A DNA stretch of 63,844 bases, counting the filler, from Psammoneis japonica (Eukaryota): the NCBI GenBank assembly GCA_008632985.1. It is 5 parts of 5 records of this genome, joined end to end, with 100 filler letters (N's around TTAATTAATTAA, not from the genome) between each part and the next. Parts side by side here need not be neighbours in the genome. Positions count along the whole stretch, not along the records: positions 1 to 13,983 come from QPGO01000547.1; positions 14,084 to 27,952 come from QPGO01000501.1; positions 28,053 to 41,825 come from QPGO01000502.1; positions 41,926 to 55,145 come from QPGO01000504.1; 1 more part is not named here. One strand, given 5' to 3'. Both the position numbers and the translations under genes were made by a program. The notes under the pieces were generated by a model. The model had not been told where the DNA came from. It was given only the letters and a program-made list of their open reading frames with translations, and made no database searches. This document shows positions 1 to 63,844 of this stretch, one piece after another. The number at the start of each line of letters is the position of its first letter. Positions within the stretch are counted from its first letter, which is position 1.

Positions 1-614
1 TGAAACTGTCACACTTGCATCTGAGATTCTTCATCCTCACACACCCTCAAAACCGAGCACATGACGATTCTCTTGTCGGCGGCGAAATCTGATGTTGTCG
101 CGCGACCCAAAAGCGCAGTCCATGACGACTCAAAGTGCGGGCGACACATCACAAGAATCACAGCAACGTGTCACAGAAACACTCTTCGTTGTCAGCATCC
201 GGTGTCAAGTGGATGGAGCAGCGCGTTGATGAGAGCCCCACTTCGCAAGCTGAGGAAGAGAGAAAGAGGCATCAAAAACATCATGAGTCAAAAGGCTGCC
301 CACAAGGCACAACAAAAAACAAAGATCAAATTTTCAACCACGCCGTCGCGTTGGGCGTTGTCTCATTGACCTGTCTCGGCATTCTTGCCTTCTCAGCCAC
401 AACACCCGAATGGACGAGTTCATGGTGACGGCATGGCGCCATTTTCGGTTTGCGCGAATTGTGGTTTGTGGTTCGAGACATGGAAAAATGTGTTTTCGCT
501 GTCATGGAGCTCGCTTTTTGCTGAGGTTTTTGGTGCCAAATGCACGTCTCATGTAGAAACACGCAGAAAACCTCGTGATGTGTCCAAAAGTTTCTCACCT
601 GGGATGAAAACACA
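1..614 (+). repeat. Dispersed direct repeat, copy A (may extend left of the window)
   Basis: Collinear with 8618-9241 (starts TGAAACTGTCACACTTGCATCTGAGATTCT); differences are mostly transitions. Confidence 0.92.
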
Positions 615-674
615 CCGCAAAACCAAGAATTGCGCAACATGGCTGAGGGCACAAAATCTCAAAGGTGCCCCCAG

Positions 675-997
675 CGAAAATGCGAAAATGCGAAAATGCG
701 AAAATGCGAAAATGNNNNNNNNNNNNNNNNNNNNNNNNNNNNNNNNNNNNNNNNNNNNNNNNNNNNNNNNNNNNNNNNNNNNNNNNNNNNNNNNNNNNNN
801 NNNNNNNNNNNNNNNNNNNNNNNNNNNNNNNNNNNNNNNNNNNNNNNNNNNNNNNNNNNNNNNNNNNNNNNNNNNNNNNNNNNNNNNNNNNNNNNNNNNN
901 NNNNNNNNNNNNNNNNNNNNNNNNNNNNNNNNNNNNNNNNNNNNNNNNNNNNGAAAATGCGAAAATGCGAAAATGCGAAAATGCGAAAATGCGAAAA
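675..997 (+). repeat. 8-bp satellite (GAAAATGC)n interrupted by an assembly gap
   Basis: Perfect GAAAATGC units on both sides of the N run. Confidence 0.95.
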
Positions 998-2357
998 TCG
1001 CACAAGATGATGTGACGCACCAAATTCCGTTGAGAGAATCCAGGCTCCAACCTCAGAGATGATCGCATTTTTCAGCTTGGCGAAACGCCATTGTCCGTGT
1101 CATTTTGCGCGCCACTTTGAGCCGCGAGCCAGAAAACACCCCCAAAAACTGTTCTGCAGGGCGGGGTGCGCTGAGCCTGCATGGATTTGGGTTGTTCCAG
1201 GCTGCGCAGAAAGCAGACAGGCCAAAAACTCCGGCGCACCCACTCAAACACATTCGACAGCTGGCTGACAACAGATCGGTTGACTGGCTTCCCAAAACGC
1301 CGCTTGTGTCGCGCCCTTCTCCAGCTGCTCTCCGGCTGGCGCCATGGAGCGCAGCCGCTCAATTTAGATTGTGTCTGCAACGTCATTTGCAACAAACGTG
1401 ACTGCCNNNNNNNNNNNNNNNNNNNNNNNNNNNNNNNNNNNNNNNNNNNNNNNNNNNNNNNNNNNNNNNNNNNNNNNNNNNNNNNNNNNNNNNNNNNCCC
1501 CCCCCCCCCCCCCCCCCACTTTCCTGCCACGCTCTGCCACAGTCTTCCTGCAAAAATCCTCTGGCAGCTGAGGGCACAAATTGGCCAAGGACAGTGCAAA
1601 AGTCACAAAGGCACAAAGGGCACAAAGTGGCCAACGGCAAAAAACCAGGAAGGGCAAAAAAGGCGGCCATTGGCACAAAATCAAAAAGGGCTCAAAGTGG
1701 TTGAGGGCACAAAATCATGAATGGAAAAATGGCGGTGGCAGCGGCAGCAGTTGTGTCACCCTTGTGGCTCAAGTTGTTGTCACAGTTGCCCTCACGTTGT
1801 CGTTGTTGCATTTTGCAAAAAAGCCAAGATGCGGCGCACGAGGGGACAAATCGGTGAAGTCCGTCTCTGCGCCATGGGGAAGCCCATTTGTCCCCCATGA
1901 TGCGCTCATCCTCGGCTCTGCACGTTGGGGGTCACAGCATGTTGGGTGAGCATGTCAACCTCTCTCCCCCAACACACCATTCCCGCGCCATGCACGCTTT
2001 TGTTGACACGCCACAGAAGCCATTTTGCTTGACCTGGTTTCATCACAAGTGTTCTTCAATCCACAGCTGCAGGTGATGTCTCTTTTGTTGCTGATGTGTC
2101 CGCTCCACGTCAGCTCCATTTTTGTGGGCGCATGCCTCCTCGTCTCCTTCCCTTGTGTTGCCGTCCACACCGCCGGCGCTGCACTCCATTCTGCCCAAAC
2201 ACACGTGTTGTTTGAAGCAACAAACCCTGCTCTGCTTTCCCAAGGCATTTGCGGCAGTTGCCCCATTGGCTTTGCTCCAGCGCCCCTGCCCCAAACACTT
2301 GCACCACAAATCTTGTTTGATCAGCGCCCTTGCCAGTGGGCTGTGTCCCTTCAGTGC

Positions 2358-2962
2358 ACGGAAATGCGCAAACGCACAAAAGCGCAAATGCACAAATGCG
2401 CAAACGCGTGAATGCAGAAGTGCGAAAGTGCAAAAGTGCGGAAACGCGGAAACGCGAAAATGCGGAAATGTGGAAATGCAAAAATGCGGAAACGCGGAAA
2501 TGCGAAAATGCGGAAGTGCGGAAATGCAAAAATGCGGAAGTGCGGAAATGCGAAAATGCGCGAATGCGTGAGTGCAGAAGTGCGAAAATGCGGAAATGCG
2601 AAAATGCGAAAATGCAAAAATGCAAAAATGCGAAAATGCGGAAATGCGGAAATGCGGAAATGCAAAAATGCAAAAACGCGGAAATGCGAAAATGCGAAAA
2701 TGTGAAAATGCAGAAATGTGGAAATGCGAAAATGCGGAAATGCGGAAATGCGGAAGTGCGGAAAAGCGGAAGTGCGGAGGTGCGGAAATGCGGAAATGTG
2801 GAAATGCAAAAATGCCCAAACGCGGAAATGCGGAAATGCGAAAATGCAGAAATGTGGAAATGTGGAAATGCGGAAATGCAAAAATGCAAAAATGCAAAAT
2901 GCAGAAATGCGGGAATGCAGAAAAACACGAAAACACGGAAATGCGGAAATGCAAAAATGCAA
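2358..2962 (+). repeat. Degenerate 8-bp satellite of the same family
   Basis: ~600 bp of GAAAATGC/GGAAATGC/GAAACGCG/CAAAAATG variants; gives spurious (K/R)CGNAEM ORFs. Confidence 0.93.
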
Positions 2963-3189
2963 AAAGGGTCAGGCTTGGGTTTGGGGTTGGGGTTTGTTTC
3001 TGAATCTTTGGCACATGACATCTTGTCTGTCACACGACAATGTTTTTTGTGCGCTGGTTTCACAAAATGCAAAAAGGGTCAGGCTTGGGTTTGGGGTTGG
3101 GGTTTGTTTCTGAATCTTTGGCACATGACATCTTGTCTGTCAACATGACAATGTTTTTTGTGCGCTGGTTTCACGACAAGGTGTTGTGT

Positions 3190-3680
3190 TCAGCAAATGT
3201 CCATCAAAGTGCTGTGGCGGTGTTTCAAGCTCAAGACAAAATTGGTTGGAGACAGATTTTCAACGGGCGCTTCTCATCTTTGTGGAACAAAGCTCAGCCA
3301 TCATGCTCGCTGTCAACTGGATTGTGCCACTCCTTGTTGAACATGGAAAAGCACTCAGATTGGGCCGCTGCGATTGGCAGTTTTGTGTGGCCCCAATGGC
3401 GGGAACACTCCATGATGACACCGCACATGGGCACAATTTGGGCACAAGAAAGTCCTCACAGCACTGTGATGCCAAGGCAGGAGCATGAGCCATCCACTCC
3501 AAGGCAGACAATTGCTCAGCTTGCAGTTGATCCGAGTTGCTCAGTTCAGCGGAGGAGCACCTCACTTGTTCGACCCACAGACTGTGCAGCTGGTTGGCCA
3601 TGGCTCAACCAATGTTCAAGCCAAGCATTCGTGAAGCCTGGCGTCTGGCAGTGAGGGGCACTGGCACCATTGCAATGAGC
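3190..3680 (+). mobile_element. 3' fragment of a non-LTR (LINE-like) retrotransposon ORF, decayed
   Basis: QDKIGWRQIFNGRFSSLW...DWAAAIGSFVWPQW...EEHLTCSTHRLCSWLAMAQPMFKPSIREA aligns by eye to the C-terminus of the element at 54.6-55.1 kb. Confidence 0.75.
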
Positions 3681-4213
3681 AATTCACGCCGCAGTCTCTG
3701 GGAATTTGACAAGATGCGACAGAAAATGTTGGCGCGGCAATCAACAGGTTCCAGAAAATTGCAAGGTTGGTCTTCGCCAAATGCCACATTCAGCGACAGT
3801 GTGGCTGCATTCACTCAGTCCCCTCGAATGGACGCCAGCTTCGGCAGCATCAACTCGACCCTGTGCATCCGTGTTGCCGGCCCTTTCCAGGCCAGCTGAA
3901 AAAAACCATGTCTCGGGGTGGGCAAAACCATCTCCATTTTGGAAACGGAAAATCCCGGTTCGTCTGCAAGACGAAGCAATCAGCGGCGCCACAACTGCAC
4001 TGGGCTCGGGTGTTTTGCCCACCACTGGAATCACGCTCCTCACAAAATGTGACAAATTGACTCCCGGAGCCTCGGTCCGGGCATCAACTTGGCAAGAACG
4101 TCAGCGAGATTCATCTCGCCATCCTCCCAAGCAATGCGCACAATGCCAGCAGCCTGCACCTCACGCACCCGGTGACAAGCAATGGCGCTGTGCTTCTTTT
4201 TGAGTGTCGACTC

Positions 4214-4352
4214 GGGCTGGGGTTGGGGCTGGGGTTGGGGCTGGGGCTGGGTTGGGGTTTGGGGTTGGGGTCAGGGTTGGGGCTGGGGTTGGGGTCAGGG
4301 CTGGGGTTGGGGTTGGCGCTGGGGTTGGGATCAGGGTTGGGATTGGGGTCAG
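4214..4352 (+). repeat. Interstitial telomere-like array derived from (TTAGGG)n, every unit lacking TA
   Basis: 6-bp periodic array of TTGGGG, TCAGGG and CTGGGG units with no TTAGGG left. Short relatives lie near 2965, 3075, 11293 and 13960. Confidence 0.8.
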
Positions 4353-4696
4353 CACACACGTCTTTTTGGCTCGGTTTTGGGTCAGGGCAAGAGTCTGTGC
4401 ATCGTCCGTCAATGTTTTTGACCACAAAATGGCGACGTGCGATGCACAGACTGCCCGTTTGGGACCTTTGCTGGACCCATTTCGGTTGACGGGTGATGGA
4501 CAGACTGTGCCATTTTGGGACCAACGCTGGACCCATTTCGACCTGCAACTGGAGCTGCCAATGATTTTTGGGATTGGGTGCCAGTTTGCTGTCCACAACT
4601 GCAGTGTCATTTTGGCAAGTCAGCTGAAACACTGGGTGCACAAACACAGACGAATTTCAACATGAGCGGCGATTGTGGTTTCACACAATTGATGTT

Positions 4697-7600
4697 TCAG
4701 CCCGTCTTTCTCTTGCTCTGATTTCTCGCAGAGGAACGGGGCGTGTTCGCAACGACCCTCCTCGTTTTTTTTGACTTTGGTGGAGCAGCAAGGCCCTCTG
4801 TCTTTCTTTTCTTTCCGGAATCTGCTTTTTTCTTCTTGGCTTTGGCTTCCTGTCTCATCTTTTCCAAAAACAGATGACCCTCTGCCCGCTCTTGTGCTGT
4901 GGCAAATGTTTTGATGGTTGTCATTGCTGGGTCCCTTTCCTCCAAGGCAGCGACAGCTGCCTTTTGATTGCTGACGACAGGGAGTTCTGGTGCATCAGAT
5001 CCGTCGCTGACAACGCTCGCTGTTTCAGACTCTTGGTCCTGTTCGATTGCCTTTGGAAATCCTTTTGTGTCTCCATCATTGTTGTGCTCTTTGTTCTGGG
5101 ACAATTCTTTCCACACCTTTCCGCTCTGCTTTGCTTGTTGGCTTTGTCATCACGACCGTTCTTGTGAGAATTTTTTTCTGACGATCTCCCTCCCGTTTTT
5201 GCCTGCTTGCTCTCTTGTTGCCATCACCACGTTTCCCATCATCGTTGTTGCCTGACGACTCTGCATCCTCCTGCTCAACTTCCTCCTGGCTTTTCTCTTC
5301 ATCTTTGCTTCCCTCTTCTGCCTGGCTTTCCTCTCCAGCTTCAGACTGATCACCCTCTGAGGATTCGTGTGAATTCAGAGATGCAACGGGATCCTCAGTG
5401 CTGTCTTGTGATCCCTGCATCTCACCGTCGTCGTCTTGGACTGGAAAGGAGTCATGGTCTTGCACATTTCCAGAAATGTCCTGCCCAGCACAGGGTGAGC
5501 CATTTGGGTCCAGTGCTGGGTCCACATTGTCCAAGTCTTGTTTGTCTGCACAGCGTTTGAAAGGTTTGACGTGAGAAACGAAGACAGTGCCATTTGGGAC
5601 CATGGCTGGCTCCATTTCGCCTTTGCTCACCTGATTGAAATGCTTCGCATGACAATGTCTTCTGTCCCTCTTCAGACTTGCCTTCTTCTGCCTTCTGGCC
5701 ATCACCATGGCCCTTGTTGCACAGATGCAAGGTTGTCTTTTTCCGGCTTGTCGCTGGCTGCATCTTGTGCTGCATCACCATTCGTCGCATCTTCCTGAAT
5801 CTTGGTTCCTTCTGGGACTTTGCATTCATTGTCTTGAAAACTTTCAGAAATGATGCCTTGCTCATGTTCAACCGACTCGGCATTTTCTGCATCATGTTCA
5901 GAATCAACGTGTGAGGTGCAGACTGTGTCATTTTGGGACCATCGCTGGCTCCATTTCGCCCCACTTGCCTGACCGACCAGAAGCTCCTGTCGTTTCATTC
6001 GTCTTGACACTGTCAACTCAGGATTTTCCTGCTGCCTCGCAGCTGATGGCTGAGATTTGGCAGTCTGCTTGGAATCTCCAGTTTTTTGAGAATGATCGAT
6101 GTCCTGGCCTCTGTTGAACCCACCTTTGTTGAGCTCCAAGTGTTCACATCGGGAGGTGTTGAAATGACTCTGGTGGATGAGTGTTGCCTCGATCATTGCA
6201 CACTCTTCCGCTGATTTTGGGTCTTTGTGGGACTCATCAAAGTTGTTGCAGTCGCTGCAACTTTGATCCTCGTCAAACACAAATTTCCCTGCAACCTTGC
6301 CCCACAGTTTCTCTTTTTCTAATTGGGCGACAGTTCGAAACTTGATTTTGGAAGGGTCGGCATCTGAGCAATCAAACTCGTCATCGGTGTTGTGTCCCCT
6401 GTGGTGGATTTCATCCTTCAGCCGCTTTGGAGTCACATTTTTGTTCAGCTGCATGTGAGCAATGGCACAAGCAACAGCGCCACACTGTTTGTTCAACCCA
6501 GTGAATTCTGCCTTCAACTTGTGCGTCGCCTCTTCATTGACATCCGTTGCATCGATGGTCTTTGACAGGCACCTGCCAACCAACTGGCACATGCTCGAAT
6601 TCTTGTTCCACTTGCCAATTGATCATCCGCCAAAAAGGGGTTCGTGTGCCGGCATCGCTTTGGCTGCAGATCTCATGCCTTTTCGTAAATGCTGTTTTCA
6701 ACAAGAACGATGTCCAGCACCAACTCAGACAGGCTGCCACAAACGCTCCTTCCAACCTTGTGCTTTGTGCAAAAGGTGTTTGAATGTAAGGTCTTGATTG
6801 TTTCCTCTGCCACAAGGTTCCCTTTGTTGTCCACAAATTTAGCTTGCCCCTCCTCCTTGTCCATCACGGCGAATCTTCTGACAGAAACACTCAAGCTCTT
6901 TTCCTTGCTCAACCACTCACAGACAAATGCCGCCATTGTGGGAATGTTTGCCATGATGTCTGGGTCAGCCTTGCTTTTTCTCACCAACTCTCTGCATGAC
7001 TTCAAAGTGTCCTTGTCAAACATTGCTGCTTGTGCATCAGCGTCTTCTTGAGGTGGGTTCCCATGGTGAAAAATTGCACACTGTGACATGTGACAAAAAG
7101 TCACGGTCCACACAACTGTCAAGGATTGAAGCCTTGACATTTGTGCCTGTGATGGCAGCAAAAATTGCCTGTGAGAAGGGTGGTCAGGATCGCTGCAATT
7201 TGCGCTCTGACGTTGTTGCACTGGCTGACAAACAGCGCAAATGAGTCACATGTTTCTGGGTCACATGCTGCCTTGCAGCCAAAAGAAGCAATCTTTGCCT
7301 TTAGAGCCACCATGATGCACTGGTCTGCCAAATCAAACTCCGCATCACCATGGACAGTCGGGTCAGGGAGAAATGTTGTCAAAACTGCGCGATGATGTGT
7401 TTGAGCTCTTGAGAGCTCACCCAGCTTGAGACATCATGGCTCCAAGTCACCATGTTTGTCGCGAACTCTTCCTGATGCTGTGTCTGTGACTTGGCTTCGT
7501 CGTTGAATTGCCGTGGCCATCGTGCTTCAGAGGCAACATTCTTGACAAGAAAAAGTGTCTCTGGGACACTGACAGGATTTGATCAAGATTGACCAACTCG

Positions 7601-8197
7601 ACCAAATCCGACCCAACGACTTGAAAAATGCGACACCCAGAATTCGAGCCCAGGTCATCAAGTGACCGGTTGCCAACCAAACCATTCACCGCACAGTTCA
7701 AGTCGAGAGGCTTTTTGAACAAATGCTGCCATGACAGCTGAGAATTGGGTGTGAGACAAGACAGAGTGTTGAACAGCATCAACAGGTTCTAGAACTGTGA
7801 GATGTTGCGCCACTGGGGCCATCAAACAAGCAACAGTGGACCAATCGCCAACAGCAAATGAACTGCCCATGTCCGTGACAGCATGTCAGCATTCATTCAA
7901 CTCAGTCCATTCGACTTGCACGTCCCAGCCTTTGGTTGATGTGTTTTCATCCCAGGTGAGAAACGCGCACACGGAGGTGAGACGTTTCGTCTGTCCCTTT
8001 TCCGTCGCCGTGCTTTTTGTGCGAGCAAATCTGACTGGACTTTCCCCTGATTTTTCGTTTCTTCTTTCCACAGACATGTTTATTTTGAAAAGCCAGCCAT
8101 TGTTCTCATTGGTTGAAGGGTGCGTGCAAGAAAAGCGCTGTCTCAAAAGCGGCATTTTTTGGAGTGAAGCTGACAGCCATCTGCTCGTTGTTGTCAT
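4697..8197 (-). pseudogene. Decayed large ORF of unknown (probably TE) origin
   Basis: Chain of overlapping minus-strand ORFs (7886-8197, 6673-7221, 5702-6592, 5076-5708, 4697-5116) ending in an acidic then basic tail; no family motif recognised. Confidence 0.4.
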
Positions 8198-8617
8198 TTG
8201 AGAGACTGTCCCACTGTTTCTTTCACCGAATCTGACTGCTTTGAAAGAATGTGTGCATCATTCATTGTGTAAAGAGCTCATGCCAAAAAAGAACGGCGTT
8301 CTAACTCTGTTGTTTGCATGAGAAAAATCGGGGGAACTGACTTCGCACGTGATTTTTTGCGCGATCGGCCATTTCAAAGATCGACTGATTTGTCGACCTG
8401 TGTGGGACACTTGAGTGAACAAAACAACAGGATTGAAACAGTGGCATCAAAGTTCAATGTGTGTCCAGTTGTCATGTGATTTGACATGCCTGGGCAGAGT
8501 TGAAGATGAAATGTTGACAAAATTTCACCACTCAAAATGACTGGTTCTATCTTAGAATAAAACAAAATGGCTGCAACACTGGGACATCGCTGATGGCATT
8601 GTTCTGCTTTACAATGA

Positions 8618-9241
8618 TGAAACTGTCACACTTGCATCTGAGATTCTTTGTCCTCACACACCCTCAAAACCGAACACATGACGATTCTCTTGTCGGTGGC
8701 GAAATCTGATGTTGTCGCGCAACCCAAAAGCGTCGTCCATGACGACTCAAAGTGCGGACGATGCATTGTGAGAATCACAGCAACGTGTCATAGAAACACT
8801 CTTCATTGTCAGCATCTGGTGTCAAGCAGATGGAGCAGCACGTTGATGAGAATCCCACTTCGCAAGCTGAGGAAGAGAGAAAGAGGCATCAAAAATGTCA
8901 TGAGCAAAAAGGCTGTCCACAAGGCACAACAAAAAACAAAGATCAAATTTTCAACCACATCATCGCATTGAGCGTTGTCTTGTTGACCTGTCTCGGCATT
9001 CTTGCCTTCTCAGTCACAACATCCGTTGGTGCAAGAATGGACGAGTTCATGGTGACGGCATGGTGCCATTTTCGGTTTGTGCAAATTGTGGTTTGTGGTT
9101 CGAGACATGGAAAAACATGTTTTTGCTGTCATGGAGCTCGTTTTTTACTAAGATTTTTGGCACCAAATGTGCGCATCATGTAGAAACATGTAGAAAACCT
9201 CGTGATGTGTCCAAAAGTTTCTCACCCAGGATGAAAACACA
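8618..9241 (+). repeat. Dispersed direct repeat, copy B (less mutated)
   Basis: Matches 1-614 and keeps TA at 8791, 9146, 9149 and 9191 where copy A has CA/TG. Confidence 0.92.
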
Positions 9242-9319
9242 TCGGTCGTCCTCCCAGGAGCACGCCTGCCAGTCTCAGTCGTCATGTGCCCGTCATCGGC
9301 CGTTGCGGCATGGGCATCA

Positions 9320-11260
9320 CATCGGTGATTGACTGTTTGGTCAGGGAATTCCACGTCGTGTGTCCTCAAGTCTAGGACAGGGTCGTTGTTCCCAGTGCCA
9401 ACAGGAACCCCGTCACCATCTCGCTTGCGTGCAATGACCCTAGCATGAGTCAGCTTGCCTCCTCGTGGTGACATGACTTGAGCTGTGAGACATTCATCTG
9501 GCCCTTCCGGGGCACACTCATCAGCTTCCAGTTTGGAAGCGTTGGGTTCCGCGGGTTCAACAGCATTGTCCCATTCGTCCATGAAGTCGTCAGGGAGTTC
9601 AGGGAAGTCAGCACTGGCACCCTTTTCTGGAATGCTGAGCCGTTCGATCAAAGCTTGATTGACCGATGCAAGATCCATCTGGATCGCCGGAGTTTTAAGG
9701 TCATCCTCCGGCACTGCCCATGCATCCTTCCAAATGATGGGTTTGCCTGATTCTGGCAAAACAATGAGTGCCACATTGTCAGCGCAGTTGTCAGCTGCTC
9801 CAAGCCAACGGCCGGTGCACTTCTTTTCGTGTGGGAGCTCCGCCACAGGCACGCAGCGACAAACAGGTTGACACCAATCAAAGAGAGAGAGGGAAGAGAT
9901 GTCGGGTGTCGAACCTGTCACCTCCTCTTCTGGGACTTGTCCTCCCATGTCCAATGTGCTGGCCACAATCATGCGTCGGACATCACACATCCATTTGGCG
10001 CCACAGGACCAAAGTCGCCTGTGAGCGCCAGCCCGGCATAGAGTCACACGGACTCTTTTCTTCAACTCACGAATGGATGCCTCGGCTGGGTTCTGCCAGG
10101 GGCTGCAAGGGGTGGACACCTCCTGGTGTGTCCTGCATTCCTTGCAGATCTCTTTGGTCTGGCCTTCCGCCATTTCCGGCGTGCCATCCGACACAAGGAC
10201 CTGTGGTGCACCAACGTCATGCACAAATGACGTGACAGCATCCGGGTGGTCCTGTTTCCTCTTCCAAGGATGGAACCCATCACACCCTCTTCCGTTGGCA
10301 AATGCGCTTCCTCCTGTCTCACCATGTGTCGATTTGACCTTCAAAAACATCTGGCTGGAGCAGAGTCATCCCTTGATCGCAGGGAACTTGAGCCAAGGGG
10401 CTTTCTTCCGGACTTTCCGTTCGGATGGTGTGCAGAAATTGCGGACCCCTGCCTGGTTCGTCACCCCAAGGGTGTTCTCAGCGGCCGCAAGGCCAGTGTT
10501 CCACCTTTTAGAGAGCATCTCCGGCATGACAGTCGACGCACGACTCAAGGTCGACAGTGCATGCACCCGTCTCCGCTCGGCACAATCCGGGTGGACATCC
10601 AGGTCACGTCAGTCATGTGGCCCGTCTCCCTCAGTGTCGCTGTGGGAGACATTCACCTGAGCAACCAGGCGGCGACACAGTGGGTCGTCATCATCAGCAT
10701 CCACAATGACGCTCTCGTTGTGACAGGCCGTTGTGTGTGAATGAATGGAAGCGACACACCTGGTCGCACTCGTCATCGTCGACCATCCATCCGACTTTGC
10801 TGATCCTTGGCGCACACTGGCGCACACACGCGCTTCCTCCTTTTGCGCCATGGCATCAGCAGAAGGCTCCCATCTCAGGGGCGATGCAAGTTCCAGCCGG
10901 GGGAGGTTCTCCAGATCCTCCTTTGTTGGCTTGTGTGAATCAAAGACTGAAGCAACACCTCTCATTCGCAGCGGCACCCTGATCTTCGAGTCAGGAAAAG
11001 AGACAGAGTGCGCGCCAGTCGGGTCAAACTGGCGAGGGGCATCGTGGACAATCAGCCCAATTTTCTCACAGTTGGTTGGGGCACAGGAGGGTGTTGGTCA
11101 CCTTGTCCCCGAGAAACACAGCCTCGTGGACTGGCAGCAGGCACGGTTGTCCATCAGTTGGATCAGCCCACACGGCAGCAGCCACGCAAACAGGAACATT
11201 TTCCATTGGTGCGTGCTCTTCGGAGCAGGGGTGAACCATGACAGTTCTGTCAACGTCAGA
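9320..11260 (-). mobile_element. Ty1/Copia LTR retrotransposon pol fragment (diatom CoDi-like), including integrase; hypermutated
   Basis: Integrase core DVGAPQVLVSDG...STPCSPWQNPAEASIRELKKR; downstream ARVIARKRDGDGVPVGTGNNDPVLDLRTHDVEFPD; upstream HPCSEEHAPMENVPV...LLCPNQL and PLRMRGVASVFDSHKPT, resembling CoDi pol motifs as I recall them. Confidence 0.85.
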
Positions 11261-13309
11261 GTGCATCACAAAATTGGACCCAACAGCACGGTTTGGGTCA
11301 GGGTTTGGGCAATGGGCAGTGGGCAAAGGCCAAAAAGAAAGGCCAAAGGGAAAGCGAAGCCAAGAAGGGAAAAGGAAACGGAAAAGGGGACAAGGAAGTG
11401 GGAAAGAGGACCACAAATGACATCAAATGCAAATTAATTTAGCTGGTTTTGCAGAAGAAAACACAGATGAATGAACTGCAGAAAAGAGGTGCAATGTGAA
11501 AGATTCAAATGGAGGTTGGAGAGAGCAAGGAAGGAGCTGAAAAAGGAGCTGACAATTCTGAAACAACTGAAGTGTCATCGTTGGTTCCAAGGGCATTGTT
11601 TGCAAGCTGGAGCTGGTCGGTGTTTCCAAACATTTGCGTGGCTAGATGGGAAAGAACCAGACCTTCATGGCGCTCTTGATTGAGTGTCTGAACTGTTGCA
11701 TCATCTGGGCAAATGAAAAGTCTGAAGTGATGGAAGTGATTGAGGAATGTTTGTCCAAGCTCAGCTGTGGGAATGGAGGCAGCTTCTTCTGGAGAAAGCC
11801 CAATCTTGAGGCCAGTGTGGAAGAGATCTTCAAGGCAGGCTGAATCTTCAGATCCAATGGAGAAGCTGTCCAGAGCATCTAACCCACTGATGTTGCCACA
11901 AAGCTGACCAGAGACAAAGTTGTGCAAAGATGAGGCAGGGAAGAAGTGCCTTGCTGGTCCATGCAGACAGTTTGTTTCAGTGTTTCCAACGAGGGAAAAC
12001 CTGATGACAGAGCAGGGAATGGAGTCAACCACTCCTTGTTTGCAGGCTTCAAGGCAGAGCTTGAAAGGAAAGTCATGTTTCAAAGGGCACTTGGACTCCG
12101 ACTGCCAAAATGGGTGGAGAAAAGTGAAGAGCTTGGCTTGAGAAGGAGAGTCTGGACAAAGCTTCTTCTGCTTCTTCCAGAGCTTGCTGAAGCAAGAGGA
12201 GCAATTTTTTCTCATCCTCTTGTCCCATCCAGTGGCATGAACACAATCCATCCATGACATGGAAGACAAGGCCTTGTTGCAGCAGGCAGCGTGCATGTTT
12301 GCTGATGCTGTTTTTTTTTTTGTGTCAAGCGGTGTGATGTTTTGTGAAGTCGAGCATTTTGGAAGTCGTGGGACAGCTCGCACGGTCCACAAGGCATGAG
12401 ATGTGCCAGCAGAAATGCACAGGAAAGCGCGGCAGTTGCATCCGTTGAATGTGATGATGCGCCACGTCAGTGCTGTGTTGCCAAGCAATTGCCATGGGAA
12501 ACAGATGTTGTGCGAATGCAAGAATGTCCTCACATGAGTGCAACACAGTGACATGTTTTGCACACAAAAAACATGTGTGAAAAAACATGTGACGGTTGAA
12601 GGAACCGAACATGTGTTGTGCTCAATGATGTGCACAAAATGAGCGCAGTTTCAACCTTGGAATTGTCCGAATTGAGCTGGAAATTCAGCGGCAATTGAAA
12701 GGAAATTGAGTGCAAAATGATTGGCTCTGAGACAAAACAATGAGTGGCACTGAGATGAGCGCAACAGCACTGCTCTGTTGCAGCTCAAATGGAAGATGTT
12801 GCAGAAGATGGCAGCAGATGAGATTTGCTGCACGAAGCAGCAGCAACGGCGCTGCTGTCATGGCGGCAAAAGCTGTGTGTGGTGCGTGGCTGATGAGAGG
12901 AAAAAGATTCGACACACTGTCTGTTGAAGATGAAAAGAGGCGGCACAGGGACTCAGTTGAGGAGTTTGGAGGCTGAGTGGAGCAGGGGTGGGTGTTTGAC
13001 AAACGGGTTTTGGAAAACAGAGGACAGGCGTGGCTGTTGTTGTTTGTGCAGGGGGCAAGTCAAGAGACGTTCTTTCTGATGTTGGGAGCACCTTCTTTTT
13101 GGCGAAAAGAGCGGATCTTTGAGCTGCAATGTGCGGAGCACAGAAGGAAAGGGCGCGCACAAAGACAAGGCAAGAGCATCTTGCAAACTCGCTGCACGTG
13201 AAAGCACACAATTTGGTTTGCAAACTCATTGCAGAAATCTGCTTTTTGGACAAAACGGAATGTGCGCCGTCAGAGGTGCATGCAAATGCACTGCAGCCGG
13301 GAAACAAGA

Positions 13310-13815
13310 CATCCATGGACAAAAAAACATGGACAAAGTGACGCTTCCAGACAATTTTTGCATTGAGAATTTGCCAGGGAAATGACTCACCCACAGACAA
13401 AGCAACACAGACATTTTGACACTGCCAAACAACAATTTTGTGAGCAAATGGGGAGGGAAATGAAACACCCATGGACAAACTGACACAGACATTGTGACAC
13501 CGCCAAACAAAAATTTTGTGAGCAAATGGGGAGGGAAATGACACATCCATGGACAAAAAGACACAGACATTCAGACACCGCCAAACAAAAATTTTGTAAG
13601 CACATGGGAAGGTAAGTGACACACCCACGGACAAACTAACAAAGACAAACTGACACCGCCAAACAAAAATTTTGTGAGCATGTGAAGAGGGAAATGACAC
13701 ACCCACGGACAAACTAACAAAAACAAACTGACACCGCCAAACAAAAATTTTGTGAGCAAATGAGGAGGGAAATGACACACCCACGGACAAACTAACACAG
13801 ATAAACTGACACAGA
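13310..13815 (+). repeat. 78-bp minisatellite, about 6 units
   Basis: GACAC(C/T)GCCAAAC anchor at 13418, 13496, 13574, 13652 and 13730 (period 78). Confidence 0.9.
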
Positions 13816-13983
13816 TGCTGTAAAAGCTCATAACCTAATTGAACAAGCCGAGAACTTTTAGGTCCACAACCCATTTGATGCAAAAGCTCACAAACTGTTT
13901 GACATGTGTGCAACATGCACATGTGTGTGTGTGTCACATGTGGTGCATTTGGGATGGGAGGGTTTGGGCTTGGGTCATGAGTG

Positions 13984-14083
13984 NNNNNNNNNNNNNNNNN
14001 NNNNNNNNNNNNNNNNNNNNNNNNNNNTTAATTAATTAANNNNNNNNNNNNNNNNNNNNNNNNNNNNNNNNNNNNNNNNNNNN
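13984..14083. other. Artificial contig linker
   Basis: 44 N + TTAATTAATTAA (stops in all frames) + 44 N. Confidence 0.98.
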
Positions 14084-17000
14084 GTGATCATGACGACGAC
14101 GATGATGACGTTGATCACCTTTTGGACCCGAGGGCTGGACATGTTCTGGCTGGGTGTCAAGTGCACATGCCCGCGATTCAAAACTGGACCAGAGACCTGA
14201 ATCGCTCCAATTGGGCAGGGCATTGGGATCTCCCGGTGCTCGTAGAGTCCCTTTTGTTGGGGTGATTCGGCACAGGTGCAGTCAAATCGCAACAGCATCA
14301 GTTTGTCTAAATTGATCAATGAAATGGAGGACATCATGACCCACGCCCTCGACCAGATGGTGACTTTCGACGAGAGGGGTGTTCGTTTTGAAGGTCACTG
14401 CACCATTGCGGGAAACACATTGGACTGCCTTCTCCAACAATCAGAGTGTCACAATGACAGCAATTCCATCGCTGCCACGGCACCAGACTGGCCATCTCTG
14501 TTCAATCCCATGGGGGCAATCCGAGTGGCCCAGGAAAGCCAAGTCAGGAACTGCTGTGAATCACTCCGCGAACGATGTTTCCCTTGTCTTTGAAAGCTTG
14601 CTTCATGTGATCTCGGTTCGACCGACGACACCATCGAACAAGTGGATGTTCATTCTTCAGCGCTGAAGCCAGGACTGCCATTTGTTCCAAAGCTGAGCTT
14701 GCAGTCCTGCTCTGCTGGCTGGGTTTCTCACCCCAAAAATCCTCGAGAATGCACTGAAGGACGTGATGAGTGGACCGTGCGACGTTCCCGTGCATTGCCA
14801 AACAGAACTTTCACAAGAGGAAAAGCTTTGGACCTGTTGTGGATGTGGGGTTGACCCAAAATTGTTGCCTCTGAAAGCTGCCAACACAATCCGACTCAAT
14901 GAATGGTCCAACATTGCCATCAAAACACAGTCGCACTCAAGAATCAAGGCGGTGCTTCTGTCCACTGCCATGACATGTCCGCTTCAGCATGTGGAGCACA
15001 GCGGCAGGATCAAACACCTTCTCATCCACAGCAGCAACTCCGACAACACCGACCTGGCAGAAAACGTCAATCTTGCAGTCCGACCCGATTGTGGTTTGTT
15101 CAAAGAACCCAATCTTGATGTTCTCATGACCCGGTCTTCCGAGTCAATCCAATGTCTTGTTTCACAACTGCGCACGGTTGTTGCCCACATGTGTGACAAG
15201 GAATGGCATTGCAAGCTTGTTGCTTCGAAATCTTCCGCCGGCAGTGGTGCACCCCGGGAATGGCCAAACGTGTTGACAGATTATTTGCAGTTTCCAACGA
15301 CTCTTTCCGACGCCCTCGAGTTCATGTCCCGGAACCAACAGTCCACTTGTTTCAAGCACTGCTCCCATGCTGTTGTGAGAGAATGTGAGTTTTTTGTCAT
15401 TCCCTGTCCTCCACCAAATCGATGCACCACTGTCTCAATTCCGCAACCGTGGTCGCACCATGGACAGATGACCGCCGGATCGACACCACACCACACCGAT
15501 CCGCCATTTGTTGACAGACAGACTGCTCCATCATCGATGCCCTGTGTGTCACACTGACCACTGCCAAATCGAAACTTCGCTGTCTCGATGGGGCAACCGT
15601 GGCTGCACCATGGACAGACGACCGCCAGATCGATGCCACACTGCACCGATCCGGCATTTGTCGACGGACAGACTGCTGCATCATCGATGCGCTGTGCATG
15701 TCGCACCGATTTGTTGGCTGGCACTCATCATTTCCAATAATTTCTTTCGCTGACACCCCTGTTGTTCCTTTCATTTTCATCAATTGATTCACTGTTGTGA
15801 TGTTTTTGGCGTGGTCAACAGCCCAGTTGGTTGAGCTGTGCTTTGGTCCTTGAGATGCCAGTGACAGAGGGTGGAAAAAAAGTCCAAGCACAAACCCATG
15901 TTGGTTTGTGGAGGGTTTTCTCAACCAACTGAGGAAAAAGATTGTGGGTGGTGGTTCAAATGTGGATTTCCATCATCCATTGTCTGACTGCATGCGTCGA
16001 AAGATTTTCTCTGATGTGTTTGTCAGTCGCTGTCCTGTTGTTGCTGAAGGTGCAGACCGCTCCCCTCCCGCTGTTTGGAACACCCAAGGTTCCAGGATGA
16101 TGCGTCACTCGGGAGAGTTTAAATCCATGCACATTCCTCCAGGCGGGACTCCGCCTGCTCTCGCCCCAGATTCCTTGGTGGGTCCCCTCAGCAGCGACCG
16201 TGATTTGCTGAATTTGAGACAATTTGTCAACCGCGACATGCTCTGGGCTTGTCTTGTGGACAAAGCTCACTGTGATTTTCCCAAGCAGATCAACGTCAGT
16301 CAAATCATCGGTCGCACGGTATGTGTCGCATGTTCTCTTGTGGAAATGAGGAGGAGAAGGGCAGGGGAAAATTGGTCATGGGCCAAGCAATGAAAAGAGC
16401 ATGTGACATGAGCTTGTCTCCAGGAATTGAGCTGCTCCATTTTTTCGACTCAAAAGCAAAATGCTTGGCGTTTGTGAAGAACACCATTGGCACTCTCTGC
16501 GCAAAGAAGATTCAGGATGAAACACAACCTGAAATTGTGTTGCATCCACTTGGCATGGACAACAGCCTCCTGGCCACCTGGAGGTGCATTCTCCGCAACA
16601 GTGGAGAACCCAATGACATGTTTGGGTTTGTTCGAACTGGTCGAGACAACTCCGGCGCAGCAGTCTCTGGACCTGATGTTTTGGTCAAGGGCGGCAATTC
16701 CGACGATGAAACAAGGTTGATGGAGGAGCACATTCAAGGAGGTGACAATGTGTCCATGCTGAAGTTGGCCGCAAAGGGTGTTCTCACGGATGCAGTTTTG
16801 GAAAAACTGAGTGTGATCCGAACCTCTTGGACAAACAACCACATTGATGTTGCCCGTGCCCTCAAGCAAAGGGAGTCGGACAGTTCTTGCCCTTCCCCCG
16901 CACGCAATGCCAACCAGGTTTTGCTCCGCAATCTTTGGGGCAAGCAAAGCAACGAGACTCAGTTGAAGAATGCCCAGATCTAGTTGGCGTGTGGCAGCGC

Positions 17001-20000
17001 GCCCTTTTTGTGTTTGTGTTGAAGCTGCCAGCCACCGAATCCATTCCCGAAATCATTTTTGTGCTCATGACCCACTCGACATGCCACACCAACCAACTGA
17101 TTTTCACGCAATGTCAATCTGGTTGCATGTTGAAGCAGCATGATTTTGGATTTTCATGGCAAGCCCCTCTTCCCCCACATTTTGTGAATTTTGTCACAGC
17201 CTCACAAATTTTCCATTTTGGCTTTTGTCAAACGATGCTGCAGCAGCTGGAGCAATTGACTTTTGCTTTTTTGAAAGCACGTTGATCACAAGGGAATTGT
17301 CAGATTCGACGCCGCGACCAACGACCATGATGACTGATGACACGACCCCCACATGGCTTTGTGACAAGACCTCGGTGGCCGCAAGCTCATTTGGTGAAAA
17401 CAAGCACAACCCAACAGGAACACCTAAACAGTCGTGCACAAAATCAGCTTTCCCCCAGCTTCCGATGCCTGACAACATTTCCACAGGGCACATTTTGCTT
17501 GCAACGAGCCGCTCCTGCGATGACAAAATTGTTTCTGTCGGCCAACAGATGCACGACAAGACAGGAGACTCGTTGTCCGGTTTTCAACTGCCTGGCAACA
17601 TTTCCACAGGGCACATTTTGCTTGCAACGAGCCGCTCCTGCGATGACAAAATTGTTTCTGTTGGCCAACAGATGCACAACAAGACAGGAGACTCGTTGTC
17701 CGGTTTTCAACTTTGTGTGCCCGCGGTTCGAAACCAAGCCAATGATGTCACCCAGACGCAGATGGCGTGGTCTCGGCAAGCGCTTTGGGGTCTCGTCGAT
17801 TGCATTGAAAGATCATCAATGTCCAGCTTGGCATTTTACCGCCCAGCTCTCATTTTGTCCCTGGTTGCTGACAACGGAAATCCTCATTGTTTTTTTTTTT
17901 CCGTCACCCCAGATTGACATGGAAGCCTGTCAATTCCTTGTTTTTTGTTCACTCGACAGTTCTGCGACTTTGTGCAATGCTCCAAGCTAAATTGGTGTGG
18001 GACCGCACCGATTTCTCCATGGAGTGGAAATGATGCCATCCATGTCCCCTTGGTTTTTTCCAAATTGGCTGCCCCGCTTTCTTCTCCAGCTCCAACCCCG
18101 CTTTCTTCTCCGGCTCCAAGCAATGACGGTGCTCTGCAGCACCGATTTTGCTTTTGTCAAACCAACGTGTCACACGTCTCCTCGATCCCACTTTTTGCGA
18201 TTGATTTGCTGCGTCACTGTTTTTTTCACTTGAAGTCATGAGATGCCACTTGTCTTGTTGAAGCAGGAAGATGTCGGATTTTTGAGGGAACCTGTTTGCC
18301 ACTTGTCCACCATCATGTCACACTTCTCACAATTTCCAACATTTGGCTTTTCACAACACGAACGGATTTGCCGCATGTCTTGTCTCACGGACACTGACCC
18401 CTCTTGGAAAAGGGAACTCAGTGAAGTTTCTGAGTTGGTTCATGAGTTGACAGCAAATCGAACAACCATGAGGCCCGGCTTCATGAAAACCGCACTTCTT
18501 GGAAGCAATGAGGTTGTTGAGGAAGGCAAGATTTGTGAAATGATGAAAGACCTCATGGGTCTTGGAACAAAGTCTTCATGGGGCCTGTGTGGAACACAAG
18601 TCCAAATGCTCTGACGACGAATGCAAAGCATGTCTCGCTCAGGTCTCCTTGTCAATTTGCATTGCGTGCCAACTGACCAAACATGCTTTGAACACAGGGG
18701 AGGTTCTGTTTGGTTCTTTGTTTGGACAGATTCACCCGCATCTTGTCAAATTTTTTTTCCCAGCGGTCCTTTTTTTGGGAAGGTGAGATTCTTTGTCATG
18801 CGCCACGTTTTCATTTCCTTGGAGGCAATCCTGACTTCTTTTTTGCACCCCCTCATTTAGACAGAAAATGTCTCTGAACAAAAGCAACATCTTTTTCTGC
18901 AACACCCAGCATGCTGAATCTCAAGATTCAGCCGAAGATTCATCCGGGGCCAATGTCTCCAAAAAAAGGAAAGCCGCCAGTGACGAGGTGGTGTCTGACT
19001 TGTTGTTTTGCAAAAAGGCCATGGTGGAGGAAACTTGCCAAGAGTGTGTCTCATTGGCGATGGAGTTTGATCTTTCCGACTGCAACATCCTCACAAGCCG
19101 CTCTTCCAACGAGAACGTCTGTCACTTCTTCCTCTTCAGCAACTCTGACTCTGACGATGACTCCGCCGTTGAAGACACGCGCTGCAGTGTGCAAATTGTT
19201 GCCTCTCTCGGGACGCCAACTCCTCACAGATCAAGTCGGTCCCACCACAGATCAAAAAAATTTTGGGAGCCCATTTTCCAGAATCTTTCTTCAACTGTGC
19301 TTCAATTTGCAAAAGGCCAGTCAAACTCCACTCCCCATCGATTTGGCCCTTGTTTTGCCCACCAATTTTCCGTTGCAAGCTGCAAGCTTCTTCGTGATGC
19401 TGTTGATGCCGGCAGCACCATGGAGCCGCCAGAAGCAACCAGCGGCACTGCGGTGCATGGGCTTCCCAGTCGCAGTGACTCAAAACGGCACCCGCTGCCT
19501 CTGCCAGCCGATGTTGATGAACCCAAGTGGGAGCCTGGGGGCATCCTCGTCACTCAAAAGGGTGCGGCTCTTGCCACCACAAATGCCTTGACCGGTGCAC
19601 GGGGGTCAGAAGTGGGTGGGATTGACGGAATTTGTTCATTCCATGCTTCCAGCTGGTGGTTCGACAACAACAAAAAGCACTTCAGGGATGCCAGCAGACA
19701 AAGGGATCTCCTGGTTGAATTCGAGTTGTTCGCCAAAGCTTGCCCCACCGTTTTGCCAGCACCGACCATGCAGAAAATGATGCTTGAATCATGGACAACC
19801 AAGCACAAGGAGCCCGTTGCAGCAGAAAAATTGTCCATTCTGCCCGCTCAGCCAAACGATGGCCAGATTGAGGACATGTTGGACCAGGATGTTGAAGCCA
19901 CTGGACACCCCGCCGATGGCAACGTTTCAGATGAGGATTGTGTTCCGGAAGCCGCTGATTCCCTGCACATCCTGGATGAATGGGAAGCCCTTGGGCGTGG

Positions 20001-23000
20001 TTTCAAGGGCAGTCAATGTTCTCAGCTAGTCACGAAAGAAAAGTTTGGCAACATCTCAACAGGTCACATTGTCACAAAAACATGCCACCTGCGTGATCAT
20101 GACGACGACGATGATGACGTCGATCACCTTTTGGACCCGAGGGCTGGACATGTTCTGGCTGGGTGTCAAGTGCACATGCCCGCGATTCAAAACTGGACCA
20201 GAGACCTGAATCGCTCCAATTGGGGCAGGGCATTTGGGAGTCTCCCGGTGCTCGTAGAGTCCCTTTTGTTGGGTGATTCGGCACAGGTGCAGTCAAATCG
20301 CAACAGCATCAGTTTGTCTAAATTGATCAATGAAATGGAGGACATCATGACCCACGCCCTCGACCAGATGGTGACTTTTGACGAGAGGGGTGTTCGTTTT
20401 GAAGGTCACTGCACCATTGCGGGAAACACATTGGACTGCCTTCTCCAACAATCAGAGTGTCACAATGACAGCGATTCCATCGCTGCCACGGCACCAGACT
20501 GGCCATCTCTGTTCAATCCCATGGGGGCAATCCGAGTGGCCCAGGAAAGCCAAGTCAGGAACTGCTGTGAATCACTCCGTGAACGATGTTTCCCTTGTCT
20601 TTGAAAGCTTGCTTCATGTGATCTCGGTTCGACCGACGACACCATCGAACAAGTGGATGTTCATTCCTTCAGCGCTGAAGCCAGGACTGCCATTTGTTCC
20701 AAAGCTGAGCTTGCAGTCCTGCTCTGCTGGCTGGGTTTCTTCACCCCAAAAATCCTCGAGAATGCACTGAAGGACGTGATGAGTGGACCGTGCGACGTTC
20801 CCGTGCATTGCCAAACAGAACTTTCACAAGAGGAAAAGCTTTGGACCTGTTGTGGATGTGGGGTTGACCCAAAATTGTTGCCTCTGAAAGCTGCCAACAC
20901 AATCCGTCTCAATGAATGGTCCAACATTGCCATCAAAACACAGTCGCACTCAAGAATCAAGGCGGTGCTTCTGTCCACTGCCATGACATGTCTGCTTCAG
21001 CATGTGGAGCACAGCGGCAGGATCAAACACCTTCTCATCCACAGCAGCAACTCCGACAACACCGACCTGGCAGAAAACGTCAATCTTGCAGTCTGACCCG
21101 ATTGTGGTTTGTTCAAAGAACCCAATCTTGATGTTCTCATGACCCGGTCTTCCGAGTCAATCCAATGTCTTGTTTCACAACTGCGCACGGTTGTTGCCCA
21201 CATGTGTGACAAGGAATGGCATTGCAAGCTTGTTGCTTCGAAATCTTCCGCCGGCAGTGGTGCACCCCGGGAATGGCCAAACGTGTTGACAGATTTTTTG
21301 CAGTTTCCAACGACTCTTTCCGACGCCCTCGAGTTCATGTCCCGGAACCAACAGCCCACTTGTTTCAAGCACTGCTCCCATGCTGTTGTGAGAGAATGTG
21401 AGTTTTTTGTCATTCCCTGTCCTCCACCAAATCGATGCACCACTGTCTCAATTCCACAACCGTGGTCGCACCATGGACAGATGACCGCCGGATCGACACC
21501 ACACCACACCGATCCGCCATTTGTTGACAGACAGACTGCTCCATCATCGATGCCCTGTGTGTCACACCGACCACTGCCAAATCGAAACTTCGCTGTCTCG
21601 ATGGGGCAACCGTGGCTGCACCATGGACAGACGACCGCCAGATCGATGCCACACTGCACCGATCCGGCATTTGTCGATGGACAGACCGCTGCATCATCGA
21701 TGCGCTGTGCATGTCGCACCGATTTGTTGGCTGGCACTCATCATTTCCAATTAATTTCTTTCGCTGACACCCCTGTTGTTCCTTTCATTTTCATCAATTG
21801 ATTCACTGTTGTGATGTTTTTGGCATGGTCAACAGCCCAGTTGGTTGAGCTGTGCTTTGGTCCTTGAGATGCCAGTGACAGAGGGTGGAAAAAAAGTCCA
21901 AGCACAAACCCATGTTGGTTTGTGGAGGGTTTTCTCAACCAACTGAGGAAAAAGATTGTGGGTGGTGGTTCAAATGTGGATTTCCATCATCCATTGTCTG
22001 ACTGCATGCGTTGAAAGATTTTCTCTGATGTGTTTGTCAGTCGCTGTCCTGTTGTTGCTGAAGGTGCAGACCGCTCCCCTCCCGCTGTTTGGAACACCCA
22101 AGGTTCCAGGATGATGCGTCACTCGGGAGAGTTTAAATCCATGCACATTCCTCCAGGCGGGACTCCGCCTGCTCTCGCCCCAGATTCCTTGGTGGGTCCC
22201 CTCAGCAGCGACCGTGATTTGCTGAATTTGAGACAATTTGTCAACCGCGACATGCTCTGGGCTTGTCTTGTGGACAAAGCTCACTGTGATTTTCCCAAGC
22301 AGATCAACGTCAGTCAAATCATCGTCGCACGGTGTGTCGCATGTTCTCTTGTGGAAATGAGGAGGGAGAAGGGCAGGGGAAAATTGGTCATGGGCCAAGC
22401 AATGAAAAGAGCATGTGACATGAGCTTGTCTCCAGGAATTGAGCTGCTCCATTTTTTCGACTCAAAAGCAAAATGCTTGGCGTTTGTGAAGAACACCATT
22501 GGCACTCTCTGCGCAAAGAAGATTCAGGATGAAACACAACCTGAAATTGTGTTGCATCCACTTGGCATGGACAACAGCCTCCTGGCCACCTGGAGGTGCA
22601 TTCTCCGCAACAGTGGAGAACCCAATGACATGTTTGGGTTTGTTCGAACTGGTCGAGACAACTCCGGCGCAGCAGTCTCTGGACCTGATGTTTTGGTCAA
22701 GGGCGGCAATTCCGACGATGAAACAAGGTTGATGGAGGAGCACATTCAAGGAGGAGACAATGTGTCCATGCTGAAGTTGGCCGCAAAGGGTGTTCTCACG
22801 GATGCAGTTTTGGAAAAACTGAGTGTGATCCGAACCTCTTGGACAAACAACCACATTGATGTTGCCCGTGCCCTCAAGCAAAGGGAGTCGGACAGTTCTT
22901 GCCCTTCCCCCGCACGCAATGCCAACCAGGTTTTGCTCCGCAATCTTTGGGGCAAGCAAAGCAACGAGACTCAGTTGAAGAATGCCCAGATCTAGTTGGC

Positions 23001-25844
23001 GTGTGGCAGCGTGCCCTTTTTGTGTTTGTGTTGAAGCTGCCAGCCACCGAATCCATTCCCGAAATCATTTTTGTGCTCATGACCCACTCGACATGCCACA
23101 CCAACCAACTGATTTTCACGCAATGTCAATCTGGTTGCATGTTGAAACAGCATGATTTTGGATTTTCATGGCAAGCCCCTCTTCCCCCACATTTTGTGAA
23201 TTTTGTCACAGCCTCAAAAATTTTCCATTTTGGCTTTTGTCAAATGACGCTGCAGCAGCTGGAGCAGTTGACTTTTGCTTTTTTGAAAGCACGTTGATCA
23301 CAAGGGAATTGTCAGATTCGACGCCGCGACCAATGACCATGATGACTGATGACATGACCCCCACATGGCTTTGTGACAAGACCTCGGTGGCCGCAAGCTC
23401 ATTTGGTGAAAACAAGCACAACCCAACAGGAACACCCAAACAGTCGTGCACAAAATCAGCTTTCCCCCAGCTTCCGATGCCTGACAACATTTCCACAGGG
23501 CACATTTTGCTTGCAACGAGCCGCTCCTGCGATGACAAAATTGTTTCTGTCGGCCAACAGATGCACGACAAGACAGGAGACTCGTTGTCTGGTTTTCAAC
23601 TGCCTGGCAACATTTCCACAGGGCACATTTTGCTTGCAATGAGCCGCTCCTGCGATGACAAAATTGTTTCTGTCGGCCAACAGATGCACAACAAGACAGG
23701 AGACTCGTTGTCCGGTTTTCAACTTTGTGTGCCCGCGGTTCGAAACCAAGCCAATGATGTCACCCAGACGCAGATGGCGTGGTCTCGGCAAGTGCTTTGG
23801 GGTCTCGTCGATTGCATTGAAAGATCATCAATGTCCAGCTTGGCATTTTACAGCCCAGCTCTCATTTTGTCCCTGGTTGCTGACAACGGAAATCCTCCTT
23901 GTTTTTTTTTTTTCCGTCACCCCAGATTGACATGGAAGCCTGTCAATTCCTTGGTTTTTTGTTCACTCGACAGTTCTGCGACTTTGTGCAATGCTCCAAG
24001 CTAAATTGGTGCGGGACCGCACCGATTTCTCCATGGAGTGGAAATGATGCCATCCATGTCCCCTTGGTTTTTTTCCAAATTGGCTGCCCCGCTTTCTTCT
24101 CCAGCTCCAACCCCGCTTTCTTCTCCGGCTCCAAGCAATGACGGTGCTCTGCAGCACCGATTTTGCTTTTGTCAAACCAACGTGTCACACGTCTCCTCGA
24201 TCCCACTTTTTGCGATTGATTTGCTGCGTCACTGTTTTTTTCACTTGAAGTCATGAGATGCCACTTGTCTTGTTGAAGCAGGAAGATGTCGGATTTTTGA
24301 GGGAACCTGTTTGCCACTTGTCCACCATCATGTCACACTTCTCACAATTTCCAACATTTGGCTTTTCACAACACGAACGGATTTGCCGCATGTCTTGTCT
24401 CACGGACACTGACCCCTCTTGGAAAAGGGAACTCAGTGAAGTTTCTGAGTTGGTTCATGAGTTGACAGCAAATCGAACAACCATGAGGCCCGGCTTCATG
24501 AAAACTGCACTTCTTGGAAGCAATGAGGTTGTTGAGGAAGGCGAGATTTGTGAAATGATGAAAGACCTCATGGGTCTTGGAACAAAGTCTTCATGGGCCT
24601 GTGTGGAACACAAGTCCAAATGCTCTGACGACGAATGCAAAGCATGTCTCGCTCAGGTCTCCTTGTCAATTTGCATTGCGTGCCAACTGACCAAACATGC
24701 TTTGAACACAGGGAGGTTCTGTTTGGTTCTTTGTTTGGACAGATTCACCCGCATCTTGTCAAATTTTTTTTCCCAGCGGTCCTTTTTTGGGAAGGTGAGA
24801 TTCTTTGTCATGCGCCACGTTTTCATTTCCTTGGAGGCAATCCTGACTTCTTTTTTGCACCCCCTCATTTAGACAGAAAATGTCTCTGAACAAAAGCAAC
24901 ATCTTTTTCTGCAACACCCAGCATGCTGAATCTCAAGATTCAGCCGAAGATTCATCCGGGGCCAATGTCTCCAAAAAAAGGAAAGCCGACAGTGACGAGG
25001 TGGTGTCTGACTTGTTGTTTTGCAAAAAGGCCATGGTGGAGGAAACTTGCCAAGAGTGTGTCTCATTGGCGATGGAGTTTGATCTTTCCGACTGCAACAT
25101 CCTCGCAAGCCGCTCTTCCAACGAGAACGTCTGTCACTTCTTCCTCTTCAGCAACTCTGACTCTGACGATGACTCCGCCGTTTGAAGACACGCGCTGCAG
25201 TGTGCAAATTGTTGCCTCTCTCGGGACGCCAACTCCTCACAGATCAAGTCGGTCCCACCACAGATCAAAAAAATTTTGGGAGCCCATTTTCCAGAATCTT
25301 TCTTCAACTGTGCTTCAATTTGCAAAAGGCCAGTCAAACTCCACTCCCCATCGATTTGGCCCTTGTTTTGCCCACCAATTTTCCGTTGCAAGCTGCAAGC
25401 TTCTTCGTGATGCTGTTGATGCCGGCAGCACCATGGAGCCGCCAGAAGCAACCAGCGGCACTGCGGTGCATGGGCTTCCCAGTCGCAGTGACTCAAAACG
25501 GCACCCGCTGCCTCTGCCAGCCGATGTTGATGAACCCAAGTGGGAGCCTGGGGGCATCCTCGTCACTCAAAAGGGTGCGGCTCTTGCCACCACAAATGCC
25601 TTGACCGGTGCACGGGGGTCAGAAGTGGGTGGGATTGACGGAATTTGTTCATTCCATGCTTCCAGCTGGTGGTTCGACAACAACAAAAAGCACTTCAGGG
25701 ATGCCAGCAGACAAAGGGATCTCCTGGTCGAATTCGAGTTGTTCGCCAAAGCTTGCCCCACCATTTTGCCAGCACCGACCATGCAGAAAATGATGCTTGA
25801 ATCATGGACAACCAAGCACAAGGAGCCCGTTGCAGCAGAAAAAT
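14084..25844 (+). repeat. ~6.01-kb near-identical tandem duplication
   Basis: 14084 matches 20093 and 19831 matches 25844 (offset 6009-6013). The junction at 19831/19832 creates the chimeric 578-aa ORF 18868-20604. Confidence 0.95.
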
Positions 25845-26728
25845 GGGCAGAAAGCTGGGGAGACAAAACATTGACACGCGTCGAGATGAATGTTTTCAAC
25901 CCGCTCTTGGGAGGAATTCCGAGTGACAACAACGCAGTCGAAAGCGGCAACTGTCATGACAAGAATGCTTTGAATCGCCAAAAGCGAAGTGTCGCTCCGT
26001 TCATGCCAAAACTTTGCAAATTGCTGCCCGGCTGCAGCAAAGAGGACTTGCTGCACTGTGGGAGCATGAAGGCAGAGATCCACAACTGGGATTTTTGTGA
26101 ACGAGTGCACACGACTCTCACGAATCATGAAAACAACAGGGCTGCTTTTCTTTCTTTGCAGCAGCCGTTCCAAGATGTCCGTGGCCCTGTGGGTGCGCCG
26201 CGAGGGTCGCACACTCTTGGGGGGCAGCACTGCGTTGATGATCTCGTTGACCTTGGCGTTGACATGGATGACACCAATGCATGCAAAAAGTGTCTCACGA
26301 CAAATCGATGGATGCATCAGTGCAAGATGCCACTCCGGAACCCTGAAAAAGCCACTGCCAAGTTCAACGTGAGTTGTGAAACGGCTGTGGATTGGATCAA
26401 GACGTTCCACATCATGACGCCGATCCTTCCATCAGACGACATGACTTGAGCTGCAATGAAAGAGCTTCGCGCGATGCTCACACACAACGGGCTGCCAGCG
26501 ATGCTGATGGAAGAGCTGTTGGAACAAGGCATCGACACGGGTCTCATGTCTTGCACATGCCAGACGTGCCAGCATCGTGTGTGGTGCCACCATTCATGTG
26601 CCATGGCAAAGCACCGAGGAACAGTGTTGGGTTTTCCTCCCACTCTAAATGCAAAGGACTGTTCCAAGCGTCGGGCCGGTCGTCCCAAGGCTGCAAGGCG
26701 TGGAGGAGCCCTGACGGTCGACTCGTGA
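24880..26728 (+). mobile_element. Mutator/MULE-like transposase, C-terminal part with SWIM zinc finger; hypermutated pseudogene
   Basis: CSFH (CxxH), SDNNAVESGN (TNNxxESxN, catalytic Glu region), CTCQTCQHRVWCHH (SWIM), RRAGRPK tail; frameshift near 25182 and in-frame TGA at 26447. A truncated duplicate lies at 18868-19831. Confidence 0.78.
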
Positions 26729-26911
26729 AGTTCGACCAACAGACAAGTGGCTGGAGTGCAAAATTGAGTGCAACCCAACCCACAGTCCAAAATTGAATGT
26801 GCTGCACACTGTCACATGGCAGAGTGCAAAGTTGAGTGCAACCTGGTCTGCAGTCCAAAATTGAATGCACCACACACTGTCGCACAGTGTGATGTTGTGT
26901 TGTGCCGCATC

Positions 26912-27925
26912 CCAAGTGCACCTGTCCCCACGAGCAACACGTCGACAAACAACATCTTCTGCTGCCTTCTTGATGCTCTGAAAGATGAGTTGGTGGGTTT
27001 CCTCATCTTCACTCGATGCAACACCACAAGCAACAATGTGGCCCTCTTGGTTCAAACTTGCAACCTTGGTTGGCACTGGACCAGCCTTTTCATGTGTGCA
27101 ACGGTGCGACGTGTCGACGGCGAAAAAGAAATCTTGCCCTGGCGCAAGTTGACGACATCCATTTGGCAGCAGATTCTCTGTAGAAAGTGCACAACAAAAC
27201 CGCTCCGCGTCGCTGTCGCAAAAATGCTCATCCCCGCAAAGGTGTGTTGTGTGCTCGTCAAACGCATCAGGGTTCATGGAGTCGCGCTTGCATCCCTCAA
27301 GTGCACCCACAGTGCATCCCCAGCCTGCTCCGCTCCCTCCATTGGCAAGTTGCGACGTCAAAACTTTCTTGGCTTGCTTTGAAAGCACCCTCTTGGCCTT
27401 CCGCTGCGCGCCCTTGTCGAGATTCAAATTCTGTCCAAGGCCCCTTTGGAGCAATTGACTCGGGCGCAACTCAGCACGCGACGGCGAGCCAAAGACTTGC
27501 AAGACTTGTTTTGCCAGCTGGCTCTTGCAGAAAGACACGTTGTGGTCTGCACGGGGCACCAATCCTTTGAATGTTTGATCGTTGTTCGGTTGGCTTTGAA
27601 CAATCTCCACGCGGCAGCTGCACTTGCTTTGACAATGAAGCGCACAACGCGCCACTCGTCGTTGCCCGCCCTTCAGTTTCCTCGTCTCCCACTTCTTGAA
27701 TTTCCAAAACAGTTTGTCCCCTTGTGCAGGAAGATGCCCCCACTCCGCACGCGCAATTTTGGAGAGTGCATTTTCCAACTCATTGTTGGCAAAGACACTG
27801 TTGCCGGTGTCGGGGTCGACCCAAGGGTCAAGCTCAAAGATGTCATTGTTTCTCTTGCGCTTCGGCGCTGGCTCAGAAACCTCGCCACCGCTCATGTTCG
27901 TCACAGTCGATGACGAAGCAAACAC
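26912..27925 (-). mobile_element. Mutator/MULE-like transposase, N-terminal part (zinc finger plus first catalytic Asp); hypermutated
   Basis: ARCALHCQSKCSCRV...DHN (WRKY/FLYWCH-like) and FFFAVDTSHR...HIVACGVASSEDEETH (MULE DxTY[R/K]...AY...ExxxxY pattern with Y changed to H/C). Confidence 0.72.
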
Positions 27926-27952
27926 AGCATGGCAAATTGAGCGCTTGCGCCG

Positions 27953-28052
27953 NNNNNNNNNNNNNNNNNNNNNNNNNNNNNNNNNNNNNNNNNNNNTTAA
28001 TTAATTAANNNNNNNNNNNNNNNNNNNNNNNNNNNNNNNNNNNNNNNNNNNN
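27953..28052. other. Artificial contig linker
   Basis: 44 N + TTAATTAATTAA + 44 N. Confidence 0.98.
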
Positions 28053-30834
28053 TGTGCATCCATCTTCTCACATGTCCATGTTTTATCCTCTTGTTCACAT
28101 TCGCCATGCAAGAGCCTTCCTTGACTGTCCCCAACAAGAAGCCAAAGACTGCATCGCACTCTGCCAAGGCACATCCTCCTTCGTCTGCCGACCTGCCGTC
28201 GTCACGGGAGGCAAACCGCACTCTCACTGCCAACCTTCCCACTTTGTCAGAAACCATGGATTCCCACAAACCTTCCTCTTGTCGATCACTCCAAAACCAT
28301 TGGCAAAGAGAGATTCAAGTGCGGCCTCCTCGAGGTGGGAATCATTGTTGTCTTGCGACAGAGAGGCGACCGATGGGTCACGCGGCGCCATGGTTGCTGT
28401 TCCAACACCAAAAAATCTGGTTTCTGTGGAAACATGCCAGAGTGGTGTGTGGGAGAAGTTGCATGCGCGCCTGGCAGGATTTGGAGTTTTAAACACAAAA
28501 ACCTGCCAGACGCACATGTGACTTCTCCCAGGGAAATCCTGCGTGAGATCATGCCGGGAAAGGGCAATGCGGAGTGCAGAATTGATGGAAGAAAACATTG
28601 TGTTAAACAGCATCAGGAGAAAGGGTGCATGTGCTGGAAAACAACATGGATTTCTACATGCGCATCAAGGCATGTGAAGAACACGTGGGTGCCTTCAAGT
28701 GACGCATGCGAACAATCATAAAGAAACACTCGGAAATGGAGATGGCATGGAGAGAAGTCAGAAACATGGATCCAAAACAAAGTGACACACAACAGAAAAA
28801 ATGACAACAACAACAACAAGAGACGATGAAGGCAACGGCAACGGGATTGATGAAAAAGAAGGATTCGGATGGAAAGATGCCGGAGACGGTGAAAACAGGC
28901 GGCGCCAAGACGAAGAAGGAAGAGAAAAATGGGACAGGCAAAATGAAAAAAGAGAAAAAGAAGCCAACGACACGACGTCAAGAGGGGAGCAGTGACACGA
29001 TTCGGCATTTCGAGGGACCTCTTCCTCTCAATGATGTTCACCCAAATGCAAGAAATGCAGTGTGGCTTTTTTGGAACGGTGATGAGGAAACATCCAACGC
29101 GGCAGCAGCACATTTGAAATTCTTGCAAGAGAGCAGACAAGACACATGGAATGAAGAGGACGATGCGGATGACCAGGCAAATTGGAGCACAGTTGTTGAT
29201 TGAACAATTGGTGCACACTTTGCATGATGAAAATTGCATTGCATGCAATTGCAATGTTTGGCTTGTCGTTAAAGATCGTCAGTTGTTGTGAAAAAGGCAG
29301 AGCACAAAAATTAAAAAAACATCTGTGTTCAAACATGAAGAACAGCAGGAGATTGACAATCAACTAAATGACAAAAACCGTTGCAGGTAGATGAGCAGGT
29401 TTCATAATCTGGCAACACATTTTTGTCACACATGCAGATGTTACGATGTCGTGCACTCTGATGCAGTTGGTGCAAGATTGAATTGGGCAGAGATGGCTCA
29501 TGTTGGCCGTGCCCTTGCAAGATGCTCTGCCACCACCAGATGAGCTCTGTTGAGAGCCATGACAAGAAGATGTTTTTTGTGTTCTCAGCATGCTCCAGGT
29601 GCTGAAAATGCCAAGACAAAGCTGCCTTTAAGAGCCAATGACATGACCGTGTGCATTGCTTTTGGGTCAGAGTGAAGCAAGCTTGAGCCATCACAAAGGT
29701 GTGGTTCATTGGGCCACACTTGCAAGATGCTTTGATGCCACATGAGCCAAAGCCCTCCTCAGACACATGTGCAGCAGCAGAAGGTGAGGAACAAAAATGT
29801 TGAATTTGTTGGCTGGCTGGGTCTGTGTGTGGAGTTGGGCCTCAACTCTTTCACAGAACAGCCCACTTTTAGGACAAAGACAATGGGCTCCACTTTTGCA
29901 TTTGCAGCACTGTCAGCATCAGCTTCACACTCTGTTTGCAACACCACATTCAAAGCTGAGGTTTGAAGTGCTGTCCACGGTGGTCATGCTCTGTTTGTCA
30001 CACATCATGTGATTTGCATTTTTGTGCTGATCAGCATTGCTTTGTCAAAGCAACAAGAGCACCACAGTTGACAGCCTGCATGGCGTTGCTGCAAAGATCA
30101 GCCGGTGCTGTCCCAGAAGTGTGTGTGGCAGCAGTCCATCAGCAGCACCTTGGCAAACAGCAGCTGGATGAGCTGCCTGGTCTCTTCTTGCTGTTGCAAC
30201 CCTCGCTGGCTTTTTTCTGAAGAAACATGGTGGCACACAAAAGGCTGGTTGGTGGTGAAATCTGCACACCATTTTGTCTTCACAGGGCAAGCCAAACTGT
30301 GCTTGGTGACCTCACCAGAGAAAGCACGGCAAAACCTGAGCTTGAAAGTTGGGCTTGGCTGCCACCAAAGCAGCAACTCATCAAATTTTGCCTTGGTGAC
30401 AAACTTTGTTTCAAGGATGCAAGTGTGACAGGTCTGACACTTGCTGGAGCTCTTCCAACAACTCTTTGCCTGTGGTTGTGTTTTGTGCCAAAATGCCAGG
30501 GTGGGCAGTCAGAGGAAAGAGAGAGGGAGGTCTGTTGCAACAACTTGAGTGGTTGCAAAAGAGAGCCAAGACACCCACACTGCCAACTGATGGCATTTAA
30601 GTGACAGAGTGCAAGCTGGCAAATGTGCACATTGTGGCATTGGGAAGTTGTGGCAGGACTTGGTTTTCCAAGATGGGGCATTGGGGGGGCGGAGGAACAT
30701 TGACAATGACTTTCTCTGCTCCGGCAGTGTGTCACACACTCCGAAGCACATGGTGCATGGAGGCTGCATGGGCAAGGGATCGTGCACATTGAGTTCCAAC
30801 CACACAGGGCATGCTGCTGGCAGGGCCCTCTGCT

Positions 30835-31590
30835 CAAGGATTTGTGAAGTTTTTCAGGATGCACAAGCTCCAGCACAAATCCACGCGAGAGCCTGTTGCC
30901 ATGCGTGGTGCAAACACCATTGAACTTGTGCTGGAATTTGTGGAGGCCTGCATCGGGCTTCTGACTGGACAAACTTAACATCAAAAATTGTTGAAATGTC
31001 AATGACTTTCATTTCCAGAAATGTTCAAACGTTCTGGCAGAAGAATGACAGACACCATTTTTCCAGAATTTTTGCTTTTTGTGCATGTTTGAATGTCAAT
31101 GATTGAAAGCACACTTGCACACAATGACGTCAGAGTTCACACAGTCAAGATTGCTGCTTGAAGACTTGATGCCGAGCATGGCAACACATGCTCTGCTGCA
31201 CGCAGCTTGTGCATCCTGACAGACTTGCAAGTCCTTGCCTCTGCTGCCGCTCAAGCTGCACTTCTTTTAGCACAGCATCACATCCAAGGATTTACAAGTC
31301 CACCAGGATGCACAAGCTCTGGTGCAAATCTGTGCGCAAGCCTGTTGCCATGCATGGTGTGAACACCGTCAGAATTTGCACTGAGCCTTGCAGAGGTCTG
31401 CACAGGGGTCATGACTCAGAGAACCCAGCATTTGCAAATGTGTGTGTGTGGACATTGATGATTTCCAGAAATGTTCAAAAGTTCTGGTGGAAGAACAACA
31501 GATGCCATTCTTCCAGAACTTTTGCTTTTCGCACATGCCAACATTTGAAAACAGAGTTGTGTGCAATGACGTTGGAGTTCAGTGAGTCAA
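30835..31590 (+). repeat. Diverged direct duplication (~300-bp copies, ~450-bp offset)
   Basis: CAAGGATTT...CAGGATGCACAAGCTC...GCCTGTTGCCATGC at ~30835 and ~31285; ATTTCCAGAAATGTTCAAA in both copies. Confidence 0.8.
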
Positions 31591-32004
31591 GTTCAGTGTG
31601 ATGTGAGAAACAATGGCGTTGATGAGCTGAGACAAGTGGCAGATGCTGTGGCATGGACCACATGCCTTTCAAATTTCTTGGCTGCTCTCTGGGTTGCTTG
31701 TTGACACAGCATCGCAGCATCCTGCATGCATTGCGGTGTGCATGAAGTGCGGGTGGGTGCTGTTCTCCCTCCTTGTCCAATCTTCAACAAGATTCACTGC
31801 TGAACATCACAGCTGCACTTTTAGATTGCTCACAGTGTTGGTTTAGAAGGGCTTCACACCCTTGAACTTGTTGCATGTGCTCGCCACTGACTGGTGTGGT
31901 GAGCCAGCCACTTGCTTCTGTGTCAAATCTGCAGACAAGATTTCCCAAGATTGATGCCCAAACAAATCAAATTCAAAATGATGCTCCACAATTGTTGCAT
32001 GCAA

Positions 32005-32420
32005 GTCATTCCAAGTTGACATTGTTGAGTGCAGCATCAAGTTGAGCTGCCGTGCATGATGCAAAGTGGCTCCAGCATGCCCAACAACCATGCATCAAGG
32101 ATGAGACACAAGGTTGACACCCAACCTTGCAAGGATGCACCACCAAACAAACAAATGTGCAACAGCACTCTGAAGTTGTTTCAGGTCAGTTGTTCAAAGT
32201 TGATGTTGTCGAGTGCAGCATCAAGTTGAGCTGCCGTGCATGATGTGAAGCAGCTCCAGCATGCCCATCAATCATGCACCAAGGATGAGATGCAAGATCG
32301 GCACACAACAGTGCAAGCACACATCACCAAATGAATGAAATGTGCGGCGGCACTCTGCAGTTGTTGAACATCAGTCATTCCAGGTTGATGTTGTCGAGTG
32401 CAGCATCAAGTTGAGCTGTC
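32005..32420 (+). repeat. ~184-bp diverged tandem repeat, 3 anchors
   Basis: GAGTGCAGCATCAAGTTGAGCTG near 32026, 32211 and 32396. Confidence 0.8.
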
Positions 32421-34553
32421 ACTCACAACACGCCACCAACAACCACAATGATTGATGCCCAACTGTGCAAGGATGCATCACCCAACGAGTCAAACATGCA
32501 ATGGCACTCCACAATTGTTGTGTGTGAGTTGTTCCAGGAGCTTCCATTGAGTGTCAATGCGATCTGTCATGTGCAAACAATGCAGAGCGGCACCCACAGA
32601 GCTCCCAAATGACCAGCCGCATTGGCTTGGGTCGCCCCCACAATCCACAACTGGGTTCAAATCATTCACAAAGCTTCAATGCTGCAAACAACAGAGCGTC
32701 AATGCCTTGATCTAGAACATGATGCGAAACAAACAACTGCGAGCGCAAGACAAAGGCAGGCAACATGGCAGCACCCCCAAAAACATCAAAGCACAACACT
32801 GCGCCACAAGATGCACAACTGCATCTCAATGCACTGACTTTTTTCACCACAACACCACATGTCATGCATGTCAGTCATGGGACAGGGGCTGTTCTTGGCT
32901 GCATCAAGCCAATCGTCTTTGAAACGAGCATCACAGAGACGAACGCCATTTTCACCGTTGATGGTCATTGAATTGTGACCTCGCCATTGGAAAAGTGCCA
33001 GAAGCTGCGCAGCACAATTGGGTGGCAATTGATTTTGGGCAGATGGGCAAGTGCACATTTGCACAAAGCAACCAAGATTTTGAAAGGCACTGAGTCCATT
33101 GAGAGAGCGAGAGGTGGGAAGCATCGGCAATGCAGAGGCAGCACTGGCCACCTCAGCAGATCTGAGAATGTGCCCTGCATGCTTTGCAGGACCCACGCAC
33201 AATTCTGATTGCTCAAATGTTCACACCATCATGGTGGGTGCATGGCAGTCTTGTTTCAAGGAGGCATCGGGCAATGCACCCCCAATGGCATCTCTCAAGA
33301 AGCCTCCCACGCTGAGATTGCAGCCTTGGCAACACAACTCTCTGGCACAAAATCTGTGCCAGAACTTTTCCCACGGTGTCCCACTCATGATGCAACTGTG
33401 CTGGAACAGCAAGTTTGACAAGAAGCAGCACTTTTGGAGATTGAACGCTGTGCTCTGTTGGAGCTGGAGAAGCTTGAGGAACAGAGGAAAACTGCTTCGC
33501 AAGCTCTTGTTGACTGCACTGCCCAGGGGACTGACAAAAGTGAAACGAGTGCCCTTTGTGATTTTCTCTCACACATGTTCCCCTCTGCTTGCTGGCGGTT
33601 GCAACATCATCACAGCCAGACATGGCTCTGGTGAAGAAGCTCAGCAACCTCAAGGGGGGTCATCCCCACGTTTGTCCCAAAATTGCCGTTGCACTTGAAT
33701 GAGGTTTTTTGCAGTGTTTGTTTTTGAATGCAAGAATCATTCACAGTCACACCCAATCGCACACGAAAACGAGAATCATCAACACCGCCATCGAAGCACG
33801 ACAATGATGACAATTATCGACATTTCTCAAAAACGCAGTTTGCCGTCTACCAACTTTTGATGCGTGTGCAATCTTTGATGCGTGACAAACACAAAACAAA
33901 TGAGAGTTGGCAGACGGACCACCTCCGTCACAGACTTGTGGCTTGTTGTTTTCACCATGGTGAAGCACGGTGAAATTCAGGAAAAATCATGCAAAACACG
34001 AGCTATTCGGCCGAATTCGAGCTAAAAAAAGCAGCAACCGACCACCCTTAAATCCATGGACAAATAATGAATTACCGTAGCGAGCGCGTCACAAATCATC
34101 ACGCGCGCATGCGATTCAAATTTTTCACACATATCTATTTATACAATGTGGTTTTGTTTCTGGCCCGATAACATCCGTGAATGATTCATATCCGTTTTCT
34201 TATGCAATTGTGAGCGCGTCAAACGTCAATGACGCGCGCAAATGATTCGAATTTATTTACGCTTATAAATATCTGAATATGATCACTGCGTGGCCACTTA
34301 AAATATAGCATCCAGTCATTATATGTCTATTCAAACAGCCGTTTGCTTTTTGCAGATCACGCACGTGGTGTCTCGTACAAATTGTATGGAAGTCCAATTG
34401 CGAGCGAGACTGACTCGTGCACTTTGCGTTGTTCTCAGTTAAATAGTTCCGCAAAATCCGCCGCGCAACGACACTGTCACAACGCAACGACGACAACACG
34501 CCGTGTGTCATTGTTTATAGTATCCAAGCAAGTGAAGAACTCTCCTTACCACC

Positions 34554-37500
34554 ATGGTCAAACAAGAATTGTTCGATTCGTATCCACGTGAGCTCCTCGA
34601 CAAACTCGCAAAGGACCTGTGTTGCGTGGATGACAGGTCTGATCGCACGGGTCTCTGCAGCAGGCAGCTGCAAGAGTTCGAGGTGAAGGAACTCACGGAA
34701 GAATCCCGAAAAGAATTCGACAGGCGGATATTGAGGTATGCATTCACTTTCACTTTCAAGGGCAGGCTGCATGTGATTACAAAGGGAGGATTCAAAAACA
34801 AGAATTTCAAATTCAGGCTTTGTGTCGCCAAGGAGGATTTGGTAGAATTGTACACGGCCGTCAAGAACCACCCTAGAGACTGGATGCATACCGACGACAA
34901 CGGCAATTTGACACTGTTAGGAAGCACCTACAAAAAAACGTTTGGTTCGTATATTGAATCTAACGTTGCCAATTGCAAAGCTCAGGACGTATACAAGTGG
35001 TTTGACGACGGTGATTATAAACGGAAGTGAAAGCACAGGTCGACAGAATGCGGGAAGACAGGGAGAGGGAGGTAAGTTCATGCACGTGAGAATTCTACGT
35101 ATTTGGATGCCACGATACTGCAGTTCTGCAAGCTTATCTAACTTCTTTTTTGTTCGTTCCCTCATCTGTAGCAGCGTACCGCGGCAGCTGCTACAGAGCG
35201 GACGTGCGAACCGGAACTGGTACACGAGCCTCGTACGCTTCCTGATACCGAGGNATGAACAGTTGCCGGTGAGTACAGATTGTTATATTGTATTTTAGTG
35301 TGTACATTGTATGATACTCTGTGGCATTCTATCCACTTGTTTGCTGGCTTATTCATTTTGTATTCCGTTTCTCAATTAAACTCCCCGCAGATTGTATCAT
35401 CTTCCGAGTCGACGGAGGCACAACGCACTGGTCGCACTGGTGCTCCTTCCGTAGTGACGGGCGCCGCTTCAAATCAAACTGAGTTCCTTGCGTCCTTGCT
35501 GGCTGGTGCTGGCCAAGGAACGGGGGTCAACATTACCATTAATCAATATCAAGGCGATAACCGTCACTACGAAAACACCTACAACGGCACCGCCGCTCCA
35601 TCCAGTACCGACGGTAGCACCGCCGCTCCATCCAGCACTGACGGTCGCAACGCCGCTCCATCCAGTACTGACGGTAACACCGCCGCTCCATCCAGCACCG
35701 ACGGTAGGAACGCCGCTCCATCCAGCACCGACGGTGGTGACCGCACTCCTAGTTGGGTGGAACGAATCTTGGAGGGACAGGAACTCCAAGGCAAACGAAT
35801 CGTGGCGGAACAGGGACGCCAAGGCGAACGAATCTTGGCGGAACAGGGTCGAGTCTTGGCAGAACAGGGACGCCAAGGCGAACGAATCTTGGCGGAACAG
35901 GAACGCCAAGGCGTGCAGCTAAGCGAGGTGCACAAACAGGCGACTACCAAGAAGCCGCCTGCTAGTGCCAGTCGCTACAACCGTCATGCAAACAATCCCG
36001 AAGATACTTCACGGTACCAAAATGATGTATCTTCTCCACAGTAAGTTTCCGAGATTGTTTCTTTTTGTCATTTTGCGATTACTGTCATTAATTGTTGTGA
36101 CTTGCTTGCTTCTCATGTGGTTTTGGCAGGCGCAAGGAGGAGCCCTCGGTGCCCCATCGGAGCAGCGTCCGCGAAGAACTGGGCCCTCGGACGAAGCTGG
36201 AATACGACGAGATTACGTTGGTCTTTCAGGAGAAGGAGATGGAAACACCTATCGCGGTTCATCCCGATAACAAATTTCAAGGCGTTTTTGACCGGTACAA
36301 TAAAGGGCGAATTGATGTTAAGGTGGACAAGTTCATCTTCAAGTATGACGGATGCGAAATCAAACCAACCGAAACACCAAGAAGCTTAGTCATGGAAGAC
36401 AGATTCGTCATTGATGTGGAATTGAAGAAAGGCGTCTGCAAAGACGCGCCCATTGAGCTTCTCGACTCCTCCAGCGACGAGGATGAAGATGCCCCATCAA
36501 TGGAGGACAAGGCCCTCCCTACTTTTTGTTGCTTGCGTGAGAACTGCAAGCATCCGTTTCTGGGGCACGAACCTCACGAGTGCCACGAAGAGGGTTGCAC
36601 CCTGCAAATCCACCACCTTTGTGCCAGTGAGCAAAACCTAACTAGCAAAGATCATGACCTGGAAGTGTATTGCTGCATGGAGCACAAGCTCTCCGCGGAG
36701 CGCAAGAAGGAAGAGCGCAAGGAGCAACAACGCGAGGAGCAAGAGCTCTCTTGCGAAAACAAACCAAAGGCAGACAGTCCTGCTGATTTTGTCTCTGGAG
36801 CAACGGCGGTGTCTGGAAATGATAGACGCCTTAGCGTTACAACGCCGCCTAAGTTTGACGTAGATTCGAAGCCCACTTCGAGTTCGAAGCGTAGCACGCT
36901 AGTCGATATGGTATGTGGGTTTCTTTTCATGTTTGCTCTTTCTCAACAACGCGTCACCTAATCAAACGCTTTTGTCTTTCCTATGATTGCTTGGCTCAAG
37001 AATACGAACGTTGATAGAGCTGAGGAACGTAGCAGCAGTAAGCTAACCAAGTCTTCCAACGGTGTTGATGCCAAAACCACCGTCTACACGCACGGCTTGA
37101 ATGCGGAAAAGCCCTCCAGTCCTAATTCCAGTTTCGAGCTGAAAGATGCGTCCGATCCCTCGACAGCGACTGCTGACACCGGAGAAAAAGCCAACCTCGG
37201 GATAATGGGTCCTGTTGGTTTTGTCTCTGGAGCAACGGCGGTGTCTGGAAATGATAGACGCCTTAGCGTTACAACGCCGCCTAAGTTTGACGTAGATTCG
37301 AAGCCCACTTCGAGTTCGAAGCGTAGCACGTTAGTCGATATGGTATGTGGGTTTCTTTTCATGTTTGCTCTTTCTCAACAACGCGTCACCTAATCAAACG
37401 CTTTTGTCTTTCCTATGATTGCTTGGCTCAAGAATACGAACGTTGATAGAGCTGAGGAACGTAGCAGCAGAAAGCTAACCAAGTCTTCCAACGGTGTTGA

Positions 37501-38422
37501 TGCCAAAACCACCGTCTACACGCACGGCTTGAATGCGGAAAAGCCCTCCAGTCCTAATTCCAGTTTCGAGCTGAAAGATGCGTTCGATCCCTCGACAGCG
37601 ACTGCTGACACCGGAGAAAAAGCCAACCGCGGGATAATAGGCCCTGTTGGTTTTGTCTCTGGAGCAACGGCGGTGTCTGGAAATGATAGACGCCTTGTCA
37701 TTACAACGCCGCCTAAGTTTGACGTAGATTCGAAGCCCACTTCGAGTTCGAAGCGTAGCACGCTAGTCGATATGGTATGTGGTTTTCTTTTCATGTTTGC
37801 TCTTTCTCAACAACGCGTCACCTAATCAAACGCTTTTGTCTTTGCTATGATTGCTTTTTGCACCAGCTCTCTGCGGAGCGCAAGGAGCAACAGCTCAAGG
37901 AGAAAGAGCGCTTTTGCGAAAACAAGCCAAAGGCAGGCAGTCCTGCTGGTTTTGTCTATGGAGCAGCAGCGGTGGCTGGGAATGACAGTCGCCTTGTCGC
38001 TGCAACGCAGCCTACGTTTGATGTAGATCCGAAGCTCCGTTCGAGTTCGAATGCTAGTACGCCCGTCAATATGGTATGTGGTTTTCTTTTCATAGTTTCT
38101 CCTTTTCAAACGCTACACCTCCTAATCAAACGCTTTTGTCTTTGCTGTGATTGCTTTGCTCAAGAACACGAACGTCGATAGTGGTCCCGTCGACGAGGTA
38201 TGTGTGAGCGTCGATAGAGAAGATGATGGTGCCTCCGAGGGTGACGCGAAGCCGAGTGGCGATGGCTACGCTGCCGCCACCGCAGGTTCTCGAAAGGCCC
38301 CAGCTGGCACGGCGACGATCCGATGCGAAGCGAAAGTCAAGGGCGGGCATCGTCGCTGCAAAAATAAATTCACACCCAAATGTGAAGGGGAGAAATTCTG
38401 TGCCTTGCACACTCCCAAGTGA
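34554..38422 (+). CDS. Multi-exon protein (~1060 aa): SUMO-like (Rad60-SLD type) domain, SIM-like motif, PHD-like Cys/His finger, internal repeats, C-terminal C3H finger
   Basis: GT-AG introns at 35072-35171, 35269-35390, 36041-36129, 36911-37000, 37343-37432, 37775-37866 and 38074-38164 keep frame, given a 1-nt correction near 35020 and at N35254. Motifs: FIFKYDGCEIKPTETPRSLVMEDRFVIDV; PIELLDSSSDEDED; CCLRENC...CHEEGCTLQIHHLC...YCCMEH; RCEAKVKGGHRRCKN...FCALH. Confidence 0.75.
35588..35738 (+). repeat. Coding 30-bp minisatellite x5 ([T/N]AAPSSTDGx)
   Basis: CGCCGCTCCATCCAG(T/C)AC(C/T)GACGGT repeated with period 30. Confidence 0.93.
36785..38180 (+). repeat. 432-bp exon+intron tandem repeat (2 full copies plus partial and diverged copies)
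   Basis: TTTTGTCTCTGGAGCAACGGCGG near 36787, 37219 and 37651, diverged near 37950; each unit carries the same ~90-nt intron. Confidence 0.93.
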
Positions 38423-38689
38423 GCGAAACTTGCATTTTCGACTCTGCGTTGCCTCTGTGTTGGTCTTCGTGATGTGGCAAAATAGTCGTACTCGTATTTG
38501 ATATGTTGGCGTTTGAGAGTATTACGTGATATTGAGAAATAGCAGCTAAAGTCAACATTCTGTATCTTTGAATTGAAAACGAAATGAGTCTTTTTGCTCA
38601 ACGCTGTCTACCAAGCCGCACACTATCAATAGCATGGATTTAACACCCCGAAAGGATAAACCAATCACAGAAACCGAGCTAGCATTATC

Positions 38690-40135
38690 GATGGCGAAGA
38701 GTCACAGCTACGCCTCTACTGTTTTTCACGGATGCGCAGCTCATCCTGAGAAGAGCAACCACTTACTTTCAATTCTGCATGAGAAGTCTCCCTTGCAATC
38801 TCCACATCTGCAGTGTGAACACATCCAGTAGGTGGTCGTGTATCTCATTTACTGTAGCATGGTGTCCTACGTCGTGATCTCGTTTTTTGTATGGCCCTGA
38901 GCTAAATGGCACGAAGTCTTATTCGGTTCCTCCATGAGTCGCTGTCCTGGCATAAGCTCTTGTTGATTGCATTGTCCAAGGGACCGGTAGAAGTAAAATG
39001 AATACCTTCCCTCTACTAACTGTCGGATGCAACATTACAATTCTGATTTATTTCACAGACGTAGCCGGGCTGGCTACAAGTCGCGGTCCAGAAACCAACA
39101 TCATGTGATTTTCCAAGGCGGTATCTGCCACCGTGGTTTTGGGTCCATATCTTAAGCTTCGAAACCGCGTCTTCTCATCCGCTTCTTTTGAACTATCCAC
39201 ATACAAGACCGGCACAAAGACCGGTTTGTCGGTTATCCAAAGGAGACTTGACTTTCGCCAATTCAAGTTCATCACGGATTGAATCTTCCCGCTTGGGCCC
39301 ACGCCGTTCCGCTTCCTCCTCGAGACGTTGTAAATGGCACGAAGTCTTATTCGGTTCCTCCATGAGTCGTAGTCATGGCATAAACTCTTGTTGATTGTAT
39401 TGCCCAGGGGACCGGTAGAAGTGAAATGAATACGGGAATGACACCGCTCTCATTGAAACCAAGGTTTCGACTGGAACCATTTTTCTTTGCGGGCGCCGAC
39501 GAGTCACAGCTACGCCTCTACTGTTTTTCACGGATGCGCAGCTTATCCTGAGAAGAGCGACCACTTACTTTCAATTCTGCATGAAAAGTCTCCCTTGCAA
39601 TCTCCACAACTGCAGTGTGACCATATCCATTAGGTGGTCGTGTATCTCCTTTACTGTAGAATGGTGTCCCAGTTCGTTGTCTCGTCCAAGATATATTATG
39701 TCAAGGGAAAAAACTACTAACTCCAATCTTGTTTTGATGGATTTCACGTAGCCACAGAGAGCTCTACACGACGATGTCGTATTTGTTATCAGCAGGAGAC
39801 TTGACTTTCGAATTCCTTGAATCTTCCCGCTTGAGTCTACGTTGCTCCGCTTCCTCCTCGAGACGTTCTCGCTCATTACTCCTGCGCAAATCGACCCCTT
39901 TTGTACGTCGTGGTTTCGTTTTTGTGTGGTCCTGAGCTAAATGGCTTATGATTCCTCCATTAGTCGTACTCCTGGCATAAGCTCTTGTTGATTGCATAGA
40001 CCAAGAGACCGGTAGATTCTTACTCGTATCAAATCCCCTCTACTAACTAGCGGTTGCAACAATACAATTCCGATCTATTTCACAGACTTAGCGGGGCTTG
40101 CTACAAGTTCTGGTCCAGAAACCAGCAACATGTAC
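38690..40135. repeat. Mosaic of decayed segmental duplications
   Basis: GAGTCACAGCTACGCCTCTACTGTTTTTCACGG at ~38700 and ~39501; AAATGGCACGAAGTCTTATTCGG at ~38904 and ~39332, diverged at ~39939; TTTCACAGAC...GCTACAAGT at ~39051 and ~40078. Confidence 0.8.
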
Positions 40136-40292
40136 AGAGTCCGGTTTGTCGAAGTGCATGAGCTTGCCGACATGTCGATAGAGCTTGGCTTGTTCTATCA
40201 TTACTCTCATTTTTTAAAGAAACTCAAATGCACATTGACAAAGGACCTGGCAAAGTGATCGGCAACGTCAGAAAACGCCTTGGTTGCATCGT

Positions 40293-41479
40293 CTAGAAAG
40301 GCATTGAAAAAGTCATCAATAAACTCAACATCCGAGTATCCTCTCGGTACAACGTCAGCTTTTTAAAAACAACGTTGCTCATATTAAGGTTCAATCGAGT
40401 CTTGTAAAAAACGTAAAGTATCCTCGGAAGGCTTTCCAAGAGTGTCGTCATGGGCGCAGAGATTGCAATGGTTTTGTTGTCGACGTCCTTCAACGCTCCG
40501 ACAACTATAGTCCAAAAGGATCCACGATGCCACCAAGAGAGTATCCGGTGACAATCACTCTAGTAATGGGAGTTTCATCCCTTTTGAATCGATTCGACGT
40601 CTTGCTGTATTTTCCATTGACGTACTTGACGATATCCGTGGCGTGCTTTTTGAGATAGACATGCCTGCTCATTTCATAATATGCTTTCTGCACATCCCTG
40701 CAACTTGTTCCATGGCGACACGGAATCAGCATTGACATCGACAATGATATCTTTGATTGTCACTGTCGCTCGGCACACCATAACGAGTGCCGAGCCTGTA
40801 ATTATTCCAACAAATGTGGGAGCATTCAAAGACAGTCGTTCCGATACCAAATCCCGTCCAAACGCGACTCCATTCTGAAAGAAGCGTAACGTCAAGTCTG
40901 GAAACATGTCTCGGATGTTGGGCAATTCTAAAACCTTTTCAAAGCCTCGCCGCGACGCAGCTTCATAAAAACACCTCTAGCGACCGTGGCACATAGGTGC
41001 AGCATGTCTTCTTCCACACCAATCATATCTTTGGATGGAAGATGCTTGATTCCCTCAATATCGATTTGAGTAGAAGCGTCTAAAATTTCATCGGCGGTAG
41101 CAGCGCACTCTTCGGTTTCCGATTCTTGCCACCCTTCAATCATGCGAGCGTGTCCTGATAGCGTTTCTCGAGTAAATGGTTCTTGCTTCTTGCTCTTTTC
41201 CACTGCTATTGTAAGTGCTCTTCCTCTTCTCGTATCCATATCATACTCCCCATCTTGCGCCTTCCGCAACATGTGTGCAAGCTGTAAACCCCATGGTATG
41301 AAGGTGAGAAGAACCCTATAGCATCCACCACACCATCGGCCGGTTGGGCTTCCGGATCGTTCCACTAACTGAAAACACCCGTAATTTGCAGCTGCTAGCG
41401 ACGGTAATTTGTCGGGGAAGTTTCCGGAACGTTTTGCAACATGGCCCAACCTCTCCTCGTCTTGTTCATTGCTCGCCAT
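40293..41479 (-). pseudogene. Class-3 lipase-like (alpha/beta hydrolase) gene, frameshifted
   Basis: Across three frames: LVMVCRATVTIKDIIVDVNA (RGT lid-like), VQKAYY, and RVIVTGYSLGG (GxSxG nucleophile elbow). Frameshifts may be real or assembly errors; the 3' end is uncertain. Confidence 0.62.
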
Positions 41480-41825
41480 GGTGTCGAGAGTCATTCAGTG
41501 TTCAGATGAACTTCCACCTCTTTTCATTGGTTGCTTGGCGTTGCGTTCGCTCTCCACTCACTTGCACGACATGACGGTCCACGCAGATTGATGAGATGAT
41601 TCATTCATGGCCGCCGCCTGATGTTGCGGGTTTTTCATTTCATTCGGGTCGCGTCGTCGCGCGCTGTCTGTCCATCGTGAGTCTGCATGCGCGCTCGACC
41701 GTTTTAGCGCGCGCTTGCGCACACTCCTGAAGGGCCGGGTGCGACGAACGATGCGAATCGCGACCGTGACGAACCAGCGAAATCAACGCACCATGGACCA
41801 TGCTCTTTTGCTTTGCTCAGATGGT

Positions 41826-41925
41826 NNNNNNNNNNNNNNNNNNNNNNNNNNNNNNNNNNNNNNNNNNNNTTAATTAATTAANNNNNNNNNNNNNNNNNNN
41901 NNNNNNNNNNNNNNNNNNNNNNNNN
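41826..41925. other. Artificial contig linker
   Basis: 44 N + TTAATTAATTAA + 44 N. Confidence 0.98.
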
Positions 41926-42035
41926 GGAGAAATGAATGCGCTTGATGAAAACGACAGTTGGGTTGAATTTGACGATACAGACTTTTGTGAAGGAATAGGA
42001 AAGATTGACTTGTCAGCTTTTTGATAGTCAGAACG

Positions 42036-43326
42036 ATGGCGATGCAGAGCGAGATTTCAAAGGCGTGGCTGCGTTTGACAAACACACCGTGAAAATCGTG
42101 TTGCATTTGAAGAGTTTCCTCCATCTGGTGCCGATTTCAGTACGCCCACTCATACCACTGATGATGAAAAGAAACTTGAATCTTCCGATGATAGACCACG
42201 CAAGAAGGAAAAGCCGGTGCCGACCCCAGCGAAACATCTGATACCCGACGACACTGAATGGAGAGAGTGGGTCAGCTCAAGTAAGTGCTCTAATTTTGTT
42301 ATTCTTGACAACGTGGCTGATTAGGGATTCGAATCACTCAGTATGATCTCGTTTGTGTATTATAGCGAAAGGAGCACGGTTCCCTGCTGAAAGCGGGAGG
42401 TACCATCTCTACGTTTCGTTTGCAGACCCAGGATCGCACCGCGTTCTCATAATTCGAGCCCTGAAGGGCCTGGAAGATGCCATTTCTGTTACTGTTGTGC
42501 ACCCGACTTGGAGACGAACTCGACCGGATGATCCGATGATGGACACAGGGGTTGGATTTTCGGCGACCCGGACGGCGATCCATTCACAAACACAGCCGGG
42601 CGTGGTGGACCGTTTCCAGCGTCTTACCCAGGCACCGACCCCGACCCCATATTCAACGCTTACAGCATCAAAGAAATTTACGAGAATGCGGGAGACACGG
42701 CGAAACGGTACACTGTGCCAATTTTGTGGGACAAGGTCAAATCCACAATTGTCAACAACGAGTCTTCGGATATCGCTTACATGCTCAACTCTCGGTTCAA
42801 CGATTTTGCAAAGAATGCCGATTTGGACCTTTACACTGAAGCGGAAGAAGAAAAAGTAGACGAGATTGACGACTGGATTCAACCCTTAATGATCAATGGA
42901 GTGTATCGTTGTGGCTTTGCGAAAACACAGGAGGACTACGAAAAAGCTATTACGGAATTGACCGATGCGTTTGACCGGGCAGAGTCAGTTCTCGACAAGC
43001 AACGATTTCTTGTGGGCGACACGCTGACGGATGTTGACGTCCGGTTGTTTGTCAGCTTGTTCCGGTTTGACGAGGTGTACGCGTTTTACTTCAAGACTAA
43101 TACGCGTCTCGTAATGCTTTCTCCAACGCTTCTGAACTACTGTCGGGATATATTTCAAATGGAGGGTATCGCTGAAACTTGTGATATGGAACAGATAAAG
43201 GCTCACTTTTTTGGTAGTCACGCGGAGTTGAACAAATTCTCTATCATTCCCCGTGGCTTGGGTTTCACGAAGCTCCTCAATGAACCTCATAATCGGGTTG
43301 ACATGGTCGACACATCAAGTACATAA
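42036..43326 (+). CDS. Glutathionyl-hydroquinone reductase-like GST (YqjG/ECM4 family); 5' end uncertain
   Basis: [35 protein letters not shown]...[37 protein letters not shown]; intron 42281-42365; indel near 42545. Confidence 0.9.
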
Positions 43327-46269
43327 ACTTTCAATTTTCAGATCGACATTATCTTGTGACGATCATCGACGCTTAGGCCCCTCTACTATAGGTTGTAGCT
43401 AAGCCTCTTCTAAGATCGCGGGAGTAAGTCGGGCCATCCGTCCGCGCCAAGGGCGTGACCTGTCATTAGTTTGGCCGATGTCCATAACTTTCCCGACGTA
43501 CGGTGTACATGCAGGAGAGGATGCGGGGAGGCAAGATGAACAGTCATTTGTCGAACACGCATGTCCACGACAGCCGTAGTTTGAGACAATCCGAAATCAT
43601 TTTGTGACATCGTTGTGTCTCAAACTATTTGGTTTGAAAGAAACTGGTTTGAGACAAAATGCTTGTAGACAACTGCTGTCTCAAACTGCACAGTTTGGAT
43701 GAGACAACTCAAGGCTGAAAGAAGCCAGTGTTGCCTGTTCCATTGTTCCAGTGCCCATGAGGCAAGACCATGGCATCGTGGATGTGAGAGGCATTGGTGT
43801 GAGATCCTGTCATTCATGTGATTGGTTTTCTTCACAACGGCATTGTTCCCCAAGTTGTCCCAAGCAAGAGAAATGAGGAGTGTGGTCCCCAAGCCATGAT
43901 GGCAGGAACAACATCTTTCCCCAAGTGGCCCCAGGAGAAATGAGGAGTTGGGTCCCTGCCCCCTGAACCAATGGCAAAAAACTGCACATGGTCAAAGGAC
44001 ACTGCACATGGCCAAGAATGTCATGTGCCACATCTGTGTGGGCCTCAAGGGCAAAACTGGAAGATGGCAGTGGTGGTGCTCCAGCAAACAGGAATTTCTT
44101 GGCCTTGCAATGGTTTCAAGCATGGACAGCTCTGTGGCTTTGTCACCAACATGGGAGTTGGGCCACACTGTTGGTGCCTTTTAGGATGAGCAGCACAGGA
44201 ATGCTGTTGGCAACAACAGCATGACTTGCAAGTGGATTGTCCAACCCTGGTGCTAGAATGGACAGGTGCAGAACTTTCAGCATGATGGAGCTTGGGACCA
44301 CCACAAGAGCCACCGGGTGGCAAGGATGGACGCAAGCTCAGGGGCTTCCCATGGTGGACATTTGGTGGACACAACACAAAGGGCTGCAAGATGGAGCACT
44401 TGATTCCTGACCCTCAAGCTGAAAAAACACAGCCTTTGTCCAAGACACAGTGTGCAGAGGCAGGCCAGAGGCACTCAAATCTTGAGCACTCATTGCAAAG
44501 GACTCTGTCTCTCATTTCTGTTTGCATTTTTTGTTGCAGCCAGTCATTTTGGTTATGATGCCTGCATGCAAGATGTGGACATGGTGCTGGCAGCTGCCAA
44601 TGGTGGCTTTCTCATCTTGTTTTGTGGCTCTTGGGGCCATGTCCTCTGCTGCCAGGGAGAGACCGACATTGCAGCCCAAATCAAGTTGGATGGCAAGGGT
44701 GGTCAGCACACACAAGACCATGATGCACCAACACACAACTGGGGCAGCACTGATGGCAGGAGCAACATGTGAGCTTTGAAAACGTTGAGAGTCTCAGAGA
44801 GCACAAGTTTATCAGCAGTCCACTGGAAGAAGATGAGCCAGCAGAAGCAAGTTGAGATGTCACCTGGTGCATCAAGCAGGATGGAGAATTCCCACAAAGC
44901 AGCCAGAGCAGGTGCTCTCCTGTGGGATTGATGTGCTTCAATGGAGAGCAGCTCAAGTTGGGTGCCAAACTGAGTTCTCTCTAAAGTGTTTGCCTTGTCT
45001 GGTCTGTTTGTCAAGGATGAGCTCAGAAACTTTGCCATGACAGCCACTGACAAGGTGGTGCTGCCAAGCATTTCTGTTTCTCTCATCAGGTCATGGCCAT
45101 CAATGACAAGTGTGCCCTTCTGATTCTTCAGGCCAAAAACAAGAGTGACACTGGCAGCTCTCAACCTCTTAAAACAGATTGGCTGGCATGCAAAAACACT
45201 GATGGTTCATGTGCAAATGAGCCAGCAAAACTGTCCCCAAAATGACTGTGCAAATCATCAGATGTGTCATGACTTTGCCTTGTTGGAAAGACATGTGTGC
45301 TTGATGGAGAGACAGCACCCTTGTCAGAATCATGCCCCCATGCAAACTGCTGTCAAGAAAGGCATTTTTGCTTGACAACTGACTCAACAAAATGGAAGGC
45401 AGAAAATGATTTCCGGTCACTCGCTGTTTCAGCCTTGAGCCTTGGGATGGTTCCCAATTGTGCACACTTCTGCAAACAAGCAAACATGCTTCTCTCGTTG
45501 AGAGACAACTTCAACATGCTTGGGTGAGCAAGTGTGGTGGTGGGGGGGNNNNNNNNNGGGGGGGGGCAGCACAGAGGGTGGCTGTGAAATTGTGGAGTTC
45601 AGAGCTCCCACTCTTTCAAAATCAGCTCCTGACACATCACAGGGGTTTGCACAACTTGCACACAAAATGCAGCAATGAGGAGGTGCAGCTGGTCTTTCTG
45701 CCTTTGTTCCCTCTGGCTTGAAACTTGGCCATTCTTAAAAGATCTCTTCACATGACCATTGATGCATGTGTGCAGTTGGCACAATGCAACCGTCAGCGGT
45801 GGTTGACATGGGAGCAGCAATGACAGTCATGGGTGAAAAAGAGCTGTGCAGAACCCCACCTGCAGCAAGAAGCACCAAACCACCTTTCATCATAAAGTGA
45901 CGTGCCATTGTCTGCCTGCAGAGAAGGGTCAAACATTTCTCTTGTTTCACTTCATCATTTGAAAAGTGCAGCAAACAACGTGCACAGAGAAATTTGGCCA
46001 GATGCGTGGCCCACTTTTGATCCCTTTTTTCCAATGCACCTTGAGCTTGACTCCAGTGCTGATGGTTTGTCTCTCTTCCTTTTGTCAGAGTTGCTTCAGC
46101 ACTGTTGTGGGATTGAAATTGGTGGCACAGGTGTTGCCAGTCCACAGGTGTTGTCAGTCAAGCCTGGAGGTCCTCGGGTCAAATTGAGCACATCTCTTTC
46201 ACCTGGAGAGTCCATGTCACTCTTGTGTCTTTGAGTGCAAGAAGTTGCCCATTCACTTGGTTGGGGTCA

Positions 46270-47430
46270 AGACCATGGCTGTTGAGACAGATGGCAAATG
46301 CTCATCCTCAGAGGACCAGATGCAAACAGCTGCCCCACAAGTGCACAACAGCAGGAAAGGCAATGGCAAGGAAGAAGAAAAGACAGAGTGGGGAGGTGGC
46401 TGGAGATCCACCAAACAGCCCAAGGCTGGCCATGGCATCAATGTGGGTGGGAGCCAGTGGAGATCACCAGTCTACAAAGAGAGAGGTTCAAGAGGTGACA
46501 TGGAGAGAACTGTTCCCAAAGGCAAAGTTCCTTGTCAAGGCAGACATGGCAAGCAGTGGCAAAGTGTCATGGCTCATGCGGAAAAAGATGGCTGGTGGCA
46601 GTTTCAGCAAGGACAGGATTGCAGGAAGACTGGGCAAAGAAGAAAGGAGTGCATTGTGAATGCAGTCAATGCAAAAAGGAACACTGTCACTCAGATGACA
46701 ATGAAGAGTGCAATGGCTGGCAAGTGTTTTTGAGTGAAGTGATGCTTAACACGACCCTTCTTTGGTGCAGTTGTGATGACAGAGCAGCAAGCCAAGGAAT
46801 TGTGCAGTCAGAAGAGAGCTGCTGCAGAAAACCAAAGGAGGAAGAGGAAGAAGAAGGCACAAGTGGAGGATGAAGAACCGTTCCTCCTGGCAACTTGGGA
46901 GGATGAGACAGTGGACACCATTGTGGGGGAGAAGTGAAAGAACAAGGAAGCATGTGCATGGTTCTACAACGACGTCCTTAAATTCATGAAGACTGCAGTG
47001 TGGAGAAAGAAGGTGGAGCTGGGTGAGACCAAGGCTCCAGATCTAACTGTGGCAAGCAACAAGGCTCTGGGGCTGTTGACATTGGAAAACCACTGGAAGA
47101 TTTGGGAGCACAAGGCCCTTCATGACAAGATTGTTGGAGGGGGAGCAGACACAGGGGACAAAGAGGAGGTGCAGTTGAAACCATCACCCAACTGCATGGA
47201 CCCAATGCAACAGCGTGACTCATGGAGTGATGAAGGAACACTGTGGTTCAACACCCCACTTGAGCAAGTGAAGGAGGGCAGGGCAAGTGGGGAAGGTGTG
47301 CAGTTCAACACACATGGTGCAGCAGCAGCAAGAAGAGGGAGAGCAATGAAAAGGGCAAGGAGCAAAAAAAGAAGAAAATGCTGGTGGAGAAGGAGGCAAG
47401 GAAACAGGCAACAACAGAGCTTTCTAGTGA
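46270..47430 (+). pseudogene. Decayed ORF of a probably TE-associated family
   Basis: ASNKALGLLTLENHWKIW...SWSDEGTLWFNTPLEQVKEGR resembles an uncharacterised SDEAxxLLxxEN...GWSxEGxxxFN family; recognised from memory only. Confidence 0.4.
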
Positions 47431-50400
47431 CAATGAGGAGGACAAGGAAAAGAGGAAATGGAAAAGGACCAGAGCAACAAGGACAGCAAAGAAGAGGAAG
47501 AAGGAATTGAGACATTGACCAAGAATGAAGAAGATGAAAAAATGGGGCAAACTCTGGTGCAGAAAGGGAGCAGAGCCTGTTGTCAATGTGAGATTGGAAA
47601 ACAGCAAAGCAATGCATTGGTGTTCATTGAAAACATTTACAAACTGGGAATGCAGCAATTCAGTGTTCATTGAGAGATGTTTCATGCTGTGGATTGACAA
47701 ACAACTTGTGCCACACATTCCAAAAACAACATTGAATGTGTTTGTTGGCATCAATTGTTTTTGTCAAAAGGCTTTTTAAAGTCAAAAGTCTGCGGGCAAA
47801 CAAGGAAGGCAATCTGAAGGGGAAACAGGGTGCATTTTCACAGTTGATGGTTTTGTCTCATGGGACATGATGGTGGGGCTCCACAGCAACATTTTTTGTC
47901 TTTCATGTTTGATGAATTGTCACCACACACACAACTGTCAAGGTTTGAAACAATGGAATTTTGTGCTGCAATGGATTAAAAAATGACTGGGAGCAAGGTG
48001 GTCTGGATCACAGCAGTGCATGCTCTGATGAGGTTGGTTGGTGCTGTCATGGGGTTGTTTGCTTTGCTCTGGAGTTTGGAAGTTCAAATCTAATCTTGTT
48101 GGGGATGAGGTGACAAGGGGCCACAATGCCACAAGCAAGATCAACCTTGCAGCACCCTGCAACAGTTCTTAGAGTGTTTCTTGTCAGGGTCTGCCAGAGA
48201 ACACTGGTGTCTTCTGCTGGCAATTGTTGGGTTGGTTGGTGCACCATTGTGGGATCCCAGCATGCAGCAGACTTGGCTTTCTGCTGCTGTTGGGAACAAG
48301 GTGACATGGGGCCACATTGCCACAAGATCAACTTTGCAATGCTCAGGCACAGTTCTCCAAGTGTCACCTGGGGTCCACCAGAGACCACCGATGCCCTCAG
48401 CTTGCAGCTGTCAGGTTGGCTGGCACCATTGTGGGATTCATGCTCTCTGGAATTTTTGCAAAAGTCAAGTCTGTCACTGTTGGGGACAAGTTCTCAAAGT
48501 GTTGCTGGAGTCAACTGGACATTGCCAGCACACTCAGCTTGCAACTGTCCTCAGGTTGGTTGACACCATCATGGGGCCCTTTTGTTCTTGAGTTTGGAAG
48601 TTCAAGCATGCTGCTGTTGGGGACAAGGTGACACCGGGCACAACATCACAAGATCTGCACCCATGGCCAGCCAGATGCTGTGTCAGTGTCCTCAGCTTGC
48701 AGCTGTTGGGTTGGTTGGTGGCATGGCCATTGTGCATGTGTGAATCAGCTGCAAAGCAGCCCCACAGACACAAGCAAGAAACAAACTGCACGGGCCAGCA
48801 CAAATTGACTGTGATCACAGAAACTGAGAAACCACAAAGCTTTTTCAAAAACACATGCACTGCATCTGATGGAAACAATCATGTTCAACATGATCCAGCT
48901 GCTTCACAAATGACAACCTGCAAGCAAAATGCTTTGGCGATGAAGACCAACAACAAAATGATTCATTGAAGTTGACTCAAATGATTTGAAACTTTGAAAA
49001 TTGGGAATGCAACACAAGGCTTAAAACAAAAAGAACAACTTGCAAAATGACAAAGGCAATGAGTGATCACCAGGCTAACCAGCTCAGCTCCATGGCAAAA
49101 AGGCACATCATTGTGCCACACAAAGCAACACAAAAACACAAGATGCACCCAAGCAGCACACAAACAATGGCGACATTGCAGGAAGGTGCCAACAACGCAC
49201 CAGGACCATGCACACACCAACAAAGAAATGCCATGGGAGAGGTCAAAAGTGCAACATGGGAGCTGCCAAATGACAACAAGTGGAACCTTTTGCACTTTTT
49301 TTGTTTCTTGAAACTCAGGCAAGTTGGCAAAAACAGCCAAGGACAAGAAACAGAGTGCTGCAACATTGCGCACAGGTGTCAGCAGATTGTGCCACACTTG
49401 CCAAAGAAAACATGCCAAACAGAAACTGTCCTCTGCCAGGGAGTTTTGCTTCCACATCATCTCACAATGAAAAGCTGCAAATTTCAAACCTCTCTTTTAA
49501 CACTGAACATGAGATGCTCTCACTGATGCTTCTGTTCCTTTGACTGCAACACAATTTTGCAGATGAGCACAATTGTGGTCTTGCAATTTTTGTCAAACAC
49601 ACCACTGTTTGTGGCTTTTAAAAACTTTTCAGCAATGAACAATCCAGTTCACACATCTCTGTGATTTTGTGATTCATTTCCAACTCCGATGTGACTCAAG
49701 TTGAAGGTGCATTTCTCATGGCTCCTCAGATTGATCCTGTGCATGATGCTGTGCCAGATGTCAAGTCTCCACAATGCTTTTGGGCCATGTCTGCACGGCC
49801 ATTGCTGTGATTTTGACAAAAATTCTCATCACCCATGAAATCAGCAATTTCAAGATGGATTTGTGCAGACATGGAACACAAGTCAAGTCGACCATGGGAT
49901 TGGTTGTGGTGGTGGCAACATTTAACACCAAATGCAAAAAACACCTGGAGTGCATGTTAAAACCTCATCATGATCATGAGGTGGCTGTGGGCACTAAAAC
50001 AAGGGATCTTCATTCAATGCCTTCAATCATCATCTGAACTTTTTGCTCAATTTCTTTGTTCCTTCTGCATCTGACATGACAGCAAATGTTTTGAAGGTCT
50101 AAAGTGGGGTGCACTGTGCAGGCACCCATGACTTGGACATGTTCAATGAAGATGACACAGAAAGGCATGAGCTCTTTCTTTGGAAACATTTTCCATGTCA
50201 AAAACAAAAGCAAACGGCAATCCTTGCTTTCAAGATCGTTTGTGACAATCAAATAACTCAATGCCGCCTTAATCCATCCAAAAGTTCAATCAATGGCTCA
50301 AGCGCCTCACTCCATGCCTGAATGAGACAATCCTAGGCAGTTGTCAGGTGCCAAAAATCTGTGGGAGTTTCTGAGGAGCCACAAGCAGTTGGACCTTGGA

Positions 50401-53079
50401 TCCTGTGATTGTGCCAGCTCCCACCAAATTGATTCAGAGCATGGCTTAAAATTGTTCATGTTGTCTGCAAACAGGCATTTCAAGCAGTCAATGCTTCTAA
50501 GATTGTGGGATCAAACTGCAGAAAATGCTGCCAGTGACAGGCAAATGACAACAGCTGGCCGGAACCTTTCTGTTGGACACCATTCTCATCATTTTGCATG
50601 TGCTGAACGATGCATCATTTTTTAACAACATAGATTGAACACTTTGTAGAATGGCACAGGAAGCATCTGCTGTGCAGAAGGATGTCCAGCATGAGCCATG
50701 GCAAAAGTCAACAAACACAATTGGCAACATTGAAGCCCAGAAGTGGGATTGATCCAGTTCTTGGTGTGTGCAGGCCAGTTCTCTCTGCAAGGCTCCAAGT
50801 GCTGGAAATCATTGCTGCAATGATGAGAACAGCTTTGTTAAAGATCCAATGACAAACAAGCATGGACAGTGCTTTTAATTGCCAGTTGCAACTGGGAGTC
50901 ATCTCCCATCTTGCAAATTGTCTCCAGTGGCAGATTCACAGAATTGTGGGTCCACCAGCTTGCGGGTCCTCGCATCCTTGAATTGCTCTTTTGCTTCCTT
51001 GCCTTGCCCAAAGTTGCTTCCTTCATTGCCACAAGGTGCTGCACAATCATTGAACAACACCTTCTCCAGGATTTCTCCACATTCTGAGTTGATCAGGCAG
51101 TTGCAACAGGACCAAGGCAATGGATGCACTTTTGCATGAGCTTTTGGCTTTGGCTCAGAATCACCTCCCATGACAGTTGGGATGTTTTCCCCTTCATCTT
51201 GATCACAAATGTCAACAAGGGATTGTTCTTCCATGCCACACCTTCAACAATGGACCTTGAGAACATTGCCTGAAGTTGTTGGAAGCCGCAACAATGGGTG
51301 AAACATGTTGGCGACAGCAAAAAAGTCATTTTTTGCTCTGCAAGTGGCAAAAGCAGCAATGTTTTGGCACAACATGTTAGATGCATGAGTCAACAATGAG
51401 ATCAAACCAATGCATTGTCACTTTTGATGCAAGAATGCAAGCAACAATGTTTTTGCTGATGAACGGCAACTCACCATTTTTGTTCAGCAACTTTTGTGCA
51501 TTTTCTGCACTGAAGCATGTTGGAGGCAGATCTGAAATCTCTGCCCCCCAAAAAGAAGGAAGTTTTTCAGTGCTGCCGTAGAATCATCTACATGGAAATG
51601 ATGTCACAGTGCAAAATGCCATTTTTGCACAGCAGTGTGCACTCTGCGAGCATCGTGTCTCCTGCATCTGTTGTGTTTCCTGTGAGAAAGCCATCCACAG
51701 TGGTTGCTGTTGGTTCCCTGGCATCACATGCCAAATTGGCGGAACTTCCCCAAGAAGTCAAGGATGTCTCACTTCAACCCCCAAGCATTTTTTGTGGCAA
51801 CTCCATTGTTTTGTGCAATGCAGCATCATTCACAAGACAGAGTGATTGTCCTCTCTTCCCAAGATTGAACCAATGCTGTCACCAACTCCAATGATGTTGT
51901 TGTTTGATGTGGANTGACTGCGGCCACTGCATGGACATGCACCCATTCCCTCAACTTCAGATTTTTGGCATGGCCATCATTGATTTTGGATCTGCAACAC
52001 CACCAATGCCTCCATTGTCCAAACAAGACCAACGGCAGTGGGGCAATTGTGCAAGAGGGCCATCGAGGTTTGTTGCCATCCACTCTCCAACTCTTCCAAC
52101 TGCAACTTGCCACGCACAAACATGATGGATCTGGTCACATCCACCCCCTTGGTTGCAGATGATGATCCAAGCCTGTCTCTTCAGAAGACATCAAAACACA
52201 GCACCAAGCATGAGAATGAGTTGGTGCAGCACACAATTGACTGCCATGACATGCCCATGATGGGCATCCCTTTGCACAGTGTTTCAGCTCAAACGTCACT
52301 CACAGTGCATCCATTTTCTTCCAACATGGACACAACTTGTGGCTCTGTTCCCTCTTCTCATTCAAGCATCCATGTTGGATCAAGGTGCATTGCATCCACT
52401 GGTTTGACTGGTGTGTTGTGTGTGCCATCTTTTGGCCATTTCTACCTTCATGTTGACACTTGCATCTTGCAGTTTTGCCATTGCTTTCAAGTGATTGTCC
52501 TGCAAGACATGTCCAAGACTTGCCAAAATGTCTTGACAAATGCCTTTGTTTGTCACAGGGCCACATTTGCAATTGTCGTCATCCAAGGACCACCACCCCA
52601 AGCCTTTCAATGACTTCAACTGCAAACCACAATCAACCGACATTCATTCTGCTTTTTTTCTTGAAGAACCTTTGTCATTGATGACATTTCATCCAATGGC
52701 ATCCACTGCAGTTGCTGTTGAGCCTCTCCCACCATCTGTGAAAGACTTGTGCAACACTTGCGCACATTGACTGGGATTTTCTCATGACTTTGGAGTGTTT
52801 GCATGATAGAATCACTCTCCTGCTCCTCAAGAATGCCACAATGGCAACAGTTCTCCAAGATGCATCTGGCCTGATCAACCCCAAAACTGCTGGCACTCCC
52901 GATGTGATGCAAGTTTGGCCAATTTTTGAATCAACTGCTCTGAGCATTGATCATTTGGGGGCATCAACAACACGTGCTGATGATGCACTTGGTGTGGATG
53001 CTCAGATGGATCCCATGAGTGCAAATTCACAGGATGTCAAGTCTGCCATGTCTGACATGTCTGACATTTAAAGTTGGTG

Positions 53080-55145
53080 CTGGCCGGCAATCTCTTCTCA
53101 GCAGCCATTTGACTTTGAATCCCACTGAACAGTCCCACCCGTCTCCCAGGGCCGGGAAACAGTGGCACCATGCATGCTCCTTTTCTGCAAAGACGATTCA
53201 TTGGAATTGTGACATCCTCCAGGACAGTGGGCAGTGCTGGCAACCAAGGTGCGCATGTCCCACACAGCACATTACAAGCCTTCAGAAGACTGTCTCTGCA
53301 TTTGTGCAGATTCAGGTTTTCAGACATTTCCAGTGATCAATGGACGCGCTGTGACTGCAGATGCTTTGGAGACAGTCTCCAATGTCTCTCCTGCAGCTTC
53401 CCCAGCATTGGCACATGCCATTTGCACCAGTTGTTGGCAAACAACTTCCCCAGGCACATTGGTTTCCCTGCATCTGCTCCTCTGGCTCCCAACAATTTCA
53501 TGGCAATGTTGCAATCTCTCCCAAATGGGAGTCCTTGTTGTTTGGTGATTTGACCACACACACGTCAGTGTTTGAGACTGCAGACCTGCTTGTCCATCAT
53601 TGTGCCACTGTGGTCAGTGATGGATCTGTTCTTAATTTTCTGGGTGCATTTGGTTGGACACTTGCAGTTGACGGCACTCCATTGGTGGATTGTGCCGGCC
53701 CAGGCAACTGGTTTTCGTCCATCATCTTACCCAGCCGAAGTGCGCGGAATGTTGTCTTTCCTCAATTTCTTGTTTCAGTTGATGCAATGTTGTTGCAAAA
53801 TGCTTGCCAAAGGTGCGGACATGCACTGTGATGACTCCTCGCTTGTGTGCAATGTTTCCAATTTCCGGGCTTCTCCCTGTTTTGCCAATGATGAGGCAGT
53901 TCAAGGTGCCAGAGACTGTCAGCAGCAACATCACATTGCTGGCACTCTCTCCACAGATTGGGATGCATTGCATGAAAGTTTTCATTCCATGCAACAAATT
54001 TTGAAATGTCTCATGATGAACAGCATGGCACCAATGTCTCTGTCCACCAGGTCAAGGGACACCAAGATGACATGACACCCATGGATTCCTTGGCCTTGGC
54101 AGCTTGGTTGAATGTCAGAGCCAACAGGCTGGCAGGGCAGTGCCAAGGTCATTGCTTTGGAGACATCCTGTTTGTGCCTTGCATGCCTCATTGCAATGCC
54201 AACCTGATTGTCAATTGTGCCACAATGTCAGCCAAGCACAAGCCAGTCATTTGATGTGATGCATCCAGCCTGGCTCTGGTTTGTCACATGAAAGACAAGC
54301 ATGGATGGTCTGACAAAATCTGTGGATGATCAATTGGGAGGCACGTGCCAAGCCAATGTCTTGAAATGTCCACCGGAAAGTTGGCGCTGTCAAACTGGTG
54401 CAGGAACTTCTCCCAACAAACAAAACTGTCCACTGGTGCAACCCCACTCACCCAGATTGCTGCATTCACTGTCAAGATCCAATGGAAGACAGAGACCACA
54501 TTCTTTGTTGTCCACACAATGAGGCATGGCACCAAACATTTCTACAAGGACTGTGCAAGAAGTGCAATGACATCTGTGCATCCCCATCTTTACGTGATTT
54601 GATTCTTTCTGCCATGAAGTCATGGTTCCAAGTGGAGTTGCTTTGCACCAATGACCTTCATCACAGCGTGGTGTCAGTCTTCCAGTCTCAGGAGCAAATC
54701 AGATGGCATCAGCTGTTCAATGGATGTTTTTCCAAAGCTTGGAATGTGACTCAAACCTTGCATCTGTTGACAAGTGGCACTCATCAGAGCCTCTCTGAAC
54801 ATGAGAAGAGATTGGATTGGGCAGCTGCCATCGGCAATTGCATTTGGGAGCAGTGGTGGAGTTGTGGGAAAACGCTTCATGGTTCAGAAACAAGGCAGTC
54901 CTCCCAGCGTTGGGGTGCCAAAGTGGAGGTGAAAGCTGTGTGCTTGAGATCAGACGATTGTCTGGCAAGAGACAGGGTGCATCTGTTGGATTCGGTTGAA
55001 GAACATTTGACACATTCTGCACATTGTCTCTGCAATTGGCTGGCTGTGGTCAGGCCAATGATTGAATCAAGCATTGGAGAAGCAAAATGGTTTGCTGCAG
55101 GAGGCACGAGAACTATTGCAAGTTGTTTTGGTGTGGCATCACCCT
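53080..55145 (+). mobile_element. Non-LTR retrotransposon 3' part: RNase H-like domain and Cys/His knuckle; hypermutated
   Basis: VVSDGSV...GAFGW...SSYPAEVRGML, HQVKGHQDD, LNVRANRLA, CIHCQDPMEDRDHILCC, QEQIRWHQLFNGCFSKAW. Confidence 0.82.
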
Positions 55146-55245
55146 NNNNNNNNNNNNNNNNNNNNNNNNNNNNNNNNNNNNNNNNNNNNTTAATTAATTA
55201 ANNNNNNNNNNNNNNNNNNNNNNNNNNNNNNNNNNNNNNNNNNNN
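55146..55245. other. Artificial contig linker
   Basis: 44 N + TTAATTAATTAA + 44 N. Confidence 0.98.
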
Positions 55246-56024
55246 CGCCGTGAAGCAACAACCGTCCTTTGTTCATGTGGCGCAAGCACGAAATGGCGCC
55301 AACCACTCGATTGGCATTACAGCCGATGGCGTTGCCTATTCGTGGGGAAGTAGCAATTCCATGGGTCAACTTGGAAGAACAACAGCAAAAGGAAAGGCAT
55401 CCATTATACCGCATCCAGTTTCTATAGACAGTGTCCCTCTATTACGCGGTCATGTCGGAGGCTTGGGCCGAAAGTGGTCACTCTGCCATTTTGGATGTTT
55501 CGAGAACGAAATTGTACGTGGCGGGATGCGATCGTTGGCAACAGCTGGGATTGGGATCGTCCAGCGGTGGTGCTGCAGGATATACCTGGGGAGATGGAGG
55601 ACGTATATGGCGCAACGAGTTTGTGTTGAATACCTTTCTCCAAGACACCATGAAGGACGGTAGCAGCGGTTCATGCGAGATTCGAGACGTGAGTCTTGGA
55701 GGCGATCATACGGTTGTGCTTTCGGCAAACCAGCGAGATGTATATACCTTTGGCAAAGGTGGTGAGGGGCAGCTTGGAGTTGTGGGAAAGCCATTTGTGT
55801 TTGCGCCCGTCAAATCTACAACACTCTCGAGCAAAGCGAAACAAAACGAACCAGTGATTGCTGCCGTGTGTGCCATTCAACACTGTTCCATGACGCTAGA
55901 CGAGAATGGAAATATACTCAAACAGGCTGGAAAGTGTCGAAGGACCGATTCGTTCCAGGAATCATTGAAAGCGTGTGTCGCGCGAGCCGAAAAAGATGGA
56001 TTGATCCGCACAACAAAAGGGTGA
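55246..56024 (+). CDS. RCC1-repeat protein, 5'-truncated by the contig end
   Basis: GANHSIGITADGVAYSWGSSNSMGQLGR; VSLGGDHTVVLSANQRDVYTFGKGGEGQLG; one indel near 55460. Confidence 0.85.
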
Positions 56025-56782
56025 GCAGGCCTGGTTAGCCTCTCTCGTTAGCAAGCCAAATCATTGGCCGCGATCTTTGTGGTCACAAACGTCTAAATAC
56101 TTGGAGCTACCACTGATCTGCCTGTTCTTGTCCAAAGAAGAAAAGCGCCAAATGCATTTTTGGCGCGACAATCAAACACGACAACACTGAGCTTAATTAA
56201 GAAGAAGCTGCACAGCTGAAGCTCGCCTTTTAGTAGTTACAGCTAAAAACAAATTGGCATATGCGACAGAGAGATAGCCCTGCAGTTGTGTGTAGCATCT
56301 TGTTTGAAAAGAACTCTTGTTTTCGGGTCAGCGCACTTCAGTATCGCCTTCTTGGTGCGGTGATCTGTCCGTCACGCAGCCGTGACAAGCGCGCGAATTG
56401 TGCGCACTGACAACCCCGATGCATGACGCGTGCCGACACCGAGTCGTACACGACATGATGTCATCGCGTACAATGTACTAAACAGTTACGTTAATCTCCC
56501 ACCACTCATCCACAGAAACGCGACCCAAGTAGAATTGTACGGCGTATTTGCACCAACATGGACCACGTTTGCTTCTCATTGATGAAACACGCACATGTTG
56601 AAGTGGAAGTCGAGTTGTCACTCTCGTTTCAAAGAAAGAAGCATCGCGTCGACTGAACATTTGCATCAACCACCATCCAATCCATCGGGAGAGGGAGAGT
56701 GGTAATCAACATTAACTTTCTTGCAACAAAGATTCTATTGGTTTTGTTATCAACAACTTCAGGACTAACAACAACAACAACC

Positions 56783-58121
56783 ATGAGCAGTAGCAGTTGT
56801 GAAGAAAAGAAACAAGAAGGTCAGAGTGTCGCGGCTCGATTGGCACGTCCCAACATCTTAACCTTGGCTCCGTATCGTTGTGCCCGCGATGATTATTCCA
56901 GCGGTGTCTTGTTGGATGCCAACGAAAACGCCTACGGTCCCACATCACTTCCCACCAATTCGTTGGACCCCTACGACAATCACAATACGCTCGAACGGTA
57001 TCCCGATCCATACCAAGTTCCCCTAAAGAGGCCTTTTGTCAATACCGTGGATTTGGTTTGACACCGGCCAACGTCTTTGTCGGTGTGGGTTCCGACGAAG
57101 CGATTGATTTGTTGATGCGTATTTTTTGTAGGCCCGGTGTAGACAATATCATGACGACACCACCCACCTATGGCATGTACAAGGTTTGTGCCAAGGTCAA
57201 TGACGTGGAAATTGTCAATGTGCCATTGACACCCGAGTTTGATTTGCAAATACCAGAGGTATGTTGTATGCTTGTGTGAAGAGAGAGTGTGTTGATGAAA
57301 CTTGCGGAGTTTTTGGCTTTATTGTCTCGGTTCTTACCAACAAACTTTACTCTTCTTTTCTATTTTAGATGCTCCATGCCGTCACTCCCAATACCAAACT
57401 CATGTTTGTCTGCAGCCCAGGCAATCCCACCGCCAAGGCCATTCCCTTGGAGGATGTGGAAAGGCTCGCTACGTCTCGCTATGACGGAATTGTGGTGGTG
57501 GATGAAGCCTATGTTGACTTTTCCACCCGTGGCACGGCGTTGGAATTGGTACACAAGTATCCTAATGTGGTCGTGCTGCAAACCTTGTCGAAAGCGTTTG
57601 GCTTGGCCGGTATCCGTTGTGGCTTTTGCATCGGTGCACCCGATGTCATTCAGCTTTTGAATAATGTCAAGGCACCCTACAATGTCAATGCCCTCACCGA
57701 AGAAGTGGCCTTGAATGCCTTTGGAAAAAGCATTGATGTATTGAAAAGCAACATTGCGTCCATTTTGGAACAGCGTGAAATCGTCATGGCCCAACTTGCC
57801 GCGCTGGACTTTGTCGTCAAGGTGTATCCGTCCGACTCGAATTTTGTCTTGTTTTCCATGAAACAAAAGGCACAGGAAGTGTACAAAGCGGTGCGTTTGT
57901 AATATCGTGTTACTGATTCTGTGTATTTTTGATTTGAGCGCAAAAGCCTCACGTGATCATCTCTATTTTTTCTTTTCGTTTTTGCAGATGGCGGACGGGG
58001 AGTGGTGACGCGCTACAGGGGAAGTGAATTGCACTGCAACGAGTGCATTCGGGTAACGATTGGTACCGAAGAAGAAAACAAAACCTTTCTCGAAGCTCTT
58101 GTGCGCACCTACAATGAATGA
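56783..58121 (+). CDS. hisC: Histidinol-phosphate aminotransferase
   Basis: LDANEN, ERYPDP, GVGSDEAID, CSPGNPT, VVDEAY, TLSKAFGLAGIRCG (PLP lysine), IRVTIGT; introns 57259-57368 and 57891-57987; indels near 57030 and 58000. Confidence 0.95.
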
Positions 58122-58227
58122 CGGGTGGCAAATAACTTGACATGGTACGAACAATAAAAAATGATATACATTTGAAACTACAGTATTGTAATGAGAGAGA
58201 TTCTTAATTGCGTCACACACACACAAT

Positions 58228-59150
58228 TTATGATTCTTCATCCTCCCATCCCACATTCAAGTCTGTGTTTGAGTTGCTTGTATTGATCCTCTCGCAACGC
58301 CATCTGTTTTTCAACCACGATTCCTCCGTCGTGGCAACATCCAAACTCTTTTTCAATTCCACCAACGCCTTTTCCGCTTGTTCCACTTGACTCGTCAGGT
58401 TTGATTTTTGTTGCGCCGTCTTGGTCAAACGCGTCGAGGCCGATTTCAAATCCTCCTCCACGGCCACCAGACACGCCTTGCAACGACGGCGACGACCGGC
58501 CACAATCATGTCGACACCGGGTGGTGTGACGGTTACGCGATAGGTGACTTCCTTTTCACGGAGCCACGAATATTCATTGTCAAAGCTAAACACCAACATG
58601 CACGGTACGGCGCCCACGAGAAACTTGCCCGTCACGGGAGCCTTGTGTGCGTCGACGCGAGACAAGTCCTAAACAAGAAAAAAAGAGAGAGAGGTGAGTT
58701 ATGATGCTGTAATTCACATAAAAACACTTATAAACAAATTCCATCCCGCCTTACCTTCACAATCGTCGTTCCTTCTTCTCGTTCTGCCGTAATTCCAAAT
58801 CCCAAATCATAATTTTTCGATTCCACCGTATACTCCACGACCGATCCGGGTGCCGTCACGTGAATGGGAACATCCAACCGTCCTCGAAGCGCCACAGGCA
58901 CGGCTCGTCCGGCATAGACACTCTCCTTTCCCTCGTATACACTTAATTTGGGACCGTCCACTTGCTTGAGAAGAGGCTCTGCCGTTGGGGCATTCAAGAG
59001 TGACGGTGACGGTACGTACGACTCATCGGCAGACGCGGTGGCTTCGGCGACGGCTTGTTTTTCCAATTCCGCTAAACGCTTCTTTTCTTCGTCCTTGCTG
59101 TCTTGTGGAGGTGGACTGCTACTGCTACCGTTGCTGGTGTCGTTCGACAT
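58228..59150 (-). CDS. GOLD-domain protein with C-terminal coiled coil
   Basis: VVEYTVESKNYDLGFGI...LVFSFDNEYSWLREKEVTY; frame-preserving intron 58669-58754; probable indel near 58300. Confidence 0.8.
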
Positions 59151-59891
59151 GGTTGCAACGTTTCTCTCTCAACGCCAATGCGACGGCACAAGTGACCGGC
59201 AGAAAAGAGTGCCGTGTGCAAAATGACGGTCCGCGTAGAAATTACGTGGAATTGTACCAACGACGCGAAGATTTCGTGCAACGCAACAAAAGTGGGCCGT
59301 GAATGTTAAACGTTTATACGGTCATTAATAAACATTGTTTATGATAAGATTCATGCGTATATAATTCAGTTGAGAATTTTATGATATATGACTTACATAA
59401 TAATTGTGCGGCAGGACGATCGTGCAAAGTCCAAAAATGACCTTGACACAAATCGAAATAACCGATAATTGTGCTGAATCGTCAAAATGACTTCTTTTTG
59501 ATTCTTCTGATCCGTTCACGAGTACATTATATATTATCCGTTGAGAAAATTATCAGATGATATGACAAGTCATATCATTCCAAGGCAACAGGAGCAGGAC
59601 GTTCTCGCAAAAGTCCAACAGACAGTTAATGACCCTATAAAACCGAACCAATATTATCACCTAAGTAAGCAGTGATATTGTCATTGTGCTGAATCATCAA
59701 AATGACTCTATTCGAGCTCTGCTTTCCTTTTGTAAAGAAATACGTTTTCGTATGAACAAATACTTCACTTTTCGAGCTCTTCATGAGGAAAAATCTCATG
59801 CGGTCATTTGGACACCCACCGTCCACTTTTTCGAGCACCTTGTTTGCTTCCTTTTCGAGCACATTTTTATTCTTAGGAGAGAGCGACAACC

Positions 59892-61334
59892 ATGAAACTA
59901 CTCAATACGTTGTCTATCGGCCTCCAAGCTGTGACATGAGCTGTCCTTGTCATTGTTGTTGTCATTGGCTCTGTCGAATCGAGAGTGAGAAACGACAAGG
60001 AACCACCACGGTGTGAATTCGATCCGGATTTGCTGGACGCTTTACATCGCAAAGGCATGCTCAACCCGAGTGCACCAGGGAAAGCACCACCATTACAATT
60101 TAGGTACACCAAATTTTGGGGTTACAAAGATACTTGTTGGCTTGCCGAGCAGTTGCTCGTGACGGAAGCTTTGGGTGGACACCATCCGTTTTGCAACAAC
60201 CATGCCCAAAACCGAAACCTCCTCTATTTGCTGACCACCCGAGCGGGAAGTATGAAGCCAGCAACAGAGGCAGTTCAACAAATGGGACATCTTTTGCGAA
60301 AGTCCGACTTTTCCAAAATCACAATGGCCGACAGTTACCAAATGGAGTCATTGTTCCCAAACACGAAACTCATTCAGGCTGAAAAAGAAAGGACTCTCAA
60401 GCAGTTACGAGGAAAAGGACTTTCGGTATTACCTCGTTCCATGAGTTCGGATTGGTTAGATGGCTTGACTAACGACCTAAAGGACAAGGACTTTTTGGAG
60501 ATGGCGCACGGATGGACCTTGAAGGGGCTCACACCAGAAGTGGCTCGCGACAAGCAATACTACGGTACCTTCATGTTGCATGACTTGAACCAAGGACTTG
60601 AAATAGCTAAAGTCCAGCAGATTGCTTATGATCCTTTCATTTTGGATGTCCTGCAGGATCTATTGGGCGCACCGCCCGTCATCCGGACGGTGGATGTCTT
60701 TATGAACGTCGCACGCGAAGACGGAAATACGACAAAGTTTTCATTTGATACTTGGCACAAGGACTTTAATTCAGCTCGATCTGTCAAAGTCTTTGTCTTC
60801 CTCACGAATGCCACCGATCCAAGGCTTGGACCGCATACTTACATTCCTTACACTCAAAATGTAATGGGACCATCGTATCCGACTGAAAAGAGCGTACCAG
60901 GGTACACACAGTTAATTGAAGAGTATGCACTCTCCATGGCATCTCAAGTTCTGCCAGAGGATTACCTAAAACAGAACATCTTTACGCAGCAACAAGAGGC
61001 CCTATTTGGACATGCCGGTACCGTATGGATTGAGGATACGCACGTGTTTCACAAGGCCGAGAAAAATCTAGAAGGATGGCGTGGTCTCCTACAAATTGAC
61101 TATACGGCCACGGGATACTGCGGGAAGGACCACGCATCATTGCATAAACCGCTGTCAAGGATACCGACGGGGAACAAAACACAAGAGGCGTTGCGACTGT
61201 TCCCTCGACTCTTTCAACGAGCCCAAGTTGGAGAGTATGCGAAACCAAATGAAAAGATTCTCGAATCGCCCGCCAAAAGTGTCCTACCCAAAGCGAAACC
61301 ATTGGAGTCTCATTTTGCCGGTACCCTTTTATAG
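59892..61334 (+). CDS. PhyH-like 2OG-Fe(II) dioxygenase domain with N-terminal hydrophobic anchor
   Basis: WHKD...VKVFVFLT...GPHTYIP...GTVWIEDTHVFHKA...R (HxD...H). The in-frame leader from ATG 59892 is interrupted by TGA at 59937. Confidence 0.75.
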
Positions 61335-61342
61335 ATGAGGCG

Positions 61343-62810
61343 ATGCAAGTCAATGACCCTACAGATCATGCTGGTTACGTCCAAGCTGGCTTTCAAAAAG
61401 CTGGAAATTGGAATTATTCAAAAGATGAGTTGCCTGAAGTACCCTGTTGGGAGTATGGATGTCAGCGCTGCCTGAAAGCAAAGGGGTTGGGCAATTGCAA
61501 GTTGTGCTCGCAATTACATTCTTGCACCTGTTCCTGTGAACACTTGTTTACATGTGACAATACCGATTCCAATCCAAAAACAAAAGATACTTTGGATAGG
61601 CATGAATTTCCGGTCAATGTGAGTAATGCGCCATCACTCTCTCGCCACGGCAGTATCACCAAATTGATTCCGCGTGTCATAATCCAGTTCTGGTACTCAT
61701 TGGATCCCATTCCTGATGGTTCAGGTAAAGCATACCAGCAAACGCACCTCATGATGAACAAATGGAAGAATCTAGATGGCTTTGATTACAAGGTCTTCGA
61801 TAACGAAACTGCTCGATCGTTTCTTGCCCAGAATTTCCCATCAGTTGTCCTGGAAGCCTACGACACGCTGATACCCGGTGCGTTTAAATCGGATCTTTTT
61901 CGATATGCGTCGCTTCTCATCAATGGCGGTATTTACGTCGACAACGATCTCTATTTTCCTGGTGTAGAGGAGGAGTTGGAGCGACTTTTACAGCAAGACG
62001 AAATCGGGTTGCTGACATCTGTTGATCAAAGTGCCGGGATTGAAGGTAAAGGCGTCCGTTCTAGCTGTCTTCTTTCTGGTTTGATTGCAAGTTATCCCGG
62101 ACATCCAGCGATGGCACTTGCTTTGTCGAGACTAGTCAGCCAGATCTTGAATCGCGACACTCTTCCAGATTTGATGAAAATCTTTGCCCCGATCCTCAAA
62201 CATCGACTGTGTAACACTCGGACATTTGTATCTTACCGGACCCTGCCTTGTAGGCAGCGCCGTCAATTTTGCTCTTGGCCGTAGTCCGTTTTCAGAATTT
62301 ACACCGGGAGATATTTCTGTAACTGGAGTCGAGAGATTTCCAATTATCGGTGATATCAGGTTGCTTCAGTTCGATTTCGTACCATGTCAAGACAGCAAGC
62401 ATACTCTTTCTGGAGGCAATTGTAAGAAGGGCCAAAAGGTGATGCGAAGAATCCATGTTGATCCACATGGCAACGTCACAGAAATCACGTGGTCCAAGTT
62501 AACACCAGAGACTCCTCGTACAAAGGAAAACCAACACTATGGGAAATTGACTGGTATGGTCCCTCCCGTCCACATGTACAGTCGCGGGATTTACAAGGAA
62601 AACAATGACACAAGAGACACAAACCGGGCGCTATGGTACGACTTTGCCGTATCCACAAAGAATTCATCGTGGCTTCCCTACTACACAACCGCTATAGCGC
62701 CCGGAAGGCACGGTCGACTCAAGCGTCCTGGTTCGGTGATTGACAAGAGACGATGTATTCGAATGGTGCCTTGGAAATGGTCCAGGCGGATGAGTGGCAA
62801 GCTCTACTGA
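61343..62810 (+). CDS. GT32 (OCH1-like, DxD) glycosyltransferase domain preceded by a Cys-rich segment
   Basis: IPRVIIQFW, YDTLIPGAFKSDLFRY, GGIYVDND; after a frameshift near 62190, LTGPCLVGSAVN. Confidence 0.85.
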
Positions 62811-63844
62811 TACTACAGGGGCTTGGTTTTTTGTGCTTGTTGTTTATTCGCTATATTCGCTCACTCAAACGTTGTCAGCGGCAGTTCCGGAGAAAGCGAC
62901 GGAAATGTTGATGACTTTGTCCCAAGAAAAGCTGATTAAGAAACGCCTTAGTAGCAAGATTCATCGATAAATCCAAGAGCCACAACGGGTATTGAATACG
63001 ACTCCTGTTTGGATCTACCGAGTGGGGACAATTGGCAATTGCAAATAATCAAATTGTAGAGGTTGGGGAACAGCCTGCTCTGCATTTTTGCTTTCCCCTT
63101 CACCTTATACAACCGTCATTAGGAAAAAGCTCTACAAAACTGTAGTCGTACCACTCAGTTGTCTTGAAGAACTCAATCGTTTTCGTTCGTTCACTACGTA
63201 GTTATAATGCAGAATGCAGAGCTTCCGGCCCATTTATTATCTTCGCATTGTCAGACCAAATTTCTCAGTTCCGTTTCACTATCAGAAGAGTCTCCTGAAT
63301 TGCTGGCTGGCACCCTTTCTGGGTTACCACGCTGTGCTGCTTCATTGCGGGCATTCATAATTTCACGGCGTGCAGTCCTGTCGCCCCATCAACCATGTCG
63401 TTAGCACGTGTCAAGTCAATGACACCATGGCCACGAAATCCCTCTAATAACGTTGAACTTCGTCGACGTTGGCATCCTCAGACAAGCAACTCAAGCACTC
63501 TGCAAGGGCGCCTTGTTGCTCCAATGACGAAGTTCCTGAAGGAAACGGTCCAACTCCGTGTAGATTACCCCATTTTGACAAACAGTCATTGGCCAGGGTT
63601 TGAATGTGCTCGTTGAGATCCCTCTCATCTGCCGGAGGTAATTTTCTAACTGTTACAAGTTCCTTGAATTGTTCCAAGCGAGCATTGTTGTCAGCAGCAC
63701 CAGGAAACAGACTTGCAGGAAAAGCTCATCGCTGGTGGGATTGACTGAATCAACTCTCACAATGTTGGGTGCAACCCTGAGAATGATTCTGGACCTGCCA
63801 TGTCTGCAGAAACAGAACAAAATAACAAATGTCCTCTCATGGAC

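Follow-up and report, generated by a model that had tools for sequence, protein, structure and literature searches.

TpA-poor transposon and satellite DNA in Psammoneis japonica suggests targeted A:T to G:C transition

Fungal RIP, found in Neurospora and other species, changes C to T, mainly at CpA, thereby making TpA and stop codons and lowering GC content, and requires both duplicated sequence and a sexual phase. Selfish elements can also be disabled by the clustered, deaminase-made transitions of APOBEC3/AID and of ADAR hyper-editing, the latter enzyme acting on RNA duplexes with a liking for a 5' U and a preference for a 3' G. The natural target of the deaminase TadA is A34 in the loop U-A-C-G, which corresponds to TAY, and the evolved TadA of adenine base editors acts on adenine in DNA, leaving hypoxanthine that is then read as G; for its eukaryotic counterpart ADAT2/3, the base following A34 may be A, G or C. 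To our knowledge, no natural TadA or ADAT has been shown to edit chromosomal repeats.

The closest described system is that of the chlorarachniophyte Bigelowiella natans, a rhizarian in which T/A to C/G hypermutation occurs only at TpA (Mettrop et al., bioRxiv 10.64898/2026.01.13.699255). In mutation-accumulation lines of this alga, 230 of 231 mutations in two integrated viral regions were A to G or T to C, all at TpA, with the real-time mutation rate raised about 1000-fold in some lines only (10.64898/2026.01.13.699255). The genome carries TpA-poor, CpA+TpG-rich clusters in which RT and DDE domains are enriched, and the candidate agent is a homologue of ADAT2 (10.64898/2026.01.13.699255).

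Here we describe a stretch of Psammoneis japonica DNA, 63,844 nucleotides long with filler included and referred to as the window, in which what looks like the same type of signature is found in a second, distant lineage, near saturation in transposons and satellites. The host appears to be a diatom (a stramenopile), judging from one housekeeping exon on the fifth contig and one transposon homologue, and a search of the literature found no report of such TpA hypermutation in diatoms. The original prediction for this DNA knew of no described system of the kind, a view that the B. natans preprint (10.64898/2026.01.13.699255) has rendered out of date. As far as the preprint's main text describes it, the rhizarian case resembles the present one in three respects: T/A changes to C/G at TpA only, with TpG or CpA as the product depending on the strand; the changes are restricted to foreign or selfish DNA adjoining a normal genome; and a long-term TpA-poor, CpA+TpG-rich footprint results, in which many affected ORFs defy annotation. 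TpA frequencies are also similar, at 0.0018 in the low-TpA coding sequences of B. natans and 0.0016-0.0043 in the blocks described below. The two differ in host, in that one is a rhizarian and the other a diatom, and in targets, those measured in B. natans being an integrated giant virus, which still has 3.3% TpA, and a virophage, whereas transposons, satellites and unclassified repeats are affected here, near saturation. A dependence on the 3' neighbour and a joint decay of CpG, both features of the diatom DNA, are absent from the preprint's main text; conversely, live mutation rates are available for B. natans, whereas the diatom case is known from sequence footprints.

Depletion of TpA in repeat blocks

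The window consists of five P. japonica contigs (C1, 1-13983; C2, 14084-27952; C3, 28053-41825; C4, 41926-55145; C5, 55246-63844), joined by fillers of 44 N, TTAATTAATTAA and a further 44 N. TA-poor blocks take up the whole of C1 (1-13983; 39 TA, rho TA 0.046, rho CpG 0.65), the whole of C2 (14084-27952; 22 TA, rho TA 0.026, rho CpG 0.67), the left part of C3 (28053-33850; 22 TA, rho TA 0.057, rho CpG 0.38) and the right part of C4 (43667-55145; 49 TA, rho TA 0.062, rho CpG 0.13). Together, the blocks on these four contigs span 44,790 nt and contain 132 TA, whereas 2,870 would be expected by base composition (rho 0.046). The gene-bearing remainder of the window is normal, with 718 TA in 18,165 nt (rho 0.576), and at that frequency 1,769 would be expected in the blocks. 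The depletion is therefore real, and the original observation of almost TA-free repeat blocks beside normal genes, including its counts of a single TA in 1-660 and 20 in 34081-34380, was reproduced. Every 1-kb bin of the blocks has a TA observed/expected ratio of at most 0.15, and their longest TA-free run reaches 4,955 nt, compared with a median TA spacing of 15 nt and a maximum of 300 nt in the normal parts. By contrast, CA and TG are over-represented, with a rho of 1.54-1.84 in the blocks versus 1.10-1.22 in the normal parts, each figure being the mean of the two rhos rather than the summed-pair Rho formula of the B. natans preprint. The long ORFs at 18835-20601, 24890-26446 and 26648-27952 lack any Tyr, as first noted, and Tyr makes up 0.08% of ORFs of at least 200 aa in the blocks versus 3.34% in the normal parts.

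Lying within the blocks are the remnants of a MULE-like and of a Copia-type element, together with satellites and high-copy repeats, and the flanking genome is normal. The satellites comprise a TA-free 8/16-nt array of about 75 copies of the unit GAAATGCA (2359-2965) and a 78-nt repeat present in 5.6 copies (13376-13812). On C3, the edge of the TA-poor domain lies within 33848-34004, the final sparse TA being at 33848 and TA recurring about every 15 nt from 34004, and the gene-bearing flank that follows, used as a control (34000-41825), has a rho of 0.61 for TA and 1.11 for CpG. On C4, TA are dense up to 43666 and the following one is at 44182, placing the edge (43666-44182) some 340 nt downstream of a GST-like ORF that ends at 43323. 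The fifth contig (55246-63844) is normal throughout (rho TA 0.55) and carries a HisC-like gene with GT-AG introns, by which the host is placed among diatoms.

Of the explanations considered, an artefact of assembly, polishing or sequencing, or contaminant DNA, is the least probable. Both domain edges are sharp, C3 and C4 each hold TA-poor and normal DNA, and an error process would ignore the borders of repeats. Contigs rebuilt from the public run X1, which goes some way towards the check in raw reads that had been proposed, show 0 differences over 29436-33687, at a depth of about 33 there and of 30-59 in the gene part; this agreement and the gene-like depth make an assembler artefact unlikely, albeit that X1, the sole read-level check, is probably the source sample and hence not independent.

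The same comparison bears on the likeness to RIP, with which the diatom footprint shares irreversible chromosomal point mutation of selfish DNA, a dinucleotide context, saturation, and skewed blocks beside normal genes. Very high copy number is seen in X1 at 28053-29432 and 33573-34032, and the TA-free stretch 29436-33687 is at single-copy depth when copies are counted at a likeness of at least 90%, older and more diverged copies being possible. RIP needs duplicates, whereas this stretch, with that proviso, has been changed to the same extent; the repeat dependence implied by the initial description of the process as a reverse RIP is not supported by this comparison. The outcome differs too: the diatom blocks lose TpA and stop codons, and their GC content is unchanged at 47-51%.

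Direction and context of the change

The direction of change was examined in two protein remnants. The first, a MULE-like (Mutator superfamily) transposase remnant of 435 codons on the minus strand at 26648-27952, has 171 homologues (best E 1.5e-111), including P0016 from the diatom Entomoneis, and a PF10551 match below threshold in two of 14 of them. The second, a Copia-type polyprotein remnant on the minus strand at 9151-10365, spans the integrase end (rve, E 0.043) and the region before RT, and has three homologues, one with a precomputed PF07727 RVT_2 match. Searches of the window's own ORFs against Pfam at E <= 0.001 recognised no transposon domain, such that these two identities are supported through homologues only. 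Thus, among the target classes originally named, Copia, MULE and satellites stand, and the LINE call was not borne out, Pfam giving no match even when E values up to 1 were allowed and the Atlas only a zf-RVT lead (0.89).

Among 153 MULE-like protein homologues the median Tyr content is 3.5%. Tyr is shared by half or more of 30 homologues in six columns, and at every one of them the MULE-like ORF has His (three) or Cys (three), for which the chance probability at the C+H content of the ORFs is about 9e-7. In alignment with P0010, the closest intact relative, the ORF has seven Cys, three His, two Phe, one Arg and one Leu, and never Tyr, at the 14 Tyr positions of P0010. Likewise, the 11 columns of the Copia-type ORF with Tyr in at least two of the three homologues read Cys six times, His twice, and Phe, Arg and Ile once each. 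Conserved Tyr codons (TAY) of each protein have accordingly become Cys (TGY) or His (CAY), and one site of the 78-nt satellite varies between CTAA, CTGA and GCAA from monomer to monomer. In each block, the gain in CA+TG (0.047-0.084) is of the order of the loss of TA+CpG (0.055-0.088).

An alternative would be that these families have always been TA-free, or have been purged of TA to evade a nuclease that reads TA or a transposon that targets it. This has very little probability, as TA-poor DNA was seen at none of 51 environmental loci coding for relatives of the MULE-like protein (rho TA 0.32-0.86), conserved Tyr, probably of the catalytic region, have been replaced by the one-transition products Cys and His rather than by Phe, and the loss extends to satellites, which are non-coding, and to dead copies; neither would an artefact yield Tyr to Cys or His. 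The scarcity of TA thus reflects directed change to TG or CA rather than native composition, because of the Tyr replacements, the absence of TA-poor relatives and the mass balance. These results agree with the original reading of a change from TpA to TpG or CpA on both strands of chromosomal DNA, confined to repeats and near saturation.

The few remaining TA are unevenly distributed among contexts. Counts in the blocks and in the normal parts, respectively, are 1 and 236 for RTAY, 25 and 205 for YTAY, 27 and 163 for RTAR and 79 and 114 for YTAR, the best survivor (Fisher p = 2e-24); scaled to this baseline, which is one of host gene regions and not of ancestral elements, survival is 0.002, 0.05, 0.07 and 0.28. 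It is roughly multiplicative, as for two independent strand targets, with 6.8 RTAY predicted and one seen. The wider motif is 5'-TAY-3', the adenine of which is changed on either strand. As this rule predicts, a purine precedes the codon at five of six Tyr-to-His sites, compared with five of 11 Tyr-to-Cys sites, although both numbers are small.

Other dinucleotides are spared. AA/TT is undepleted in the blocks (rho 1.21-1.35 vs 1.18-1.20 in the normal parts), as is AT (0.84-0.89 vs 0.91-0.94), and GC content is 47-51% vs 47-48%, indicating that the general AT-to-GC shift that might have accounted for the footprint is absent. These figures also bear on a Pol-eta-like, error-prone polymerase, one of the agents first proposed, which would place G opposite T during repair of repeat chromatin and so change WA to WG. 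Pol-eta is known to make A-to-G errors at TA, and to that extent matches, but it also makes them at AA, which is undepleted, and the 3' neighbour rule, with TAY affected far above TAR, differs from a WA rule; such an origin is very improbable.

Candidate agents and proposed mechanism

A targeted, DNA-level, strand-symmetric process, making A:T to G:C transitions only at TpA in diatom transposon and satellite chromatin, is the probable source of this footprint. Each TA would become TG or CA, the preferred target being the adenine of 5'-TAY-3' (opposite the thymine of 5'-RTA-3'), until the favoured contexts were exhausted, and the process would halt within a few hundred bases of adjoining genes. 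Action at the DNA level is supported by the presence of the change on both strands and by targets that include a DNA transposon and satellites. Known cytosine-directed systems would not suffice: APOBEC enzymes change C, not A, and methyl-CpG decay, which has the same products, TG and CA, and is present in the blocks (rho CpG 0.13-0.67), is unable to remove TpA.

Editing of transposon RNA by an ADAR-like enzyme, changing A to I beside U, with subsequent reverse transcription and re-insertion, would accord with the 5' U preferred by ADAR and with a retroelement, the Copia-type ORF, being among the targets. However, the MULE-like DNA transposon and the satellites are just as TA-free, Tyr-to-His changes, which are T to C on the sense strand, are found alongside A to G, and unclassified DNA at single-copy depth has been changed up to a sharp edge; we know of no ADAR in diatoms. 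This route is largely refuted, and we give it hardly any credence.

Since the adenine of TAY is paired with the thymine of RTA, the footprint fits attack on either equally well. A JBP/TET-kind enzyme might oxidise the T of 5'-RTA-3' to 5-hydroxymethyl- or 5-formyl-uracil in silenced chromatin, with mispairing to G then giving T to C. In dinoflagellate DNA, 5-hydroxymethyluracil occurs preferentially at TpA and TpC, and 5-formyluracil mispairs with G, but we know of no report of a modified thymine of this kind in a diatom. The authors of the B. natans study favour adenine deamination, without proof (10.64898/2026.01.13.699255), and thymine attack seems improbable.

The candidate agent that we favour, with rather less than even confidence, is a TadA/ADAT2-like deaminase acting on DNA, where it would turn adenine into hypoxanthine, although the tolerance of ADAT2/3 for different neighbours of A34 does not predict the TAY rule. 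As anticipated, no effector gene was identified within the window, the deaminase domain being absent from 57 ORFs of at least 90 aa in the normal parts and 120 ORFs of at least 120 aa in the blocks. Such a process would be enzymatic and targeted, and may serve genome defence. The change erases all Tyr codons and TAA and TAG stops, and presumably TATA boxes and AATAAA signals, and so cripples elements without creating new stop codons. A more doubtful extension is that distant algal lineages share a chromatin-guided enzyme, whether inherited by descent, transferred or evolved convergently, that deaminates DNA adenine at 5'-TAY-3' and so leaves transposons, satellites and integrated viruses permanently rewritten; were this true, it would be an adenine counterpart of RIP and APOBEC, and a DNA adenine editor of natural origin.

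CpG decay and duplicated sequences

Joint depletion of CpG, a point missing from the original prediction, accompanies the loss of TA, the rho of 1.01-1.17 in the normal parts falling to the values given above in the blocks. In each block, TA loss is the more complete of the two. Methyl-CpG decay has acted on these blocks as a separate, second process and is not the source of TA loss; ordinary decay of the methyl-cytosine type would run alongside the TpA process, which makes it probable that the chromatin of the blocks is silenced and methylated.

The relative timing of the two can be gauged from a tandem duplication on the plus strand (14084-25844), in which 14084-19831 and 20093-25844 have an identity of 99.0%. 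The two copies show 40 differences, 27 of which are CpG versus TpG/CpA and only one TA versus CA; TA loss therefore predates the duplication, and CpG decay is ongoing. A more diverged plus-strand pair, 1-614 and 8618-9241 (89.6% identical), has CA in one copy and TG in the other at 11 sites, which can originate from an ancestral CG or from TA; one copy retains TA at four sites and CG at 13. The most CpG-decayed block is that at 43667-55145.

Extent and edges of the TA-poor domains

The TA-poor DNA comprises all of contigs C1 (1-13983) and C2 (14084-27952), C3 (28053-41825) as far as approximately 33850, and C4 (41926-55145) from approximately 43667; C5 (55246-63844) is normal. The joints between contigs (13984-14083, 27953-28052, 41826-41925 and 55146-55245) are artificial spacers, each consisting of TTAATTAATTAA flanked on either side by 44 N, and TAs within them were therefore left out of the counts. 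Pooled across the four blocks (44,790 nt), 132 TAs are present; base composition alone would give 2,870, and the TA density of the normal, gene-bearing parts, which have 718 in 18,165 nt (observed/expected ratio, rho, 0.576), would give 1,769. The rho(TA) of individual blocks is 0.026-0.062, and CA and TG have rho of 1.54-1.84 in blocks, compared with 1.10-1.22 in normal parts. The longest TA-free run extends over 4,955 nt, the median spacing of TA in the gene parts being 15 nt. The counts behind the original prediction, which proposed a transposon-targeted hypermutation of TpA to TpG/CpA, are exact: one TA in 1-660 and 20 in 34081-34380. A point it did not stress is a shortage of CpG in the blocks as well, with rho of 0.65, 0.67, 0.38 and 0.13 compared with 1.01-1.17 in normal parts. 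The domains end sharply, at 33848/34004 in C3 and 43666/44182 in C4.

The depletion is real and striking. An artefact of the assembler or of polishing is unlikely, because contigs built separately from the public sequencing run X1 match 29436-33687 with no differences at a depth of 33-36, alongside 30-59 in the gene part; 0.89 of the window's sampled words are present in this run, which is probably the source sample and hence not independent. Judged by X1 depth, some of the TA-free sequence is present in a single copy at a likeness of at least 90%, and very high-copy repeats occupy 28053-29432 and 33573-34032, with a summed depth of approximately 4,000-13,800 versus approximately 33 for single-copy DNA. 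The latter repeat lies exactly at the edge of the C3 domain.

Two further observations concern the gene-bearing part of C3. A 432 nt unit is present in 2.5 copies of 97% identity at 36777-37856, inside open reading frames (ORFs) immediately downstream of the SUMO-like (Rad60-SLD) ORF 36101-36958; its TA content is normal. Contigs from a second run, X2 (listed as 'DNA?'), omit parts of 34551-41200 in a splice-like manner; this run may be RNA, and its contigs cover few bins of the TA-poor part.

Identity of the repeats and polarity of the change

By the genetic code, the proposed change would remove each Tyr codon and abolish TAA and TAG stops, while creating no new ones. In the blocks TAA and TAG are gone and TGA alone is left, giving rise to many long Tyr-free ORFs. 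Tyr, Cys and His make up 0.08%, 5.15% and 4.62%, respectively, of block ORFs of at least 200 aa, compared with 3.34%, 2.35% and 2.68% of those in the normal parts. For instance, a Tyr-free ORF of 519 codons on the plus strand at 24890-26446 has a sub-threshold match to the zinc knuckle zf-CCHC_3 (E 2.9e-4, 21 bits versus a cut-off of 27), and shares its first part with the ORF at 18835-20601 through the 5.75 kb tandem duplication found in C2.

Conventional profile searches recover little from these sequences. No transposon domain was found by Pfam at E <= 0.001 in the 120 block ORFs of at least 120 aa, in which the sole matches were the sub-threshold zinc knuckle and two low-complexity ones far under their cut-offs, nor in C2 when translated through in all six frames, with X for stop codons. 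At E <= 1, 43 ORFs gave one relevant match, a weak similarity to the integrase core rve (E 0.043) in the minus strand ORF 9151-10365. Among 1.84 billion representatives, HMMER found 171 matches at E <= 0.001 to the minus strand ORF 26648-27952, the best being the protein P0010 (E 1.5e-111, 54% identity); another, P0016, is from the diatom Entomoneis. The MULE family PF10551 was detected sub-threshold in two of 14 homologues tested (22.6 bits versus a cut-off of 27.6). For ORF 9151-10365, three homologues were recovered (E 8.8e-91 to 8.2e-51), among them one with the Copia-type reverse transcriptase family PF07727; no relative was found when this ORF was scanned against viral contigs. MULE-like and Copia-type elements, predicted originally alongside satellites and a LINE, are thus upheld by their homologues. 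Satellites are likewise present, with units of 8/16 nt (2359-2965) and 78 nt (13376-13812). The LINE assignment is not supported: ORF 54365-55144 has no Pfam match, and an Atlas search returned only leads, to a zf-RVT cluster (0.89) and a diatom cluster (0.92). The TA-free DNA of C1 also contains TTGGGG-like arrays (unit GGGTTGGGGTTGGGGCTG) at 4214-4349 and 2954-3174. TTAGGG-type sequences are a telomere repeat, and these arrays could be interstitial copies in which TA was rewritten as TG.

The homologues reveal the direction of the change, since under it TAY, encoding Tyr, can only become TGY (Cys) or CAY (His). All six columns of the MULE-like ORF with Tyr in half or more of the 30 homologues compared now contain His (three) or Cys (three), and the 14 Tyr of P0010 align to seven Cys, three His, two Phe, one Arg, one Leu and no Tyr. 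Similarly, the 11 columns of the Copia-type ORF in which at least two of the three homologues have Tyr are occupied by six Cys, two His, one Phe, one Arg and one Ile. The MULE-like family is not natively TA-poor, because rho(TA) is 0.32-0.86, and never below 0.3, across 51 environmental loci coding for relatives, and the median Tyr content of 153 protein homologues is 3.5%, with only two below 1%. One homologue, P0057, has a single Tyr in 363 residues and 6.9% Cys and His combined; it could be another mutated copy.

The nucleotide sequences agree with this polarity. The gain in CA and TG per block, 0.047-0.084 of dinucleotides, matches the combined loss of TA and CpG, 0.055-0.088. Monomers of a satellite have CTAA, CTGA and GCAA variants at one site. 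Between the paralogues at 1-614 and 8618-9241, CA is opposed to TG at 11 sites, with TA kept by one copy at four and CG kept by one at 13; the 11 sites are consistent with an ancestral TA struck on different strands, although an ancestral CG would look identical. The Tyr columns, the mass balance and the TA-normal relatives together bear out the predicted direction, TpA to TpG/CpA.

Context, specificity and candidate agents

The few surviving TAs are not a random sample. Those left in the blocks and normal parts, respectively, number one and 236 for RTAY, 25 and 205 for YTAY, 27 and 163 for RTAR, and 79 and 114 for YTAR (R, purine; Y, pyrimidine), with a surplus of YTAR among survivors (Fisher p = 2e-24). 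Scaled by length, survival is 0.002, 0.05, 0.07 and 0.28 in the same order, a 170-fold spread far beyond what composition could explain, the baseline being host gene DNA and not the ancestral elements. The counts agree with a model in which each strand of a TA presents a single adenine, in a 5'-TAN-3' context, and is affected independently of the other: loss of the TAY adenine is approximately five times more complete than that of TAR, and 6.8 RTAY are expected to remain where one was seen. Consistently, a purine precedes the codon at five of six Tyr-to-His sites, in which the T changed, and at five of 11 Tyr-to-Cys sites, numbers too small for a test.

Relative to normal parts, the blocks are not depleted in AA/TT or AT, and their GC content is unchanged, as anticipated for an excess specific to TpA rather than a general AT-to-GC bias. 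General AT-to-GC drift and GC-biased gene conversion are thereby ruled out. A Pol-eta-like polymerase, one of the agents first suggested, is disfavoured, as its WA to WG signature would include the AA/TT that has been retained. Unrepaired UV damage was also rejected, on the reasoning that it should leave a dipyrimidine C to T signature that is not TA-specific; moreover, untranscribed spacers beside genes still hold TA.

The order of events can be read from the C2 duplication, whose copies are 99.0% identical. Of their 40 differences, 27 oppose CpG to TpG/CpA and one opposes TA to CA; hence TA was exhausted before the duplication, and CpG decay has been ongoing. Loss of TA is the faster process, being near complete even where that of CpG is modest, in C1 and C2.

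Signature, polarity, context and confinement are established from the sequence, and so is action on DNA, as the original prediction held. The change would be made by an enzyme guided to silenced, probably methylated, chromatin, as suggested by how sharply the domains end, by CpG decay and by the inclusion of single-copy stretches. These stretches would argue against a strictly repeat-pairing trigger, such as that of RIP. With every Tyr codon and the TAA and TAG stops removed, no new stops created and TATA and AATAAA signals probably lost as well, elements would be disabled in a manner contrary to that of RIP. The favoured agent, put forward tentatively, is a TadA/ADAT2-like enzyme deaminating adenine to hypoxanthine. 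TadA's own target, U-A-C-G, fits TAY. The main rival is oxidation of the paired thymine, which sequence cannot separate from adenine deamination.

Host and precedent

The host can be placed by a HisC-like aminotransferase gene on the plus strand of C5 (56785-58100), which has two canonical GT-AG introns of approximately 100 nt each. Among the best 120 matches to its 177 aa exon, the top identity being 75%, 13 carry some organism label. Eight have readable names: Cylindrotheca closterium (74%), C. fusiformis, Seminavis robusta, Fragilaria crotonensis, Nitzschia sp., Bacillariaceae sp., Eucampia and Thalassiosira exigua. Four are partial (Thala-, Gra-, Lepto- and Helico-) and one is a CCRYP identifier; we take all 13 to be diatoms. 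Since only diatoms are found among its closest named relatives, the host is a diatom, one whose proteins are not annotated in the database searched, and not Bigelowiella. An Atlas search with this exon yielded no taxonomic information of use, and a glycosyltransferase ORF has relatives of at most 63% identity, none carrying an organism name.

To our knowledge, the well-studied mutational genome defences all act on cytosine (RIP, APOBEC/AID). Removal of TpA by A:T to G:C changes has a single precedent, a 2026 preprint on one rhizarian alga, Bigelowiella natans. In mutation-accumulation lines of this species, 231 of the 302 single-nucleotide mutations in the nuclear genome lay in integrated giant-virus and virophage regions, and were nearly all A to G or T to C, such changes all being at TpA, at a rate of approximately 6e-7 per site per generation, and confined to some of the lines (10.64898/2026.01.13.699255). 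The preprint also describes 324 coding sequences poor in TpA, among which RT and DDE domains are enriched, and 124 clusters that are TpA-poor and CpA+TpG-rich, and names an ADAT2 homologue as candidate agent; a term search of its main text found no mention of trinucleotide context or of CpG (10.64898/2026.01.13.699255). The normal-part frequencies observed here (TA 0.037-0.041, CA+TG 0.137-0.152) equal its coding-sequence means, which raised the possibility that the DNA was that of B. natans itself; the diatom relatives of the HisC-like exon reject this. The original view that no such system had been described no longer holds, the kind having been described once, in another supergroup. A literature search, with coverage excluding most subscription journals, found no diatom report of TpA loss and no naturally occurring deaminase of DNA adenine with a role in genome defence.

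The signature is the same as that described for B. natans, but here affects the transposons and satellites of a diatom, has reached saturation and shows a sharper motif. This suggests that the process is not a one-species oddity, and widens its target range from integrated viruses to ordinary repeats. Any candidate enzyme should reproduce the TAY/RTA motif, and a comparative search becomes feasible for genes that both algae possess and that diatoms lacking TA-free repeats do not. Base editing has so far depended on laboratory-evolved TadA, and the agent, if truly a natural DNA adenine deaminase, would be of interest in this respect. TA-free blocks also mislead gene finders, through false ORFs of 400-590 codons, and allow transposons to escape profile searches.

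Follow-up and report, generated by a model that had tools for sequence, protein, structure and literature searches.

Where TpA has been almost entirely lost from a genome, do the few TA sites that survive betray the sequence context preferred by the process that removed the others? The question is raised by a 64-kb window of the Psammoneis japonica genome (63,844 nucleotides, the whole stretch of DNA analysed here), in which five contigs are joined end to end. An earlier note had suggested, from a hand tally, that flanking bases matter and that an enzyme preferring TAY or RTA was at work.

Contig 1 (1-13983) is TA-poor from end to end, with TA observed/expected values of 0-0.11 and TG/CA values of 1.3-1.9; gaps interrupt it, and it carries 8-mer minisatellites as well as a 78-bp array. 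Contig 2 (14084-27952) is TA-poor over its whole length and carries a tandem duplication (14084-19831 and 20093-25844) whose copies are 99% identical. The left part of contig 3 (28053-33950) is both TA-poor and CpG-poor, and changes to normal DNA between 33750 and 34000. The gene DNA at 34000-43500, used as a control, spans two contigs with their linker at 41826-41925 and has TA observed/expected values of 0.4-1.2. Its genes include SUMO-like repeats and a Xi-class GST, the best homologue of which is 75% identical and named diatom entries 57-66%. The right part of contig 4 (43750-55145) is TA-poor and strongly CpG-poor (CG observed/expected 0-0.45). Its border lies inside 43500-43750 and is spanned by an independent contig from DNA run X1; read depth in X1 marks 46-51 kb as a high-copy repeat. 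Contig 5 (55246-63844) is again control gene DNA, with an RCC1 repeat, a class I/II aminotransferase and a glycosyltransferase.

The composition of the TA-poor domains is that of hypermutated DNA, with TA observed/expected values staying at 0-0.11 across 1-34 kb and 44-55 kb and TG/CA values there mostly of 1.4-2.0. Among dinucleotides containing A, depletion is seen in TA only (AA 1.25, CA 1.51, GA 1.05, TA 0.21), so that a T at -1 of the target A, a trait of TadA/ADAT-type enzymes, is evident. TA makes up 0.3% of dinucleotides in TA-poor DNA versus 4.0% in gene DNA. Domain borders are sharp, less than 250 bp wide, and coincide with CpG depletion, while minisatellites and entire contigs are TA-free.

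The flanks of residual TA were tallied in a TA-poor set comprising 1-33950 and 43750-55145, amounting to 38.9 kb after masking of the linkers, the second copy of the contig 2 duplication (20093-25844) and the 78-bp array (13600-13780), and in a gene-region comparison set of 18.0 kb. The NTAN class frequencies, whose comparison between mutated and gene regions the note had proposed, prove strongly different. Among the 121 TA kept in TA-poor DNA there are 71 YTAR, 49 RTAR or YTAY and a single RTAY, as against 114, 366 and 234, respectively, of the 714 in gene regions. With slightly different bounds (120 versus 668 TA), the four-class chi-square is 126 (P = 4e-27) and the RTAY deficit has a Fisher P of 3e-17. 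A first-order Markov expectation derived from the TA-poor DNA would give 36.9 YTAR (P = 1e-10) and 24.2 RTAY (P = 5e-11) among the 121. The bias repeats in every independent contig segment, the counts of YTAR, mixed and RTAY sites being 19/16/0 in contig 1, 7/4/1 in contig 2, 13/9/0 in contig 3 and 31/18/0 in contig 4. The present data demonstrate a context bias.

These counts bear out the claims that most residual TA are YTAR and that RTAY is essentially absent. All 15 positions listed in support of the first are TA of the kind given, one being misplaced by one base. The hand tally had the class trend right but was incomplete, since 553-27183 holds 64 TA before masking (38 YTAR, 18 RTAR, 7 YTAY and 1 RTAY). 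Three of these are TTAA in the 12-base TTAATTAATTAA linker at 14028-14039, which recurs between contigs at 27997-28008, 41870-41881 and 55190-55201 and, being artificial, was excluded; a further 11 are second copies in the contig 2 duplication. Masking leaves 50, namely 27 YTAR, 16 RTAR, 6 YTAY and 1 RTAY. The sole RTAY in TA-poor DNA is the GTAT at 16320-16321, correctly described as lying at an indel between duplicates: it is a 2-base TA indel, missing from the second contig 2 copy, and thus it probably arose after the duplication.

Scaled to gene-region density, survival ranges from 0 for ATAT and GTAC and 0.004 for ATAC/GTAT, through 0.04-0.07 in the mixed classes, to 0.23 for CTAA/TTAG, 0.26 for CTAG and 0.46 for TTAA. 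Viewed as half-sites, survivors have A at +1 in a fraction of 0.48, G in 0.31, C in 0.12 and T in 0.09. Thus G follows TA in 0.31 of surviving half-sites versus 0.20 in genes, and it is TA followed by C or T that has been lost. Further downstream, A reaches 0.54 at +2 and 0.41 at +3. For all three positions, +1 included, the gene-region counterparts are 0.20-0.31.

The class counts fit two independent half-sites, one per strand, with T-A lost from each strand about 3.6 times faster when a pyrimidine comes next (survival-based rate ratio 3.57). The note's reading of the surviving contexts as the result of context-dependent TA loss is upheld by this fit, in which rates at Y and R flanks differ 3.6-fold, and by the mutational origin of the loss. 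The multiplicative half-site model expects 4.6 RTAY where one is observed (P = 0.05), a modest shortfall if the half-sites act independently. A steady-state model of TA creation and removal, expecting 12.6 RTAY, was rejected (P = 2e-5).

That the depletion is mutational is demonstrated by old paralogs: nearly all their differences are transitions, and many dinucleotides are CA in one member and TG in its partner. The copies at 1-617 and 8618-9244, both on the plus strand, are 90.8% identical in bases and 97.9% identical in purine/pyrimidine code; they differ by 54 transitions and 3 transversions, with 11 CA/TG discordant dinucleotides and 4 sites at which TA faces a product. The second copy has kept more TA (8791, 9146, 9149 and 9191). 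Old repeat pairs have 2-17 CA/TG discordant dinucleotides each, and paralogs together offer 11 sites of TA against TG or CA, in line with A-to-G and T-to-C transitions at TpA. Discordant sites have RxxY flanks in 31 cases, mixed in 35 and YxxR in 10, closer, by a hand estimate, to those of ancestral TA than of CG. A second hand estimate, from the counts, has the loss of TA and CG per kb roughly equal to the gain of TG and CA. In the 78-bp array, TA stands at 13597 and 13802 where sister units have TG or CA. Since their duplication the contig 2 copies have acquired one TA difference versus 27 CpG transitions, and no ongoing TA erasure is visible there.

Both strands are affected equally. TG and CA counts match in each segment, and there is no TG/CA strand asymmetry outside tandem arrays. 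On the polarity of the change, the comparison of products favours T-A-Y to T-G-Y (equivalently R-T-A to R-C-A) over T-A-Y to C-A-Y, a result that leans on the gene-region baseline, as it takes TA-poor DNA to have had the tetranucleotide make-up of gene regions ancestrally. RCAR and YTGY are in excess by 21.2/kb versus 9.3/kb for RTGR and YCAY. The polarity phi is 0.81 (95% CI 0.66-1.00; all 2000 bootstraps above 0.5), where the rate ratio of 3.57 predicts 0.78, and all four informative paralog sites are of the T-A-Y to T-G-Y type. We infer this polarity from these agreements. Per-segment ratios overlap between TA-poor DNA (1.24-1.76) and gene DNA (0.96-1.70), and TGCA has a weak lead over CATG (7.4 versus 5.3 per kb). 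Among the 40 of 91 X1 differences listed, two touch a TA (51589 CTAC/CCAC and 50255 ATAA/ATGA); both point the other way, their ancestral state being unpolarised, and with just two such sites X1 offers no polarity signal. Across 16 contexts, the correlation of product flanks with the protective index is uninformative (TG -0.01, CA 0.15, controls -0.09 to 0.44), being confounded because the flanks are themselves TA- and CG-depleted. When the flanks of TG are compared position by position between the TA-poor and the gene DNA, the shifts do not exceed what control dinucleotides show. The note's expectation of an enzyme preferring TAY or RTA holds as to the preference; the two cannot be told apart, both being the same event on the duplex, and attack on A is not separable from attack on its paired T by sequence alone.

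CpG has decayed in the same domains. CG observed/expected values are 0.08-0.5 in contigs 3 and 4; in our own reading of contexts, CpG is the site of 27 of the 33 transitions that separate the contig 2 copies; and most differences of single-copy TA-poor DNA from X1 set CpG against CpA or TpG. This has the character of a second process, CpG-to-TpG/CpA decay of the 5mC-driven type, in which methylation is presumed from the sequence. CpG survivors have no marked T at -1. CHG-type methylation was considered as a source of TAG/CTA and rejected, A outnumbering G at +1. A search of the literature for cytosine methylation in Bigelowiella natans found nothing usable. The sharp bounds and CpG poverty of the TA-poor domains suggest a mutator aimed by the silencing mark that also directs cytosine methylation.

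The window itself encodes no deaminase gene, the HxE-PCxxC family included, and the link to TadA that the note offered as speculation gains nothing beyond compatibility. TA-poor DNA shows no gene signal, and a viral, transposon or other foreign origin is at most hinted at. Of its 116 ORFs scanned, three have a Pfam match at E <= 0.01, all under curated cut-offs, the sole suggestive one being a weak zinc knuckle in contig 2; for the 589-residue ORF at 18835-20601 no homologue was found (E <= 0.001).

The explanation that we consider probable is a mutational TpA process acting on two half-sites with a T-A-Y preference, most plausibly through an adenine deaminase. Were thymine attacked instead, by a JBP/TET-like hydroxylase or similar acting on T in R-T-A, with the modified base read or repaired as C, all the counts would fit equally, since R-T-A to R-C-A is T-A-Y to T-G-Y on the duplex, and both strands would be changed equally as seen. 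T before A is favoured for base J and for dinoflagellate 5-hydroxymethyluracil, which lends this idea some appeal. Base J sites, however, are TTAG/CTAA, precisely a class that survives here; a near-pure T-to-C outcome would call for an extra step, given that 5-hydroxymethyluracil pairs with A; and the window reveals neither such a gene nor such a modification. We regard thymine attack as rather unlikely. Somewhat less credence still is due to a reading of the whole duplex tetranucleotide, RTAY being a palindromic site of which a random strand is changed, with no true polarity. The single RTAY where 4.6 would be expected (a hand estimate from absolute survival puts the figure at about 6-7), the weak lead of TGCA over CATG and the two X1 differences of the 'wrong' type speak for it, but the bootstrapped phi, near its survival-based prediction, and the uniform polarity of the informative paralog sites speak against.

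It is improbable that the bias stems from how TA arise or persist (new mutations, selection on TAA/TAG stops, TTAA-like signals) rather than from a mutator's preference. Some TA are clearly new, among them 13597 and 13802 in the 78-bp array and the GTAT at 16320, yet TA derived from TG or CA would have near-uniform flanks, about a quarter of them RTAY by a hand estimate from TG flank frequencies, whereas one in 121 is seen; the steady-state model fails, stops would favour NTAR rather than YTAR, and the DNA concerned has no gene signal. Even less credible is an origin in RNA, through ADAR-like or ADAT-like transcript editing carried into DNA by reverse transcription of retroelements. A 5' U beside the edited A is common to ADAR and fungal mRNA editing (PMC4817773), and the zinc-knuckle match might hint at a retroelement. 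Both kinds of editing, however, are described as preferring a purine on the 3' side (UAG, UAA), as in the triplets that survive here; the strands are equally changed; TA-free minisatellites and whole contigs, with sharp borders, do not suit such a source; and the changes reported in B. natans occur in single-copy integrated viral DNA (10.64898/2026.01.13.699255).

On the preferred reading, a mutational TpA process with a T-A-Y preference, the TA-poor domains would be old targets of a process changing TpA to TpG or CpA. Conversion of an A:T pair with a 3' pyrimidine (T-A-Y, or R-T-A on the opposite strand) would run at about 3.6 times the rate for a pair followed by a purine, and A at +2 and +3 would add protection. 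Such a rule would remove RTAY, then RTAR and YTAY, and YTAR last; the longest-lived sites would be YTAR, foremost TTAA and any TA with AA or GA after it. As candidate enzyme, we think most likely an adenine deaminase of nucleic acids that works on DNA within silenced and repeat-rich chromatin, the kind of enzyme put forward for B. natans. A fuller picture, of a protist mutator targeted to chromatin, T-A-pyrimidine-specific, strongest at palindromic RTAY, blocked by A-rich 3' flanks and working on both strands of CpG-losing domains through a TadA-like or new DNA adenine deaminase, is offered tentatively. If true, adenine deamination and cytosine methylation would form a two-pronged genome defence, a 'RIP in reverse'. 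The flank rule provides a fingerprint by which candidate enzymes for TpA hypermutation may be matched or excluded, can be tested directly on published de novo mutations, and argues against ADAR-like enzymes and an ADAT of the fungal-mRNA-editing type. Base-editing work, too, would take an interest in a naturally occurring DNA adenine deaminase that follows T-A-Y.

How does this process compare with known systems? Fungal RIP makes TpA by C-to-T change at CpA and lowers GC. Like RIP, the present process would ruin repeated or foreign DNA by dinucleotide-specific transitions, in sharp domains and on both strands, but in the opposite direction: TpA is destroyed and GC rises, and the TA-poor DNA has CpA/TpG enrichment and almost no TpA instead of an excess of TpA derived from CpA. 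Bacterial TadA acts on a tRNA-Arg hairpin loop, U33-A34-C35-G36, and needs C at +1. A T (U) 5' of the target and a pyrimidine 3' would be shared with it provided that A is what is attacked, whereas here T at +1 is about as rare as C among survivors (0.09 and 0.12) and the substrate is chromosomal DNA, both strands, rather than an RNA hairpin loop.

ADAR is described as preferring the 3' neighbour in the order G > C ~ A > U, and the ADAR-independent mRNA editing of Fusarium as preferring 3' A or G, with UAG and UAA as best triplets (PMC4817773). Change of A to I/G with U (T) at -1 is common to these and the present case; their 3' purine preference is the opposite of that seen here, where TAA and TAG survive, and the ADAR order is not reproduced. 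Amphioxus ADAT2, a eukaryotic tRNA deaminase, is reported to deaminate both adenine and cytosine in DNA, in the contexts 5'-GAA and 5'-TCG respectively (PMC10354150). It resembles the enzyme sought in deaminating A in DNA, but as the sole ADAT2 described as tested on DNA it favours GAA, not T-A-Y.

The closest parallel is with B. natans, the only other organism for which a literature search returned TpA depletion, in a single preprint. There, TpA-to-TpG/CpA hypermutation strikes integrated viral and other foreign DNA; 231 de novo changes were seen in two viral regions of mutation-accumulation lines in culture, with a single exception A-to-G or T-to-C at TpA, 124 TpA-poor clusters are described, a partly mutated viral region has a Rho TA of 0.45, and an ADAT2-type deaminase is invoked as the enzyme model (10.64898/2026.01.13.699255). 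Judging by that account, the two cases share TA loss with matching TG/CA gain, a transition-only spectrum and clusters several kb long, up to entire small scaffolds. TA shares are also similar: 0.3% in TA-poor DNA here and 0.18% in the low-TpA coding set of B. natans, with 4.0% in gene DNA here and 4.1% in B. natans coding sequences. Compared at this level, the underlying process matches TpA hypermutation in B. natans. The main text of the preprint deals with the TA dinucleotide only, giving no flank rule and no mention of CpG. The T-A-Y/RTAY rule, the protection by A at +2 and +3, the polarity estimate, the equality of strands and the coincidence with CpG-poor DNA go beyond it.

The five scaffolds in the window (63.8 kb of a eukaryotic draft assembly, about 13-14 kb each, here contigs 1-5) are joined by linkers of 44 N, TTAATTAATTAA and a further 44 N. 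TpA is almost absent from contig 1 (1-13983), contig 2 (14084-27952), the left part of contig 3 (28053 to about 33950) and the right part of contig 4 (about 43750-55145); in this TA-poor DNA the observed/expected ratio is 0-0.11 for TA and mostly 1.4-2.0 for TG and CA. The remainder consists of ordinary host genes, encoding SUMO-like repeats, a Xi-class GST, an RCC1 repeat, an aminotransferase and a glycosyltransferase, with TA ratios of mostly 0.4-0.9. Within this normal gene DNA, 36700-38200 holds three to four tandem 432-base copies of a SUMO/ubiquitin-like domain, 84-98% identical. The TA-poor domains give way to normal DNA in less than 250 bp, and the border in contig 4 is bridged, with one mismatch, by a contig of X1, an independent DNA sequencing run. 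A run of some 20 C at 1498-1519, immediately 3' of an assembly gap, probably reflects an artefact of the assembly or of read ends.

The flank bias among surviving TA sites is real and strong. The earlier note had listed residual TA in contigs 1 and 2 as mostly YTAR (Y, pyrimidine; R, purine) with RTAY essentially absent. All its sites are present, although its count was incomplete: 553-27183 contains 64 TA (YTAR 38, RTAR 18, YTAY 7, RTAY 1), or 50 (27, 16, 6 and 1, respectively) after masking of the linker, the second copy of a duplication in contig 2 and a 78-bp array. Masked TA-poor DNA as a whole (38.9 kb) retains 121 TA, comprising 71 YTAR, 49 of the mixed classes RTAR and YTAY, and a single RTAY, compared with 114, 366 and 234 among the 714 TA in gene DNA (18.0 kb of control regions in contigs 3-5). 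The distributions differ with a chi-square of 126 (P = 4e-27), computed with region bounds slightly unlike those of these counts. A first-order Markov expectation drawn from the TA-poor DNA itself gives 36.9 YTAR and 24.2 RTAY (P = 1e-10 and 5e-11), and the bias is seen again in all four independent contigs with TA-poor DNA. The sole RTAY, the GTAT at 16320, is indeed a two-base TA indel between the 99% identical contig-2 copies and is therefore probably young.

Survival, measured as the density of a TA class in TA-poor DNA relative to gene DNA, is 0 for ATAT and GTAC, 0.004 for ATAC/GTAT, 0.04-0.07 for the four mixed pairs, 0.23 for CTAA/TTAG, 0.26 for CTAG and 0.46 for TTAA. With both strands pooled, the preference extends past the nearest neighbour: the base at +1 of surviving TA is A in 0.48, G in 0.31, C in 0.12 and T in 0.09 of cases (P = 3e-26), +2 is A in 0.54 (P = 3e-16) and +3 is A in 0.41 and T in 0.29 (P = 1e-5), against about a quarter for each in gene DNA. 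The leading 3' dinucleotides are AA (64) and GA (48), and TATA occurs 39 times in gene DNA but never in TA-poor DNA.

The TA depletion is mutational. The repeat pair 1-617 and 8618-9244 shares 90.8% of its bases but 97.9% in purine/pyrimidine code, differing by 54 transitions and 3 transversions. Old repeat pairs carry 11, 10, 9, 6, 17, 5, 5, 4 and 10 positions, and fewer in others, at which CA in one copy faces TG in the other, as left by an ancestral TA (or CG) that was changed on different strands. Their flanks (RxxY 31, mixed 35, YxxR 10, some sites entering via more than one pair) match ancestral TA better than ancestral CG, by a hand estimate. Per kilobase, hand calculation puts the loss of TA at about 36 and of CG at about 29, roughly equal to a TG plus CA gain of about 61. 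TG and CA are balanced in every segment (1261/1190, 573/576, 205/204, 638/700, 1263/1337), and both strands are hit alike. An 8-base unit, GAAAATGC, forms long arrays at 673-714, 953-998 and 2356-2965 with many A/G and C/T variants; its copies are 77-81% alike in bases and 94-97% in purine/pyrimidine code, so that these too diverge by transitions, many outside TA or CG.

The best interpretation of the bias is a sequence preference on the part of a TpA-erasing mutator. A model of independent half-sites, one per strand, fits the three flank classes with Y-flank survival 0.17 of R-flank survival, corresponding to a decay-rate ratio kY/kR of 3.57 (block bootstrap 2.5-5.3). It expects 4.6 RTAY where one is observed (P = 0.05), a shortfall that may reflect cooperativity at the palindromic site. 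A steady state of uniform creation and context-dependent removal would instead leave 12.6 RTAY (P = 2e-5); its rejection implies that surviving TA are mostly relics.

The polarity of change is probably T-A-Y to T-G-Y (equivalently R-T-A to R-C-A). Polarity can be read from RTAR and YTAY, which yield RCAR and YTGY if the changed pair lies beside the discriminating flank and RTGR and YCAY in the opposite case. With gene DNA taken as ancestral, the respective excesses are 21.2 and 9.3 per kb. The polarisation by strand that the earlier note proposed thus gives a fraction of 0.81 (95% CI 0.66-1.00; none of 2000 bootstraps at 0.5 or lower) in favour of T-A-Y to T-G-Y, where the survival-based rate ratio predicts 0.78. 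All four informative paralog sites with TA kept in one copy (174/8791, 519/9146, 564/9191 and 30843/31293) are of this type, two array sites being omitted since TA there is new by parsimony. Against this, per-segment polarity ratios of TA-poor and gene DNA overlap. TGCA is only modestly above CATG (7.4 and 5.3 per kb), a 16-context correlation gave no information on polarity, and two of the listed differences between window and X1 (51589 and 50255) are opposite in type, each readable in either direction.

CpG depletion begins at the same sharp borders, with observed/expected ratios of 0-0.5 in 28053-33950 and 43750-55145. Contigs 1 and 2 are TA-free yet less CpG-poor (0.5-0.85), which suggests that two processes target the same silenced domains to unequal extents. 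Recent change there is mainly CpG decay. The tandem duplication of contig 2 (14084-19831 and 20093-25844; about 6 kb, 99% identity) shows 33 transitions, of which 27 are at CpG with contexts read by hand and just one at TA/CA, as well as 18 single-base or short indels, mostly within homopolymer runs. Across the single-copy TA-poor DNA (49391-55145), X1 and the window disagree at roughly one base in 200, mostly as CpG versus CpA/TpG among the differences listed, compared with one difference in the 2.5 kb of gene DNA alongside, a pattern that points to highly polymorphic CpG within the silenced domain only. X1 depth of 380-1460 at 46000-51000, also given more narrowly as 500-1400, against about 62, marks a high-copy repeat across whose internal parts many X1 contigs join; its copies are probably decayed mobile elements of one family. 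A 589-residue stop-free frame at 18835-20601 (+), with a second copy at 24890-26446, found no homologue in searches beyond a weak zinc-knuckle match in the second copy; it is weak evidence of a gene, since DNA unable to form TAA and TAG should hold long open frames anyway.

A full-text literature search for such a TpA process found a single description, a preprint on Bigelowiella natans in which two integrated viral regions account for 231 of 302 de novo mutations, and every one of these 231 except one is A-to-G or T-to-C at TpA (10.64898/2026.01.13.699255). It reports 124 clusters poor in TpA and rich in CpA and TpG, including one whole small scaffold, and puts forward a DNA adenine deaminase resembling ADAT2 as the enzyme. 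The main text gives neither a flank rule nor a mention of CpG; a flank logo may stand in Figure 2B or the supplements (10.64898/2026.01.13.699255). Dinucleotide levels in the window are similar to those in the preprint, and the window loci are further examples of the process described in 2026. Judged by searchable text, the flank rule, the polarity, the equal action on two strands and the borders common with CpG decay are apparently new.

Among known adenine editors, ADAR prefers a 3' neighbour in the order G > C ~ A > U, and in Fusarium mRNA editing 86% of sites carry U at -1, with A or G at +1, the best triplets being UAG and UAA (PMC4817773). Known editors with a 5' U favour a 3' purine, and triplets of the UAG/UAA type are the survivors in the window. 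For the sole ADAT2 tested on DNA, the preferred contexts are GAA (adenine) and TCG (cytosine) (PMC10354150); among the CpG that survive in the window, T at -1 is not conspicuous. The sequence would fit either an A-directed or a T-directed enzyme. Of the TAY- or RTA-preferring enzyme put forward in the earlier note, the context preference stands strongly, and the link to TadA is retained as no more than a lead: the tRNA loop on which bacterial TadA acts reads U-A-C-G, the nearest match to the flank rule of the window.

Follow-up and report, generated by a model that had tools for sequence, protein, structure and literature searches.

The window analysed here, a stretch of 63,844 nucleotides from the genome of Psammoneis japonica (GenBank assembly GCA_008632985.1), carries a telomere-like array of hexamers that directly adjoins a truncated Ty1/copia gene and lies inside a long span of DNA devoid of the dinucleotide TA (Table 1). 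On the plus strand the array reads GGG followed by 23 hexamer-type units, in a unit list that was checked against the window: 7 whole units of TTGGGG, 6 of CTGGGG and 2 of TCAGGG, the variants CTGGG, TTTGGGG, TTGGCG and TTGGGA (twice), and 2 imperfect units of the TCAGGG type, one a TCAGGG with an extra A before it and the other a terminal TCAG. Sorted by class, 12 units are of the TT type, 7 of the CT type and 4 of the TCA type. Neither TTAGGG nor TGAGGG is found among them, and TCGGGG is absent as well; between the TT-type units, with TG at positions 2-3, and the TCA-type units, with CA there, neither TTAGGG nor TCGGGG is thus seen as an intermediate. The preliminary description had reported TTGGGG and TCAGGG units in the absence of TTAGGG, and the unit count bears this out. 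All variants at positions 2-3 are transitions that lack TA, with no variant that keeps it, and the remaining substitutions are few (2 G to A and 1 G to C in about 138 sites). This spectrum of TA-less variants without TGAGGG points to a filter specific for TA. The array is thus hexameric, of the general shape YYRGGG, non-terminal and free of the canonical TTAGGG unit.

Table 1. Features at and around the telomere-like array; positions count along the window.
Feature	Position	Strand	Remarks
TA-free span around the array	1365..6320		No TA in any context over 4955 bases; CG largely kept
Short telomere-like run TTGGGTTTGGGGTTGGGG, with GGGTCAGG before it	2975..2992	+	In copy 1 of a duplicated 110-base unit beside the 8-base satellite
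Short telomere-like run, repeat of the 2975-2992 run	3085..3102	+	In the second copy of the 110-base unit
Ty1/copia polyprotein, C-terminal 57 residues (1313-1369 of about 1370)	4043..4213	-	5'-truncated exactly at the array
Telomere-like hexamer array	4214..4352	+	139 bases; 23 units; G-rich strand on the plus strand; no TA
Isolated TTGGGTCAGGG	4377..4387	+	25 bases right of the array
Repeat copy 2 (copy 1 at 1-617)	8618..9244	+	89% identity; positive control within the window for the lost-TA signature
Copia polyprotein residues 11-733 (N-terminal half)	9244..11281	-	tblastn with four full-length relatives
Non-coding 78-base satellite, partly converted	13299..13812	+	CTAAC beside CTGAC and GTAAGC beside GTGAGC in different units

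Tandem Repeats Finder describes the array as 22.7 copies of period 6 (75% matches, score 144) and, slightly better, as 7.6 copies of period 18 (79% matches, score 165), and its first 30 bases are a perfect alternation of CTGGGGTTGGGG. When the two-unit pattern YTGGGGYTGGGG was sought with at most one mismatch, 20 matches were obtained in the window against 1.23 expected and a maximum of 4 in 100 shuffles, 15 of the 20 falling within 4211-4348. The order of the unit types is at chance at lags 1-6 (permutation P 0.10-0.96); the unit types are thus interspersed, which argues against a 12- or 18-base higher-order repeat and is neutral between the competing readings of the array's origin. A true terminal telomere was considered and is ruled out, the site being internal, with more than 4 kb of other DNA on each side within the window. 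Short runs that combine TCAGG with TTGGGG are also present at 2975, 3085, 4377 and 11293. As to the surroundings of these runs, an 8-base satellite (GAAATGCR-like) occupies three places in the window (674-714, 953-998 and 2359-2965, the last being a long array of about 75 units), and this long array ends in the 110-base unit, duplicated at 2954-3174, that bears the short telomere-like run. Our guess is that the 8-base satellite, the 110-base units and the main array together resemble an architecture of the subtelomere type. A motif of about 55 bases is present in three copies (about 83% identity) at 4489-4543, 5569-5621 and 5907-5961, within the unexplained multi-copy DNA to the right of the array. 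Paired runs of 44 N with 12 bases between them occur at 13984-14083, 27953-28052, 41826-41925 and 55146-55245, about every 13.3-14 kb, and resemble regular masking rather than gaps in the assembly.

At its left edge the array meets the end of a copia gene read on the minus strand. In tblastn searches with four full-length relatives, residues 1313-1369 run from 4213 down to 4043, a stop codon follows at 4040-4042, and the homology ends exactly where the array starts, the upstream 1312 residues being absent there. The 58-amino-acid tail has 98 protein matches at E ≤ 0.001; all 25 matches of at least 1000 amino acids carry PF07727, and the four relatives that are named to an organism among the 98 are all diatoms (three from Epithemia clementina and one from Fragilaria crotonensis). 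It is by this conserved C-terminal tail that the fragment is placed in Ty1/copia, the reverse transcriptase part (RVT_2) being missing at the array locus. One conserved tyrosine of the tail is replaced by cysteine (AIAYH to AIACH), a position at which 18 of the 18 relatives printed read otherwise uniformly, and the change is the one expected for TA to TG. At the point where the homology stops, the same 18 of 18 read PESTLKKKH, so that the GGG preceding the first array unit corresponds to the complement of the conserved proline codon. The homology places the cut in the copia gene at residue 1313, and it is there that the array begins. In this regard, the G-rich strand of the array runs 5' to 3' away from the copia fragment, and this orientation has the geometry that would result from telomerase extending a broken 3' end finishing in GGG. 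Interstitial telomeric sequences of the short, break-repair kind sit exactly at a breakpoint, often with microhomology to the repeat, and the array, which begins at the base after the GGG of the proline codon, shares this placement.

A second piece of copia homology lies further right, and tblastn with the four full-length relatives found nothing between this N-terminal half and the C-terminal tail. A shared LTR was sought between the DNA downstream of the tail and the region beyond the N-terminal half, with matches at chance level only; because the two pieces have no LTR-like sequence in common, they may derive from different copies. Pfam searches of the 282 frames of at least 90 amino acids in the window revealed no transposon domain adjoining the array, and the right flank (4353-8617) matched no Pfam family.

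The array is embedded in DNA from which TA has been almost completely removed. The limits of the TA-free span are the TA sites nearest to the array, and the two 500-base flanks hold no TA against about 25 and 29 expected. In the block 1-34000 as a whole, 89 TA were counted against 2064 expected, together with 3342 TG (2036 expected) and 3340 CA (2089 expected). Across this block and 44001-54000, in bins of 2 kb, TA stands at 0.01-0.12 of expectation, with TG and CA at 1.3-2.0. The blocks 34001-44000 and 56001-63844 keep TA at 0.5-0.7 of expectation (387 against 658 in the gene-bearing part 34001-44000) and encode ordinary gene domains, including SUMO-like, GST, aminotransferase and glycosyltransferase domains. 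Such near-total loss of TA, accompanied by a corresponding rise in TG and CA, is the hallmark of hypermutation of TpA to TpG/CpA. TpA conversion is saturated locally around the array and, as a consequence, the full loss of TTAGGG is to be expected there. As a separate observation, the block 44001-54000 is poor in CG as well as in TA (CG observed/expected 0.08-0.23), whereas CG in 1-34000 is at about 0.5-1.0 of expectation. The two decays can thus be told apart, and domains differ in which of them has struck.

Repeated DNA within the window allows the products of this process to be compared with what they replaced. Between the copies of the repeat pair 1-617 and 8618-9244, which differ in 57 mismatch columns in total, CA stands against TG at 11 dinucleotide sites, TA is kept in one copy at 4 further sites, and CG faces TG or CA at 13 sites; by our own count, about 10 transitions over the 617 aligned bases involve neither CpG nor TpA. 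The alternation of CA with TG can be read as the mark of a lost TA in this window. That non-coding repeats are hit, as had been proposed, is confirmed by the 8-base satellite, without a single TA over 2359-2965, and by the 78-base satellite, in which conversion is partial. The array had also been presented as a built-in control, a claim that does not hold, no unconverted copy of the array being present in the window; the 78-base satellite is the better unit-by-unit control. Elsewhere in the window, a segment of about 5.75 kb is duplicated in tandem (14084-19831 and 20093-25844), both copies being TA-poor and 99.0% identical to each other; of the 38 substitutions between them most are, in our reading, CG versus TG/CA and one is TA versus CA, and hence CpG decay appears to dominate once TA is exhausted.

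Contigs of one sample (three runs, X1 to X3) were aligned to 3200-6200 at 80% likeness. From run X1, 472 records were placed on this interval, the array part 4207-4332 being skipped as a repeat, and no contig of runs X2 and X3 was placed on it at that likeness. The summed depth of the pile-up over the interval is far above that of single records, as in multi-copy DNA, and is not a measure of copy number. The contigs differ from the window at 263 places in this interval (193 transitions and 70 transversions; A>G 41, C>T 50, G>A 49 and T>C 53), and among the 40 differing places that were listed, 14 have TG or CA in the window and CG elsewhere, while 4 have CA in the window and TA elsewhere. Exact words of 26 and 30 bases across the left and right junctions of the array gave no match in two scans of a metagenome collection.

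The TA sites that survive in the depleted blocks reveal a clear dependence on the flanking bases. We compared 1-34000 and 44001-54000 with the normal DNA of 34001-44000 and 56001-63844, the class YTAR comprising TTAA, CTAA/TTAG and CTAG. In the depleted blocks 85 of the 135 surviving TA are in YTAR, against 116 of 698 in the normal parts (odds ratio 8.5, p=1e-26), and the bias is present in each depleted block alone (54 of 89, p=9e-18; 31 of 46, p=3.5e-13). The reverse class RTAY (ATAT, GTAC and ATAC/GTAT) accounts for a single one of the 135 survivors and for 223 of 698 sites in normal DNA. Scaled for length, and by our own arithmetic, TA survival is roughly 0.2% at sites with T-A-pyrimidine on both strands, roughly 5% at sites with it on one strand and roughly 30% at sites with it on neither. 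The mutator thus seems to have a preference for T-A-pyrimidine and to spare YTAR. The telomeric context TTAG itself is enriched among the survivors, at 38 of the 135 compared with 68 of the 698 TA in normal DNA (odds ratio 3.6, p=1e-7), its survival being about 23% across the depleted blocks. TTAG is thus a spared context, and the total loss of TA in 22 units relies on the argument of local saturation; in this regard, our arithmetic from the block-average retention predicts that about 9 YTAR sites should have survived in the TA-free span 1365-6320. The retention of CTAG, TTAA and TTAG suggests that an A before G is edited more often than an A before A, and from this a TG share near 0.62-0.64 is predicted among the products at TTAG.

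The findings presented above allow us to propose a model in which the array is a telomere-type repeat that was made at the copia break and was later stripped of TA by a regional mutator, a reading to which we assign a probability of roughly one half. The array probably began as TTAGGG-type repeats that were rewritten by the TpA process. The ancestral units would have been YTAGGG, for the most part TTAGGG, forming a short interstitial repeat of the telomere type that could have arisen where the Ty1/copia element was broken; the simplest route would be extension by telomerase of a 3' end terminating in GGG. The repeat would later have been caught in a domain-wide hypermutation of TpA to TpG/CpA that erased every TA over the surrounding 5 kb, editing of A on the G-rich strand giving TTGGGG and editing of A on the C-rich strand giving TCAGGG. 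These two units are indeed the single-step products of TTAGGG under a change of TA to TG or CA, as the preliminary description had pointed out. Its view that the array was converted stands insofar as CA and TG alternate at the 11 sites of the repeat pair and a CG ancestor is unlikely; it is weakened by the CTGGGG units, which are not a product of TpA editing, by the skewed ratio of TG to CA, by the native TTGGGG of Nitzschia inconspicua telomeres and by the TTGGGG and TCAGGG variants of proximal human telomeres. That CTGGGG needs an additional change or a CTAGGG precursor was likewise anticipated correctly, 7 of the 23 units (30%) being of the CTGGGG type and requiring a change outside TpA. 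Against a background of about 10 transitions involving neither CpG nor TpA over 617 bases, it is unlikely that one position of the array units was hit independently so often, and we propose that CTGGGG requires a CTAGGG-type precursor or slippage; it would have come from CTAGGG-type variants present before the conversion, or from later changes of T to C spread by slippage. Editing of the second adenine in TAA offers another route to CTGGGG, against which the lack of any CCAGGG unit in the array is a weak argument; the tetranucleotide excesses considered for this route are confounded by CpG decay.

The ratio of TG to CA bears on how many of the units ever held a TA. With the CT units counted it is 18:4, and the observed TG shares of 11/15 and 18/22 give p=0.27 and p=0.04 at a share of 0.62, so that the excess of TG leans in the direction predicted from the context. 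Taken as 4 CA among 22 TA-derived units, which are possibly not independent of each other, the probability is 0.002 at a share of 0.5, 0.006 at 0.54 and 0.04 at 0.62. Four CA products are few for 22 units derived from TA, and this fits a history in which some units had G from the start. The make-up of the units, their TA-free setting, the truncation and orientation at the junction, the CA/TG signature in other parts of the window and the retention of CG in the flanks can all be read directly from the DNA, whereas a TA-containing ancestor, the role of telomerase and the source of CTGGGG are our inference.

A natively G-rich, degenerate telomere repeat with TTGGGG, similar to TTAGGGTTGGGG, would account for such units if only its TTAGGG share had been converted, most of the TTGGGG being original. 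The telomere of Nitzschia inconspicua is reported as precisely this kind of degenerate 12-mer, in which truncated units occur alongside native TTGGGG (PMC8329260); the array has shortened and lengthened units too (CTGGG and TTTGGGG), and its TG-type units exceed the expectation over the whole range from 1:1 to 0.62. Against this, no consistent 12-base register is present in the array, its lag-2 autocorrelation is at chance (P 0.53), and Table S4 of the N. inconspicua study lists 734 TTGGGG with 0 CTGGGG and 0 TCAGGG (PMC8329260), all of which makes a native TTGGGG repeat a rather improbable source. We regard as similarly improbable an ordinary G-rich (YTGGGG)n microsatellite with neither telomeric history nor ancestral TA, its likeness to telomeres being coincidental and its TCAGGG units having arisen by rare double changes or through a transient TTAGGG. 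Microsatellites often form at rearrangement junctions, and such an origin takes the fewest parsimony steps (15 from a TTGGGG ancestor versus 29 from a TTAGGG ancestor, by our own count) and agrees with the perfect alternation over the first 30 bases. It would, however, demand double changes of TG to CA in the four TCAGGG-type units, where the single-step intermediate is seen in 0 of 23 units and other substitutions are as rare as stated above; moreover, runs combining TCAGG and TTGGGG recur at the four other places in the window, and the junction and its orientation fit telomerase action.

Decay of 5-methylcytosine in a CpG ancestor (TCGGGG or CCGGGG) would yield the same two products, TG and CA, and differences of CG versus TG/CA are common between repeat copies, at 13 sites in the pair beginning at 1-617 and at most of the 38 in the pair beginning at 14084-19831. 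But CG persists around the array, with counts of 31 in the left 500 bases (37.3 expected) and 23 in the right (31.7 expected), that is 83% and 73% retained, and lies no more than 10 bases from either end of the array, whereas it is kept in 0 of 15-22 units. The chance of no CG in 15 units is 3e-9 at 73% retention and still 3e-5 at 50%, so that a CpG ancestor is very unlikely and close to refuted. Hardly more credible is a coding origin, in which the array would encode a low-complexity segment of a protein from a transposon or the host, proline-rich if read on the minus strand and glycine-leucine if read on the plus strand. Several frames are open through the array, one of them, 4114-4656 on the minus strand, over 181 amino acids, and Pfam gives a weak match to Trypan_PARP at 32.1 bits, the cutoff being 100. 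Yet in DNA without TA only TGA can stop a frame, and chance alone should therefore produce long open frames; the 5-base unit and a TGA interrupt the frame leading on into the copia tail, intact copia relatives have unrelated sequence at the position of the array, and the 29 frames of at least 90 amino acids between 3679 and 9329 include no Pfam family above the cutoff.

The telomere-type origin that we favour can be set against what is known of telomeres in diatoms and elsewhere. TTAGGG had been taken as the repeat of model diatoms, and this agrees with the TTAGGG-based telomeres described for T. pseudonana and P. tricornutum (PMC3622300) and for Chaetoceros socialis (PMC13538412), but N. inconspicua, with its degenerate repeat containing TTGGGG, departs from the rule. 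The array has in common with the N. inconspicua telomere its G-rich repeats, TTGGGG units and truncated units; the latter, in contrast, is terminal, keeps TTAGGG and has no CTGGGG or TCAGGG in the table mentioned above, while the array lacks a 12-base register. In proximal human telomeres TTGGGG and TCAGGG are reported as common variants in the absence of any TpA mutator, and TGAGGG is as common there as TCAGGG (PMC3919612). CTAGGG is described as a product of telomerase error in human cells (PMC3919612; PMC2764434). The human variants share TTGGGG and TCAGGG with the array and offer in CTAGGG a precursor model for CTGGGG; they differ in that TTAGGG and TGAGGG are abundant in human telomeres, whereas the array has neither TA nor TGAGGG. 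Short interstitial telomeric sequences inserted at sites of double-strand-break repair are documented in mammals (PMC2246262, PMC7215372, PMC8537989). Like these, the array is short (about 23 units), internal and placed exactly at a breakpoint, with its G-rich strand continuing a 3' end that finishes in GGG; unlike them, it holds no intact TTAGGG, and it comes from an apparent diatom. No description of short telomeric insertions at break sites in diatoms was found in the literature searched.

With regard to the mutational process, a hypermutation restricted to TpA has been described in integrated viral DNA of Bigelowiella natans (Mettrop et al., bioRxiv 10.64898/2026.01.13.699255). The two processes are alike in affecting TpA only, in giving TpG or CpA according to strand, in being regional, in striking foreign or repeated DNA and in sparing neighbouring genes. 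They differ in the organism, a chlorarachniophyte there and an apparent diatom here, and in the kind of evidence, which comes from mutation-accumulation lines in B. natans and from a historical footprint in our case. The part of the preprint that was accessible contains no mention of telomeres, satellites, flanking context or diatoms (bioRxiv 10.64898/2026.01.13.699255), although RIP is named in its discussion. TpA hypermutation of transposable elements in diatoms did not appear among the 10 best of 36 matches of a full-text literature search. RIP of ascomycete fungi introduces domain-wide, dinucleotide-specific transitions into repeated DNA, non-coding DNA included, turning CpA into TpA by C to T changes. 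It resembles the process considered here in its domain-wide, dinucleotide-specific hits on repeats, including non-coding ones, but runs in the opposite direction, since RIP makes TpA from CpA by C to T whereas here TpA is destroyed by A to G chemistry, and no dependence on duplication is apparent in the window.

The preliminary description had also raised the question of how real telomeres would be protected from such a mutator, and the dependence on flanking bases provides part of the answer. Telomerase renews distal repeats; together with the poor quality of TTAG as a substrate, this means that only stranded or proximal telomere repeats should decay. We tentatively suggest, as a possibility that we consider less probable than not, that the sparing of YTAR renders TTAGGG telomeres several-fold less mutable than transposon DNA, the array being an erased fossil from a saturated domain. 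From the context bias, TTGGGG and TCAGGG would be predicted to rise from the tip inward in real telomeres, at a rate per site below that of neighbouring transposons.

The array taken alone is a modest corollary of the TpA process known from B. natans, and what is new here is the geometry of the junction and the context rule. The sparing of YTAR and erasure of RTAY narrow the search for the enzyme to one with a preference for T-A-pyrimidine. If the array did originate from TTAGGG, the TpA process would act on any DNA within a marked domain and not on transposon genes alone, and repeats made by telomerase would lose their identity once they become internal. Should the reduced mutability of TTAGGG prove true, this would be the first case in which the motif of a telomere fits, or is sheltered from, a mutator serving genome defence.

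Follow-up and report, generated by a model that had tools for sequence, protein, structure and literature searches.

Introduction

In RIP, C is changed to T at CpA, a process that makes TpA, many stop codons and AT-rich DNA. APOBEC enzymes convert C to U on cDNA, whereas ADAR enzymes convert A to I on double-stranded RNA. ADAR prefers a G on the 3' side of the edited base, and the natural substrate of TadA carries the sequence U-A-C.

The closest described case is that of Bigelowiella natans, in which a mutation-accumulation study reported, in the main text of the preprint, a TpA-specific hypermutation of integrated viral and foreign DNA (Mettrop et al. 2026, bioRxiv 10.64898/2026.01.13.699255). 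There, the 230 GC-biased changes that arose de novo in two viral insertions all fell on TpA, the clonal lines showed a locally raised rate of ~1e-7 to 1e-6 per site and generation, and 324 low-TpA CDS enriched for RT and DDE domains, as well as 124 TpA-poor clusters, were recorded in the genome (bioRxiv 10.64898/2026.01.13.699255). The Discussion of the same preprint mentions that ADAR favours a 5' U. We found no description of TpA erasure in the literature besides this 2026 preprint.

Here we describe a stretch of 63,844 nucleotides of the Psammoneis japonica assembly GCA_008632985.1, hereafter the window, which consists of five contigs (A to E) with spacers between them (spacer C/D at 41826-41925). 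An earlier note on this DNA had pointed to a systematic replacement of Tyr by Cys or His in a Copia integrase region.

Results

Across about 45 kb of the window, the observed/expected ratio of TA was only 0.00-0.17, with a matching excess of TG and CA. Rho_TA, taken in its usual observed/expected form, which we assume to be that of the preprint, was 0.00-0.17 in 45/45 1-kb windows belonging to four blocks and 0.45-0.85 in the 18 full windows of normal DNA; an end window of 599 bases gave 0.30, and 45 of the 64 windows of the whole stretch were at or below 0.17. Contig A was erased for TA from end to end (1-13983; 39 TA remaining, Rho_TA 0.00-0.15 in 14/14 1-kb windows). Judging from TA counts and Rho per window, the same was true of the whole of contig B (14084-27952) and of the 28053-33850 stretch of contig C. 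The 43670-55145 part of contig D was erased for both TA and CpG (Rho_TA 0.03-0.17, Rho_CA+TG 1.72-1.97), whereas CpG was retained in the block of contig A. The region 34004-43666, which comprises the remainder of contig C, the spacer and the start of contig D, had a normal composition (26-48 TA per kb) and host genes, and contig E (55246-63844), with normal composition and host genes according to TA counts and Pfam, served as a control. The effect first noticed in the integrase region is present there, although that scope was too local, the erasure extending over the whole of contigs A and B and into parts of C and D.

The sum of TA, CG, TG and CA stayed near 240 per kb throughout, so that the gain of TG and CA equals the loss of TA and CG. 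Per kb, the TG and CA gains were nearly symmetric, with no consistent strand bias of TG versus CA.

The switches in composition were sharp, internal to contigs C and D, and adjoined ordinary host genes. The border in contig C was bracketed by the TA positions 33848 and 34004, and that in contig D by the TA positions 43666 and 44182. Contigs of run X1, which may be the assembly's own sample, matched a segment on the erased side (29436-33687) as well as one in the normal flank (34022-34580) with 0 differences, at depths of ~33 and ~30, respectively. This erased segment of contig C is single copy at the k-mer level, with a depth as in the gene-bearing flank. The border itself (33687-34022) lies in a high-copy repeat that was spanned by none of the X1 contigs listed.

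Pfam searches with the 139 ORFs of at least 110 aa located within the TA-erased blocks returned nothing above cut-off (0/139), versus five of the ten ORFs of normal DNA, including matches to Rad60-SLD and GST_C_2 in 34004-43666. A foreign origin could be recognised for the Copia remnant described below; the remaining block DNA had no recognisable genes, and the host genes of the normal DNA were spared. The erased blocks also contained satellites of 8 bp and 78 bp, along with a tandem unit of 6 kb without retroelement signature. The 6.0-kb tandem duplication of contig B (14084-19831 and 20093-25844, 99.0% identical) is younger than the loss of TA. No homolog was found at E<=1e-3 for the 589-aa ORF at 18835-20601, and no repeat was common to different blocks, even in purine/pyrimidine code. 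A lead suggesting a MULE/SWIM transposase at 24890-26446 (atlas score 0.89) was abandoned, Pfam at E<=10 giving it no support. As a side observation, the units of the 78-bp tandem array differ from each other as CA/TG/CG/TA, with ambiguous ancestral states.

The frequency of TAA plus TAG fell from 16.4 per 1000 triplet positions in normal DNA to 2.4 in erased DNA, whereas TGA remained, and the mean ORF length was 37.6 codons in erased DNA versus 26.8. The suggestion that stop codons had been removed is therefore correct for TAA and TAG and incorrect for TGA, two of which lie in frame in the Copia remnant. With TAA and TAG gone, each of the six frames shows long ORFs that are spurious, for which gene callers should be prepared.

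The survival of TA relative to normal blocks depended on its neighbours, being 0.002 for RTAY (1 left), 0.064 for RTAR and YTAY together (50 left) and 0.30 for YTAR (73 left). This order was highly significant (chi-square p=1e-28) and identical in each of the four blocks. In all, about 130 TAs were left in the blocks, mostly as YTAR. On the side of the products, the excess of YTGY+RCAR was larger than that of YCAY+RTGR in all three block sets. The surviving TAs imply that the mutated A was preferred ~3.6 times when followed by a 3' pyrimidine, corresponding to the motif 5'-T-A-Y. As TA is its own reverse complement, a T>C change at R-T-A is, on paper, the same as an A>G change at T-A-Y. A single RTAY was observed, fewer than the 6.8 expected under a simple two-strand model.

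Using hmmsearch with a profile made from 13 full-length homologs, together with tblastn, we identified on the minus strand, at 9238-11287, what is left of a Ty1/Copia-type polyprotein, namely its N-terminal part, protease region and integrase (profile positions 19-701 of 1334). The hmmsearch pieces covered 11069-11287, 10672-11082, 10372-10584, 9334-10359 (E 1.4e-77) and 9238-9336. In the ORF reading of the minus strand, TGA stops interrupt the integrase remnant at 10366-10368 and the pol remnant at 10609-10611, and a frameshift is located near 11069-11097. An isolated C-terminal end of a Copia polyprotein was present on the same strand at 4046-4219 (profile positions 1275-1332, E 5.3e-18), and the profile search recovered the RT part (profile positions 701-1275) nowhere in the window. 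We looked for a repeat pair flanking 4046-11287 that could be LTRs, and found none.

Among 40 aligned sequences (39 homologs and the window ORF), 10 rve and 12 RVT_2 matches were found in the homologs (best rve E 6e-8). The window ORF itself had no family match above cut-off, with a weak hit to rve (E 0.043). The family profile matched the integrase cores of foamy virus, HTLV and others in the PDB (E 1e-4 to 9e-3); a phmmer search of the PDB with the homolog P0009 gave no match. The residue D60 is invariant and E95 nearly invariant in the family, and both are kept in the window copy, in which they are spaced by 35 residues as in the DD35E motif of Ty1/Copia. The remnant contains an integrase catalytic core (rve, DD35E) of Ty1/Copia type. 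In the full-length homologs, the integrase precedes an RVT_2-type reverse transcriptase, as in Ty1/Copia, P0009 having its integrase match at 364-712, followed by RVT_2 at 892-1087. In contrast to an intact Ty1/Copia element, the window copy has no RT, carries stops and a frameshift, and could not be assigned an LTR pair of its own.

No related metagenome loci were found with the window protein as query. The family alignment, used as query, retrieved ten related Copia metagenome loci, whose TA observed/expected ratios were 0.46-0.81, which argues that this Copia family is not TA-poor by nature.

The six peptide strings on which the earlier note relied are real: PCSPWQN, FDWCQPVC, THDVEFPD and DECLTA are read in the minus-strand ORF 9148-10365, and HPCSEEH and QPCLL in the minus-strand ORF 11066-11422. 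When the 405-aa ORF was aligned with the best 80 of 1725 homologs, giving 181 columns in which the consensus reached 50% or more, Tyr was kept in none of the nine columns where it is conserved (5 Cys, 2 His, 1 Leu and 1 Arg), whereas the consensus residue was kept in 111 of the 172 other conserved columns (Fisher p=1.4e-4). The systematic change of Tyr to Cys or His is thus confirmed. Residues 1-375 of the ORF are devoid of Tyr, versus 3.7% in the homolog set, and contain 4.3% Cys versus 1.5%. The column of the Cys of HPCSEEH is occupied by Tyr in P0009 and by Phe in P0017 and P0031; that of QPCLL by Tyr in P0009 and P0031 and by Ile in P0017. The 1941 bases of 9320-11260 contain 5 TA, for 93 predicted by base composition.

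Reverting TG to TA and CA to TA restored the consensus in 20 of the 70 mismatched conserved columns, while control reversions in shifted contexts restored only 1 (AG/CT), 0 (GG/CC) and 3 (CG). The enrichment of substitutions at TA-containing sites, whose absence had been set in advance as the refutation of the idea, was therefore clearly observed. Reverting any G to A or C to T restored 25 columns, so that 20 of the 25 changes explained by transitions lie at a former TA. The substitution classes that had been predicted were recovered in part at conserved columns, with Y>C (5), Y>H (2), I(ATA)>T (1), L(TTA)>S (1) and V(GTA)>A (2), I>M and L>P being unseen. A further and common class, beyond those listed earlier, comprised A to G changes at codon position 1 following a T that closes the previous codon: I>V (4, plus 1 I>V by ATA to GTG), T>A (2) and M>V (1). 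We deduced the ancestral states from three sources, namely the homologs, a single repeat pair and, in place of the ancestor itself, the normal blocks. The Copia remnant has lost its conserved Tyr because it is sited in blocks in which nearly every TA was mutated to TG or CA.

The repeat pair is formed by 1-617 (plus strand), possibly an LTR, whose left side is cut by the contig start, and by 8618-9244 (plus strand), which abuts the end of the Copia homology (9238-9244). The pair is placed as if it were part of another, nested element. Its two copies are 89.3% identical, and 97.9% identical in purine/pyrimidine code; among their 57 substitutions, 54 are transitions, and 11 doublets read CA in one copy and TG in the other. 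The pair also showed 13 changes from CG to TG or CA, all in copy 2, with 24 CpGs kept in both copies. As copy 1 lost 0 of the 37 CpGs that copy 2 could report, the CA-versus-TG doublets cannot stem from CpG, and they therefore indicate that each repeat copy was mutated separately.

Discussion

We propose, with a probability of roughly 0.85, that the Copia remnant sits in silenced domains of mobile or foreign DNA, which a locus-targeted mutation of TpA at the DNA level has driven to saturation. Such a process would turn TpA into TpG or CpA, which amounts to A to G on either strand, both strands being affected about equally and A being mutated ~3.6 times more readily with a 3' pyrimidine. In coding sequences, it would remove every Tyr codon (TAY becoming TGY for Cys or CAY for His), alter the codons ATA, TTA, CTA and GTA as well as A-initial codons after T, and make TAA and TAG vanish while TGA persists. 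It would halt within ~30-150 bases of the neighbouring host genes. It would also be distinct from, and faster than, the decay of CpG in the same blocks, the loss of TpA probably having occurred first and CpG decay going on afterwards. The sequence itself shows the direction of the change, its specificity for one dinucleotide, its 3' context and its saturation, as well as the sharp borders and the separate mutation of the two repeat copies. The agent could be a TadA/ADAT-like enzyme deaminating adenine, guided by chromatin or small RNAs and possibly having a role in genome defence.

The same outcome could be produced by a lesion of thymine instead of adenine, if T in RpTpA were oxidised, by an enzyme for instance, or otherwise modified, and repair or replication then treated it as C. 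Sequence does not distinguish the two, deamination of A and a T to C change on the opposite strand leaving the same trace. We encountered no data supporting the T route. The authors of the preprint favour adenine deamination with an ADAT2-like candidate, likewise without an assay (bioRxiv 10.64898/2026.01.13.699255). There is a likeness between the T-A-Y motif and the U-A-C on which TadA naturally acts, which we take as a lead only. We regard a thymine lesion as very unlikely.

The presence of a retrotransposon remnant could also suggest RNA editing, in which an ADAR/ADAT-like A-to-I activity on double-stranded retrotransposon transcripts would have been fixed by reverse transcription before integration. 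The discordant doublets could predate integration if the repeat pair corresponds to two separate insertions, rather than to the LTRs of one element, each copy having then been edited separately before insertion. However, the depletion spans whole blocks of 6-14 kb, including satellites and the 6-kb tandem unit without retroelement signature, and ends sharply next to host genes. An ADAR-type activity should leave one-strand A>G clusters in retroelements only; the gains of TG and CA were instead near equal, affecting both strands, and satellites as well as DNA of no recognisable kind are found in the blocks. The 3' preference is for a pyrimidine, in contrast to the 3' G of ADAR. Finally, the preprint reports the same signature arising de novo in asexual lines of B. 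natans, within the integrated sequence of a DNA virus (bioRxiv 10.64898/2026.01.13.699255). RNA editing therefore appears highly improbable. It is hardly credible that no targeted process is involved and that the blocks are a contaminant, horizontally acquired TA-free DNA or an assembly artefact, as could be imagined from the joining of separate small contigs in the window and from the location of the contig C border in a high-copy repeat unbridged among the X1 contigs listed, because the switches are internal to contigs C and D, the depth is equal on either side of the C border (~33 and ~30), the repeat pair changed after duplication, which is no static composition, homologs testify to the former presence of Tyr, and the relatives of the element have a normal TA content.

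That a eukaryote can disarm invading DNA through targeted A:T>G:C hypermutation has been reported only recently. The chemistry is the reverse of both RIP and APOBEC, and the window would put the end state on view, with kilobase blocks essentially without TpA and proteins stripped of tyrosine. That the borders lie within tens of bases of intact host genes speaks for precise targeting. Knowing that a 3' pyrimidine is preferred leaves fewer enzymes to consider, and the base-editing field would take an interest in a DNA adenine deaminase of natural origin whose motif is defined. One could go further and view TpA erasure, perhaps now seen in an organism other than that of the preprint or at least in aspects undescribed there, as a general and saturating anti-transposon defence, RIP-like but of opposite chemical direction, with the T-A-Y motif pointing to a TadA-like DNA adenine deaminase, borders of chromatin type that are sharp to tens of bases, independence from the decay of methylated CpG and possibly a wide distribution among protists; we would rather doubt this extension for the moment.

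Among known systems, the APOBEC and ADAR editing of retroelements in animals resembles the present case in being deaminase-type hypermutation of mobile elements that is fixed in the genome. The process at work here is not APOBEC-like, because its changes are not G>A or C>T, and it differs from both in being limited neither to retroelements nor to one strand, in its saturation and in its 3' pyrimidine. RIP in ascomycete fungi has in common with it a dinucleotide-specific decay of mobile DNA by transitions only, in sharp domains and with a strong signature. Yet, RIP predicts C>T at CpA and an excess of TpA, whereas TA observed/expected was here 0.00-0.17 with CA/TG in excess. TpA is destroyed, TAA and TAG are gone, GC is up, ORFs are longer, and the erased block of contig C is single copy at the k-mer level. 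The contrast with RIP drawn earlier is thus justified, the direction being opposite.

The resemblance is strongest with B. natans, as described in the main text of the preprint (bioRxiv 10.64898/2026.01.13.699255). In both cases TpA alone is mutated, to TpG or CpA depending on the strand; in the window, T/A>C/G transitions at TpA are attested by 20 of the 25 transition-explained mismatches, by the 11 doublets and by the balance of gain and loss. Both cases also share the restriction to discrete domains beside host genes of normal composition, the presence of TE-type domains among the targets and the organisation in TpA-poor, CpA+TpG-rich clusters of at least three 1-kb windows; a foreign or mobile origin, as in B. 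natans, is recognisable here for the Copia remnant and may hold for the rest of the blocks. Both cluster thresholds given in the preprint were passed by 33 of our 64 windows, which in contigs A, C and D form runs of 5 to 11, and 12 more windows passed the TA threshold, with Rho_CA+TG of 1.41-1.51. There are also differences with the preprint's main text. The blocks are here saturated (Rho_TA 0.00-0.17), versus a Rho_TA of 0.45 in the active NCLDV region of B. natans. The target is here a Ty1/Copia remnant, whereas a term search of that main text, supplements aside, returned neither "copia", "retrotransposon", "trinucleotide" nor "context". The 3'-pyrimidine preference, the CA/TG doublets, the sharpness of the borders and the overlay of CpG decay are likewise absent from its Results and Discussion, although the supplements may hold some of these. 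The window thus matches the TpA-only type of B. natans, as a new and saturated case of this very recently described kind of hypermutation.

Extent and borders of the TA loss

The window comprises five contigs arranged largest first: A (1-13983, 13983 bases), B (14084-27952, 13869 bases), C (28053-41825, 13773 bases), D (41926-55145, 13220 bases) and E (55246-63844, at least 8599 bases). The spacers between them (N44-TTAATTAATTAA-N44, at 13984-14083, 27953-28052, 41826-41925 and 55146-55245) link separate contigs, so that adjacency across a spacer has no genomic meaning. The TA observed/expected ratio (Rho_TA) was 0.21 over the whole window and 0.07 at 9148-11422. TA numbered 0-11 per kb in 1-34000 and 44001-55000, against an expectation of 45-78, and 26-52 per kb elsewhere. 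The depleted DNA corresponds to four blocks, namely contigs A and B, 28053-33850 of C and 43670-55145 of D (hereafter erased blocks), where Rho_TA was 0.00-0.17 in all 45 of the 1-kb windows, cut contig by contig. In the remaining, normal DNA, it was 0.45-0.85 in the 18 full windows and 0.30 in one 599-base end window. The switch lies inside contig C, between the TA positions 33848 and 34004, and inside contig D, after the TA at 43666 (the next one being at 44182), about 340 bases past the end of a GST-like reading frame. The sum of the four YpR steps (TA, CG, TG and CA) was about 240 per kb throughout the window, and the gain of TG and CA (about +55 per kb in A and B, about +90 in D) equalled the loss of TA and CG.

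The normal DNA contains ordinary genes, with 5 of 10 tested ORFs above Pfam cut-offs and the families GST_C_2, Aminotran_1_2, RCC1, Gly_transf_sug and Rad60-SLD recovered. Except for a Copia remnant, the erased blocks were without recognisable genes, none of their 139 ORFs of at least 110 aa reaching the Pfam cut-off. TGA made up 2056 of 2266 stop triplets there, both strands counted. The mean stop-to-stop run rose from 26.8 codons in normal DNA to 37.6 in erased blocks, and this lengthening, together with the loss of stop triplets, accounts for the abundance of long ORFs that overlap across all six frames. Two long ORFs of contig B, at 24890-26446 (+, 519 aa) and 18835-20601 (+, 589 aa), gave only a weak zinc knuckle in Pfam (E 2.9e-4) and no sequence homolog; a language-model atlas suggests MULE/SWIM transposases, the best score (0.89, for 24890-26446) being under the 0.9 line.

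Contigs assembled from one sequencing run (X1) matched erased 29436-33687 and normal 34022-34580 of contig C with 0 differences, at depths of about 33 and 30. The erased block thus occurs once and is covered as deeply as its gene-bearing flank, although X1 could be the very sample behind the assembly and the match therefore falls short of independent proof. Summed depth reached about 4000-13800 at 33573-34032 and 28053-29432, versus about 33 in the flanks, which points to high-copy repeats, one on the border within contig C and one where that contig begins. None of the X1 contigs listed bridged 33687-34022.

Several local features were also observed. A cluster of short inverted copies (GTTTGAGACAA / TTGTCTCAAAC) at 43578-43710 lies exactly at the normal/TA-free border of contig D and may represent either the end of a transposon or a boundary element. 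TA thins at 63300-63844 (last 599 bases: Rho_TA 0.30, Rho_CA+TG 1.46), which may mark the onset of a further affected block past the window end. In normal DNA, 36713-38181 is taken up by a 432-bp tandem repeat with identities of up to 98-99%, downstream of the Rad60-SLD (SUMO-like) frame. TA-free contig A carries 8-bp satellite arrays at 2287-2965 and around the N run 715-952, the commonest units being CGGAAATG, CGAAAATG and CAAAAATG. In a 78-bp tandem repeat at 13298-13890, units differ at YpR steps (CA, TG, CG or TA in the same column), and TA recurs at an equivalent place in the unit at 13637, 13715 and 13793.

Tyrosine loss in the Copia remnant

The N-terminal half of a Ty1/Copia-type polyprotein is encoded at 9238-11287 (minus strand). 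A profile derived from 13 full-length homologs matched in five pieces covering positions 19-701 of 1334, with the integrase at 9334-10359 (minus strand, E 1.4e-77); by this profile, reverse transcriptase was absent from the remnant, and the final 58 profile positions matched standing alone at 4046-4219. The family profile recovered integrase cores in PDB. When Pfam was run on 40 aligned sequences (39 homologs and the window ORF), rve was found in 10 and RVT_2 in 12, with no family matched in the window ORF; the rve match of the window copy by itself was weak (E 0.043). On the minus strand, the remnant contains a frameshift near 11069-11097 and in-frame TGA stops at 10366-10368 and 10609-10611.

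The earlier note had read a replacement of Tyr by Cys or His in the integrase region as TA-directed A-to-G change, and all six peptide strings that it quoted were found. We aligned the window ORF with the best 80 of 1725 homologs and considered columns with a consensus of at least 50% as conserved (n=181). Tyr was kept in 0 of 9 conserved Tyr columns, seven having become Cys or His (5 and 2) and the other two Leu and Arg, and the consensus residue was kept in 111 of 172 non-Tyr columns (Fisher p=1.4e-4); residues 1-375 contain no Tyr at all. The Tyr loss is thus confirmed. We also ran the tabulation of substitutions by codon proposed in the same note, reverting TG and CA to TA in window codons, steps across codon borders included. 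This restored 20 of 70 mismatches, compared with 1 for AG/CT, 0 for GG/CC and 3 for CG as controls. Reverting any G>A or C>T restored 25, so that four fifths of the transition-explainable changes lie at former TA. The classes observed there were Y>C, Y>H, I>T, I>A, L>S and V>A, with frequent cross-codon changes (T|ATH>T|GTH, I>V; T|ACN>T|GCN, T>A; T|ATG>T|GTG, M>V). The TA-directed interpretation is therefore supported but was too local, since the TA loss is domain-wide. The proposed removal of stop codons holds for TAA and TAG, which fall from 16.4 per 1000 positions in normal DNA to 2.4 in erased blocks, but the two in-frame TGA stay in the remnant.

Evidence for mutation in place, and the preferred target

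TA observed/expected was 0.46-0.81 in ten related Copia loci from metagenomes, so the element family is not TA-poor in itself. A repeat pair in contig A (copy 1 at 1-617; copy 2 at 8618-9244, abutting the end of the Copia homology), whose left ends are truncated at the contig start and whose copies may be either LTRs of one element or two insertions, was 89.3% identical, or 97.9% in purine/pyrimidine code, and 54 of 57 substitutions were transitions. At 11 doublet sites one copy has CA and the other TG, as would be expected if an ancestral TA had changed independently in the two copies. Such doublets could in principle also derive from CpG; however, copy 1 has CG at 13 of 13 CG-versus-TG/CA differences and 24 CpGs are common to both copies, so that copy 1 lost no CpG, copy 2 lost 13, and loss of CpG in both copies is excluded as their source. 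At four sites, copy 2 retains TA where copy 1 has already gone to TG or CA.

We recovered 124 surviving TAs in the four blocks, the second copy of a 6-kb duplicate being excluded. Relative to normal DNA, survival was 0.002 for RTAY (1 TA left), 0.064 for RTAR and YTAY together (50 left) and 0.30 for YTAR (73 left), a non-random distribution (chi-square p=1e-28) with the same order in each of A, B, C and D. As TA is palindromic, a 3' pyrimidine is available to A on both strands in RTAY, on neither in YTAR and on one in the mixed classes. A two-strand model put survival per strand at 0.12 where a pyrimidine lies 3' and at 0.55 where a purine does (rate ratio 3.6). It predicted 6.8 RTAY survivors where 1 was seen, which could mean that the model understates the preference or that the blocks are not all of one age. 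Compared with normal DNA, YTGY+RCAR was in greater excess than YCAY+RTGR in each of the three block sets, in agreement with a T-A-Y preference. In the integrase, Tyr (sense T-A-Y) was replaced by Cys at five columns and by His at two. TG and CA gains are otherwise symmetric, thus both strands are affected.

CpG decay and relative timing

CpG observed/expected was about 0.08-0.2 in block D (43900-55145) and 30000-34000, whereas contigs A and B retained 0.5-0.85 and normal DNA stood near 1. Besides the TA loss, a further and probably methylation-linked decay affects the erased blocks to unequal degrees. The two copies of the 6.0-kb tandem duplicate of contig B (14084-19831 / 20093-25844) are 99.0% identical, and their 40 substitutions include 28 at CpG and 2 at TA; the duplication thus postdates the TA loss, and CpG decay went on after it. 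TA loss and CpG decay are separable.

Interpretation and comparison with Bigelowiella natans

We consider, with a probability of about 85%, that the erased blocks reflect a hypermutation of silenced mobile DNA, locus-targeted and run to saturation at the DNA level, in which TpA becomes TpG or CpA and T-A-Y is preferred. RNA editing before retrotransposition, a thymine-based route, and a contaminant or artefact are, even taken jointly, improbable sources of the pattern. Hypermutation of DNA would involve an adenine deaminase of TadA/ADAT type and a targeting signal directing the process to these loci. T-A-Y resembles U-A-C, as present in the natural substrate of TadA, a likeness that serves as a lead only.

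In our literature search, the TpA-erasure signature was described once (Mettrop et al., bioRxiv 10.64898/2026.01.13.699255), in a preprint whose main text, by term search, does not mention Copia, retrotransposons, trinucleotides or sequence context. According to this preprint, 231 of 302 de novo changes in mutation-accumulation lines of Bigelowiella natans lay within one integrated giant-virus region and one virophage region; 230 of those 231 were A>G or T>C and hit TpA without exception, the rate being about 6e-7 per site per generation. It reports 124 clusters that are TpA-poor and CpA+TpG-rich, as well as 324 low-TpA CDS enriched in DDE endonuclease and reverse-transcriptase domains, and names an ADAT2-like candidate enzyme without an assay being reported. 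By the thresholds given there (bioRxiv 10.64898/2026.01.13.699255), 33 of the 64 1-kb windows here pass, and the phenomenon in Psammoneis japonica probably belongs to this very recently described kind.
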